DNA of 64,000 nt from positions 19,708,936-19,772,935 of the forward strand of contig NC_090398.1 in NCBI RefSeq assembly GCF_036365525.1, written 5' to 3'. A program made the translations under genes and the position numbers. This document shows positions 1 to 64,000 of the stretch, piece by piece (the first letter of the stretch is position 1; the number at the start of each line of letters is the position of its first letter). The notes below the pieces were generated by a model. That model did not search any database. It had not been told where the DNA came from and saw only the letters and a program-made list of their open reading frames with translations. The DNA comes from Heterodontus francisci (Eukaryota).

Positions 1-394
1 ATCAAAAAGGAAACGAGGAAAGCAAAGAGAGAGCATGACAGAATATTGGCAAGCAAAATCAAGTTGAACCCAAAGATGTTTAATCAATACGTTAAGAGTA
101 AGAGGATAACTAAGCAAAGAGCAGGGCCCATAAAAGACTAAAAACATAACCTATGTGTAAGGGCGAAAGATGTTGATATTGTTCTTAATGAATACTTTGT
201 GTCTGCATAAAAGAGGAGGACAATGCAGGTATTGTAGTTAAGGGAAAGGCATGTGAAGGATTGGATGTGATAAACATAGGGAGAGAGGAAGTATAAATGG
301 GATGAACATCCTTGATAAATCACCAGGACCGGATGAATCGTACGCCAGGCTATTAAAAGAAGCAAGTGATGAAATAGCAGAAGGTCTGACCATC
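1..394 (+). mobile_element. CR1-type LINE ORF2 fragment (degenerate), 3' side joined directly to the GPCR pseudogene
   Basis: Translates to ...DKSPGPDESYARLLKEASDEIAEGLTI, which matches the CR1 ORF2 segment DKSPGPDGLHPWLLKEAREEITDALRII seen at ~47450-47540. Confidence 0.85.
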
Positions 395-1279
395 TCTGCC
401 TACATGGTAGCGATAGCAACAGCAGATCTACTGGTCATGATTTTCCATATAATACTTAGTCACATTTGTACATATCATTTCCCACATTCCTTTCTGTCCT
501 ATACTGCCGTTTGTAAGTTTATGAATTACATCAGTGCTACCAGCCTGCATATGTCCGTGTGGTTTACAACCTTGTTCACATTCGACAGATTTGTAGCTAT
601 ATGTTGTCAAAGGTTTAAAACAAAGTATTGCACAGTAAGAAATGCAGCTGTGGCTATAACAACAGTCTCTGTTCTAGTCTTTTCACACAGCGTCCCATTT
701 TTCTATGCATTTCAATCTGAGAAAATACTTAACAATATTGATTGGGGTTATCAATCCAGTCTGGCATTTTTTTCATCGCCTGCAGGAGTCGGGTTCTTCT
801 GGTTACAAAGTATTTTAGTGACTTGGATTCCTTTTTGTTTGATATTATTGTTTAATTGTTTGACAGTCAGACAGATTGTTGTTGCAAGTAAAGCGCGCAG
901 GGAATTGCGGGGTCACAGCAGCGAGAACCAGAGTGATCCAGAGATGGAAACTAGAAGGAAAACCATCATTTTACTGTTCAGTGTATCGGGCAGTTATATA
1001 GTGCTGTGGATGACAAATATCATTAGTTTTTGAACTACCGGACTGGCAGATACAGCACATTACCGGGGCGATTATGCAGTCCCTAAGTACATCGCCACTG
1101 AAACCGGATATATGCTCTTGTATTTGAGTTCCTGTTCAAACACGTGTATTTATGCGGCTACACAAACTAAATTCAGGGAAGAACTAAAGATGGTGCTGAA
1201 ATATGTTTGGATATTTAGGATATTGGGTGAAACAAAGAACAAATCAAACGAAGATTTCTTGTCCGAAAACGTGTTATAA
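391..1279 (+). pseudogene. GPR139/GPR142-like class A GPCR pseudogene (copy 1): TM1 missing, premature stop
   Basis: ISAYMVAIATADLLV...TFDRFVAICC...SDPEMETRRK...SGSYIVLW aligns with copy 2. There is an in-frame TGA at 1031-1033, after which the frame continues TTGLADTAHYRGDY...SSCSNTCIYAATQTKFREELK to TAA 1277-1279. The ECL2 Cys is lost (WGY vs WGC). Confidence 0.9.
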
Positions 1280-3879
1280 TTACAGGCGGTGTTCATTTTT
1301 GAATGGCCGTTTTTCTGCGAGGACAAACGCGGATTGTTGTTGTGAAACTGTACAGATATCAGAACATATTTCTTTCACTGCATGCTGTCTGTATGATGTC
1401 GATATCTTTATCCGGATGAACATAATCACTTCCTGGTGCCGAGTCAGAGTGGACAGTAATGATTGAACTTCAGTGAAGTAGAGTATATGGGGTGTCAGTG
1501 GTAACTGCCCTCGACCTCAGCTACTGGAATGAGAGTCTCAGTTTCATTAACTGATAACCTTTTCTTTATTGAAGAAGCAAAGTCTTACAATCATAGTCAT
1601 TTTGTAATTCTGATGTAATTTTAATTTGAATGGTGCAGGCTCTGGTCTCCTCATCGGACTCTGACCATCCCCATACGGGACCCTCACCCGCCCCCACGCC
1701 CCTTGTCCTTCGTGCAATAGAACGGGCTCCTAATAAGTATCTAATGCTGGAAAAAGTAGAAATCTGACTTGCTAATGTGACGTTAGATAGCTATGTTCAT
1801 TTATATTTATTCAAACTCTCAACTGCTCATCCAAACGTTGGAATGTTACCACAGGAGAAAAATTTGTGCGACCCAATCAGTCCAAGTCGACGTTTACCCT
1901 CCACCCTGACAAATAGTTCACTTTACCATCTCTGTCTCAACGTATCTTTTGTCTATTTTTATTTGACCATCTTTTCAATATAATCTTGAATATAAATATA
2001 ATTTCTGCCTCGGTTAATTCTACTGCCTCACAGCTCTCCATATAAGAAAGTCTCTCCTACCCTTAGTTCTAAACATTTTACATTAAATCTTCAATCACGA
2101 GCCGTGCTTTACAGATGCCTCAATAGGAACACACTGCTTCCATATCCTTTCATATTCTTGCATAACGTAAATCACCTGGGCAAGCCTCACCAAAATATAT
2201 CAAACTTGTCTCAATGAACAAACTAGCGAATGTCAAGAAAGTGTATTTAAAATGGCGAACTGACAGATTTCTGTTGGAAATGCTTCTATCCTTGCTTGTG
2301 CTGGAGAATGAGAGGAATATATTTGATAGCTTGTCGCTTTCGGAATCATCAGCTCATGTGGGAAGAGATTCTAATAAAATGCCTCCACATCCCCATTGAT
2401 AGAAGCCCGAAAGGTTAGGAATAGCTTGAATCAAATGTCTTATGCTGGATGACCTTGGGATATCAGTGTGTGTGCAGAAGTGATGTGTTACCCGTGTCAC
2501 ACTCGGCTTGTAATGTCATGATGAAGATGGTCTGAGGAACGAATCCAAAACGTGGTCACTCAGGCTGATAAGACCACTCCACGAAATGGTTAATGAGTCT
2601 CTAGATAGTGAGAGCTTGTTTAAAATGAATTGATAGAGATCTGCGCAAATGATTAGATCGAGATAGATCTATGATCCTGATGACATGCTGTTTAATGATG
2701 CCTGAAAATACTCTAATGTTTCTCGGTATATTATAATAATGTTAAACTTTTGGCATTTTCCTGTTAAACAGGAAAATACGACTCCATTTAAGTCACAACT
2801 GGGCGGTTGGACCAGGCTGTAATAGTCATTTTCACGATAATTAATAAGACATTTTACGAAAGCCATGCCAGTGTATTCATAACTTTCAAAGAATTTTAAT
2901 CATTTGATTACTGGTGATAACTAATTCTGCAAAGGCAAACATTTGTCATATGTCATCATTTGCAATTGTAAGCAATGATACAGAAACAAGGAAAAAAAAC
3001 AAAGAATTCAAAGTCTAACTTGGTATAATTGTACAGAGATAGATCAAAAGTGAAACTATCGGTAAATAAGGAACTGAGGCTATAATATCTGTTAGGCCCA
3101 TGGAGGAACAGCTGGCTCAGTGAGGGAAAAATCGTTATTGACAAACAATAACTAAACGTTATTCTTTGTATAATTACGTACCACAGAATTGTGTGGATTG
3201 CCACACAGAGACAGTGAGAGAAAATGATTCAAAAAACGACCATTTTGTAATGAGTATCGTCATGAACTCAGAACGGTAAAACACTTAAATTCCCACGCAA
3301 TCATCACCGTGTGTGAGCGAAATCTAACATTTTAATTGTGTATTTAAGTACTATTACGTGTACTGCGTGTTTAATAAACATGATATCTCACTTCCGTGTT
3401 CATGAAACTTATTGAAAACATTATGCCAACAATAACCCTAGCATTATAAATATGAATGGGCATCATTTATTAATTTTGATTAAATTCCCCCTTTACCTAT
3501 CACATTTGCTCCCCGTCATTCAGAAGTTCAAAAAACCAAACTCCACACAATTCCATTTGCCCATGGATCTCAGGCTCTGCCAATCTGGCTGATATCCAGC
3601 TTCTGTGGGAAATGGTGGTGAATTACGAGCAGTTTTTCTTTGTACCCATAATGGACACATTCTAATTTAACTGAATCCAGACGATCAACAGGATTACGGC
3701 AAGAGCCAGGCAGCAGGCAGATGCTGTAATTCCATTGATTATATCAATAGCAATGTATCTGCACCCAACTACAATTGTGAGAAGCCGATATGTCATCATT
3801 CACATCATCCAAAATCAACACGCAAAATAGAAAGCAATGGCATGAAGAAGTTAACTGTTGCATTACTACGTCAATTTTA

Positions 3880-4470
3880 TTCCCATATGGTTGTGATACA
3901 GCCACCCCTGTTCCTAATTAAAAAGTTGTCGTGTTCCCTTGAGTGTCTTTATTTCTAATTAAACAGTTACTGTGTTCTCCTGACATTCCGTGCCCTCTAC
4001 TTGTTATTGAAGAGTATCTGTGTTCCCTTGTCACCTACTTCGAAAAACATGGTGTCTGTTCCTTGCGCCCAATTCCTAAACTTCTAAAAATTCTGAACTG
4101 AACAGTTACTGTGTTCTCCTAAATTTCCCTGTTCTCTATTTCTCTATGAAACCGTTAGTATGTTTTCCTAACTTATCCTGTCGTTTATTTCTAATTTAGC
4201 AGTGATTATGCTTCGCTAAACTCATTATTTCTAATTAAACATGCACTGTTTTCCGAAATCTCCCTGTTCTCTATTTCGAATTAAACAGTTACTGTACTCC
4301 CCGAAATCTCCCTTTTTCTCTTGCTCATTGAAACGTTACCGTGGTCCCCCTAAATCTGCCTGTTCCACATTTCTAATTAAACTGTTACTCTATACCACTA
4401 AACTCACGTTTATTTTATTTCTAATTAAATTGTTGTTGCAATCCTCAAAATCCCCTGTCCTTTATATCTA
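3880..4470. repeat. Degenerate AT-rich minisatellite, ~40-45 bp unit (TTCTAATTAAACAGTTACTGTGTTCTCC...)
   Basis: Recurrent tttctaattaaa(c)agttactgtgttc motif visible about a dozen times. Confidence 0.75.
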
Positions 4471-4479
4471 TGTAACAGT

Positions 4480-5960
4480 TACACTGTGAGCGAGGAGGTA
4501 AAAGGGCAGATGCTAGACATCCTGTGATTGCTTGGGAAGGTGCCATGGGAAAGGGTGAGATGTCAGGGGTGCTGGACAATGAGACCAGGAGGTCACGGCG
4601 AGAATGGTCCCATCTGAATGCTGAGAGGGAGTGGACATGTTCGGTAGTAGCATCACCATTGATGTGTCGGAAACGATGGGTGATAAGCCTGTAGATCAAG
4701 AGGCTGATGGTGTGGAAAAGGAGGACAATGGGAACCCCATCCCGCTTCTGGGGGGGAAGGGAAGGGGTGAGGGTTGAACTGCGGGAAATGGGTGGACACT
4801 GATGAAGGAACTGTCAACCAAAGTGGAATAGGAGGAGGGGAATGCTCAGTTGAAGGAAAATGAAGCATATTAAAAGTGCTGCTGTGGAAGGTGGCATCAT
4901 CTAAACAGATATGATGCAGATGGAAAAACTGGGAGCATGGAATGGAGTCCTTACAGATGACAGAGTGTGAGGAGGTGTAGTCAAGGTAGCTGTGGGAGTA
5001 GGTGGGCTCATAATGAGCATTACTACACAGCCTATCCCCAGAAATGGAGACCGAGAAGTCGAAAAATGGAAGGGAAATGTGACAGTGCAAAGGTGAGAGA
5101 AGGGTGGAAATTGGAAACGAAGTTGATGAAGTTTCCATTTCGGGAAGAGAGCAGGAACGTCACTGATACAGTCATCAATGTACCGAAAAAAGAGTTGGGG
5201 GAGTGAGCCTGAGTAGGACTAGAACAAGAATGTTCAACATACCGCACAAAAAGACATGCATAACGAGGTCCCATATAGGTACCCATAGCAACACAGGGGT
5301 GGCACAGTGGCGCAGTGGTTAGCACTGCAGCCTCACAGCTCCAGGGACCCGGGTTCGATTCTGGGTACTGCCTGTGTGGAGTTTGCAAGTTCTCCCTGTG
5401 TCTGCGTGGGTTTTCTCCGGGTGCTCCGGTTTCCTCCCACAAGCCAAAAGACTTGCAGGTTGATAGGTAAATTGGCCATTATAAATTGTCACTATTATAG
5501 GTAGGTGGCAGGGAAATAATGGGACAGGTGGGGAAGTTTGGTAGGAATATGGGATTAGTGTAGGATTAGTATAAATGGGTGGTTGATGGTCGGCACAGAC
5601 TCGGTGGGCCGAAGGGCCTGTTTCAGTGCTGTATCTCTAATCGAATCTAAACACCTTTAAATTCGAGGAAGCGAGTAGAATTGAAGGAAAAGTTATTCAA
5701 TGTGAGAACAAGTTCAGCCAGGAGCAGGAAGGTGGCGGTTGATGATGGCTGGTTGGGCCTCTGTTCAAGGAGGAAACCGAGTGGTCCCAAGCCGTCCTTG
5801 TGGGAGATGGAGGTGTAGAGAGACTGGACTTCCAAAAGGAAGAGTTACATCCAGGAAGTATGCAATGGTGCAGGCCATCAGAAGAATCACGGATGTAAAT
5901 TGGAAGAGACTGGACAAGGGGAGAAATATAGAGTCAAGCGAAAAAGAAATACATTCAGTG
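4480..5960 (-). mobile_element. Penelope-like retroelement RT fragment (degenerate), interrupted by a SINE
   Basis: Minus-strand peptides EVQSLYTSISH, LAELVLTLNNFSFN, GVAMGTYMGPRYACLF and YLDYTSSH are typical PLE reverse transcriptase motifs. Confidence 0.85.
5296..5649 (+). mobile_element. tRNA-derived V-SINE (HE1-like)
   Basis: tRNA-like head (GGCGCAGTGGTTAGCAC...GGGTTCGATTC), V-domain (GTGTCTGCGTGGGTTTTCTCCGGGTGCTCCGGTTTCCTCCCAC) and CR1-like tail GGGCCGAAGGGCCTGTTTC. Possible AACAC TSD at 5290-5294 and 5650-5654. Confidence 0.9.
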
Positions 5961-5974
5961 GGGCAGAAATATAT

Positions 5975-6965
5975 ACAGTGGGGTTTACCAGCGATTGTTG
6001 TTGGGACCCCTGCTTTTTTGATACAGATTTAAGGCCTAGATTGGGTATACAGTGTACAACTTCAAAATATGTGGATGAAATAAAACGTTGAATTAGTGCC
6101 AATTGTGAGGATGATAGTGATAAACTTCAAAAGGATATCGGGTGGTGGAATGGGTGAACAAGTGGCAGATGAAAGTTAATGCAGAAAAGTGTGAAGTGAT
6201 TCATTTTGGTACAAAGAATGAGGAGAGACAATATAAATTAAAGGATAGAATTCTAACGGGGTGTCAGACCAGACGGACCTTGGGGATAAATATTGAAGGT
6301 TTCAGGGCAAGTTGAGAAAGCATATGTGATCCTGGACTTTATAAATAGGGGCATACAGTATAAAAAAGCAAAGAGGTTCTGATAAACATGAAGAAACACT
6401 TGTTTGGAGTCACCTGGAGTATTGTGTCCAAATCTGGACAGCGCATTTTTGGAAAGATATTAAGGCATTGGAGAAGGTGCAAAAACAATTCACGAGAATG
6501 ATTCCAGGGATGAGGAAGTTTTGTGACGTGGAAAGGTTGGAGATGCTGTGTCTGTTCTCTGTGAAAAGAAGATGAAGAGGAAAGTTGATCGAAAGTTGTT
6601 CGAAATCATGAGATATCTCTACAGATTAGATAGGGAGAATGTGTCCCCACTGGCCGAATGATCCAGAACCAGAGGGCACGGATTTAAGATGATTGGCAAA
6701 AGGAGCTACTGTGGCATGAGGAAAAACATTTATCCACCGCGAGTGGTTAGGATCTGGAATGAACTGCCTGACATTGTGGTGGAGGCAGATTCAATCGAGG
6801 CTTTCAAAAGAGAACTGGATAGTTATCTGAAGAGAAAAATAATAAGTGGCTACAGGGAAAAGATGGGGAGTGGGACTTATGTTATTCGCTCTTGCAGAGA
6901 GCCAGCACGGACCTGACGGGTCAAATGGTCTCCTCTGCTGTAACCTTTCTTTGATTCTTTGATTT
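5975..6965 (+). mobile_element. CR1 LINE 3' portion
   Basis: RT C-terminal peptides (SKYVDEIK, RVVRIWNELP, IEAFKRELDSYL) and a CR1-type 3' end. Confidence 0.85.
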
Positions 6966-6979
6966 TATATTCAAGAGCA

Positions 6980-7745
6980 TTCAGGTACATCTGAATGCAA
7001 ATATTTTCCAGTCCTTTGCCATTCAAACATTAATCTGTCTTATTTTAAATTATTTGTCTTATCAAAGTGGATAACCGTACACTTTGCCACATTATATTGC
7101 ATCTATCATGTTCTTGCCCACTCAACAACTCTGTCTACATTCCTTTGCAGCCTCTTTGCATCCTCCTCACTGCTTACTTTCCCACCCAACTTTGTATTGT
7201 CAGCACACTTGTGTACCTTACACTCAGACCTTTCATCCAAGTCATCGATATCGATTGCAAATAGCTGAGGCTCAAATACTGATCCTTGCAGTGCCCCACT
7301 AAATACAACCTGCCAACACATAAAGTCCTGTTTATTGCTCCTTTCTTTTTTGTAGATTAACGAATTCTAAATCCATGCTCATATAATACGTCCATTCCCA
7401 TGGGTCCTAATTTTGTGCAATAAACTCATGTATGGCACCTTATGGATTGATTCTTGCAAATATATAAAAACTACATCTGCTGATTCCCTGTAAACCATCT
7501 TAGGAGTTACATCCTCAAAAAATTCAAACAGGGTTGTCAAACGCAATTTCCATTTCATTAATCCGTGTTGACTCTGCATAATCATATTATGAATTCCCAA
7601 AATCCCTGTTACCACATTCCTTCTAGTAGATTCCAGCATTTTTCCTATGACTGATATCAGGCTAACTAGTTCCCCATTTTCTCTCTCGTATTTTTTTTCA
7701 ACTAACCAGAATGTCTTTGTTATTATTCAGTCCTTGGCAATTGTC
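6980..7745 (-). mobile_element. CR1 LINE RT fragment
   Basis: Minus-strand peptides SGALQGSVFEPQLF, KCADNTKLGG and SQHGLMK. Confidence 0.85.
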
Positions 7746-7756
7746 TAGAATCTAGA

Positions 7757-9330
7757 ATTATGATTCCACCAGACTTGACTTCCAATGTTATTCTATCCGA
7801 CCTCCCATCTTCCACACTCCATACAATTGGAATTACAGTTCTGGCCAGGTGGTAAGGGGTATGGGTGATTCACAAAGTTCACTTCCCAACTGACCGCAAT
7901 CGTGTTTTATTTAAAATAATGAATTAGTCCCTGAGTGTTTTACTCGCCAACTAAACAGAGAGTGATAGGTTTTCTTGTAAGTTTTAAACAGAAGTTTAAA
8001 TATTTAATGAGCAACATTCATTCCCCGAAATAGTTGCAACAACATTCACGCAAGCATTCACTCTCACATGCGCTCTTGAGAGAAGATATACAGAACATCA
8101 AGGGTGAGTTACAAGGTGTGGTAGCTATGTGTGGTTTATGGTAAACCTGCTGAATCTTCTAAGTAGAACAGGCTCATTTAAAAATGTAGGCCTAGCTTGT
8201 TTGTTGTCTTGACTTGCTGAGGTGTTGTTCATTTCTGGTGATCAGGATTTCAGATTGATTGTGATGGGTCACTTTCAGTTCTCTGCTGCACCAAGTTGAA
8301 GTATAGAATTCACAGCAGGGTTCCTTCTTTGTTTTGGTTTTATCATTTCACAGCCCCCTGGCTCGACTACCTTCTGTGATGTTGCTTTGATCTCCCCTCT
8401 CTCTCTGTCCAGAGAACTACCTTTTAAGATAAATCCTCTCACATTAGCTTCTGTCAGGAGATGCAAGGCCTTCTCCCATGTTGTGACCACACAATACACC
8501 AGGATGTAGAAATCATGGCCATCAATTAATGTGTGCTTGGGTAAAATTCAGGGGCAACTTCACAGCGTTTGTGATTCAGAAGTATCCATTCAATTCAGGA
8601 ATATCCCTTGATGTTTCAGGAATGGTGTAGTAGACATTTCTTAGCCTGAAATGTATCTTTTTTTCCTTAACAGGAAGTAAGGCAATGTTTGAATACATAG
8701 GCCAGGTTGGCTGATCACCAGTGGCTGTTTTTGCAACATTGCCCCACATCTTTCAAAAGGTAAAGTCAATTATAAAATAGTCCACCTCGAATAAAGTTCG
8801 TATCTTAAAAGTAACAATATAATATCGCTCTACTGGACATGACATTACCAAAAGTTGCTGCTTAGAAAGTAACCGGCATGAAGTCCCATTCACGCATCAC
8901 TCCTGTACCCATTGAACTGCATTGGCTCTCAGCACAGCAACGTATAGATTTAAAAATCCATCCTCGTGTTTAAATCCCTGCAAGACATAGACCCTGCAGA
9001 CCTCTGTGACATTATGCAGTCCAATAAACTTCAGAGAAATCTGATCTCTTGTGCATGAGAAAATTTCTTTGCCCCGCCATGGGAAGCTTGACCTTCAGCT
9101 GTGCATTCTCCAACCTCTGAAATTCCTCCCTAAACCGTTCTACCTCACTCGCCTTTGGTAAATTCTCCTTAAAACCTATGGCTTTGTCCATTCTTTTGGT
9201 CAACTGACCTAATATCACTTTCTTTGGCTCAGTTTCCCTCCCTGCATTTTTTTACGCTCATGTGAAGTGCTTTGCGGCATTTTCTTAAGTTTATGGCGCT
9301 ACATAGATAAAAGTTGTTGTTGGTGTAATG
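7757..9330 (+). mobile_element. L2-type LINE 3' fragment split by an LTR-like insertion (7837-8844)
   Basis: The flanks join into an L2-like sequence (...ctccatacaattggaattac|caaaagttgctgc...cattcacgcatcactcctg...cattggctc...) ending in an L2-type tail (ggcgctacatagataaaagttgttgttg). Confidence 0.65.
7837..8844. mobile_element. Putative solo LTR (~1 kb), Gypsy-like
   Basis: Ends in ...CATGACA, starts AG (possibly a mutated TG), flanked by a 4-bp direct repeat TTAC (7833-7836, 8845-8848), and splits a continuous L2 fragment. Confidence 0.55.
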
Positions 9331-9539
9331 AACAGCCATTCATGCCAGTCCTCTCGCCTATATGAATCTAGAAGAGCTAGTGAATTTACAGTGACCAATG
9401 GGGTTGGACTTGTAGTATTAACTCTTTTGCAATGAACAGCTCTCATTGGCACGTCCCAACAGCCACATGCTTCTCACTTGTTCCGTCAATTTACAGTGAT
9501 CAGTGGAGTTGGGCTGTACTGATTCCACTAGTGGTATTC

Positions 9540-10810
9540 AAGCAATGAGGAGGATAGGAACAGACTTTAAGAGAACAAAGACACTGGTGAAATGCCAGAC
9601 ACATGACAGAAGAAACTTAATATAGAGATGCGTGAAGTAATACATTTTAGTAGAAATTACAAGGGGAGACAATATGATCAAAATGGTACGGCTTTAAAGG
9701 TGTTACAGAGTCAGAGATTTCAGGAGGCATATGTATATTAAAAGATTACAGGATATCTTAGCAAGGCTGTTACAAAACAAATAGGATCATTCGCTTTATT
9801 AACAGAGGAATAGAGTGCACAACCAAGGAAATTATGTTAATCACTTATAAAATACTGGTTCGGCTTCAGCTTGAACATTGTATTAAATTCTGGACATCAC
9901 TCTTTAGGAAGAATGTCAAGGCCTTAGATGAGGTGCAGAAGAGAATTACTAGAATGGCACCAGCGATGAGGGTCTATCAACATCCTAGGGGTTTGGGGAC
10001 ACTATCCAGGACAAAACAACCTGCTTTATTGGCACCCCATCCACAACCATTCACTCCCTCCACCATCGACGCACAGTGGCAGCAGTGTGGACCATCTACA
10101 AGATGCACTGCAGCAACACTCCAAGGATCCTTAGACAGCACCTTCCAGACCCACGACCTCTTCCTACCAGAAGGACAAGGGCAGAAAATGCATGGGAACA
10201 CCACCACCTGCAAGTTCCCCTTCAAGTCACACACCATCCTGTCTTGAAACTATATTGCCGTTCCTTCACTGTCACTGGGTCAAAATCCTTGAACTCCCTT
10301 CCGAGCAGCACTGTGGGAATACCTACCTCACATGGACTGCAGCAGTTCAAGAAGGCAGCTCACCACCACCTTCTCAAGGGCAATTAGGGATGGGCAATAA
10401 ATGCTGGCCAAGCCGGTGAGAAGGCTGAGGGGAGATATGATTGAGATGTATAAAAGTGTGAGAGGCCCGAACACAGTGCATGTTAAGGGCCCATCTATCT
10501 TAGCAGAGAGGTCAGTGACTAACGGGTATAGATTTAACGTGATTGATAGAAACATTGGAGGTGAGACGAGGTAAACAAGTTTCACCCTGAGGGTGGTGGA
10601 GGTCTGGAACTCACTGCCTGAATGGGTAGTAGAGTTAGAAACCCCCAATTCATTTTAAAGGTGTCTGGATATACACCTCAAGTACCATAACCTGCCGGGC
10701 TATGGCCCAAATGTTGGAAGGTTGGATTAGGCTGGGTGTCTCATTTTGCAGCCAACGAAGACATGATTGCCCAAGGGGCCTCTTTCTGTTCCCTAAACGT
10801 TTATGATGCG
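9540..10810 (+). mobile_element. CR1 LINE 3' portion, interrupted by another LINE 3' end (9976-10413)
   Basis: YKILVRLQLEHCIKFW peptide, then RLRGDMIEMYK...VWNSLPE and a CR1 3' end after 10415. Confidence 0.8.
9976..10413 (+). mobile_element. 3' end of the LINE family also present at 24730-27515
   Basis: AAVWTIYKMHCSN...RSFTVTGSKSLNSLPSSTVG...QFKKAAHHHLLKGN; nucleotide similarity to 27400-27515. Confidence 0.8.
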
Positions 10811-12004
10811 GTACGTCTGACTCAGGAGGTTCAACAGGATTCTTTCGTTAAATGACCAGAGAGTGAATTCTGGGAGCATCTCAGAGAAATCCATTTTGCT
10901 GCAGAATAAACACAGAGCAAAATAAAATGTCTCTACTGGCAGAGAAACAATAAGATGTTGGCAGCAAATGAAGGCATTGCCACGTCTTTGTGAAGAAATT
11001 AAAAGTAAAATATTTGCTCCCCAAAGTTGTAAGAGAGATTATGTGTGAGGTTATTGCTCTCGCTGTTCCATGCTGCATCCTTTCTCCCTGCACCGTTATC
11101 ACAGGACATTTTCACGTTGCTCTGGCTCTCGGGCTGGTGTGGCACAGCCTTGCCTGTGCCTTTTGCCTTTTATTCTCTGATCTGTCAGTAAATCCTTAAT
11201 GAAGATCTATTGGAGGATAAATCTAGGGCGAACAACCCGGGTAATTCCTTTTGTAATAGTCGGTATTACAGGTGTTGCAGCTATAAAGCTGGGAGTTGGA
11301 TCTTGAGGTGAAGCTGCTGGTCGGCAGTGAGATGAGCGATCTCCTGTCCCAGCTCCTTCCTCTTGGGACTCCCTCGATGCTCTAAGCCGAGTATCCCGGG
11401 GTTCAATACGTTTCAATGAAAATCAAGTTTCTAAAGCAGGCTGGTCATCTGAATACTCCAAGTGAAGGAATGGAATAGGACTCTGGGTCTATTTTGCGGG
11501 AATGGTGAAGTTGGACCTTGATTCACTGGGTCGGCCTGGTCCATTCATTTCAGGATATTTCCAAGAATATCAAGAACAGCGGTTAACATCGTTAACGCAA
11601 TGAAACGGTCAAAGTGGCTTCACTGAAGCCTAATAAGACAAGTATCGACACGGTGTCAAAGAGCGTTCTTTGTTGGAGGTGAGACCAGTGGTAGAGGAGG
11701 AACTGAGTTTACAGAGATTAATTTGCTCCTGCAATTGTGTGTTACATTTCAGAATGATGCTGGAATAGTGAGCCGGTTTGGCGGAGGAGAACAGGGCCTG
11801 GTGGTGCTTGATGCTGTTCAGCCAGGTCTGCCGATGGATGGTTGAAGCAGTTGTTGACTACATACCTTTATGTGTTTTAGGCTTGGAATGATAAAGGCAA
11901 AGTTAGGGCAGATATGCAGAAGGAACATTAGTAGGAGAGAGTAAGGAATTTACTGCAGTCTACATTGTCAAAGGGGCCGCGGCATATTGACAGCAGCAGA
12001 TGGA

Positions 12005-13470
12005 TTACAGAATTGTTTCAGTGCAGAAGGAGGCCATTCGGCCAACCGGCTGGCTGAATGAGCATTTCACCGAGTGCCACTCCCCACCTTCTCCCCGTAA
12101 GCCTACACATTCTTCCTTTTCATATAACAGTGGAATTACCTTTTGAATGCTTCAGTTGAACCTGCCTTCACAACACTTTCAGGCAGTGCATTCCAGACCT
12201 TAACCACTCGCTACGTGAAAAAGTTTTTCCTCATTTGGCTTCTGCTTCTTTTACCAATTATTTTAAATCTGTGCCCTCTTATTCTTGAACCTTTCATGAG
12301 TTTTTCGCTGTCTGTTCTGTCCAGACCCCTCATGATTTTGAATACCTGTAACAAAATTCCTCTCAACCTTCTCTTCTCCAAGATAAAAAACAGTTCCAAC
12401 TTCTCCAATCTACCTTCATAACTGAAGTTCCGCATCCCTGGAACCATTCTGGTGAATCTTTTCTGCACTTCTCTAAAGCCTTCACATCTTTCTTAAAGCG
12501 TGGAACCCAGAATTGGATGCAATATGCCAGCTGAGGCTGAACTAGTGTCTTGTACAAGTTCAACATAACCTCCTTGCTCTTGTACCCTCTGCCTCTGTTA
12601 ATAAAGCCGAGGATACTGCATGCTTTATGAACCACTTTCTCAATCTGTCCAGCCACCTTCAATGAACTAACACACATACACATCCAGAGCCCTCTGCTGC
12701 TGCACCCCATTTAGCATTGTATCCTTTATTTTGTGTCGCCTCTCCATACCCTTCCTAACAAAATGTGTCAATTCACATTTCTCTGCATTGAGCTTCATCT
12801 GCCACCTGTCTGCCCATTCCACCAATTTGTCTATGACCTTTTGAAGTTTTACACTTTCGTCTTTACAGTTCACAATGCTTCCACGGTTCATATCATCCAT
12901 CAACTTTGAAATTGTGCCCTGTACACCAAGGTCTAGGTCATTAATATTTCAGGGCCCCAACACTGATCGCTGGGAACTCCACTGTAAACCTTCCTACAGC
13001 CCAAAAACATCAATTACCCACTGCTCTTTGTTTTCTATCACTCAGTCTATTCCACATCCATGTTGCTCCTGTCTAGTTTATTCCATGAGCTATAATTTTC
13101 CTCATAAGTCTGTTATGTGACACTGTATCAAATGCCTTTTGGAAGACCATGTAGACCACATCAGCTACATTATCATTATCAACCCTCTCTGTTATCTCTT
13201 TAAAATACTCCAGCAAGTTCGTTAGATAAGTTTTCCCTTACGAAATCCATGCTGACTTTCTTCAATTAACCCAAATTTGTCCATGTGACTATTAATTTTG
13301 TCCGAACTATTCTTTCTAGAATTTTATTCACCACCGAAGTTAAACTGACTTGCCTGTAGGTGTTGTATCTTTACACCTTCTTTTTGAATAAGGGTCTACC
13401 GTTTGCAATTCTCCAATCCTCTGTCACTACCCCCGAGTCTAAAGAAGACTGACAAATTATGTCCAATGCC
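12005..13470 (-). mobile_element. CR1 LINE RT and 3' end
   Basis: Minus ORFs EWADRWQMKLNAEKCE, YKTLVQPQLAYCIQFW and QKRFTRMVPGMRNFSYEGRLEKL. Confidence 0.9.
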
Positions 13471-16400
13471 TCAATGGCTAAAGGGTTGGCAGCTGAAAGT
13501 GTAATTATGTATTACCTCAGCTGGAGTTTATTTCAGCAGAAAAGGAGATGAGGAGTGTGAGTATAAAAGACACCTGGAATGATCAGAGATGACCTTGACT
13601 GTTGTCAAGGCAATAGGATTAGACAGGCCAGTGAGACGGCCAGCACGGGGCTGATCGTGAATATGTTTTAAGAAGTTTATTATGAGAAACGTTGAGAGAC
13701 TTCAGGAGGACAGTTTAAATAAAATCACCATAACTAACATTATAGTAGGATCAGCAAAGCTTATGTCAGAGTTCAGTCATCATCGTTAATGTTCGAGTAT
13801 GACCATGACCAGCAATGATAGAGTGCAGTCAACACCAGTAATAATGGAGTACAGTGATCACCAGTAATAATGGAGTACAGTGATCACCAGTGATGGAGTA
13901 CAGTTATCAGCAGTATTGTGTACAGTTATCACCAGTAAAGATGGAGTACAGTGATCACCAGTGATGGAGTACAGTCATCAGCAGTAATGATTGAGTATGA
14001 TCATCACCAGTAATGTTAGGGTATGACCATCAACAGTAATGATGAAATACAGTCATTACCAATAGCAATGAAGTACGGTCTTCACCATTAATATTGGATT
14101 ACAGTCATCACCAGTACTGATGGAGTGCAGTCATCACCATTAATATTGGAGTACGGTCATCACCAGTGATGATCGAGTACAGTCATCAGCAGTAGTGATT
14201 GAGTATAGTCATTACCAGTAATGATGAAGTACAATGGTCACCAGTGATGGAGTACAGTCATCACCAGTAATGATGGAGTATGGTCATCACCATTAATGTT
14301 AGAGTATGACCATCAACAGTAATGATGGAGTACAGTCATCACCAATAGTGATGAAGTACGGTCATCACCACTAATGATGGAGTACAGCCATCACCATTAA
14401 TGTTAGAGTTATGACCATCACCAGTTGTGATGGAGTACAGCCATCACCATTAATGTTAGAGTTATGACCACCACCAGTTGTGATGGAGTACAGTCATCAC
14501 CATTAATGTTAGAGTTCTGACCATCACCAGTTGTGATGGAGTACAGTCATCACCAGTAATGTTAGAGTTATGACCATCATCAGTAGTGATGGAGTACAGC
14601 CATCACCATTAATGTTAGAGTTATGACCACCACCAGTTGTGATGGAGTACAGTCATCACCAGTAATGATGGAGAACAGTCATCACCATTAATGTTAGAGT
14701 TATGACCATCACCAGTTGTGATGGAGTACAGTCATCACCAGTAATGTTAGTGTTATGACCATCATCAGTAGTGATGGAGTACAGCCATCACCAGTAATGT
14801 TAGAGTGATGACAATCACCAGTTGTGATGGAGTACAGTGATCACCAGTAATGATGGAGTACAGTCATCACCAGTAGTGATGGAGAACAGTCATCACCATT
14901 AATGTTAGAGTTATGACCATCACCAGTAGTGATGGAGTACAGTCATCAGCAGTAGTGATGGAGTACAGTCATCACCATTAATATTAGAGTTATGACCATC
15001 ACCAGTAGTGATGGAGTACAGTCATCACCAGTAGTGATGGAGAACAGTCATCACCATTAATGTTAGAGTTATGACCATCACCAGTAGTGATGGAGAACAG
15101 TCATCACCATTAATGTTAGTGTTATGACCATCACCAGTAGTGATGGAGTACAGTCATCACCAGTAGTGATGGAGAACAGTCATCACCATTAATGTTAGAG
15201 TTATGACCATCACCAGTAGTGATGGAGTACAGTCATCACCAGTAGTGATGGAGAACAGTCATCACCATTAATGTTAGAGTTATGACCATCACCAGTAGTG
15301 ATGGAGTACAGTCATCACCAGTAATGATGGAGTACAGTCATCACCAGTAGTGATCGAGTACAGTCATCACCAGTAGTGATGGAGAACAGTCATCACCATT
15401 AATGTTAGAGTTATGACCATCACCAGTAGTGATGGAGTACAGTCATCAGCAGTAGTGATGGAGTACAGTCATCACCATTAATATTGGAGTACGGTCATCA
15501 TCAATAATGATGATAATAGCAGGGTCTCACCAGTAGTGTTACAGAAGGGTTACGGACAATAATTCCTGCAGTCGGTCAATCACTAGCAATGTTAGAATCG
15601 AGTCACCACCAGTAATGTCAGACGAGGTTCACCACCAGCAATGTTACAGTAATGCCCGCCAGCAGTCATGTTAGAGTGGGAATATTACAAGTAACGTTAC
15701 AGTAGGGTCTCACCAGTAATGATAGTGTAGTGTTAGCACCAGTATTTTTACAGTAGGTACAGAACCAGTTGTGTTGGAGTTGGATTATCACCAGTAATGT
15801 TACATTTGGTCTCACTGATCGTGCAGTGTTACCACCAGTAATATTGCAGTAGATCCATCACCAGTTAAGTTAGAGTCGGGTTACCACCAGTAATGTTATA
15901 GTAGGTCCAGCGCCAGTTATGTTAGAGTGGGGTTATCACATGTAATGTTACACCACGGTCCACCAGTAATGATCGATTCATGTTACCACCAGTAATGATA
16001 CAGCAGGTCCATCATCAGCTCTGTTAGAGTGGGGTTATCACCAGTAATATTACAGTAGGTTCGCACCGATAATGATAAAGTAGTGTCACCACCAGTCCCC
16101 CGTCAGCAAGCACATCACCAGTGCTATTAGAGCAGCGTCAGCACACAGAATGTTACAGTATGCATAGAATCAACAGAAGTAGTTAGTCAGTAGTAATGTT
16201 CGAGTCAGGTTATCTCACGCAATGTTAGAGTATGGTCAGCGCTAGCAATATGACAACATTATTCATGTTACTGTAGCATAGCATTCAGTAATGTTAGAAT
16301 AGTAGTACCACCAGCAATGTTAGAGTTGAGTGATCACCAATAACGTAAAGGAGTAATGCTCGCGTAGCGTGTCAAACATCAATATTAAAGAAGAGAGTTC

Positions 16401-17734
16401 GAGTAGGATCACAAGCCTTATTATGGAACAGGAGCACCACCAGCAGTACTTTAGTAGGGTTATCTGAGGTAATGTTGGAATAGGGTCCTCACAAATAATT
16501 CTACTGTACAGTCATCACTAATTATTTAAGAGTTAGATCAGCAACAATAATGATAGACTAACACCATCACAAGTAATGTTAGAGTTGCTTTATCACCTTT
16601 AATGTTCGACTGGAATGCTTATCAGTAATGTTAGAGTAAGCTTACTACCAGCAATGATAGAAAGTGTCTTCTCTAGTAATGTTAACTGAGGTCACTGCCA
16701 AGAAGGTTAGAGTAGGCTTACCACTAGGAATGGTAGGATAGGATCGGACCAGTAATTATAGCGGATGGTCATCACAAGTAATAATACAGTAGAATTAACA
16801 AACAACAACGTTAGAGACGTGGCACAAATTGTAATGTCCGAACAGAAGCAACACCAGGAATGTTAGAACAGAACCACGACCAGAAACGTTATGGTAGGGT
16901 TGCCATAGTGATATTGCAATCTGGTCTTCATCAGTAATGTTAGGATACAGTCATCACCAGTACTGATAAAGTAGTTTCATCTCCTGTAATGATGGAATGG
17001 CGCCCTCACAAGTACTGTTCGAGTAGTATTATCATCAGTAATATTATATGCAATCCACAGCAATAATGTTAGTGTATGGTCATCACCAACAGGTTGCAGA
17101 AGGGTCCTTCTTAGTAATGATACCGTACGGTTACCAGTAGTGTTGCAACAGGTCCATCACCAGTAATATTACACTAGTGTCCCAACAGTCACGATAGAGT
17201 AGTTTTACAACCAGTCATGTAATAGCAGGTTATAACAAGAAATATTACAATCCTATCACGCCAAGCAATGTTTGAGTAAAATCAGCACCAAAAATATTCA
17301 TGTTTCGTCATCACTGGTAGTGTTAGAGTACGTTCACTACACCCAATATTAGATAAGTGTCACCAGGAGCAATATTACAGTAGGGTCACCACCAGCAATG
17401 TTAGAGTAGGATCAACAGCATTTCTATTAATGTAAGGTAACCAGCAGGAAAGGTAGAGTAAGATCACCAGAATTCTAGTGTAGGGGCCTCACCAGTAATG
17501 GTACAGTAGTGTTGCCAGTAATATTAGATTAATGTCACCACCAAGAACGTTATAATAAAGTCAACACAAGCAACGTTAAAGTGGGTTCGTAACCACTAAG
17601 GTTAGTTTATAATCCTCACTAATAAAGTTAAAGCAGGGTTACAATTTGTAATGTTAGAATAATATAACAACCAATCACGCACGAGTAAAAACCAATCACG
17701 CACGAGTAAAATCCTCACCAGCAGAATACAGAAC

Positions 17735-18350
17735 CAACATGGATTTATTAAAAGGGAAATCTAGTTTAAAAAAGCTGTTGGAGTTCTATGAGGAATTTTA
17801 TGAGAAACAGATAAAGGTGAGGCAGTGGGTGTGGTGTATTTAGATTTTCAGGAGGCTTTTGATATGGCCCCACACAAGAGGTTAATCAACAAAATTTGAG
17901 CACATGGGGTTGGGGTAATATACTGGTATGGATTGAGAATTGGTGAACAGACAAAATACAGACAGTAGGAATAAATAGGTCATTCTCAGCATTGCAGGCT
18001 GTTACTAGTGAGGTACCACAAGATCAGTGCTGGGGCCACAGCTGTTCAAAATCTATATAGATGATTTGGGGACATAGTCTCAGAGGAAGAGGTAGGCCAT
18101 TTAAGACTGAGATGAGGAAGAATTTCTTAACGCAGAGGGTGGTGAATCTTTCTAATTCTCTGCCCAAGAGTTGCATCATTGAGCATGTTCAAGACCGAAA
18201 TCGATAGATATCGAGATACTAATGACATCAAGGAATATTGGGATACCGCGGGAAATTGGCTTTGAGGTAGATGATCAGCCAAGATCTAATTGAATGGGGA
18301 GCAGGCTCGACTGGTTGAATGGCCTACACCTGCTTCTATGTTCCTAGCAA
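17735..18350 (+). mobile_element. CR1 LINE fragment with internal deletion and 3' end
   Basis: QHGFIK..., VVYLDFQEAFD and GPQLFKIYIDD peptides, then a jump to the 3' end (aatggcctacacctgcttctatgttcct). Confidence 0.8.
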
Positions 18351-18377
18351 TATTAAAGTACAGCATCCACAGATAAT

Positions 18378-18718
18378 GACACAGTGGCGCAGTGGTTAGC
18401 ACTGCAGCCTCACAGCTCCAGCGACCCGGGTTCAATTCTGGGTCCTGCCTGTGTGGAGTTTGCAAGCTCTCCCTGTGTCTGCGTGGGTTTCCTCTGGGTG
18501 CTCCGGTTTCCTCCCACATGCCAAAAAGACTTGCAGGTTGATAGGTAAATTGGCCATTATAAATTGCCCTTAATATAGGTAGGTGATAGGGCAATATCGG
18601 GACGTGGTAGGAATATGGAATTAGTGTAGGATTAGTATAAATGGGTGGTTGATGGTCGGCACAGACCTGGTGGGCCGAAGGGCCTGTTTCAGTGCTGTTT
18701 CTCTAAATAAAAAAAAAT
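18378..18718 (+). mobile_element. V-SINE (HE1-like)
   Basis: Near-identical to 5296-5649; A-rich tail. Confidence 0.9.
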
Positions 18719-20004
18719 CAATAATGTTAGAGTTGGATCAACAGCTGTAATGTTTGTGTACAGTCACCAACATTGCTGTTAGAGTTGTAGCCTCACCAAT
18801 AATTTTACAGTGGGGTTAACACCTATAAAGTTGGACTCGGTTTCTTCCCAGTAATGTTAGAGTTCCCACAAGCAGTGATAAAGTAGTGTCTCCACCATTT
18901 ACATTTGAGCAGGTCGCCACTAAAATGTTAGTATAAGTTCCTCATCAGTAATATCAGGATAAGATTGCACCAGCAATATTAGAGTAGCGTCACCAGCGGT
19001 AATCTTCGAGAAGGCTCACCAACATAAATGTTTGCCTCATGTCATCAGCGGCAGAATTCGGGAAGTCAGCATCACTGATGTTACGGTAGGGTCACCACTA
19101 TTTAAATTCGTGTTGTGTCTTCAGAAGTAAAGTTAAAATAGGATGTCCCAATAATTTTAGCTTCTGGTAAAAGTTAGAATCCATAAAGATTAGGGCAGAG
19201 ATAGCGCCAGTATTTTAGAGCAGTGGCATCATCAGTAATATTCGAGAAATAACAGCACAAATAATGCGAGAGTAGGATCACCACCAGTGATGCTATACTA
19301 TGGCCGCCAACAATAATGTTAGAATAATTGTCGCATATATTTGCGACAATTTGCGATTAATGGTCGTGTATATTTACCAACAGCAATATTAGAGTCGGGT
19401 TAACACAAGTAATTTCAAAGTGTGCGCTTCTTCAGCAATGATCCAGTATGCTCCTCACCAGTAATGTTAGAACAGGGTGACTAACGGTAATGTTAGAAGA
19501 GGATCACCCCCAGTAATGTCAAAGTAGGTTCATCCTCAGTAATGGTAGAATAAGGCCGTTACTGCTAATTATAGAACAGGATTATCTGCAGACATGCTAA
19601 AGTACAGTCATCACTAGTGATACTAGAACTGATACATCACCAGTAAGGTAAGAGAAACGTCACCAGTGGTGTTAGAACGTAATCACTGTTATCATCACAG
19701 TATATAACAATTTAAATTTACAATGGATGTGAATATTTCACTGAATTATTATGGGGCCCCAAGAACCTAACGCAGTGTCAGGAAGGTATGCTCCCTTCAG
19801 AGTTCATGGGGCAGACACAGCGCACCTACCAGTTGGGGTAACTTTCCATTATGAATTTCTAGGGCAGGAGTTTCATGGACTGAGCTACAACATCTTTGGC
19901 TTTCAGGGCGTACTGAAGCGGACAGCAGCTCCTTGTTTGTTCAGTGACTGTAACTAACGTTCCTAATTGTGCAACTTTGCTTACCCAACAGGGCATGAAT
20001 TTTC

Positions 20005-20011
20005 TATAAGA
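20005..20011 (+). promoter_or_regulatory. Candidate TATA box of GPCR copy 2
   Basis: TATAAGA ~80 nt upstream of ATG 20088; copy 3 has a TATA at the same spacing. Confidence 0.5.
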
Positions 20012-20087
20012 GGGTAACGTTAATGATTTCAGCCAAACGGGTGTTGGAAACGTAAAACTGGAAAGAGTTCCAGAATTCACACTAAAA

Positions 20088-20157
20088 ATGTTACCGCCAA
20101 TGATTCTACTGATAAGGGACATTTACTACTCTATTCTCACAGTCTTGGGTGCTCCTG
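20088..20157 (+). CDS. GPR139/GPR142-like GPCR copy 2, coding exon 1 (MLPPMILLIRDIYYSILTVLGAP)
   Basis: The YYSIL..LG.P pattern resembles the start of GPR139 TM1. Ends CCT G|GTAAG (phase-1 donor) and joins in frame to exon 2 (G+CA = Ala, NLLTIVIL). Confidence 0.85.
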
Positions 20158-20762
20158 GTAAGTCGATATATCCTGTTGTCCAATAGCTGTTGACAACATA
20201 ACTGTTAATGGTTACATAACAGATGCTGTGAATGCCCTCATTGCTGAGTCACATATCTGAAGGGATATGTGGGTGAATATCAATGGGAATCCCACTGGTC
20301 TGCGTGGCTGGTGAGTCTCTGTTCTGGTCAGTACTTCCTCGCACGGGGTGATCAGCTGTCTTATCCTGTACTGAGGGAGGTCGATGCTGCTTTCTCGCCC
20401 TTCAAACGGTACATAAATCGTGAAAGAATGTTTTATTGACTGGCCATGACAATTATCTCACTGGTACGGTTGCGTCTTGTCTATTTACAGTTGCTAATTC
20501 ATGGGCTTGCAGCTTGCTCCACCTAACAGGGACTTTGAAAGATATTTTGAGAAATAATTGCGGCTGAAGGAGCTGCTTCTCTCCCCTTGGCTACAAAGAG
20601 CTTTTGCGGTTAAACTCAGTTCCTGAGCAGTTCCATCGGGCAGATTATGAATAGAAAAAGCACAGACTTTTGAATAAATTGAACGTTCTGTCTAAGTTGA
20701 ATGTTTTAGTTGAATTCATATCTTTGTAACAATTATTTTGAAATTGTATTGAATAATACTAA

Positions 20763-21096
20763 GGGCGGCACAGTGGCTAGCACCACAGCCTCACAGCTCC
20801 AGCGACTTGGGTTCGGTTCTGAGTACTGCCTGTGCAGAGTTTACAAGTTCTACCTGTGACCGCGTGGGGTTGCTCCGGTTTCCTCCTACGTGCCAAAGAA
20901 TTGTGGGTTGGTAGGTAAATTGGCCATTGGAAAAAGGAAATGCCCCTAGTGTAGGTAAATGGTAGGAGCATTGTGGGGATGTGAGAGCGAAAAATGGGAT
21001 TAATACAGGATCGGTATCAATGGGTGGCTGATGGTCGGCACGGACTTGGTGGCCCGTAGTTGACCTGTTTCAGTGCTGTATCTCTCTATGACTCTA
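20763..21096 (+). mobile_element. V-SINE (HE1-like, more diverged) in the intron of GPCR copy 2
   Basis: tRNA-like head, V-domain and CR1-like tail ending ctatgactcta. Confidence 0.85.
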
Positions 21097-21850
21097 ATTT
21101 GATGCCGATCCAGAGATTCTGCTCTCCAAATGAAGAAAGGAATTAAACGGAAATTTCAAACATGTATTGGTCCATGGCGCTGCAGTGTTAACTTATAAAA
21201 GGTGGTCGGTGTCTTGAATGGGCCAAGTCTCGTGTCAGATGGTTTTAGTGTTCAACACTGCAATGAACTATATATTTGCATTTATGTTCAGGAACCGGTT
21301 TGTTTATTGACGGTGAAAATTAACAAGTCATAGAACCATCCAAAGCTTTGCTTTAAGAGGCTTTTCTCGAGAACTACACCATTTCTACGATTTACCCTGG
21401 CTTGGCCAGGACCGCACATTATAGGGTAAATGAAGCCTCAAACTAGTATCCGAGGTGATAGCCATTGAGATTAAACTGACAGAGACGTATGACACATGAC
21501 TGATATAATGTCGTCATATTTATTATACCGCCCAAAGTGCATTGTATCCACTCTCAGTCATCAGTGCCTGGGTGTCGGCAGTAGTGGAATTGTTTTCTCT
21601 CACCATTAATAAGACTGATTCCGAGTAACCCTCCCCTCACTACTCTGACAATATCTGATTGAAGTATGCTGGAAGGACGGCGGCCTTCCAGTCTCCCTAT
21701 ATTGTGTTTAATGGTTTCTTTCTTTCGAACATCATGTCGTCACAACTCCTCTAAAACATTACAAATCACTGTCTATAACTCTAAGTAGAATAACATGCCA
21801 ACTGTTATCGATTGTCCTCTTTATTTAACTCTTCTCCCTCTTTCGTGCAG

Positions 21851-22788
21851 CAAACCTGTTGACAATAGTGATTCTGTCCGGAGGAAATTGCGGTCTTTCC
21901 AAATGTATTTCGCTCTACATGGTGGCCATGGCAACAGCAGATCTAATGGTCATGATCTTCAATGTAATAGTTTATCACATTTTTACATATCACTTCCCAC
22001 ATTCTTTCCTATCCTACACTGGCGTTTGTAAGTTTATTCTGTACATGAATACTGTCACCCTGCATATATCAGTGTGGTTTACTGTCTCTTTCACATTTGA
22101 CCGATTTGTAGCGATATGTTGTGAGAAGTTTAAAACAAAGTATTGCACTGTGAGAACTGCGACCACGGTTGTAACAATGGTCTCTGCCCTGTTATGTTTA
22201 CAGACACTTCCGTTCTTCTTTGCATATAAGCCTGAACAAATAATAAATAATATTCATTGGGGTTGTCACCCAAGAATGGATTTTTTTTCATCGCCAGCAG
22301 GTGTTGCCTATTCCTGGTTGCAAACGGTGTTAATTCCATGGCTTCCTTTTGTTTTGATATTATTGTTTAATTGTTTGACAGTCAAATGTATTTTAGTGGC
22401 CAGCAGAGTTCGCAGGGGATTCCGGACTCACATCGATGATAATCAGAGCGATCCTGAGATGGAGAACAGAAGGAAGTCCATTATTTTACTGTTCACAGTA
22501 TCGGGCAGTTTTATACTGCTGTGGCTGACATCAGCGGTGAGTTTTATAGCTACCGGTCTGGTAAACACAGCACATTACAGAGGTGACTATGCCGCTCCTG
22601 AATACATCGCCACTGAAACTGGATATATGCTCATGAACATGAGTTCATGTACAAACACGTGTATTTATGCAGCTACACAAACTAAATTCAGAGAAAAGCT
22701 GAAGAAACTGCTGACAGCTCCTTGGGCATTTATTCTAAAATGGATTTTAAAAATGAAAACTGAAACCAAAGCTTTCTGTTTTAGCTAG
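21851..22788 (+). CDS. GPR139/GPR142-like class A GPCR copy 2, exon 2 (full protein 335 aa, intact)
   Basis: Polypyrimidine tract plus CAG acceptor at 21848-21850. Seven hydrophobic segments, AMATADL (TM2), C-TM3...TFDRFVAIC, ECL2 WGC, TM6 FILLW, TM7 SSCTNTCIY, helix 8 KFREKLK. Confidence 0.93.
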
Positions 22789-23084
22789 CACTCAATTGCA
22801 GTCTGTGTTCCATTTTAGGAAAGGCAGGCTTTCTGTTAGGACGTAATTTGATTGTTTAGTTAGAATGAACAGGTATCAGAAAAATATTTCTTCCACTTCC
22901 TGCCGGGCAATGAATGTCTGCTACATTCCCGAGGTGAACATCGCCATTTCCTGATAAAACAGCACGCTCCCCGCTCAATATTCAAAGAGTTCAGTCACGA
23001 TTGTGTTTCAGCGGTGCAATAGAACATGTATATATTGGAAGCAAACACCACATTAACAGATGAAGTGTCCTTTAGTCTCGGAAC

Positions 23085-23090
23085 AATAAA
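23085..23090 (+). promoter_or_regulatory. Candidate polyadenylation signal of GPCR copy 2
   Basis: AATAAA ~300 nt after the stop codon, followed by a GU/U-rich tract. Confidence 0.45.
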
Positions 23091-24729
23091 GATGGTTCTT
23101 TGTTATTTTTCTGTATTGTTGTTGTGAATGTTGCAGGCCCTAGCATTCCCATTAGCCTTCGTCTCCCCAAGTCCCAATTGACTCCTGAACCAATTAAACA
23201 GGCCTGTATCCTGATCAGTTTCTGACCATGGAGGCAGCATTTATTTCAATCTCAACTGGGCATCAAAATGTTTAAATGTTTTATCTGGGAAATAGACTGT
23301 TGTGCTTGTCCAGTCTTTGCGGAAATTATCATCGACACTAACAATTACTTCCAATCATTGTAACAGCCCACCTCATCATGCCTTCAATATATTTTAATTT
23401 GTGGGTCTTTTCAATTTAATCTTTAATAATAACATTGTTTGTGCCACCGTTACTTTCATTGCCTCAACCATCACCGTTTAAAGGGGTTTCTCTTATCCGT
23501 TGTCCTAATTCCTTTACATTATTATATTTTCTGTGGCCATTAGTTCTTGATCTTTCAGCTAATGGAACAATCTGCCTCTATCGATCCTGCCCCATCACAT
23601 CTTGGACTTCATCACCTGAACACGACTGACCAAAATATCTCAATATAATATCATTACAAAATCAAGTGAAAACCAGAAAAATGCACTCAAGCCAATTAAT
23701 TGATAGTGTTTTCTTGGAACTAATTGAATCATTACTGATATGAAACAAAATGAAACATTGTTTTCTTTTGCTTCTCTCTATCTGAAACATATGGAACATT
23801 CAATCACAAACACATCCAGACATACCAATCTGCAGATAGATAACCCAGAAAGTGCAGCTGTAGCCTGCATAAGAAATCTTGTGGTTCTGACTTTGGGATA
23901 TTGCTGTGTCTGCAGAAGTGACATGTTGTGCATGAAGGAACAAGTGATATGCATGATGAAGATGCCCTGATGAACGGGCCCAGGATATGATCATTCACGC
24001 TGTACCACCCTGACATTAAATGGTTAATATGACTCTGGAGAATGAAAAGGTATGAAAACTAAATGGACCGAGATCTGTGCCCTCCAATAGAACTAAATAG
24101 ATACATGACCCTGATCGGATGTTGACCAAATTTGGCTTGAAAAAAGAAAACGCCAATAGGTGGGGGAGGGATCATTGGCGATGAGGAATGCGTTAATCGG
24201 ATTTCTTCTGACATTTGATAATGTTCTCATTTGTTGGTTTCTTTTTAGATTGTAGAAATATTAACGTTTAACCCGTTCTCGTTAAGCAAGGAAGTACAAG
24301 TCAATTTAAAACACCACGAGGTTGATGGAGAGGGATGGACAACAAGGAACGGCTTGTAATAAGTATTTAACTTTGTTCAAAGCCGAAGATGCAGAGCTCA
24401 AAACAGTAACCCGTTTCAATCGGTAAGAAAGCAACATTAGGGGCTGAAATTTGTAACTTTCAAGTCTATGTTTAAATACTGCATGTTCTGCGTGTTCAAC
24501 AAACCCGTGCCATCTCATCGCAGTGTTCAGAAACCTTATTGAGAACCTGACATAAACAAAGTTCTTCAGTTGGGAATGCACTTCGTTTATTAATTGTGAG
24601 TAACTTTACCCTTTTCCCGCCATCTTTTAATGTTTCGGGTCAACCCGAGGCTCAAAAGCCACACTCCACACGCGTTCCTCTTTCCCTTCAACTGTGGCTC
24701 TACCAATCCAAAAAATACCAAAATAAAAG

Positions 24730-27515
24730 CTAGTCTAATGATGGCCATGACACCATCGTCGATTGTTGTAAAAATCAATCTGGTTCACTAATTCCCTTTA
24801 GGGAAGGAAATCTGCTGTCCTTACCTGATCTGACCTACATGTGACTCCAGACCCTCAGCAAGGGGGTTGTCTCTTAAATGCCATTCCAGATGGCTTACCA
24901 AGCCACTCCATTGTATCTAACTGCTACGACATCAATAAAGAATGAAACCGGATGGACCAGCCGGCATCGACCTAGGCACCAGAAACAACAATAGCAAACC
25001 CAGCCCTGTCGATCTTGCAAAGTCCTCCTTACTAACATTTGATGTCTTGTGCCAAAATTGGCAGATCTGTCCCACAAACTAGTCAAGCAACAGCTGACAT
25101 ATCTATATTCATTGAACCATACATTACAGACAATGTCCCAGACACCGCTATCAACATCCCTGGATATGTCCTGTCCTAGCAGGACAGACCCAGCAGAGAT
25201 GGTGGCACAGTGGTATACAGTCGGGATGGAGTTGCCCTGGGAGTCATCAACATTGACTCTGGACCCCATGAAATCAGGTCAAACATGGACAAGGAAACCT
25301 CCTGCTGATTACCACCTACCGCCCTCCCTCAGCTGATGAGTCAGTACTCCTCCATGTTGAACACCACTTGGAGGAAGCACAGAGGGTGGCAAACGTGCAG
25401 AATGTATTCTGGGTGGGGGATTTCAAAGTCCATCACCAAGAGTGGCTCGGTAGCACCACTACTGACCGAGCTGGCCAAGTCCTAAAGGACATAGCTGCGA
25501 GACTGGGTATGCAGCAGCTGGTGCGGGAACCAACAAGAGCGAAAAACATACTTGACTTCATCCTCACCAATCTGCCTGCCGCAGATGCACCTGTCCATGA
25601 GAGTATTGGTAGGATTGACCACCGCACAGTCCTTGTGGAGACGAAATCCCGCCTTCACATTAAGCATACCCTCCATCGTGTTGTGTGGCACTACCACCAT
25701 GGTAAATTGAATAGATTTCGAACAGATCTAACAATGCAAAACTGGGCATCCATGAGGCATTGTGGGCCATCAGCAGCAGCAGAATTGTACTCAAGCACAA
25801 CCTCATGGCCCAGCATAACCTCCACTCTACCATTATCATCAAGCCAGGGGACCAACACTGGTTCAATAAAGAGTGCAGGAGGGCATGCCAGGAGCAACGC
25901 CAGACATACCTCAAAATGATGTGTTAACCTGGTGAAGCTACAACCCAGAACTAATTGCGTGTCAGACAGCATAAGCAGCATGCGACAGACAGAGCTAAGC
26001 GATCCCATAACCAACGGATCAGATCTAAGATCTGTAGTCCTTCCACATCCAGCCGTGAATAATAGTGGACAATTAAACAATTAACTGGAGGAGGTGGCTC
26101 CACAAATATCCCCATCCTCAATGATGGGGTGGCCAACACATCAGTGAAAAAGATAAGGCTGAAGTATTTGCAACAATCATCAGCCAGAAGTGCTGAGTTG
26201 TTGATCCATCTCGGCCTTCTCCTGAAGTCCCCAGCATGACAGATGCCGGAATTCAGCCAATTCGATTCACTCCACGTGAAATCAAGAAACGACTGAAGGC
26301 ACTGGATACTGCAAAGGCTATGGGCCCTGACAGTATTCCGGCAATAGTGCTGAAAACCTGCGCTCCACAACTTGCTATGCCCCTAGGCAAGCTGTTCCAG
26401 CACAGCTACAACACTGGCATCTACCCTGCAACATGGTAAATTGCCCAGGTATGTCCTGTGAATAAGAAGCAGGACAAATCCAACCTGGCCAATTAACGCC
26501 CAATTAGTCTGCTCTCGAACATCAGTAAAGTGATGGAAGGTGTCAGTGACAGTGCTATCAAGCGGCATTTGCATAGTAGTAACCTGCTCGGTGACTCAGT
26601 TTGGATTCCACCAGGGCCACACAGCTTCAGACCTCATTACAGCCCTGATTGAAACATCGACTGAAGAGCTGAACTCAAGAGGTGAGGTAAAAGTAACTGT
26701 CCTTGACATCAAGGCAGCATTCGAGTGTGCTTGGCATCAAGGAGCACTAGCAAAACTGGCGTCCATGGGAATCGGGAGAAGACTGTCCGTTGGTTGGAGT
26801 CATACCGAGTGCAAAGGAAGATGGTTGTGGTTGTTGGAGGTCAATCGTCTCAGCTTCAGGACATCACTGCATGAGTTCCTCAGGGTAGTGTCCCAAGCCC
26901 GACATCTTCAGCTGCTTCATCAATGACCTTCCTTCAATCATTAGGTCAGAAGTGGGGATGTTCACTGATGATTGCACAATATTAAGCATCATTCGTGACT
27001 CCTCAGATACTGAACCAGTCCGTGTCGAAATGCAGCAAGACCTGGACAATATCCAGGCTTAGGCTGATAAGTGGCAAGTAACATTCGTGCCACGCAAGTG
27101 CCAGGTAATGATAATCTCCAACAAGAGAGAATCTGACCATCACCCCTTGACATTCAATGGCATTATGATCGCTGTAACCCCCACTATCAACATCCTAAGG
27201 GTTACCATTGACCAGAAACTGAACTGGAGTCGCCATATAATTACGTGGCTACAAAAGCAGGTCAGAGGCGAGGAAGCCTGAGGTGAGTAACTCACCTCCT
27301 GACTGCCCAAAGCCTGTCCACCATCTACAAGGCAAAAGTCAGGAGTGCGATGGAATACTCTCCACTTGTCTGGATGAGTGCAGCTCCAACAACACTCAAG
27401 AAGCTTGACACCATCCAGAAAAGAGCAGCCCGCTTGATTGCCACCACATCCATAATCATTCACTCCCTCCACCACCGATGTACAGTGGCATCAGTTTGCA
27501 CCATCTACAAAATGG
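24730..27515 (+). mobile_element. Near full-length degenerate LINE (APE endonuclease + RT) with a Deu-domain-like 5' region; 3' end truncated
   Basis: Peptides WVGDFKVHH, PTRAKNILDFILTN, KAMGPDSIP, QFGFHQGH, LDIKAAF and MFTDDCT with many stops and frameshifts. The 5' sequence matches the SINE body at ~49630-49800. Confidence 0.85.
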
Positions 27516-27517
27516 AT

Positions 27518-27875
27518 GGGAGGATGGACCAAGTGAGATCAGATAGTGTGCAACCCGGGGAGGATGGACCCAGTGTGATCAGACAGTGTGTACCCCGGGG
27601 AGGATGGGCCCAGTGTGATCAGACAGTGTGTAACCCGGGGAGGATGGACCCAGTGAGATCAGATAGTGTGCAACCCGGGGAGAATTGACCCAGTGTGATC
27701 AGACAGGGTGTAACCCGGGGAGGATGGACCTGGTGAGATCAGATAATGTGCAACCCGGGGAGGATGGGCCCAGTGTGATCAGACAGTGTGTACGCAGGGG
27801 AGGATGGGCCCAGTGTGATCAGACAGTATGTAACCCGGGGAGGATGGACCCGGTGGGTTCAGACAGTATGTACTG
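27518..27875 (+). repeat. 40-bp minisatellite (~9 units; GGAGGATGGACCCAGTGTGATCAGACAGTGTGTAACCCGG)
   Basis: Visible tandem units. Confidence 0.95.
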
Positions 27876-27989
27876 GAGAGAATAGACCAGGGCCCTGCCC
27901 TGGCTCTCGTTGGCTTGCTGAAATCCTCATCAGTGACTTTGTCTTCTTGGGACTTGGCACACGACCTTCCATCTTCCAGCCCCTCTTCA

Positions 27990-28400
27990 TTTCCGCGAAA
28001 ATGTAGCTGTCCTTATCCTAACTTACAACAATTCCTGTTCACCCATCCTGTCTGTGCTTTCTGACCTACATTGCATCCTGTTCCGACACAACCTCGATTT
28101 TCCAAATGTTCCCTATCTCTCATCTCCAGCGCTACAATGTGTTGAAACGTCTGTGCCCTGCAATTCTGGGCTCTTGCGCACCCTCCATTTCTTGCATTTG
28201 CCATTTGTTGCTTGCCTTCAGCTGCCTGGGCCCTAAACTTCAGAATTCACTCCATAAAACACTATGCTTCGCTACCTTTCTCTCATCCTTTACGACACTA
28301 CTTAAAATATACTTGTTTCACCAAGCTTTTGGTCACCTGTTCAATGATCTGCTTAGGTGTCTTCGTTACAAATTTGGTTTGCTAACACTCCTGTGCACAG
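27990..28400 (+). mobile_element. L2-type LINE 3' fragment
   Basis: cctgttcacccatc...ctgacctacattg...gccttcagctgcctgggccctaa...ttttggtcacctg, similar to 8850-9230. Confidence 0.6.
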
Positions 28401-29110
28401 AAAAAGCATCTACTGCCGTTGGCTGACTTGCAAAACATGTATGGGATAACACCAAGCCGGCCCTTAGGACCAAGTTGATGGTTTCGTGGGCATGTATTCT
28501 CAGCACTTTACTGCATGGCTATGAAACATGGGAAACTTATAGCAAACAGGAAAATCTCAATAATTTCCATCTTCGTTGTTTGCAGAGCATTATGGTTATA
28601 CCGTGGCAGGACAAAATCACAAATGTGGCAGTCCTCTCAAAGGGAGAGCTCCCAAGTGTGTTGGTATTAATCAAACAGAGGTGGCTCTGGTGGCTCGGAC
28701 ACATCCGCAGGATGGAAGATGGTCACATACCAAAGGACCTCCAGTATGGTGAGGTGGCCAGGGCAAGATGACAAGCTGTGCTTCATGGATGTTTGCACAT
28801 GTGACATTAAGGCCCTACATGTTGACTATCGCACCTGGAAATCACTAGCTGGCGAAAGAGGGAAATGGCGACACATCCTGTGGATTGGTGTGCACTACCA
28901 TGACAACCAGTTGCTAAAGCAGTTTGGCAACGGGTGCCAACGCTGAAAACAACAGCTCACAGCGTCACTTGGCAGCTTCACATGCAGCACTTTTGGCAGA
29001 ATCTTAGGAATTCAGAGCCTTCAACAAAGGTGCACCAAGAAACGACACTCCACCTAAATGGATTGTGTTGCTGCAGGTCATCCCCTTTTATAGATGGAAG
29101 GATGTCAACC
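28400..29110 (+). mobile_element. RTE-clade LINE C-terminal fragment
   Basis: LSTLLHGYETW...FHLRCLQSIM..WQDKITN..VL...RWLWWLGHIRRMEDGHIPKDLQYGE is a typical RTE/BovB-like C-terminus. Confidence 0.85.
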
Positions 29111-30050
29111 AACCATTAATGACCTCGACGAGTGTACAGGGCAGAATTTCAAAATTTGCAGATGACACAAAACTTGAAAGTATTGTGCATCTGAAGATGG
29201 TCATGATAAACTTCAAGAGAAAATAGACAAGCTGGTGAAACGGGCAGACAGGTGGCAGATAAAATTTAATGCAGAAAAGTATGAAGTGGTTCATTTTGGC
29301 AAGAAGAATGAGGGCGGGCATTATCAATTAAAGGGTAGAATTCTAAAGGGGGTGCAGGAGCAGAGGGACCTGGGGTATATGTGCACAAATCATTGAAGGT
29401 GACAGATCAGGTTGAGAAAGCAGTTAATAAAGCATATGGGATGCTGGGCTTTATGAATAGGGGCATCAAAGGAAATTTTATAAAACTGTATAAAGCACTT
29501 GTTTGCCCTCAACTGGAGTATTGTGTCCAGGTCTGGGCACCACCCTTTTGGAAGGTGTTTTGGCATGAGAGAGGATGCAGAAAAGATTCACCAGAATGGT
29601 TCTAGGGATGAGGAACTTCAGTTACATGGATAGATTGGAGAAGCTGGGTCTGTTCTACTTGGAGAAGATTATGGGAAGATTTGATAGAGGTGTTCAAAAT
29701 CATGAGGAGGCTGGAATTAGTAAATAGGGAGAAACTGCTACCATTGGCTGAAGGATCCAGAACCAGAGGACACCGATTTCAGGTGATTGGCAAAAGAAAC
29801 AACAGTGACTTGAGGAAAATCTTTTTTACGCAGCGAGTGGTTAAAATCTGGAATACCGTGCTTGAGAGTGTGGTGGTGGCAGATTCAATCAAGGCCTTGA
29901 AAAGAGAACAGGATAATTCTCTGAAGAGAAAAGAATTGCAGTGCTACAGGAAAGGTCAGGGGAGTGGAACTAGGTGATTTCCTCTTGCAATGAGCTGGCA
30001 TGGACATGACAGGCTGAATGGCCTCCTTCTGTGCTGTAACCATTCTGTGG
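29110..30050 (+). mobile_element. CR1 LINE 3' portion
   Basis: SKFADDTKL, YKALVCPQLEYCVQ and FFTQRVVKIWN peptides; CR1 3' end. Confidence 0.9.
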
Positions 30051-30059
30051 CTGACATAC

Positions 30060-31255
30060 AAAATCCATCTCGCTCTCACACACACACACACACGCACACA
30101 CACACTCAGCACCAGGCACTGACAGATACAGAATGAAACCCACATTCATACGCAGTCCCAGCAACAATGAACCCCTTACTCACACACAAAGAGTACAAAA
30201 GACCTATAGATACAGAATGAAACACACAATCACACATAGTACCAGAGCCTGACAGATACAGCATGGATCTCACACTCAACCACAGCAGCAGAAGCTAACA
30301 GATACATAATGAATCCACAATCAGACAGTGCCAGATACAAAAAGAATCCCAAACTCATGTACCGTAACCAGAGACTGACAGATCCAGAATGAATCCCACA
30401 CTCACACAATACCAGAGCCCAATAGATACAGGATGAATCCTACACTCTCACCGAGTACCAGAGACTAACATACAGAATTACTCATACTAACAGAGACTGC
30501 CAGATACAGAATGAATACCACATTCACACACAGTGTCAGAGACTGACAGATACAAAATGAATCCAACACACACAGCCACAAACACAGAAAAGTATAAAAG
30601 ACCAATAGACAAAGGAATCCAACACTCTCACACAGTTCCAGAGGCCCACCTATACAGAATGAATTACAGATGTGTAAACAGACCCAGAGACTGTCAGGTA
30701 CAGAAATAATTCTGCATTGACATATACCACCAGAGACTGAGAGACATGGAATGAATCCAACACTCACACAGTTCCGGACACTGACAGATATAGAATGAAA
30801 CACACATTGGCACACAGCACCAGAGATTCACAAGCACAGAAACAATTCTACACTCACACAAACGACCAGAGACTGACATACACAGAATGAATTCCACTCT
30901 TACACATCGTACCAGAGACTGACAAATACAGAATGAATACCCACTCAAACACATTATCAGAGAATGATAATAACACAAAAGCGATCAGATTCACACACAG
31001 TACCAGAGGCTGACACATACAAAATGAATTCCACTCTCACACACAGTACCAGAGACTGACCGATACAGAAAACTACCATAGTCACATACAGGCCCAGAGA
31101 TTGATAATGAAAGAATTAATCTCACACACAGTATCAAAGATTGATAGATGCAGAATGAATCCCACACACACACTGCACCAAAGATGACAGACACAGTATA
31201 TGGATGACACTAACGTACTATACCAGAGGTTTGAGAGAAACAAAATCATCATACA
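30060..31255. repeat. Degenerate ~45-bp CA/GA-rich minisatellite (CACACAGTACCAGAGACTGACAGATACAGAATGAATCC...)
   Basis: Visible tandem motif, preceded by (CA)n. Confidence 0.85.
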
Positions 31256-31258
31256 CAC

Positions 31259-31423
31259 GGTGTGATCTCACTGGGTCCACCCTCCCCGGATTACACACTG
31301 TCCGATCTCACTGGGTCCATCCTCCCCGGGTTACACACTGTCTGATCACACTGGGTCCATCCTCCCCAGATTACACACTGTCCAATCTCACTGGGTCCAT
31401 CCTCTCCTGGTTACACACTGTCT
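31259..31423 (-). repeat. Same 40-bp minisatellite as 27518-27875, inverted (~4 units)
   Basis: gatctcactgggtccatcctccccgggttacacactgtct is the reverse complement of the 27.5-kb unit. Confidence 0.95.
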
Positions 31424-32980
31424 AACATCAGTGGTTGGGAAATCTAACATCAGTGGTTGGGAAACTATCGGAAAAATTTCTGAGGGACAAGATTAATCTC
31501 CACTTGGAGAGGTAGGGATTAATCAGGGATAGTGAGCATGGCTTTGTCAGGGGCAGATCCTGTCTAACTAACTTGACTGAATTTTTCAAGGCAGTGACTC
31601 GATGTAGAAATGAGGGTAAAGCAGTTGATGTAGTCTACATGGACTTCAGTAAGGCTTTTGATAAAGTCCCGCATGGGAGATTGGTTAAGAAGGTAAGAGC
31701 TCATGGGATCCAGGCAAAGTAGGCAAATTGGATCCAAAATTAGCTTAGTGGCAGGAGGCAGAGGGTAATGGTCGAGGGTTGTTTTTGCGAGTGGAAGCCT
31801 GTGACCAGTGGTGTACCGCAGGGATTGGTGCTGGGACCCTTGCTGTTTGTAATGCATTTTAATGATTTAGATCTGAATATAGGAGGTAAGATTAGTAAGT
31901 TCGCAGATGACAAGAAAATTGGAGGTGTTGTAAATAGTGAGGAGGAAAGCCTTAGATACAGGACGACATTGATGGGCTGGTAAGATGGGCGGAGCAGTGG
32001 CAAATGGAATTTAATCCCGAGAAGTGTGAGGTGATGCATTTTGGGAAGACTAACAAGGCAAGGGAATATACGATGGAAGGTAGGACCCTAGGAAGTACAG
32101 AGTGTCAGAGGATCTTGGTGTACTTGTCCATAGATCACTGAAGGCAGCAGCACTGGTAGATAAGGTGGTTAGGAAGGCATATGGTATCCTTGCCTTTATT
32201 AGCTGAGGCATAGAACATAAGATTATGAGGTTACCATGAAGCTATATAAAATTCTAGTTAGGCCACAGCTGAAATACTGTGTACAGTTCTGGGCATCACG
32301 TGATAGGAAGGATGTGATTGAACTGGAGAGGATGCAGAGGAGATTCACCAGGATGTTGCCTGGGCTGGAATATTTCAGCTATGAAGAGAGACTGAAAAGG
32401 CTAGGGTTGTTTTCCCTAGAGCAGAGAAGGCTGAGGGGGGACCTGATTGAGGTGTAGAAAATTATGAGGGGCATTGATAGGTTAGATAGGACGAAACGTT
32501 TTCGCTTAGCGGAGGGGTCACTAACCAGGGGGCACAGATTTAAGGTAAAGGGCAGGAGGTTTGGGGAGATTTGAGGAAAAAAAATTTCACCCAGAGGGTG
32601 GTTGGAATCTGGACCGCACTGCCTGAAGTGGTGGTTGAGGCAGGAACCCTCACAACATTTAAGAAGTATTTAGATGAGCACTTGAAACGCCATAGCAGAC
32701 AAGACTACGGGCCATGTGCTGGAAAATGGGATTAGAATAGATTGGTGCTTGATGGCCAGCATGGACATGATGGGCCGAAGGACCTGTTTCTGTGTTGTAT
32801 AACTCGATGACTCTATCAATGTTGAACTACTTAGAGATAAAAGGCAGATAATTATCTGAAGAGAATAACAATTTCGGCCCACAGGGAAAAGGCCGGATGG
32901 TGGGACGAGGTGAGTTGCTCTTGCAGAGAACAAGCACGATCAGGACGGGCCGAATGGCCTCTGCTGTAACCATTCTATGA
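31421..32980 (+). mobile_element. CR1 LINE RT and 3' end, plus a second CR1 3' end (~32830-32980)
   Basis: DVVYMDFSKAFDKVPH, SGVPQGLVLGPLLF, SKFADDKKIGG and [11 protein letters not shown] peptides. Confidence 0.9.
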
Positions 32981-33095
32981 TTCAGATGAAAGGTCACAGA
33001 CCTGAAAGGTGAACTCTGTTTCCCTCTCCACAGATGCTGACAGACCTGCTGTGTATTTCCAGCACTTCCTGTTTTTATTTCAGATTTCAAGTATT
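32981..33095 (+). mobile_element. Penelope-like pLTR remnant with degenerate hammerhead motif
   Basis: cagatgaaaggtcacagacctgaaa...ccacagatgctgacagacctgctg...cagcacttcctgtttttatttcagatttc; same family as 49812-49996 and 54535-54680. Confidence 0.7.
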
Positions 33096-33344
33096 TTCCT
33101 TTTTATTTTTATGATTTCATTTTCCCAAAACAGAAATTTAACGGAAACTGCGCGCGATCCGGGCTGTGGGGAGGGGGCGGGGCGCTGGAGCGGAGCATGC
33201 GCAATGCCGCCACCAAGTCCTGCATAAATTAATGCAAAGTGATTCCTGACAACGCTGGTTAGCGCTGACGTCATCAGGCTGCGCCGCGGTGCACACATGC
33301 GCAGACGGGCTCCTGCTCAGGTGCATGTGCCACAGCAGTGCCAA

Positions 33345-33790
33345 CTCGCGGTAGTGTTGTCAGCAAGTGCAGCCCAATGGATTATGGTCAGTGCAGATCA
33401 ATGTTTTTTGTAATCATGGTGGACATATAGTTTAACAAGTTTAACAGCTAGCCATAAGCCTTACATTCTTTTTCCTCAGTGGAATACTTTTTGGTGGTGC
33501 TTCAATTCTTTTGAAAAATTGCCCTGCTGGCTGTTCTATGCCTGATTCGTCATCTTGTAATAGGACTGCACCGACCCACAGGTCATTAGCATCAATCACT
33601 ACCTTGAAGGGCTTTGTAAAATTTGAAGCAGCCAACACTGGTTCAGTTTTCAAAACTGCCTTTAGCTTTTCAAAAGATGCCTGGCATTCCCCTGATCTCG
33701 CTACCTTGGTTTTCTTTTTCTGTAGCAAATCAGTTAGTGGAGCAGCTACGTCACAGTCTGCGACTTTGGACAGCTTCCAGGACTAAAGAT
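33345..33790 (-). mobile_element. Gypsy/Ty3 LTR retrotransposon pol fragment (RT connection-RNase H)
   Basis: ECQASFEKLKAVLKTEPVLAASNFTKPFKVVIDANDLWVGAVLLQDDESGIEQP matches the Gypsy RT-RNaseH pattern (F..LK..L...PVL..PDF.KPF.L..DAS..G.GAVL.Q). Confidence 0.85.
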
Positions 33791-35674
33791 GGCACTGCTC
33801 AAATAATCACATGGAGGCAACCGAAAAAACACATGTCAGCACACAATGGCGGAGTGAGAGAGTGAGGGAGCGGGCCAGAGCACGGGCTGGGGCCAGAGAG
33901 CAGGCCGGGGCCGGGGAGCGGGGGGGCGCGGAGCGGGCCTGGGTAGGAGTGGAGCGGCTGGCGAGTGGGCGAGTGAATGGCGTGGTGACAGAGGGGAGCA
34001 GAGCGGGCCTGTGTGGAGCGGATGGGCCAGTGACGGAGGGGAGTGGAGCGGCCAGAGTCAGCAGCGTGAGGTGAGGTGGGGGGGGGGGGCGGGGGAGGGG
34101 GAGTGCGTTTTTCTGCGCATGCACCATAAATTTGCAATGGCAAAAGACGTACTTACCCGCACCAGGCGACACCAAGGTCTTCAGCCGCTCGCTCCCCGTG
34201 GCTCTCTACGGCCTCTCGCTTCCTGCCCTCTCCATACAGCTATTCCCTCCAGCTGCAGATCCCCCATCCAGCCGCTTTCTCCCTTACTTCTCAACTGTAC
34301 TTCAGGCATTGCAGCTGTTTGGTCCCTGCCTTTTGCATCCCCCTCTTCAGGAACTTCTGAATTTAACTCCCTCCCACTACAGCCCCACACCCGCTCTCCT
34401 CCCCACCCCCCTCTCTACCTCTCCCACCTCCCCCTCTTCTCCCCTCTTCCCCCACCACCCCCCTCTCTACCTCTCCCACCTCTCCCTCTGCTCCCCTCTT
34501 CCCCCACCACCCCCTCTCCTCCTCTCACAACCCCACCTCCCCCAAGGACCACAACGCAGTTGGATATCTGAAGTGTAGTTGCAAAGTCGGGAAAATAACA
34601 TCAAAAACCTCAACAATTCCAGGTTTAATTATTGAGAAATGTTATTCAGTTCATTAAACATTCGAGGCACTGCTGTGCATGGATGCATGAGTGTTGTGTC
34701 GCCAGCATTCCCATAAGACAGACAGGCCGAGTCTCTGCTATGCAGAACTAAAGAGATTGTTCCTGCAGAGTCTTGTGGTGAATGAACGCTTGGCTCTCTA
34801 TTCCACTACTGTATGGTCCTTGTGAAGAAGGCAAAGTCAGAAGAGTCTGAGCTCAGTCTATTCTTGGTGAATGTTCCCCAAACGCATCCCAATGTGCATT
34901 CCCAATTCATCCATAAATGCAAGGTTCCTTTCCACATCGTGACAATTTCCACAGCATGATCCAGTTGCCTTCATTGCTCGAATGCATGTTTTACATGAAA
35001 AAAATAAGCAATGAACATCAGTGTCAGAGCTTCCCTCCCTATAATGAAATTACCGTTCAGCATGCTTTATGTCCTGCAGTAAAGGCATGTACTGATAACA
35101 CCACCAATGATTCACTTTGTGCCCACCTCAGCTGTAGGAGTCAGGATGATGTTACTGCCCCGATCTAGTGATAGTTCAATGCTGCTCTCAGGGAAAACAT
35201 GAATGATGTGAGGGTGCTGGAAAAAGAAGCACATTTCTTTTGGACTATGAACATAAAGCAGGCCATTCAGCCCACCTGTTCCCTGCTAGTGGTTATGCTA
35301 CTCCTGTGCGTTCCCATCCACTTCCATTTAATCCTGCCTACTACTATCAGCATCACTTTCCATTTCTTTCGTTCTTATCGACCTTTGCCTTAAAGCAACA
35401 TTGAGGATGGAGAACGGTGTGGCTGCCCTCCCACTTCGCCAGTTGTTTACACCGCAAGAGCATTCACATTTGTGCTACCACTGGACATGGCATGCTTGTT
35501 TCTTTTAGTGCTCAGACTCTTCTTACTGACTGTTCCCCAAGTGCTTGACCGCTTTGGATGCCCTCTCTGCTTGACAGGCAGCAGCTGGCAATTGCGAAGT
35601 CTCACAAGGCTCTGCATGGTTGTTTCACGGGCGGATGGGGAAACATGTGGCTGTGTGTCCATGTCTTCTTTCTT

Positions 35675-35806
35675 CTTTTTCTTTTGGGCCTCCTTATCTC
35701 GAGAGACAATGGATACGCGCCTGGAGGTGGTCAGTGGTTTGTGAAGCAGCGCCTGGAGTGGCTATAAAGGCCAATTCTGGAGTGACAGGCTCTTCCACAG
35801 GGTGCA
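35675..35806 (-). mobile_element. Probable RTE-type LINE 3' end
   Basis: The minus strand ends in an (AAAG)-rich tail after ...TCTCTCGAGATAAGGAGGCCC; recognised from memory as a common shark RTE 3' terminus, not database-verified. Confidence 0.45.
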
Positions 35807-35811
35807 GGAAC

Positions 35812-36072
35812 AGAGCAACTTACAACAGGGACTGGAGCACATGTACTGCCTGCACAAAGCCCCAGACAATGGAAAGGATTTTAGTGCAGTGCAGTGGACT
35901 GGAGCAGATGCAGTGCCCCAGACAATGAAAATGTTTTCAGAGCAACTTACAACAGGGACTGGAGCACATGCAGTGCCCCAGACAATGGAAATGTTTTCAG
36001 AGCAACTTACAACAGGGACTGGAGCACATGCAGTGGCCCAGACAACGGAAATGTTTTCAGAACAAGTTACCT
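35812..36072 (+). repeat. 60-bp tandem repeat (~3.5 units; AGAGCAACTTACAACAGGGACTGGAGCACATGCAGTGCCCCAGACAATGGAAATGTTTTC)
   Basis: Visible near-perfect units at 35940, 36000 and 36060, with a degenerate unit at 35812. Confidence 0.9.
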
Positions 36073-36462
36073 TGGAGCAATCTCCTCTTTCTGACAAAAA
36101 TGAAGCAGACTGAAATCTTTAAAATGACTAAATAATTGCGAGAAAATGCCCGAGGAAACCTCTCCACCTTCCACTTTCAGAAACTCGCGCCGAAGCTTGA
36201 CGCATGCGTGAATATCTGAAGGTTGACGCATGCATGAGTTCCAGTTGGCGTTGCACAAAGCGCATGTGCAGAGGCCGACCAGGCGCATTGTCTGAAGATG
36301 AACACGTCACGTGGTGACGTAATCGGCGCATGCGGTAACCATTCCTGGCAAGCCGGAACGCAGCGCATGCGCAGAGAGCGGGAGACCGTCTGCACATGTG
36401 CGCACCTCGGCGCAGCCTGATGACGTCAGTGGCGGGACCAGCGTTGTCAGGAATCACTTTGC

Positions 36463-38225
36463 TCAATCAAAGCATTGATATCATTCTGGAGTCGACAGCT
36501 ATCAACTTTACTATCGACTACATGACCAATTTGTGTGACATCTGCAAATTTTCCAATAATGCCTCCGACATTAAAGTCCAAATCATTAATATATACCACA
36601 GACAGCAAGGGAGTCAACAGAGTCCCGTTGAACGCTACTGGAAACCGCTTTCCATTCGCATACATATCCAACGGCCACTACATTTTGTTTCCTGTCCCTG
36701 AACCAATTTTGGATCCAGCTTGCCACATTCCGCTGTATCCCATGGGCTTTCATTTTTCTGACCAGTCTGCCATGTGGGAGCTTGTCAAATGCCTGATTAA
36801 AATCCATGTAGACCACATCCACTGCACTACTCTCATCAATCTTTCCTGTTACTTCCTCAAAAAATTAAATCGAGTTAGTAAGACATGATGTTCCCTTAAC
36901 AAATTCATGCTGACTATCCCTGATTAATCTGTGCCTTTCTCACTGGCAGTTTATCCTATGTCTCAAAATTGATTCTAATAATTTATCTACCACCGAGGAC
37001 AAGCTGACCGGCCTATAATTATTTGGCCTATCCCTCACACCCTTTTTTAACCAATGGTAAACTCTTGCAGACCTCCAATCCTCTAGTATCTCACCTGTTT
37101 CCAGTGAGGATTTGAAGATGATCCTCAGAGCATCCGTTATTTCCTCGCTGGCTTCCTTTGACAACCTTGGATACAATCTGTTCGGCCCTGGTGGTTTATC
37201 CACTTTCAGGGATGTTAGACCCTCTCGTACTTCCTCCCTCATTATGCTTATCATATCTAATATTTCACACTCCTCCTGTTTTATTACAATGTTTGTGTCA
37301 TCCAACTCCTTTGCGAAGACAAAGACAAAAGAACTCATTAAGAACACTGCCCACATCATCTGTGTCCACGCATAAGTTCCCTTGTACATCTCTGATCGGC
37401 CCTATCCTTTCCTGAGTTATCCTCTTGCACTTAATGCACTGACAAAACATCGTTAGGTTTTCCTTGCTTTTACCTGCCAATAATTATTCATGTCCTTCCT
37501 TTGCTTTCCTAATTTCTTCTTTTACTTCACCCCTGCACTTTCTACACTCCTGAAGCCTTTCTACAATATTAAGTTTTTTTGTGACCTCCATAAGCTTTCT
37601 TTTTCTGCTTAATCTTATCCTATATGCTTCTAGATACCCAGAGGGCTAGAGAGTTGGCCGTACCACCCTTTATCTTGTTTGGGACATGCCTATAGAATCT
37701 CGCTTTTGAATGCCTCCCACTGATTTGCCACTGATTTTCCTTCAAGTAGCTGTATCCAGTCCACTTTCGCCAGATGACCTCTCAGTTTTGTAAAAGGTCA
37801 CCAGCTCCAAATGATAACCCATTCCTATTCCATCCATTTTTCCAGCTTCATTATTGAAGATTAAATCTAGAATTGTGCCCCCTTTCGTTGGGCTTGTTAC
37901 GTGCCAGTTAAAAGATTTCTCTTGAATGCAGTTCAAGAATTTTGTGCCCTCTGTGCCCTTCACACTGTTTGTATTCCAGTCGACATTCGGGTAGTTGAAA
38001 TCCTCAACTATTATTGCCCTCCTGTTTTTGCACTCAAACATGTGCCTACATATTTGTTCTTCTATCTCCCTGTCTCTATTTGGGGGTCTATAGTACACTC
38101 CTAATAGTGTGGCTGCCACTTCGGTATTTCTCAGCTCAACCCATATGGCCTCATTGGACGTTTCATTTAGCATATCATCCCTCCTCACAGCTGTTATTGA
38201 TTCCTTTAACCATTAATGCTGCACC
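36463..38225 (-). mobile_element. CR1 LINE ORF2 fragment (endonuclease to RT)
   Basis: LLGVYYRPPN, IIVEDFNYPNVDW, DKPPGPNRLYPR, NYRPVSLSSVV and DFNQAFDKLPH peptides. Confidence 0.9.
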
Positions 38226-38249
38226 AATTCCAAGTTTCCTTCCAAACCA

Positions 38250-38440
38250 CACACCTTTCATTCACTGCTGCTGGGATAAAATACAAGAGCTCCCTTCCTA
38301 ACAGCACTGTGAACAGACCTTCGCAAATGGTCAGCAGCTGTTCAAAACGGGACTCACTACCTGCTCCTCACCGAAAATTAAAATGGACAACAAAAGCTGG
38401 GGTTTCCAGCCACGCCCATGTCTCATGAATGAATAAATAA
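38250..38440 (+). mobile_element. Degenerate 3' end of the LINE family seen at 9976-10413
   Basis: ttcactgctgctggg...cccttcctaacagcactgtg...catgaatgaataaa. Confidence 0.6.
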
Positions 38441-41252
38441 CGTCTCACCAATTTATAACAGTAGGGTCTGGTTACTGTTGTGCTGAGAGCTCAACATCCT
38501 TTGATGCTGATTTATAATGATAAGTTAATTGTCTGGACAACCTTTGCTACTGAAGTTTGTGAAGTAACTCTACCCATTAGTGTTTTCGCACTCCATTGTT
38601 CGAAAAATCTTTTTATATGTGTTACTGCTTATTAATCTCCTGTGTGCTAAACTTTAACTTGCAGCTCTAATTTGTGACTGCTTAATTTGTTTAGTGCATG
38701 AAGTTGGGTTTGGATTCTTCCTTCTCATTTGCGAGAAATTTTCTCACTCAGGAGCTTGGGGATAAGTTAATCGATGGTTAATAAATTGCATTCTTTTTGA
38801 TCCGAACTGGGTAAAATGCAACAGAGATCGTGAACTTAGTCAAACATTATTCATCCCTCCACCTACACTGGAACGTAACCACCTAACCCAACCGCCTCCC
38901 ACCAATCCCAGACAATTCCTTACTCAGGAGTTAAAAGAGGGAATGTAGGATGTGTCTGATGTTTCAGCTGTTATCTTTCAGGATAGCAAAACGCAGCTGT
39001 TTTACAAAAGGATCTCCACAACTTCGGATAATACTTGGATTCACAGCACAGGATATACAGGATATTCCATGCACCTGTTGCAGTGTATGAGCACAGTAAA
39101 AATGCACGATGAGAATTACGCTATTTGAACTTCATTAAGGTGCAGGAAACTGAGTTGTCAAGTTTTTTTTGATTTATTAAATTAGGGACAGGTATCACAG
39201 ACTATCCCATTACAAACTGTCAGGATAAATTTGCGAATTTCTATAATAACGTTCAGTATTAGAATTCTCATTCTCTTCCACACTGAAGTATATGACGTGT
39301 CAGGAGTATTCCATTTCTAATTTCACATTTTGTAGATCATTATGATTGAACTCCGTGTCGCAGTGATGAATTTGTAAAAAAAACTTTGGCCATCCCCTCA
39401 TCATCATAAAACTGACATTTTATCCGAAGGAATCCTATGTTCTAAAGATATAAAGCGTAATTTTGTATAATTTATTCAAAACTGGAATTGTGAAGTCCTG
39501 GAAACTTTGCCAACTATGGAGTGGGAAATCTGGCACTGCACAGAGAGGTAATTATATATTGAAAACAGGTTATGGACAAATGGCAACCTGTGAGGCTATT
39601 GGAGCTCTGGCATATTCTTGTTAACAGATTATTAAATATGTTTGGTTTAATAGAGGGTATCTCAGAATGAATGAAAATCATGCCACATAAGTAACACTGG
39701 AAAAGCATTGATATCGTTTCTGTGGGATTTGGTCATTTAAAGCAGTCTAACTGTGCTGGGTTATTGGATTACAGCTCTGTCCTCCTCTTTCCACAAACAC
39801 TTAAATTCTTTTCTTCAAGTACACATCTGTTTCCCCTTAACCTTTCCTCTAAAGCAAAGAATTCCATGCTCCAACAACCTTTGCATAAAGAAGTTTCTGC
39901 TAATCTCTCTGCTTTGTGAACATGTTAAGCTGATCACCTTTCTCACTGACTAACCAACTAGGCAGAAAAATCTCCCTCACTTCATTTCACCAAAACTGTG
40001 CATAATATTTAAATCCAGTATTAAGTTTTCTCTTAGTTTTCTCTTCTCCAGTGTATATCGATGCAATGTCCTGTTTTTCATCATCAATACCGTTCTGATC
40101 CCTGGCACCACACAGGTGTGTCTACGTTATCTGCTCTCTGCTCGAAAAGCCTTTCCAAAAGATGGAAGATATATCTAGTAGCCTAATGGCGGCCTTAGCA
40201 GCTTTTTACTTGTTTACTCTTGTGGTTTTACCAAATTTTTGTTGTGTTTTTTTTTCTTGTGTACTTTGCACCAGGACAGTCGTTTTCTCAGAAATTAGCA
40301 TTTGTGTCCCTTGAGGATATTGTTCATCCACACCCTGCAGCTCCTTTTCATTGAGGAGGTGCTCCTATTCTTTGGAGTTCCTGGCAAATTGAAGAGAGAT
40401 GGCAGATGAACAATTTGTAATTGATTCAAACTTCTGGGTATTTATTCTATTATTTTGTGGAATAATGTGCCAACACATCATAAGCTGATTATTACCAAAA
40501 CTCCTTTCTGACTGTCTGCAGACATTCAGTTAAAGACCAAATGTTCAATGTCAGTTTGACATTTTTTTGAATTTGACATTTTTTTTGCATGTATATAATA
40601 GTTAATAACTTTATGATAAATTATTTATTACTACATTCCTTTAACATTCAGTTTCGGAAACTGGTACAGGATAGCAATACTAGTACTCATGATACTGTTA
40701 TCAACTGTACAAGATGAAAACAGCAAGCTCTATCTATGATGAGTGAGAGACACCAGTCAGTGGACAATCAACATTTCAATTCAGTATCTGGGGCAAAAGA
40801 GGTTAAACGTCACATTGATCAGTGTCGAGTTCTGACAGTTTCCTCCATTTGAAAACTTCCCTGAATGTTACCAATATCGACGATCGCAGGACCTTTGTTT
40901 CTGCACTAAGTGAAGCCTTACTGATTAATTTATCTTGTGTGCCCAATACCAGTAGTTCGAAAGTAAGGTGGTTCCCTCTGTTACCCACATGCATGACGCC
41001 ACTGCTAAAATCCATCATTGTTATCTTTGAAACGTGAACTTGAAATGTGCTGAATTTACAGGAATAAGTTATGTTTACTCAGTGAATGATGGGTGAAGAA
41101 AGAATGTAATGAAGGGATAAAACGTATGGTACAAAATGGAAGAACAGTGCGCAAAAGAGCTCATCGAATTTTCAAATTTCAAAAAGAAGGACCTTGTACG
41201 GTAGGAAATGAATTGAAATTGAGCTTCAGATGTGAACAGGCTTTCTGTAATT

Positions 41253-42163
41253 TTATCTGCATTTTCTAACTAATTTCAAAAGTACTGCCCGGGGAGATTT
41301 CAACACATTCTTCAGCTCTTCTCTGAATTTTCTCTGGGTCACTACATAAATACATGGGTTTTGAATACAACTCAAACATTTAAGGCATGTTCCAGTTTCA
41401 GTGGCGATATATCCGGGGGCCCTGCGGTCACCACGGTCATTATTGGTGTCGGTTAGTCTGGTCGACACAAAACTCACGGCAGCTGTCAACCACAACAGTA
41501 TAAAACTGCCCGATACAGTGAACAATAAAATAATGGATTTCCTGCGATTCTCCATTTCTGAATCACTGCGATTCTCACTCCTGTTACCCTGGAGTTTCCT
41601 GCGGGTTCTATTGGCCACTAAAATACGTCCAATGGTTGAACAATTAAATGAGACAATTAAAGTAAAAGGAAGCCAAACGAGCCAGGCGCTGTAAAACCAG
41701 ACACACGCTGTACCGAGTGGTGAGGAAAAAAATTCCACACTTGCCCGACAGCCCCACTGCACCTTGTTAATTGTTTGCTGAGGTTCATATGCAAATAAAA
41801 AGAGAATGTTCTTGAACAAACACAAGAAACAGAACACTGTTATAACCACGCCTGCAGTTCTTGCAGTGCAATATCTTGTTTTAAACTTCTGGAAGCAGAC
41901 AGCTACAAAACGATCAAATGTGAAGGAGACTGTGAACCAAACAGATAAATCAAAGGTGATAGCTGTTATGTATATAACAATGCTACACACGGGGGTGTAA
42001 GACAGGAAGGAAAGTGGAAAGTGATAACTAAAAATACGATACACCATTACATTGATGATCATGACCAGGAGATCTGCTGTTGCCATGGCCACCATATAAA
42101 CAGAAATACATTTGGAAAGACCACAGTTTCTTCGGGAGAGAATCACAATCGCCACCAAGTTCA
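41253..42163 (-). CDS. GPR139/GPR142-like class A GPCR copy 3, exon 2 (full protein 326 aa, intact)
   Basis: Acceptor tttttttacag| on the minus strand. NLVAIVILSRRNCGLSKCISVYMVAMATADLLV, TFDRFVAVC, WGC, FILLW, QNPCIY, KFREELK; no internal stops. Confidence 0.93.
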
Positions 42164-42571
42164 CTGTAAAAAAGAGAGACGAGATAAATAACATTTTAGT
42201 GGCTGTTTGAAATATATATGGTGATATCTCTTAACAGCATTTTACTCCATTCAGTATGATTTAATCAGATTAACTGTGAAGTAATTTCCTGGGAAACCTG
42301 ACCATATAATTTAATGAGCTGTTGCAGCCCTCACTGTGCATGGGTGACACTTGATTCTTTCTATTGGACCTTGAAAGAACATTACGACACCAGTAAGGCT
42401 ATCAGATTAATGGAAACAGAGAAAGTGTGGATACCAAGTTCACGAGTTTGCTCCGGTAACCACCGATTGTGTAATGCTGACATCGGAGAAACATGTTATC
42501 TTATTCAACATGCAGTATAAACAAAGTGATAGTTCATACAGGTGACGAACAAATAGTTTATGATGGCTCAC

Positions 42572-42641
42572 CAAGGACACCCAGGGATGCGAGAATGGGG
42601 TAGTAAATGTCTTTCATCAGCAGAATAGCCGGTTTCCCCAT
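42572..42641 (-). CDS. GPR139/GPR142-like GPCR copy 3, coding exon 1 (MGKPAILLMKDIYYPILASLGVL)
   Basis: 70 nt, the same length and phase as copy 2 exon 1; donor G|GTGAG; DIYY.IL..LG motif; 408-nt intron. Confidence 0.87.
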
Positions 42642-42715
42642 TTTATGTGAGAATGGATGGAATCTGTAGGAGCTGAAAGACTGGTGCACTTCTGAACTTG
42701 TACAAGGGAACCTAT

Positions 42716-42722
42716 ATTTATA
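42716..42722 (-). promoter_or_regulatory. Candidate TATA box of GPCR copy 3
   Basis: TATAAAT on the minus strand ~75-80 nt upstream of ATG 42641. Confidence 0.55.
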
Positions 42723-43069
42723 CTCGCTTTAATCCTCCAAGGAGTCAATCTGCTTTAATTATAATTAACATTGGTGGTAGTCATTTCATAAATAAACTCA
42801 GTAAATTGATTTCTGACATTTCACATTTGGGAAAAGATTAACACGATGGCAATTTTAAAACACAAAATTAAAACATTATTTACAAATTGAATGACTGTGG
42901 ATCCTATTCCCACAGGACCAGCCAATGTCGCTCGCTTTGCACGAATTGTCCTGACGCTGACCTTCACTCTAACCTATTGATTCAACACCTGCAGATCAGG
43001 CAGCAGAAGAACTACTGCAATATTTGTGATAAAAATGGTCCTGAAACAATACAGTGGAGTATAGTTTTC

Positions 43070-45160
43070 TGAGACTAGTAGGACCACTGCATGTAAACAG
43101 AGGTCTTCAGGCTTATCCTTGTTAGAGTTACACCACATTCACACTAGAGGTGGCCATATGCCTCCAGAACTAGTGGTACCCTTCGATTATGCTGGAGGAT
43201 ACAGGATGTCCCTGTAATAGTGGTGTGACATCACTTACTCTAGAGGTGACCATATTCCTTTCATACTAATAGCATCTATGATTACAGTAAACGTGTCCAT
43301 CTTCCTCTGAACTAGTAGCACCTACACTGACAGGAAATGTGACCATCCTGCTCCAATACTAGTGGTTCCCTACACTTACAATGGAGATAAAAACCATTGT
43401 CTGATACTCTTGATTCCCTTTATTTACTGCAGAGGTGGTCAATGGTGGTAACCCTACACTCATATAAGGTACGTAATTACCTATAATTGCAATGGAGGTA
43501 ACAGTGCTCCTCCGTTACTACTGGTTCTCTGCACTTACATAAGAACTAAAGAACATAAGAGATATGATTAGGAGTAGGCCATATGTCTCTCAAATCTGCT
43601 CTGATACTCAATGCGATCACTGTTGATCTTTTTTCTCAACTCCACTTTTATGTCCATTCTCTATTCCATGAAAGGCTATGAATGTATCTATCTCAGCATT
43701 AAGCATATTTTTCAAGGATGGCGCATCCACTCGTCTCTGGGGTACACAATTCCAATGATTCACAACCCTTTCAGTGAAGAAATTTCCCCTCAGCACAGTC
43801 ATCATCTTAACCCTAACCCTTATCCTGAGACTATGGCCCCACATGTTCTAGATTCCACAGGATTGCAATTCAAACCGTTTAGTCCAACAAACCCCTTCAG
43901 ATTCTTATTTGTTTCAATGAGACCGCCTCTCATTCTTCTAAACTCCAAAGAGTATCGGCCCAATTTACTCAGCATATCATCATAGGACAACTCACTCATC
44001 CCAGCAACCAATCTGGTGAACTGCTTCCAAAACAATTATAATTTGCCTTTGATATGCAGACTGAAACTGTGCAAAGTACACTCGGAATGGTCTCACCAGA
44101 GCCCTGTACAATTGTAGCTAGACATCCTTATTACAGTATCCTGATCTCCTTGCAGTAAAAGCCAACATCCCATTTGTCTTCCTAATTGCTTGCTCTTCCT
44201 GCATGCTATTTTGTCGGCATTCCTTGTACGAGCATACCCAACTCAGTCTGAACATCAACATTTAGAAGTTTCTCAACTTTTAAAAAATCAGCCGTTTTTC
44301 CTTACTACCAAAGTGAATAACCTTACACTTCCCCACATTATACACCATCTACCACCCCTTTGCCCACTCACTTAACCTGTCTATATCTCTTGCAGTCGTT
44401 TTGTGTCCTCTTCACAAACGAAAGGTGTATGTCCTACTCCAGCACAAGTGCAGCAACCACAATTGCACTGGAGGTGATCGTGCATCTCTGGTCCTAGCGA
44501 CACTCTACACTTAGACTAAAAGGTTTTCCTCCAGTATGAGTAGTAGACCTGCACATGAATTAGAGGAGACCACGCTCCTCCAGTCCAAGTAGTGGCCTGA
44601 ACTCACACTGGAGATGGACTGCCAACCCCGATGTGAGTGCAATCCAAAACTTACTTTCGAGATACCATTCTTCTTCCAGTGCCAGTGATAACCCAACATT
44701 TACACTAGAGGTAAAAATGCTCCTCTGGTACTGGTGGTGCCCTATCCTTGGGCGAGATAATATAGTGTTCCTCTGGAATACAGTGGAGACATATATGCTG
44801 CTTCAGTACCAGTGGTACCCTGCAATTGCACTAATGATGACAATTGTCCTTTGGTGCGAGTGGTAAACTGCACTTATACAAGAAATGAAAGTGTCCAACC
44901 GGTACCACCAGTAACACACAGTTACACCAGAAATGTTCATGCTCCTCTGTTACTCGTGCTGCAACATCAACTATGCTTGATCTGACAGTGCTGTTCTGGT
45001 CCTAGCAATGCCCATACACATACACCAGGTATGATCGTGCTCTTCTGGCACGAGTGCTGTTCCTGCACATGTACTGGTTGTGAGTAAGCTCCAAAGTAAC
45101 TTGTGGTTCCCTGCACATGCATTATAAGTTACTGTGCTCCTCTGTTAATAGTGTGCTTGA
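43070..45160 (-). repeat. Degenerate satellite (~46-48 bp unit) related to the 13.7-19.7 kb array, interrupted by CR1 (43540-44420)
   Basis: Recurrent + strand motif (c)ACTAGAGGTGACCGTGCTCCTCTGGTACTAGTGGTACCCTACACTT; its reverse complement resembles GGAGTACGGTCATCACCAGT. Confidence 0.75.
43540..44420 (-). mobile_element. CR1 LINE 3' portion
   Basis: Minus ORFs YSLEFRRMRGGLIET and NFFTERVVNHWN; 3' end tcttatgttct. Confidence 0.85.
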
Positions 45161-45164
45161 CAAA

Positions 45165-48100
45165 CACATCTGCAGGAAGTGTAACCAGCTGCAGAAGCTT
45201 GAACTCTAGCTGTGGCTGGAGTCACTGTGGTGCATCCGCGAGGTAGAGAACGATGTTGAAAGTGCATTTCAGGAAGTATTCACCCCAGAGCATACGAAAT
45301 CGCATGGAGAGAGTGACTGGGTGCTGCCAGACAGACAGGAAGGTCAAGGCAGGAGACCCTAGGGAACATCACACTTTTTAACCAGTATTCAGTTGTGAGT
45401 ACCGATTGAAGAGAGGGTTCCTCTGGAGAGTGCAGTGAAAGTCATGACCAGAGAACCATGGATGGCTCATCTGTGCAGGGAGCGAGAATAACAGACAAGA
45501 GAGCAATAGTGGTAGAGGATTCCATAGTTAGTGGAACCGATAGGCGTTTCTGTGGTCGCAGACATGATTCCAGGATGGTATGTTACCTCCCTGGTGTAAG
45601 GGTCATGGATATCACTGAGCGGCGACAGGGCATTCTGGAGGGTGAGGGTGCACAGACAGAGGTTGTGGTACACATTGGTACCAACACTATAGGAAGAAAG
45701 AGAGATGAGGTCCTTCAGGCTGAGTACAGGGAATTAGGAAAGAGATTAGCAAGCAGGACCTCAAGGGTCGTCATCTCTTGATTACTCACAAGGCCACGTG
45801 CTAGTGAGTATAGAAATAGGAGAATACACCAGATGAATGTGTGGCTGGAGAGATGGTGCAGGAGGGAGGGCTTCAAATTTCTGAGACATTGGGACCTGTT
45901 CTGGGGACAGTGGAACGTGTGCAAGCAAGACGGTCCACACCTGAATAGGACTGGGACAAATATCCTTGCAGGAAGGTTTGCTAGTGCTGTTGGGGATGGT
46001 TTAAACTAGTTTGGCAGGGGGATGGGAACCTGAGAGAAGCTTCAGATAGGATAATTCCAGGCCAGGGAATGGAAGGCAGAAAATTGGCGGGTGACTCAGC
46101 AAAACAGAAGAAGCAATGGTTAAAAAGTGTGAAGAACAGGAATTTGGCAGTGTTAAAAGGTATTTATTTAAATGCATGGAGGATAGTAACTAAAGTCGAT
46201 GAGCTGGCGGCCCAGATAGACACGACAACACAATATTGTTGCTATAACGGACATTTCGCTTAAAGTGGGGCAGGAATGGCAGCTCAATAGCCCTAGATAC
46301 AGAGTTTTTAGGTGGGAAAGAGAGGAGAATAAAGAAAGGAAAGGGTGTAACATTATTGGTTCGGGAATCAATAACAGCTGTGAGGAGGGATGATCTGTCA
46401 AATGATTCATCAAATGAGGCCAAATGTGTGGAAATCAGAAATAAAAGGAGCAGCCACAGTACTGTGAGTGTACTGTAGACCCCCAAATAGTGAGAGTAAG
46501 ATCAAGTAACAAATATGTCGGCAAATGTTTGAGTGTAAAACTCTACAGTGATAATAGTTGGGTATTTCAGTTATCCTAATATCAACTGGAATACAAGCAG
46601 TGTGAATGGCACAGAGGGCACAAAATTCTTGAACTGCATTCAAGGGAACTTTTTTACCCAGCACATAACAAGCCCAATGGAAGGGGGTGCAATTCTAGAT
46701 TTAGTCTTCGGTAATGAAGCTGGGCAAGTCGATGAAGTGACAGTGGGTGAACATTTTGGAGATAGAGATCATAACAGTTAGTTTTAGCATAATCATGGAA
46801 AAGTACAAAGATAAGACAGGAGTGAAAAGTTCTAAATTAGGGGAAGACAAATGTTATGAAACTGAGAGGCGATCTGGAAAAAGTGGACTGGATACAGCTA
46901 CATGAGGGAAAATCAATGGCAAACCAGTGGGAGGCATTCAAAAGTGAGATTCTACAGGCACAGTGCAAGCATGTCCCCACAAAGGTAAAGGGTGGTACGG
47001 CCAAACCTCGAGCCCCCTGGTTATCAAGAGGCATATATGGTAAGATGAAGCACAGAAAGACTTCATATGACGATCGCAAGAAAACATAATACTTTAGAAA
47101 GTGTAGAGGAGTATAGAAAGTGCAGGGGTGAAGTCAAAAAGGAAATTAGAAAAGCAAAGCGAGGGCATGAAAAAATATTGGCAGGTAAAAGCAAGGAAAA
47201 CCTAAAGATGTATTATCATATTAAGAGCAAGAGGATAACAAAGGAAACAGTCGGGCCTATCAGAGATGTATAAGGGAAGTTACATGTGGATGCAAATGAT
47301 GTGGGCAGGGTTTGTAATGAGTTTTTTGCCTCTGTCTTCACAAAGGAGAGGGATGATGCAGACATTGTAGTAAAAGAGGAGGAGTGTGAAATATTAGATA
47401 CAATTAGCATAATGAGAGAAGAAGTACAAGAGGGACTGGCATCCGTGAAAGTGGATAAATCACCAGGGCCAGACGGATTGCATCCCTGGTTGTTAAAGGA
47501 AGCCAGGGAGGAAATAACAGATGCACTAAGGATCATCTTCAAATCCTCACTGGATACGGGTGAGCTGCCACAGGATTGGAGGTCTGTGAACGTTATACCA
47601 TTATTTAAAAAAGGAGCAAGTGATCGGCCAAATAATTATAGGCCGGTCATTCTAACCTCAGTGGTGGGTAAATTATTGGAATCAATTCTGAGGGACAGGA
47701 TAAATTGCCAGTTAGAAAGGCACGGACTGATCAGGGACAGTCGGCATGGATTTGTTGGGTGAAGTTCATATCTTACTTCCTGAATTGAATTCTTTGAGGA
47801 AGTAACAAGGAGTATTGATGAGGGTACTGCAGTGGATTTTAGTAAGGCAATTGATAAGGTACCACATGGCAGACTGGTCAGTAAAATGAAAGCCCATGTG
47901 ATACAGGGGGAATGTGGCCTGTTGGATCCAAAATTGACTCAGTGACAAAAAAAACAAAGGGTAGTAGTTGACGGATGCTTTTATGAATGGAATGTTGTTT
48001 GCAGCAGCGTTCCACAGGGCTCAGTGTTGGGCCCCTTGTTGTTTGTGGTCTATATTAATGAGTTGGACTTAAATATGGGAGGCATAAATGGGAAATCTGC

Positions 48101-48225
48101 AGATGAGACAAAAATTGGTCGTGTAGTGGATAGTGAAGAGAATGGCTGTAGACTCCAGAATGATATCAATGGTTTAGTTGAGTGGGCAGAAACGTGGCAA
48201 ATGGAATTTAATCCAGAGAATCTCA
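45165..48225 (+). mobile_element. Large CR1 LINE fragment: ORF1 (SGNH esterase-like) and ORF2 (APE endonuclease + RT), degenerate
   Basis: ORF1: HICRKC, RAIVVEDSIV..., VVVHIGTN and DGPHLN. ORF2: YLNAWRIV, ILDLVFGNE, DKSPGPDGLHP, NYRPVILTSVVGKLLE and GPLLFVVYINEL. Confidence 0.92.
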
Positions 48226-48234
48226 GGTCTAATT

Positions 48235-49500
48235 AGATAGACATACACAAGAATACAATCAGACACTTAAGATATAAGGTCAAAAGGACAGAGAGAGAGA
48301 GATTCATACACAGAGATAAAGATTCATCTGCAGGGTTACAGGAGTCAGGCACAAAGCAATGCAGAGTTAGTCAAACTTGAGAGCAGAGTTGGACCCGCAG
48401 GCATAAAGCGTCAGACAGACTGTAACAGAGAGACAGATGCACCAGTAGACTTAATTCATACAGGTATACAGGGTCAGACACACTGAGATATACACCCAGA
48501 TGCATAGCACTAAATAAGTCAGACACACCGAGATACAGTTTCATTGACTCAGGGACACATAATCAGACACACGACGATTCATAGTCAACTACAGTGGGAT
48601 ACCGAGTCACGTGGAAAGGTATGAAGTGTCAGACACACAAACATAAGAAGTCAGACATGAAGGGGCAGAGACAGACACACTAGGACACAGAATCAGACAT
48701 GCAGGTACAGAACACAACACATAGAGAACCAGGGTCAGACTCACACAAGGGTACAGAGAAAGAGAAAAAAATGCGACACAGGCTCAGATGCACAAGAATA
48801 TATAAAGAGATACATGGGGATATGGAGTCATAAATATAGTGTCTCACAGTCAGAGACACAGGGATACAGAAGCAGTCAAAATAGAGTCAGACACACAGGA
48901 ATATAGAGCTGAACATGCAGAGATAGAAATTCAGAAACAGTGGGGTACAGAGTCAGAGACACTTGGATACAGAATCAGGCACACTGGAATACAGAGTCAC
49001 AGACACGGAGATTAAAGGATCACAGAGGTTCAGAGCCATACAAACAGAGATACAGAGTCACAGAGATACAGGGTCAGACACACGGACGTACAGGGTCATA
49101 CTCAGAGAGATACAGGGTTATACACGCAGAGCTGAAGAGCCACAGAGATACAGAATCAGATACACAGTGATATGAGAGATTCGGAGTCAGACACATAGAG
49201 ATACAGAATTATAAACAGAGAGATACAGAGTCATACGCATAGCATTACAGGGTGAGGCACAGAGACACAGAGTCAGATGCACAGAGATGCAGTCACTGAA
49301 ATACAGAGTCATAGAGATACTGATCAAATACACACAGAGGTACAGAGTCACAGAGATACCAGCTGAGATGCACAGAGATACAGGGTCACAGAGATACAGG
49401 GTCAAACGCACAGAGGTACAGAGTCATAGAGATACAGGTTGAGATGCATAGAGATACAGAGCCAGAGAGATACAGGATATGATACACAGCAACATAGAGT
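48235..49500. repeat. Degenerate GA/CA-rich satellite (GAGATACAGAGTCAGACACAC)
   Basis: Visible recurrent motif; continues at 50075-50220 and 52415-53765. Confidence 0.85.
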
Positions 49501-49504
49501 CGGG

Positions 49505-50070
49505 GGAGACGGTGGTGTAGCGGTAATGTCACTCAGCCTGTGCTTTAGTGGCCCAGGCTAATGCTGTGGGGAGATGGGTTCAACTTCAACTATGGCAGCT
49601 GGTGGAACCAAAATTGAATTAATTAATAAAAGCTTCAACGATGAAATTGTCATCAGTTGTTGTAAAACCCCATCTGGGTCACTGATTCCCCTTAGGGAAG
49701 GAAATCTGCTTTCCTTACCTGGTGTGTGCTACATGTGACTCCAGGCCTACAGCAATGTGGCTGACTCTTAACTCCCCTCTGATATGGCCAAACAAACCAC
49801 TCCCTTGTTAAAAGCAAAATACTGCGGATGCTGGAAATCTGAAATAAAAACAAGAAATGCTGGAATCACTCAGCAGGTCTGACAGCATCTGTGGAAGGAG
49901 TTCCGAAGAAGGGTCACTGACCCGAAACATTAACTCTGCTTCTCTTTCCACAGATGCTGCCAGACCTGCTGAGTGATTCCAGCATTTCTTGTTTTTACTC
50001 CCTTGTTAAGGATGGGAAGAAAATGCTGTCCTTGCCAGTGATGTCCACATCCCATGAAAGATTAAAAAAC
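49505..50070 (+). mobile_element. Deu-domain SINE (SacSINE1-like) interrupted by a Penelope-derived insertion
   Basis: Head ggtggtgtagcggtaatgtcact, Deu-like core (catctgggtcactgattccccttagggaaggaaatctgc...ccttacctgg...tacatgtgactccag) and LINE-like tail (gatggg...aatgctg..cttgccagtgatg.ccacatcccatgaa). Confidence 0.75.
49812..49996. mobile_element. Short fold-back Penelope-derived element with hammerhead-like core and 13-bp TSD
   Basis: TSD ACTCCCTTGTTAA at 49799-49811 and 49997-50009; internal ~50-bp inverted repeat; CCGAAGA-stem-GAAAC at 49903-49928. Confidence 0.8.
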
Positions 50071-50579
50071 AAAACAGAGATACAGAGTTGTATTGATACA
50101 GAGTCAAGCAAACAGGAATACACAGTCTGAGATACTCGAATAGAGAGTCAAACTCACTTAAATACAGAGGCAAATGCACTGATAGATTGGGTCAGGCTCG
50201 TGAGTATACAGAAACAGGTGCAGGGAGCAAATTTTAGTGATAAATGCATTAAAAACGTATCTTGCTAATAGAAACAAAAACAGATATGTATGTTTGTGAA
50301 GAAGCTTTAAATGAGAAGACCAATTTATTGACTTACTCTTTCGTCACAATATTGAAAACTGATTTACTGATACATCTGGCATTATTTTTGCTTACATAAG
50401 TAGTTAATCTCTGTCCATGCACCGAACGAAACAATGCAGAGTATTCTGGATAGAGGTCCATCTTTCAGCAGAAACCTTGATTTCTCTCCCCCTCCCCCAC
50501 CCCTCTCACTGCACTGTGTGTGTATGTAGCTCGTTCTCTCTCCTCTCCCACACCCTCCCCACTCCCATCTCCTCTAGCT

Positions 50580-50870
50580 CTAAGGGTCACAGATTGAAAG
50601 CTTTGTGAAAAAGATGCAGGGGGAATATGAGGAATCACTTTTTTACACAGCGGGTGGTAATGACCTGGAACCTGCTGCCCACAAGGGTGGTGGAAGTGGA
50701 GACAATCATTGATATCAAGAGTAGGTTGGATGGCTACCTGAGTCAGATTGACTTGCAGGGCTACGGAGATCGAGCCAGGGAGTGGGACTGACAGCAGAGC
50801 TCTGTGGAGAGCTGGCATGGACTCTTTGGACAGAAGGAGGCCTCCTTCTGTGCCGATGTAAATGACTTTT
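50580..50870 (+). mobile_element. CR1 LINE 3' end
   Basis: ttttttacacagcgggtggtaatgacctggaac... followed by a CR1 3' terminal motif. Confidence 0.7.
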
Positions 50871-52065
50871 TGACTCTCTCTCCCCTCCTCCTCTCTCTCT
50901 CCCGCTCCCCCTTTCTCTGTCTCCTTCTCCCTATCTCTTTGGCCCTCTCCACCCTCCCTCTTTCTGTATCTTTGCCAACTCTCTCTCTCTCTTCATCCCC
51001 GTGTCTCCATTGCTCCCTGCTGCCCGGTCAGTGTTCCCCACTCCGCATTTCTGACTCCCCACTTCGTGTTGCTTGCTCAGTGTTCCCCGCTCACCACTCA
51101 GTGTTCCCCACTCCCTCTGCCCCTCGGTTCCCCTGTATCGCTGTTGCCCCTTTCACTCTCTCCCTCACCCTTCTCTCCCCTTTATGCTGTCTCTCCCTGT
51201 CCCCCTTTTTTCTCACTCTCTCTCTGTCCCCTCTCTGTCTCTCCGCCCTCTCTCTGTCCCTCATCTTTCTCTCTCTGCCCTCCTCTCTCTCTCTCTGTCC
51301 CTCCTATTTCTCTCTCTGCCCCTCCTGTTTCCCTCTCTGACCCTCCTATTTCTCTCTCTGCCCCTCCTCTTTCTCTCTCTGCCCCTCCTCTTTCTCTCTC
51401 TGACCCATCTATTTCTCTCTCTGCCCCTCCTCTTTCTCTCTCTGACCCTCCTATTTCTCTTTCTGCCCCTCCTCTTTCCCTCTCTGCGCCTCCTCTTTCT
51501 CTCTCTACCCCTCCTAATTGCTCTCTGCCCCTCCTCTTTCTCTCTCTGACCCTCCTATTTCTCTCTCTGCCCCTCCTCTCTCTCTCTGCCCCTCCTCTTT
51601 CCCTCTCTGCGCCTCCTCTTTCTCTCTCTGCCGCTCCTCTTTCCCTCTCTGCGCCTCCTCTTTCTCTCTCTGCCGATCCTCTTTCTCTCTCTGCCCCTCC
51701 TCTTTCTCTCTCTGACCCTCCTATTTCTCTCTCTGCCCCTCCTCTCTCTCTCTGCCCCTCCTCTTTCCCTCTCTGCGCCTCCTCATTCTCTCTCTGCCGC
51801 TCCTCTTTCTCTCTCTGCCACTCCTACTTCTCTCTCTGCCCCCCTATCTTTCTCTCTCTGACCCTCCTATTTCTCTGTCTGCCCCTCTGCTTTTTCTCTT
51901 TGACCTTCCCCTTTCTCTCTCTGACCCCCTCTTTCTTCTGATCTCTCTCTCTCTGCCCTCCTCTCTCTCTTCCTCTCTTTCTCTCTGTCCTCCCTTTTCC
52001 CCTATCTCTGTTCCCTCGCTCTTCTTCTCTCCGTTCACCCTCTCTGTCTCTCTCCTCCCTCTCAC
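50870..52065. repeat. Polypyrimidine/(CT)n tract with 21-bp tandem unit CTCTCTCTGCCCCTCCTCTTT
   Basis: Visible in sequence; the long ORFs here are low-complexity artefacts. Confidence 0.95.
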
Positions 52066-52109
52066 TTGCAGAGTGTGGAATGCTGAGTGGGTGGCTTTAA
52101 AAACATCAC

Positions 52110-52265
52110 GCTGTCAGTTTCACAGGTGTCAGCTGCTGATATTAGGAACAGTCGTTTCCCAACAGACTCGGGAATTTTCCAGCAGTTTCTGACTTCGGAA
52201 AACCCGAAGCTGTTGGGAAACGGCTGTTCCCAATATCAGCAGATGACACCTGTGAAACTGATAGC
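52110..52265. repeat. Long inverted repeat / hairpin (~65-70 bp arms)
   Basis: cagtttcacaggtgtcagctgctgatattaggaacagtcgtttcccaacag pairs with ctgttgggaaacggctgttcccaatatcagcagatgacacctgtgaaactg. Confidence 0.9.
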
Positions 52266-52414
52266 TCTGTAAGAAGAAGACAACGGGAAATGTTTCATCT
52301 CCAGTCATAGTGAGGACGAGGACCAGGCCGAGGAACAGTTTACAGCCGTGGGCTGTATGGAAACCTTCGCCAGGTCAAATTCTAGCCCGCGGGTCATATG
52401 TGGATAACCGTGGA

Positions 52415-53765
52415 ACAGAGGGTCAGATATTCAGGAATGTAGAATCCAAGCCAGAGGGATAAAGAGTCAGACATACTGAGATACTGTGCGATTGACACAT
52501 GAATGCAGTTAGACACACCACTTTACAGAGTCAGATAGAGTGGGATGCCGAGTCACATAGACAGTGATACAGTGTCAAACATACTAATATAAAGAGTCAG
52601 ATATGAAGGGGATAGAGTCAGACACACTGGAATGCAGAATCAATCATAGATTCAGTCAGAGGTGCAGAGTCAGAAACACCAGTCCACAGAGTCAGAAATT
52701 CAGAGAAATAGAGACAGACAAACAAGAATACAATTGGACTCACAGTGTATAAAATCATACACAGAGTTACAGAGTCATAACTACAGAGATACAGAGTCAT
52801 ACACACAGGGATGCAGTGTCAGAGGCACTCAGATACAGAATGAGGCACACTGGAACATAGAGGCAGATCCACCTGTACATGTATTCAGCCACAAAGGGAT
52901 ACAGTGTCAGACAGACTGGGCAGCAGACTCAGATAAACGCAGGTCTAGTGTCAGATATACTGAGATACCGTGTTATTGACACGTGGATGCACATTCAGAT
53001 ATACCACGATGCAGAGTCAGATAAACTAGAATAGCAAGTCACGTGGACTGGTATGCAGTGTCAGAATCACAAACATAAGGACCGAGACACCAAGAGATAG
53101 TGTCAGATGCACTAAGACAGAGTCAGACACATAGAGGTACAGTCAGATGCACAGCATACAGAGTCAAAAACTCATCAATATGGAGTCTGGAATCTAGAGG
53201 CAGACAAATAGAGGTGTGGAGGCAGACACACCATGATACATAGTCAAATACAGAGATTTTCAGAGTCAGTCACACAAAGATACAGAAACTGGCAAAAGTT
53301 TGGAAGAGACAAACAGAGATACAGAGTCATATACACGTGTACATAGTTATACACGTGGGTATATAGTCGGACATACAGGGTTAGAAACGTACGTAAAGGG
53401 TCAGAAAAATGGGACACAGGGTCAGACACAGGGATACAGATTCAGGCACACACGGGTACATAGTCAGATGCACTGGGATACAGAGTCAGAGGACTTGGAT
53501 ACAGAGTCAGGAATACAGAAGGTAATATATTGATGCACTTAGTCAGACGTACAGTTACCCAGAATCAGACACACGGGTATGCAGAGATAGATACACACAC
53601 AGACAGAGTCAGACAGTCAGGCACATAGAGAGACCCACAAGAACACAATCAGATACATGGTGCATGGAGTTGAACACACAAGATGCCAGGTCATACACAG
53701 AGGGGTCCAGAGTCATACATACAGATACGGTCTCACACATAGAGACACAGGCTCAGACACATAAT
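52415..53765. repeat. Degenerate GA/CA-rich satellite, same family as 48235-49500
   Basis: Visible motif; longer blocks recur at ~48500-48720, ~52460-52690 and ~52950-53160. Confidence 0.85.
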
Positions 53766-53769
53766 ACCT

Positions 53770-54530
53770 GAATGGTCAAGGGCGTATTGGATGACATCCT
53801 CAGCGGTCACCTCTTCATCCCAAATTTCCGTATCAAAATTAGCTTTAATATTTTTTGACAATTCACGAAAGAGCATTTTCTTAAGGTCTCCCTCTTCTAA
53901 TTCGGGGTGAATTCTTTGAAATGTTGTTCACAGCTGTTTCACAGCGATTGGGCTGTCTCCGTCCTAAATGGACACCAATTCTCGAGCCAAGCACTCTGCA
54001 TCAGAATGAGTCAGAGGTCCTGACTCCATTATGGTGTTTCCTCCCAGTGAGCCCGGGCCTTGCCTTTTCACAACCATTGTCAATACAACATCCTGTGACG
54101 CCTGAAAGTTAGTTGTTCCTCTTTCCTCAATCTGATACCACTCCCTTCCCCAATCTTCCCTGAAGTTCCAAATCTTATTTTTTAAACATTCATTCTCCTC
54201 CTCCTGTTGTTTCAATTGACTTTTATTTTACTGAGGTCAATCACGGCAGTGTCAGCGTTCAGGTTGCGTTCAGATTTGCCGCTGCTGTAACAGAGCAATC
54301 GTACACTTGTAACACAGTGGAACATCTCAAACCCGCTGGTTCAGTCGCTCAACCTCTTTATCTTTCTGAGTAGCGGTCTCCTGCATCCACTGAGTGCTGT
54401 AAGCCAGAAGGTTTGTTGCCTTCTTTATCTTTAACTTCTTCTGGCCTATCTTATCTTGAATGAACTCTATAACTTACTTGCATTTATGCTCGAAGATCCA
54501 TTGAATATCTTTAGATAGCAGGACTTTATT
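53770..54530 (-). mobile_element. Possible degenerate gag-like coding fragment of an LTR element
   Basis: One minus-strand frame reads through sparse stops: coiled-coil-like KQQEEENECLK, then GPLTHSDAECLARELV*DGDSPIAVKQL*..HPELEEGDLKKMLFRELSKNIK. The family assignment is inference only. Confidence 0.3.
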
Positions 54531-54534
54531 TATA

Positions 54535-55160
54535 TAAAAATGAAATACTGCAGATGCTGGAAATCTGAAATAAAAACAGAAAGTGCTAGAAATACACAGC
54601 AGTTATGTATTTTAACATCTGTGGAGAGAGAAGCAGAGATAACGTTTCTGGTCTGTGACCTTTCATCAGAACTGGCAAAGGTTAGAAAAGAATTAGGTTT
54701 TAAGCAAGTGAGGTAGGGGGCGGGAGCTGGTGGGAAAGAGAGCAATGGGGACGATGTGTGATAAGGCAGAGGGGAGGAGAGATTAAATAAGAAAGCTGTC
54801 ATGGAACAAAGGCAAAGAGCGAGTTAATGATTGTGTTGAAATCCAAAGCTTTAGTCCAGTGACAGTGTTAACAACAGAATAATGAACAACTCTGTCCACG
54901 TGAAATACAGGCACATGGTTAAAAAATAAAATGAAATATATACAAAAAAGGCCTGCCGTACTCTGAAATTATTGAACACAATGCTCAGTCCACAAGGCTG
55001 TAGAGTGCCTAATCGAAAGATCAGGTGCTGCTCTTCGAGTTTGTGCTGATGTTCACTGGAACACTGGAGCAGTCCAAGGACAGAAATGTTGGCATGAGAG
55101 CAGGGTGTGTATGTTGAAATGACAAACAACCGGAAGCTTGGGCTCATGCTTGGCATTTCA
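54535..55160 (-). mobile_element. Penelope-like element 3' end (GIY-YIG C-terminus plus pLTR with hammerhead ribozyme motif)
   Basis: ISVLGLLQCSSEHQHKLEEQHLIFRLGTLQPCGLSIVFNNFR peptide; pLTR similar to 49812-49996. Confidence 0.85.
54636..54675 (-). ncRNA. Minimal hammerhead ribozyme motif (Penelope-type)
   Basis: Minus strand reads AGTT-CTGATGA-AA-GGTC-ACA-GACC-A-GAAAC-GTTA-TCT: intact CUGAUGA and GAAA cores, helix II, and palindromic AACGTT helix III. Confidence 0.7.
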
Positions 55161-55520
55161 ACATCTTTGTTCGCAACATACGTGGAAAGTGTTAGAAATC
55201 AACAGTTCAGAGAAGGGTAGATTTAGGGATGAGTTGATCACCTCTTACAAGATGATGAAGGAAATATATTGTGTTCCAGTTGAGTTTGTCCCAAATAAAT
55301 AGGTTCAAGCGGACGCTGGGTCAGAATTTGAAATTGTACAAGGCAAGGTCTAGGTTTGATGTCAGGAGATGGTTCATCTCACAGAGAATATTGGACCTTT
55401 GCACCAGGCTGCTTTCTCATGCGGTGGATAGCGATTCACTGAATTCTCTCAAGTGAGAGTTGGACCTGCTTTTGGATGAGGCAGGTATCACCTCTTACAA
55501 AAGGATAGGGAGCCACAAGT
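55160..55520 (+). mobile_element. Degenerate CR1 LINE 3' fragment
   Basis: RSRFDVRRWFISQRILDL...DSDSLNSLK peptide. Confidence 0.6.
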
Positions 55521-56299
55521 GAACAGGGGATAACATGTGGAAGGTGGGGGTCTGCAAGTAATATTTTAATCCTGTCCCATTTCAAAGTTTATTTGTTGAA
55601 ATCATTTTTTGTCTTTGCCCTTCACAAAGATGGCGGTCTCTGAGGGATGACGATGCCTGCCATGGCCGCCATTGTTGACGAGGAGGATTTGGGAGGGCAC
55701 AGGAGTGAACCAAATGTATCCATCTATTCAATAGCACCATCGGGAGCTTGTGGCCATCAAGCAACAGCCATCAGATTGCTTTGTTTGATTAAAATAGATA
55801 TTAAACAAAATGTTACCTTTCCTACAGGCAATTTCTTCCTTAGCTTCCCTCATTCAAGTGCCCAATCATACTCTGTGAAAGCAGACAGGGAGTTTTGACA
55901 GACTGTGCGGCCAAGGAAGGCTGCAGAACTAGGCCAGGTCCTGGAACTCCCTCAATAACCAACAACTGTGGGGGCTCCTTCGCCAGAAGGAACAGCAGCT
56001 GGTTTAAGAGAGAACACCATCTCCTCAAGGAGCAAGTAATGATGGTCAATTATTGCCGGCATTGCAAGGAATGCCCACATCCCGCGAATCAAACAATACA
56101 GTGAAAGAAATGCTTCCACAGACGAATATTATTTATTTAATGTTTTTCACAGACCCTGATGAGTGGAGAATTATTCTGCAGTATGTAATCAAGGTCTGTG
56201 AGTCTGTACATATGGTTATGGAATGGGTTCATGTGCAGTCTAAATCTCACAGTGCCACTCAGTGTTTGCTGGTGGGTGAATATTGCCCGTCACCTCCTT

Positions 56300-56900
56300 T
56301 GCCTCAGCTCATCTGCTGCTGAAATCCTCATCTCTGCCTTTGTTATCTCCAAACTTGCCAAATCCAACGTTCTCCTGATTGCCACCCCCCACCCCTCATT
56401 TTCCACCTTTCTACTTCCCCCATGTCCTACCTCACAGCAGGTCATGTTCACCCATCTCCCCGCCTTCACGAACCGACATTCCCTCCTGGTCCAACAACAT
56501 CTCAATTTTAAAATATTCATCCTTGTTTTCAAATCCCTCTGAGGCCTCGCCCACCTTACCCCCACCCCCATGTTTTTAACCTCGTCAAGCCCGACAACAT
56601 CCTCCAGTCGTACATTAGTCCCTATTTGTGTGACCTCCCCCAGACCCTGCATTTCGCCCTATCTCTGAAACCTCCTCCAACCCAGCCACCAACGAGCACT
56701 TTTTCTGTAACTTCCTCCAGCCCCTACCACCTTGCCTATCTTTTTAACCTTCCCCATTCATATCTCTGTAACCTTCTCCAGCCCATACAATCCTCCATAT
56801 CTCAGTAACCTCTTCCAGCCCCACAATCCTCCTTATCTCTGACCACTTCCAGCCCCTTCAACCCTCCTAGATCTCTGCACTCCTCTATTTCTTGCACCTT
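56300..56900 (+). mobile_element. L2-type LINE fragment with C-rich low-complexity insert
   Basis: gctgaaatcctcatctctgcctttgttatctcc...caacatctcaattttaaaatattcatccttgttttcaaatccctc is L2-like. Confidence 0.6.
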
Positions 56901-57601
56901 GTGAATCCCCCAAGCACCCCCACACACACCACTGTTTGACTTGAGGAAAGAGATAGACTGTGATGGCATTGTCTAGCTTGGAGGAATGGAAGGGAGTCAA
57001 TAAAGAGTCCCCTAAATTAAAGCCATTAATAATAATCAACTGACACGAGAGCATTTCCAGCAGCTGCAGCATTTTACTTTTGTAAGAAAAGATTTTGTTT
57101 CCTAAGCAGATGTGAGGAACTGAGAATGGAATCATGCAGGTGAAGGAGAGTCTGTGTCTATTGTTGGCCCTGCTGCACTGTAGAGGGCGCGCTGACTCAC
57201 TTCCGACCCCTTTCTGCCCGCTCCTCCAATGGACACCTCTTGCCGACTGCCCCACTGCTCTTTGGCATGTGTGACCTCCCTGCCCATTCTGCACCCCACC
57301 CCCCTCCCCCACCCGCAAGTGTATTCCATCCTGTTGTCAGTCACGTGTTGTCTGCAGCCCTGCTCCCCTTTGCCCTTTCTGAGGTCCCCCCTCACCCACC
57401 CCCGCCAGTATATTTTGAGCTGTGGGTCACCTCTTTTCCTCTTCACTGCTGCTCTTTTGCGTGTGTGACGCACCCGGGCAATGTATTTAGGATCATCCAG
57501 CTGTCAGTCACCACTTGCCCATTGAGGATAAATGTTATATTCATGGACTGGAAACACTGGGATCTGTTTCTGGGTTGCTCTCAGTTATATTGTTTATTCA
57601 T

Positions 57602-58488
57602 TCATTGAATAATTGATGTCAGTGGATATTTCACCGTGTTCTTGACCTGCTCCCTGAACTTGGACTGAGTCATCCCATAAATGAATGCGTTTGTGCAGCA
57701 ACTTAAATTCATCAGCATCCAGCAGACTTGTTGAAATATATATTCAGAATCGTTGTAACTCCCGGGAGCTGGTCCGATTATGGTATAATAAAATAAATCT
57801 ATAACATACACCAACCACAGAAGTATAAAGCTGCTGGAAATGGTGAAGAGTAAAATCACAGACTTCCTTCTGCTCTCCATCTCTGGGTCACTGTGTTTCT
57901 CTCCCTTGCTCTGAACCCTCAGCCCCTTACGGATACGACTGACTAAAATGTGTCTGACTGTCAGAGCGTTCAGCAACAGAATTAAAGCGAATGGTAGCAA
58001 AGGGGTTAAAACTGTAGTAAACCAGTCAAATCCCACCCATCCGGGCTCAGTAAAAAGGCTAGACTTTGCAGTACAGCCCCATGGTACACTGTCAATTATG
58101 TCTCCAGGTTCATATGTAAAGTAGAATGGGACATTTTTTAAACAGAACAGAATGCAGTATGTTGATCGAATCACTGCCGCAGTTTTCTTGGTGCAATATT
58201 TTGTTTTCAGCTTCTGGCAACAAATGGCCACATGTCGATCAAAGGTGAAAGTAACAGTGAACCAGACAGAACAGTCAATGGCTGCACGGAGCAGGACAAT
58301 GATAACAGTACACACAGGGGTGATGCCCAGGAAAGATCCCGGGAAATAATAAAAACTGATCCTGTACAATATGACCTGAGTGATAATGATCAGTAGATCC
58401 GCCGTTGCCATGGCCACCAGGTAGAGAGTGGGACAGGTGGAGAGTCCACACTTTCCCCGGGACAGGATCACAATCGCCAGTAGATTCA
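57602..58488 (-). CDS. GPR139/GPR142-like class A GPCR copy 4, exon 2 (exon 1 not found in window; possibly a young pseudogene)
   Basis: Acceptor tctctctgacag| in the same phase as copies 2 and 3. NLLAIVILSRGKCGLS, AMATADLL, TFDRHVAICC, WGC, SDPEMESRRKSVILLF, FILLW, SCCTNAFIY, KFREQVK. Confidence 0.85.
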
Positions 58489-58554
58489 CTGTCAGAGAGA
58501 GAAGGGAGAAAAGACTGGAAATTACTGATCAAATATTCTCCGTGTCAGACCCAA

Positions 58555-59586
58555 AGCAGGACTTTAGCACCAAAAACAGGTGGGTTGGAGGCGGTTCAGA
58601 GGTTGAAATTTAAAAATCTCAAGCTCAACTCCAATCCACTTCCCACCTGCCCACAACTGGGATTAACGGAGTTGGGAGAGGGCATGGGCAGACAACCACT
58701 ACCAGAATGCTTATTGGCAGTTTCACCACTTCAATGAGGCTGGAGGTATCTGATTTAAACTGTTTTCCAGGTTTTACTATGACTGGCCATGTTTCCCTGT
58801 TATACCCCATTCCACACAAAGGTAATGGCATTCGGAACCATTCCGCACCCGGGTCCGACACTCCCCCGGGAGCAACACATCAGATCCCACTACCCACTAC
58901 CAGGATTGGACCACCCCAGGATTGGACCCTCCTACATCAGATGCCCCCAAAGGATTGGATCACCTTATGGCATTTAAACACCCCCGGGATCAGATCACCA
59001 CCCCCCCAAAATCGGTCACCCAAAGGATCAAGACTATACATCGAGTCTTGGATCAGACAGTCCCACCACCCCCTCCACCTCCCCGGACTCAGACCACACT
59101 CCAGGATTGGAGAACCCTACCCAAGGTTGCGGATCAGACACTCGCTCTACCTCTCCCCTTTCCCTTCACCATGTCAGACTCAGGTCACACTCCAGGATAT
59201 GAGACCCACTCCCCGTGGTTGAGAATTAAACACTCCCCATTACCCTTCCTGTCTCCAGGCTCAGATCACTCTCCAGGATAGGCTAACCCTCCCGACCTTG
59301 ACAGCTCAACGATTGGAGATATCTCCACTCTCTTCCCATTGCAGTTAGTGATTGGACACCAGCCACACCCTCCCCAATATTAGGCAGATTCCCCCATGCC
59401 CCGGGGTGAGTATTTGGACGGCCCTGGTCCTGGGGCCTGTTCCACTGTCCTCCCTACCCGGCTGGAAGCCAAGCCTGTCACTCAGGCTCACTTCAGGTGG
59501 GGAACTGTCAAGGGTAAAAGAGGCAGTCTGTGGAGTTCAAACTCTGTTCCCCAACGATGTCACTCACCCCTGTTAATATCTAGGCC
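58555..59586. mobile_element. Possible non-autonomous DNA-transposon-like insertion with C-rich internal repeats
   Basis: Weakly inverted ends (gcaggactttagc... / ...ctgttaatatctaggcc) and repeated ggatcaga/ccaccc motifs. Confidence 0.3.
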
Positions 59587-59599
59587 TAAGCATCGGAGA

Positions 59600-60640
59600 A
59601 AAAAATATATAAATACTGAAAATCTGATAAAATAGGAGAATGTTGGAAACACTCAGCATGTCAGGCAGATTCTGTGGAGAGAGAGAAACAGAGTCAACGT
59701 TTCAGGCAGATGGTCTTTTATCAGCATTGAAAGATGTAAGAGATTAACAGTTTTAAAGTTATCACAGAGCCAGGGAAAAGTGAGATAAAGGGGAGGGAAA
59801 AAAGGGACAGGTCTGTGATTGGGTGGAGGGCAGGAGTGATTTAATGACAAAAGGGATGATGGTGCAAAGCATATGGGAAATTTAAAAACAGGATGGATCC
59901 AGAGGAGGTGTAAATGGTTCCATCAGAAAAACAGGGCGGGAGGGGAGCGGAAAATCTGGCAAAGTGGAGAAGGCTCCAGTGTTCCTGAAAAGTGACAGAC
60001 AATGTTGCATAGACCAGCCTGGCAGCTGTGTACCAATAGGGGATTCTCACCCCAAGCACCAGCCCACAATCCTTCCACTCCCAGTGGCTCTGGTTCAGGC
60101 ATCTTCCATTACCAGCACCAGCCGTCCAAGAAGGTGAGAGCAATAGTTATAATATGAAGCTTTTAATCTCAGTATTGTGTTCGACAGGCTATAAAATGTG
60201 TAATCGAAAGATCCACTGCTGTTCCACATTGTGTTTCAGTGGAAGAGTGTACGAGGTCGAGGGTAGAGCGGGAGATAGAATTAAAGTGAAAAGTCAACGG
60301 AACCTCAGGGTTATGCTTGCAGACTGAACAGAAGAGTCAAGCAAAGCAATCACTAATTCTATGTTTCCTCCTCTCCCAATGCCCAGGAGATACCATCGTG
60401 ACCAGTGAATGCTGCTGCTAAATTGTAAGAAGTAGAAGCAAGTCCCTTTATCACCGAGAAGAATTGTTTGGGGCTTTGGTCAGTGGGAATGGAGGAGGTG
60501 AAAGGTCAGGTGTTACATCTCCTGCGCTTGAATGGAAAGCTGCTCTACAAAAGGGAGCGGATGTTCTGGATGATTGAGGGGTAGACCAGCATTTCACAAA
60601 GAGCTTGGGGACCGGAGGGAAGCAGTATATATGTTTGGTG
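59600..60640 (-). mobile_element. Degenerate Penelope-like element 3' part with pLTR and decayed hammerhead
   Basis: Similar to 54535-55160; minus strand CTGATAA...GAAACGTTGACTC at ~59691-59724. Confidence 0.7.
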
Positions 60641-60699
60641 ATTAACTTAGCTGGTCGTGGCATAAATGTTGTCGGACATTGCATAGCATATGAAAGCTA

Positions 60700-61320
60700 G
60701 AAATCATAGAAAGATTAAGGCACAGAAAGAGGCCACTTGGTCCATCGTGTCTGTGCCGGCCGAAAAACGATCCACCTATTCTAATCTCACCTTCCAGCAT
60801 TTGATCCATAGCCCTGCAAATTACAGTATTTGAGCTGCATATCCTGACTCCTTCTGAATGAATTAAGGGTCGCTGCCTCAACTACCCTTTCAGGCAGTGA
60901 GTTCCAGACCCCTCTGGGTGAAAATGTTTTTCCTCATGTCCCCTCTAATTTTTCTATCAATCACTTTAAATGTACCCCGTCACTGCACCACTGATGTTAG
61001 ACTTACCGGACTGTAATTACCTGGTCTGTCCCTGCTACAATTCTTGAATAATGGTACCATATTCACTGTTCTCCAATCCTCTGGCACCTCTCCGATGGTC
61101 AGAGAGGATCTGAAAATTTGTGTTCGAGCCCCTGTCATCACCTCCTTTGCCTCACATAACAACCTGGGATACATCTCATCTGGGCCTGGGGATTTATCCA
61201 CTTTTAAGCCCGCTAAAACATCTAATACTTCCTCCCTTTCAATGTTAATATGGTCAGGTATATCACAATCCCCCTTCCTGATCTCTCCACCTACATCATC
61301 CTTATCCAACGTGATATACT
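60700..61320 (-). mobile_element. CR1 LINE fragments (3' end plus ORF2 piece)
   Basis: KVDKSPGPDEMYPRLL and NYSPVSLTSVV peptides; CR1 3' terminus at ~60700. Confidence 0.85.
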
Positions 61321-62039
61321 AATTGCTAGGGAAATCTTTACGATTTAGTTCAGTAACTTTACCCTTTGGTACTTTGCTACTCAATTGCTCGCTAACTCTG
61401 TTTCCATGTTTTAATGTCTATAAATCACCTCTGTTCCCAGCTTTAACTTTAGTTTGTGATTTGTAAGAGTTCAATTTGGTCAGTGCATGACGTCAGGTTT
61501 ACATTCTTCCTTGCCGATTTGTAAGAAATAGTTAACTGACTCACTCAGCAGCTTGAGGATAACCAAATCGATGGTTGATAAATGAAATTCATTTTGATCC
61601 GAACTGGGTTAAATTCAAACCAAGTCAGACATCAAACATCCTTATACCTACACTGGGATGTAAACACCACGCCTCCCTCATCCCACCCCAGGTAATTGCT
61701 TAGTCAGGAGATAAAGGAGGGAATGAAAGATTTGTCCGATTTCACAGACTTTATCTTTCAGGACAACAAAAAACACCTTTCTTCCAACAGAATCTCCATG
61801 TTTTAGGAGAATACTTGGATTTAGTGCACAGGAAATTCCGTGTGCCTGATACTATGTATGGGTTCTTTGCAACAATAAAAACTAATGTTTCTGCTTGTAT
61901 TTCAATAAAGTGCAAATATCTGGGTTGACAGGTTTTGATTTGTTAAAGTAGGAACAGGTGCTGCAAACTATCTCACTAACAACTGTCAAGGTAAATGTGT
62001 AACTTTCTACAACAATGTTAAATACCGGCTTTTCCTTGT

Positions 62040-62800
62040 TAAATAGCATCAGAATCTGGGAAAGTCTGTTCCTGCCATGGCTGAAGGTTCAAGCAGAGGG
62101 CAAGATTCAAAGTGAACAGGACAGAGGATGAGTAGAAAGAGGGACTTCGTGACCACCTATAGGGGTATTGCAGTCACAGGTGGAGGGAGTCCTTGAGTAC
62201 TGGAACTGTCTGATAGATACCTGGCATTTGGGACTGAAAGGTGGATAGAGATGGATCTTCCTGAGCGACAGCGTAGCACCATGGGTCAGGGGACCATTTC
62301 GAGTGGCGTGGGGTGAGAAGCGAAGCAAAAGGGACATAAGAATATCAGAGCAATAGAGCTGGTAAATTCTCTCCCGGGGGGATAGAGAAACAGATTTGCA
62401 GACAGCAGCAGGACCTGAATGGAAAACGGTCTCACTGGTGCCAGAGGAAAGAATATCCTGGAACGTGTGGCATCATCTGTTTGATGAAAATGAGAGCAGA
62501 GAATAGTCATGGTCAGAACCAATAATACAGATAGAAATACATTTATAAGGGGAATATTAGGGCCTGAGCTGTAAACTAAAACAAGACATCATGGTGGTGA
62601 TTTCGAGATTGTTTCCCACTGCGCTGTCTATGGATGGAAATATAAGGCAGGTGTGGTAGCAGTGCTGGTGCAGGAGGAAAGGCACGTTGTTCAGGCACGA
62701 AAGTGAGTTGAGGGGGAAGGGAAGGGAAGGGATGGCTGCGATCTGAACTGATCACCAAAAATGGATTTACAGGAAAAATCCATGAAGCCATTGAAGGACC
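62040..62800 (+). mobile_element. Highly degenerate CR1 ORF1 region
   Basis: Nucleotide similarity to 45250-45990 (agagcaatag...ggtaaattctc...gatagagaaacagatttg...atagtcatggtcagaaccaat). Confidence 0.5.
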
Positions 62801-64000
62801 ATCAGCCTTTCTGACTGGATGGGTGAGCGGGAATATTCGGATCCGAGACTAGAGAGCGGAATTAATAGTATTGTTGGAACAGAAACATAAAAAAATATAA
62901 AATGGTGAAAATGTATTAGCAGGAGTAAGGAATGTGGCTTTGAAATTGTGAGAGGGAAATGCTGGGTACTTTTAAAATTAAAAAGTCAAAATTACTGAAA
63001 ATTGGAGTGATTGTTGAATGTTTTGTCTGTGAATGTCCAAATTATTCAAACATATTTGGAAAGCCAGAAGTATGAGAGATGTTATCTACTATCTATTCGA
63101 TAGAGCCTGGGTTTTTTCAGGATTCAGAGAGAAATGTTTCTGTTTTCCAGCACATTTTGAGGGGATAGAAAAAAAATGTGACCCTTCCAGAACTTTCCAT
63201 TGCTCCTTCTTTGGCCTCTACAGCATCTCCCACTTCTTCCTGCCGCTATTGGCTGCTATTCCTTCAGTGTTTTGGGCCCAAACCTCGCTGCCTCTTTCTC
63301 ATAATTTAAGATGCTCCTTAAAGCATATCTCATTGACCAATCTGTTGGTCATCTGTCCTCATATCCCCATAAGTGGAATGAAGGCAGTTTCCTCTGAACA
63401 TTGTTTTCAAGAAGTTCTGCACTAAACTCTCAACATCAAGATTGGCTGGATGGAAGCTCTCAATTTCTTCAAAGAGGCCCACTTTCTCCGGATCAAACCG
63501 CTCTCCCTGAAAGTTGTGGTGAATTCAGGAGAAATCTCCCAGCTAATCCCATATCTCCAACATTCTGAGAGATCAACCTCGACACTGAATATCACTTTGA
63601 TGTCACTATCAGCAAAAGAAAAGTCGTTGTTATCTCAAATATTTTGTCTGAAAAATCTGGTCACAGCTGATTCTGTCGGAACTTTCAAAAGGGAACAGGA
63701 TATATACTTCTAGCGGAAAACATTGCAGCAATGTCGGGGAAGAGCAGGAGAGTGGGACTCATTGGCAGTGTGTCAAAACCTCCTTCAAAAGTGTTCAAAG
63801 CCACAGGTTGCCAAAAAGGGAGTCTACGTTTTAAGAAGTATATAACAACAAATTAACTTATAGAAATAAGACCTCCATGAATCTGTAGCCCAGTCTGCGG
63901 TGCACAAAGGAGAGAAATAGAGAAAATAAATTGTGTACAAGTTACATGACCAGATGCCATGCACGGACCACAAAGTTTGCTCCACATCACAGATCATTCT

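Follow-up and report, generated by a model that had tools for sequence, protein, structure and literature searches.

The best solved-structure match by sequence to the receptors described here is human GPR139 (PDB 7VUG and 9M42; E 4.7e-11), for which PMC5430874 gives F3x33, H5x43, W6x48 and N7x38 as the Trp/Phe-binding residues. The vertebrate chemoreceptor repertoires (OR, TAAR, V1R/ORA, V2R, T2R and the co-opted FPR-rs) are a second point of comparison. Like the family studied here, they show clustered birth-and-death turnover, their coding regions are compact with a short N-terminus, and the pocket varies where the intracellular face is conserved. Unlike them, the family appears to have originated independently from a peptide-receptor-like clade and has a coding intron in TM1. 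Known chemosensory genes number 65 in the catshark, versus 1,037 ORs in the mouse (PMC6368271, Table 1). The reported figure of about 65 for sharks has long been at odds with how much these animals depend on smell.

A tblastn search with four long ORFs revealed exactly four loci of the family in the window, the 64,000 nt stretch of Heterodontus francisci DNA analysed here (Table 1). The pairwise identity between copies is 45–66%. The first-pass annotation had proposed four paralogues, with copies 2 and 3 intact and copy 1 a pseudogene, and all of this was confirmed by tblastn and by reconstruction of ORFs and splice sites, as were the length of coding exon 1 and the intron phase in copies 2 and 3. 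The phase-1 intron of copy 2 is 1,693 nt long (GT..AG) and that of copy 3 is 408 nt. Retrocopies were ruled out, as intron and promoter are retained. Copy 2 shares 96% identity with paralogue P0001. The proposed list of shared motifs largely holds, with deviations in copy 1 (WGY, RRKT), copy 3 (DRFVAVC) and copy 4 (DRHVAIC).

Table 1. Features identified in the window (positions count from its first nucleotide).
Feature	Position	Strand	Remarks
Reverse-transcriptase-like fragment, presumably LINE	257..390	+	Fused to truncated 5′ end of copy 1
Copy 1, pseudogene	391..1216	+	Exon 2 minus first ~21 codons; premature TGA at 1031–1033
Forkhead-like element, copy 2	19933..19950	+	TGTTTGTT core; ~154 nt before ATG; conserved, putative function
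TATA-like box, copy 2	20002..20012	+	~83 nt before ATG
Copy 2 coding exon 1	20088..20157	+	70 nt, phase-1 donor
Copy 2 exon 2	21851..22788	+	Spliced product 335 aa, intact
Copy 3 exon 2	41253..42163	-	Spliced product 326 aa, intact
Copy 3 coding exon 1	42572..42641	-	70 nt, phase-1 donor
Copy 3 core promoter	42711..42746	-	CTCC-TT-GGAG palindrome, weakly O/E-like, plus TATA box; putative function
Copy 4 exon 2	57602..58488	-	294 open codons, acceptor at 58488

The fragment joined to copy 1, which we take to be derived from a LINE, also matches the window at 37084–37203, 47451–47534 and 61142–61201. A copy 1-like match of equal extent, with one TGA, recurs in segmental duplicates. In copy 4 the acceptor has the position and phase seen in copies 2 and 3, as had been claimed. 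Its exon 1 was found neither by a profile scan of the window and 30 kb beyond nor by blastn with 27 promoter/exon-1 queries against the window and 90 kb beyond. Because of this, and because copy 4 has DRH in place of DRF, lacks one codon and ends in a short tail, the earlier suggestion that it may be decaying fits. It is probably a 5′-less relic of a large “c4-like” subfamily.

All four copies matched Pfam 7tm_1 (66–77 bits, cutoff 30.5; E 3e-21 to 5e-18), and the scan of these copies returned no OR, TAAR, vomeronasal or taste family profile at E 0.001. At the level of sequence profiles, their membership in the class A (rhodopsin-like) GPCRs is confirmed. The AlphaFold model of a paralogue 96% identical to a window copy is a confident 7TM structure (pLDDT 87.6) with seven helices plus helix 8 and the TM3-ECL2 cysteines. 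Helix 1 begins at residue 5, which upholds the very short N-terminus described at first. In Foldseek, the model matched class A receptors at a TM of about 0.7, and the closest folds are peptide receptors. Among 69 aligned family proteins, C83, R108, N292 and Y296 (C3.25, R3.50, N7.49 and Y7.53) are invariant and C162 is present in at least 90%. The family motifs are DRF (DRY-like) and N-T/A-x-x-Y (NPxxY-like); W6.48 is kept in 118 of 120 family sequences and P6.50 is rare (8/120).

The initial description of the genes as GPR139/GPR142-like stands for the wider clade, but not for a grouping with these two receptors. GPR139, GPR142, the orphans S3 and S4, amphioxus “GPR139” and the family form a GPR139-related clade (98/92, ten-row outgroup sampling), in which the family and GPR139/142 are separate clades, each supported at 100/100. 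Their union is rejected (AU p=0.023), and the tree contains no 1:1 grouping with GPR139/GPR142 orthologues. Orthology of the window copies to GPR139/142 is excluded by the separate clades, by identities of only 22–28% and by the presence, elsewhere in this genome, of GPR139 and GPR142 as single matches (C24:51.02 Mb and C26:62.13 Mb). Both share with the family the class A 7TM fold, the conserved W6.48 and a phase-1 acceptor before the TM1 Asn; all five gene types of this shark have the acceptor at one common codon.

Amino-acid sensing, raised as a possibility in the first-pass annotation, gained no support from a comparison with the four GPR139 residues given in PMC5430874. Among 120 family sequences, F3x33 occurs in 27, H5x43 in 40 and W6x48 in 118, and Asn is outside the six commonest residues at N7x38. 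The residues at these sites are T/Q/W/Y in copy 2 and A/Y/W/T in copy 3. Because three of the four residues (F3x33, H5x43 and N7x38) vary in the family, amino-acid sensing is without sequence support, and Trp/Phe sensing deduced from sequence was rejected.

In the tree, the nearest relatives of the family are S3 and S4, two unstudied single-copy vertebrate orphans with one match each in this genome (C3:166.5 Mb and C25:37.86 Mb). The family groups with both at 97/95 and with S4 alone at 94/88 (unstarred). They share the intron position, an IYYP-type exon 1 and similar ICL1 and TM6-start motifs with the family, and are 24–32% identical to the window copies. Unlike the family, both are single-copy and conserved in cartilaginous fishes, coelacanth, lungfish and ray-finned fishes, and S4 also in amphibians, turtles and squamates. 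Judging by species lists, they probably correspond to “GPR210A/B” in Rinne et al. 2019 (PMC6504862). The family is a fifth GPR139-related lineage and reveals a large annotation blind spot; databases label its copies “probable GPR139,” in line with the prediction that such loci are only auto-named.

In this shark genome the family exceeds 7,000 copies, and the four in the window are a small piece of it. A TM3 DNA motif matched the genome exactly at 3,990 places and, with up to two mismatches allowed, at 7,620; the reversed-pattern control matched none. These thousands of copies, where a handful might have been found, rule out a purely local four-gene cluster. The proposed lineage-expanded birth-and-death family was thereby borne out and exceeded; the cluster is part of a larger family, as had been suggested, on a scale that the suggestion put far too low. 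The exon-1-plus-donor motif had 2,998 matches, all with the exact donor. Exon 2 was open in 44 of 79 sampled loci under a strict filter, and a relaxed rule added seven full-length frames (51/79), leaving 28 broken. We therefore estimate about 4,100–5,700 open copies, which may include haplotype duplicates; this is above the 1,037 mouse ORs given in PMC6368271. In a comparison that left out chimaeras, the family was seen in sharks and rays only. Clustering of the matching proteins at 90% identity gave 2,516 clusters, and the best 120 of these represent 15 species of sharks and rays. We found no direct bony-vertebrate orthologue among the proteins compared, which included 120 of the 2,516 matches; only three unnamed, low-scoring proteins had the family profile as their best match.

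The turnover of this large, clustered family is of the birth-and-death type, with segmental duplication and pseudogenisation. Copies 2 and 4 each have 10 near-identical duplicates (93–99.7% DNA identity over 2–4 kb), pseudogenes are carried along within segmental duplicates, and many matches are on high-numbered small contigs. Because adjacent duplicates are 93–99.7% identical over kilobases, part of the count reflects recent block copying or assembly redundancy. The duplicates, the co-copied pseudogenes, the broken loci and the small contigs would also fit runaway segmental duplication in repeat-rich chromosomes, with a modest functional family, mostly redundant or silent copies and a haplotype-inflated count. 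We consider this improbable, given the exact donor kept at 2,998 exon-1 ends, the number of clusters and the species that they span. It is also opposed by the pattern of selection: on short, recent branches as well as within subfamilies, the intracellular face is under purifying selection, and positive selection is confined to the pocket and loops.

Among 120 open exon-2 sequences, dN/dS was 0.93–1.23 at 37 predicted pocket sites, 0.82–1.48 in ECL2/3, 0.16–0.24 in ICL1/2 and 0.31–0.35 in the inner TM halves, and in all 10,000 permutations the pocket value was above that of randomly chosen TM sites. Models M1a and M2a were compared with purpose-written code, in fits that did not control gene conversion. 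Positive selection was detected in two of three subfamilies, of 36 sequences (2dL 106) and 26 sequences (2dL 229), with omega 2.8–4.3 on 8–9% of sites. All selected sites are in the pocket or outer loops (11/11 and 15/15; background 88/285). Positive selection was not detected in the third subfamily, that of copies 1–3 (2dL 0, 20 sequences). By sequence, copies 2 and 3 are in an older branch common to sharks and rays. Since this branch gives no indication of positive selection, both would be stable receptors; the branch of copy 4 is among the fast-changing ones.

Because the lineage is separate and the predicted pockets diversify fast, the family is likely an overlooked chemical-sensing repertoire of sharks and rays, distinct from GPR139/GPR142. 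Each copy is predicted to bind its own set of external ligands, be they small molecules or peptides. All copies may signal via one shared pathway, with Gq/11 or Gi/o, by analogy, as the putative common G protein, and expression would be sparse, in sensory cells of the nose, mouth, gill or skin. That the family is a variable-ligand sensor repertoire, with chemosensation its most likely role, is a reading to which we give about as much credence as doubt. Slightly more tentative is the view that it may be an independent chemosensory superfamily derived from a peptide-receptor-like orphan, with ~4,000–5,700 open genes over whole chromosomes, and that no other GPCR family of vertebrates may be as large. 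If so, it would exceed the OR repertoire of the mouse several-fold, would upset the current picture of sharks as having a mere 65 or so chemoreceptor genes, and would have been missed because pipelines give every copy the same GPR139 name. A hidden family of this kind would resolve the mismatch with smell, or else expose a new system of immune recognition in the jawed vertebrates that branched off first.

The second possibility is the main rival and, in our judgement, unlikely. Modelled on formyl-peptide or Mas-related receptors, it holds that the family would serve innate immune or barrier surveillance, sensing microbial peptides or metabolites in granulocytes, macrophages or mucosal cells. 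The strong positive selection fits an arms race, and a diversifying pocket is equally typical of immune receptors, which we counted against the chemosensory reading; the selection pattern cannot tell the two apart. The known immune GPCR families number their members in tens rather than thousands, which argues against this role. Recognition of self, kin or gametes, for instance on sperm or within the reproductive tract, by binding variable endogenous peptides, seems very improbable. The fast-evolving pocket, the peptide-receptor folds and the kinship of the wider clade to invertebrate MIP/sex-peptide and FMRFamide receptors (PMC8514136; Atlas matches) agree with it, but no known ligand family shows a matching diversity.

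We found no description of the expansion in the full-text literature searched, outside which most subscription papers lie. GPR139 terms were not found in the supplements of PMC8455134 (12 of 24 files), PMC13188829, PMC11589584 (readable files), PMC10529500 and PMC11433378.

Returning to the chemosensory reading, further observations were counted against it. Olfactory-type motifs are not enriched in 27 promoters (O/E-like, 18 versus 13.5±2.5 in shuffles; homeodomain, 21 versus 17.5±2.2; strict O/E sites in only 2). The subfamily of copies 1–3 is without positive selection. Paralogue contigs occur in each of three runs from a single sample (presumed RNA, tissue unspecified, DNA may be present). 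A catshark top-50 brain-plus-olfactory list (PMC11979771, section 11) contains no GPCR of any family, which is weak evidence. Both the motif result and the contigs favour the immune alternative. The contigs do not suggest restriction to one organ, and DNA may contribute to them. In the three runs, paralogue pieces cover exon 2, none covers exon 1 or the promoter of copy 2, none has an exon 1–exon 2 joint, and one loose end reads as intron, so the contigs give no evidence of splicing. No RNA run containing copy 2 was listed. The forkhead-like element is present 19 times in the 27 promoters versus 4.2±1.6 in shuffles, and points to no tissue. The core promoter is common to different subfamilies, and an O/E-like element ~20 nt before the TATA box occurs in c4-like promoters and copy 3 only.

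Six-frame translation and tblastn identified four paralogous seven-helix coding regions (copies 1 to 4) in the window, and no fifth. All four match 7tm_1 and share 45-66% identity. As the first-pass annotation had described, copies 2 and 3 are open two-exon genes, copy 4 has the same acceptor as these, and one copy (copy 1) is a clear pseudogene. In copies 2 and 3, exon 1 spans 70 nt and the intron (GT..AG, phase 1) lies immediately before the TM1 Asn. Copy 4, with its open exon 2, had also been suspected of decay. No exon 1 turned up for it when a profile was run over the window and 30 kb beyond, nor in a blastn search of the window and 90 kb beyond using 27 promoter/exon-1 queries. Because neither scan found one, copy 4 is probably a 5'-less relic, in keeping with that suspicion. 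The intergenic frames are, we presume, RNase H-like, endonuclease and reverse-transcriptase-like. With the further gene and the two broken copies in the table, seven family loci lie in the ~194 kb around the window.

Family loci and repeats in the window and in other fetched stretches (L numbers; ECL2 is an outer loop)
Feature	Coordinates	Strand	Remarks
Copy 1	391-1216		5' end lost to LINE-like fragment; stop at 1031-1033
Copy 2	exon 1 20088-20157, exon 2 21851-22788	+	335 aa product
SINE-like repeat	20760-21100		in copy 2 intron; very deep cover in all three runs
Decayed retroelement frames and long CT-rich simple repeat	33444-33783 (-), 25272-25916 (+), 36589-38212 (-), 45410-48233 (+), 50468-52189		between window genes
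Copy 3	exon 1 42641-42572, exon 2 42163-41253	-	326 aa product
Copy 4	58488-57602		open exon 2
Further family gene	L243:9745-9814, L115:1096-1989		~9-10 kb before the window; exon 1 and promoter present; open exon 2 of ~298 codons; ECL2 HWFIRPS, without conserved Cys
Broken copy, copy-3-like	L244:299-1900		stop in ECL2
Broken copy, copy-4-like	L228:9798-L229:612		several stops
Split family exon 2	L066:5222-6248		~1 kb insert containing retroelement-like frame

The lineage expansion proposed from these genes extends to thousands of copies in the 6.0 Gb Heterodontus francisci genome, not a handful. A 26-nt TM3 motif occurs at 3,990 exact places and at 7,620 allowing up to 2 mismatches, and the reversed motif has no match in the same genome; a TM6 motif has 1,809 matches and an exon-1-plus-donor motif 2,998. 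Genome queries with copies 2 and 4 yielded 13,058 and 13,289 candidates, of which 127 (all at least 59% identical) and 133 (all at least 74% identical) were scored. Members shared between the two listed exon-2 sets (31/67 and 31/100) give an estimated total of 5,800-8,600, and detection of the TM3 motif (up to 2 mismatches) in 17 of 20 TM6-picked loci gives ~9,000. The matches listed place the family on 34 or more contigs with numbers up to 51 and on many with higher numbers.

Of the loci on the motif lists, 79 on contigs C5-C21 were sampled, and exon 2 is open in 51 of them (95% interval 54-74%). Scaled to the genome, this corresponds to 4,100-5,700 open exon-2 copies, a figure that may include haplotype duplicates, and part of the overall copy number may be such redundancy. 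Exon 1 is damaged in 2 of the 23 open loci having it within the fetched stretch. The family expands by block duplication, because copy 2 and copy 4 are each matched by ten duplicates with 93-99.7% identity across 2-4 kb. That most copies are passengers seems improbable.

A protein search returned 2,516 clusters. The range rests on the 120 listed, which come from 15 species, every one a shark or a ray; the top match listed (96%) is from H. francisci itself. Nearly all 120 carry the automatic name "probable G-protein coupled receptor 139," as had been anticipated. We found no published description of the expansion in the literature searched, and it is not mentioned in the portions available of PMC11979771, PMC11406177 and PMC12946260; supplements may bear on this. 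New here are controlled motif counts across the genome, the two single-copy sister genes and the topology test of their placement, a between-subfamily contrast in selection, and a negative result on generic olfactory promoter motifs.

True GPR139 and GPR142 each have one genome match (contigs C24 and C26). The sister genes, S3 (C3:166.5 Mb) and S4 (C25:37.86 Mb), are single orphan receptor genes conserved among fishes, S4 also in amphibians and reptiles; no mammal occurs among the 120 matches listed for either. Both are auto-named GPR139 and have Ser replacing Trp at 6.48. They are probably the GPR210A/B sets of Rinne et al. (PMC6504862, as far as the available text goes). The TM1 acceptor is common to all five gene types. 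In a maximum likelihood tree of 48 sequences (a selection from a 121-sequence first fast tree, with added S4 and family rows), the family forms a single long-stemmed clade (100/100) and groups with S3 and S4 (97/95). An amphioxus "GPR139" falls outside this group (99/94), and GPR139/142 branch farther out. A topology forcing the family together with GPR139/142 was rejected (p=0.023, with some caution given the long branches), setting the family apart from the receptors after which it had been described. Amino-acid sensing, which had also been suggested, finds no backing in the sequences: GPR139 binds Trp/Phe through four residues, according to the accessible part of PMC5430874, and three of these are variable across the family. 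For the wider clade, kinship with the invertebrate receptors for MIP/sex-peptide, FMRFamide and myosuppressin is reported (PMC8514136, in part).

In the AlphaFold model of a paralogue 96% identical to copy 2 (pLDDT 87.6), the seven helices are followed by helix 8, and helix 1 begins at residue 5. Among class A receptors, those for peptides and those for chemokines match the model about equally well. We numbered residues from alignment anchors and defined 37 family pocket sites from what we take to be the class A pocket positions. For 120 non-identical open exon-2 sequences, counting by parsimony along short branches gave dN/dS of 0.93-1.23 at these predicted pocket sites, 0.82-1.48 in outer loops ECL2/3, 0.16-0.24 in inner loops ICL1/2 and 0.64 overall. 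M1a/M2a comparisons (our own code, fixed trees, no recombination check) covered three subfamilies of our choosing, made up of 36, 26 and 20 sequences; the remaining 38 of the 120 belonged to none. Positive selection was detected in the copy-4-like set (2dL 106, omega 2.8) and the "MGYP" set (2dL 229, omega 4.3), with all high-posterior sites within the pocket or outer loops, and was absent by this test from the set holding copies 2 and 3.

In combination, the huge copy number, conserved intracellular face and diversifying pocket very probably indicate a many-ligand, one-pathway sensor repertoire, in which a variable outer pocket in each copy would signal through one conserved intracellular face. 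To our knowledge, only chemosensory GPCR families reach such copy numbers, and for this reason we favor chemosensation of waterborne ligands, at about even probability. It is also favored because the known chemosensory repertoire of the catshark comprises only 65 genes (PMC6368271, in the part available). Microbes on or within the body are a possible but rather unlikely source of the ligands, and an origin from mates and gametes is quite unlikely.

Three runs of one sample, perhaps RNA and carrying no tissue label, all yielded paralogue contigs over exon 2 (36, 65 and 19 aligned to copy 4). One contig of 1,170 nt from run X2 covers copy 2 exon 2 from the acceptor on, followed by unlike sequence. 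These contigs are compatible with transcription of family members.

From 76 promoters found, 27 were non-redundant. In most of them a TATA box lies near -90 and a TGTTTGTT-type element near -160; the latter motif occurs in 19 of 27, versus 4.2 for shuffled sequences and 9 for introns. The promoters are homologous, and therefore this frequency reflects conservation, not independent enrichment, and points to no tissue. The olfactory-type motifs (O/E-like and homeodomain), scored against what we take to be their consensus, showed no enrichment in the 27 promoters. An O/E-like palindrome lies ~20 nt upstream of the TATA box in promoters of the large copy-4 subfamily and of copy 3. In the L080/L193-type subfamily (promoters L122, L132 and L193), short ATTGGAATGTTACAACAATG-like repeats replace the TATA region and the start is shifted upstream. 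Two regions, C21:6.5-7.6 Mb and C5:201.5-203.4 Mb, have matches to the exon-1 motif just 5-8 kb apart; this spacing, tighter than that of whole genes, suggests that promoter/exon-1 cassettes have been duplicated or that the first exons are alternative ones.
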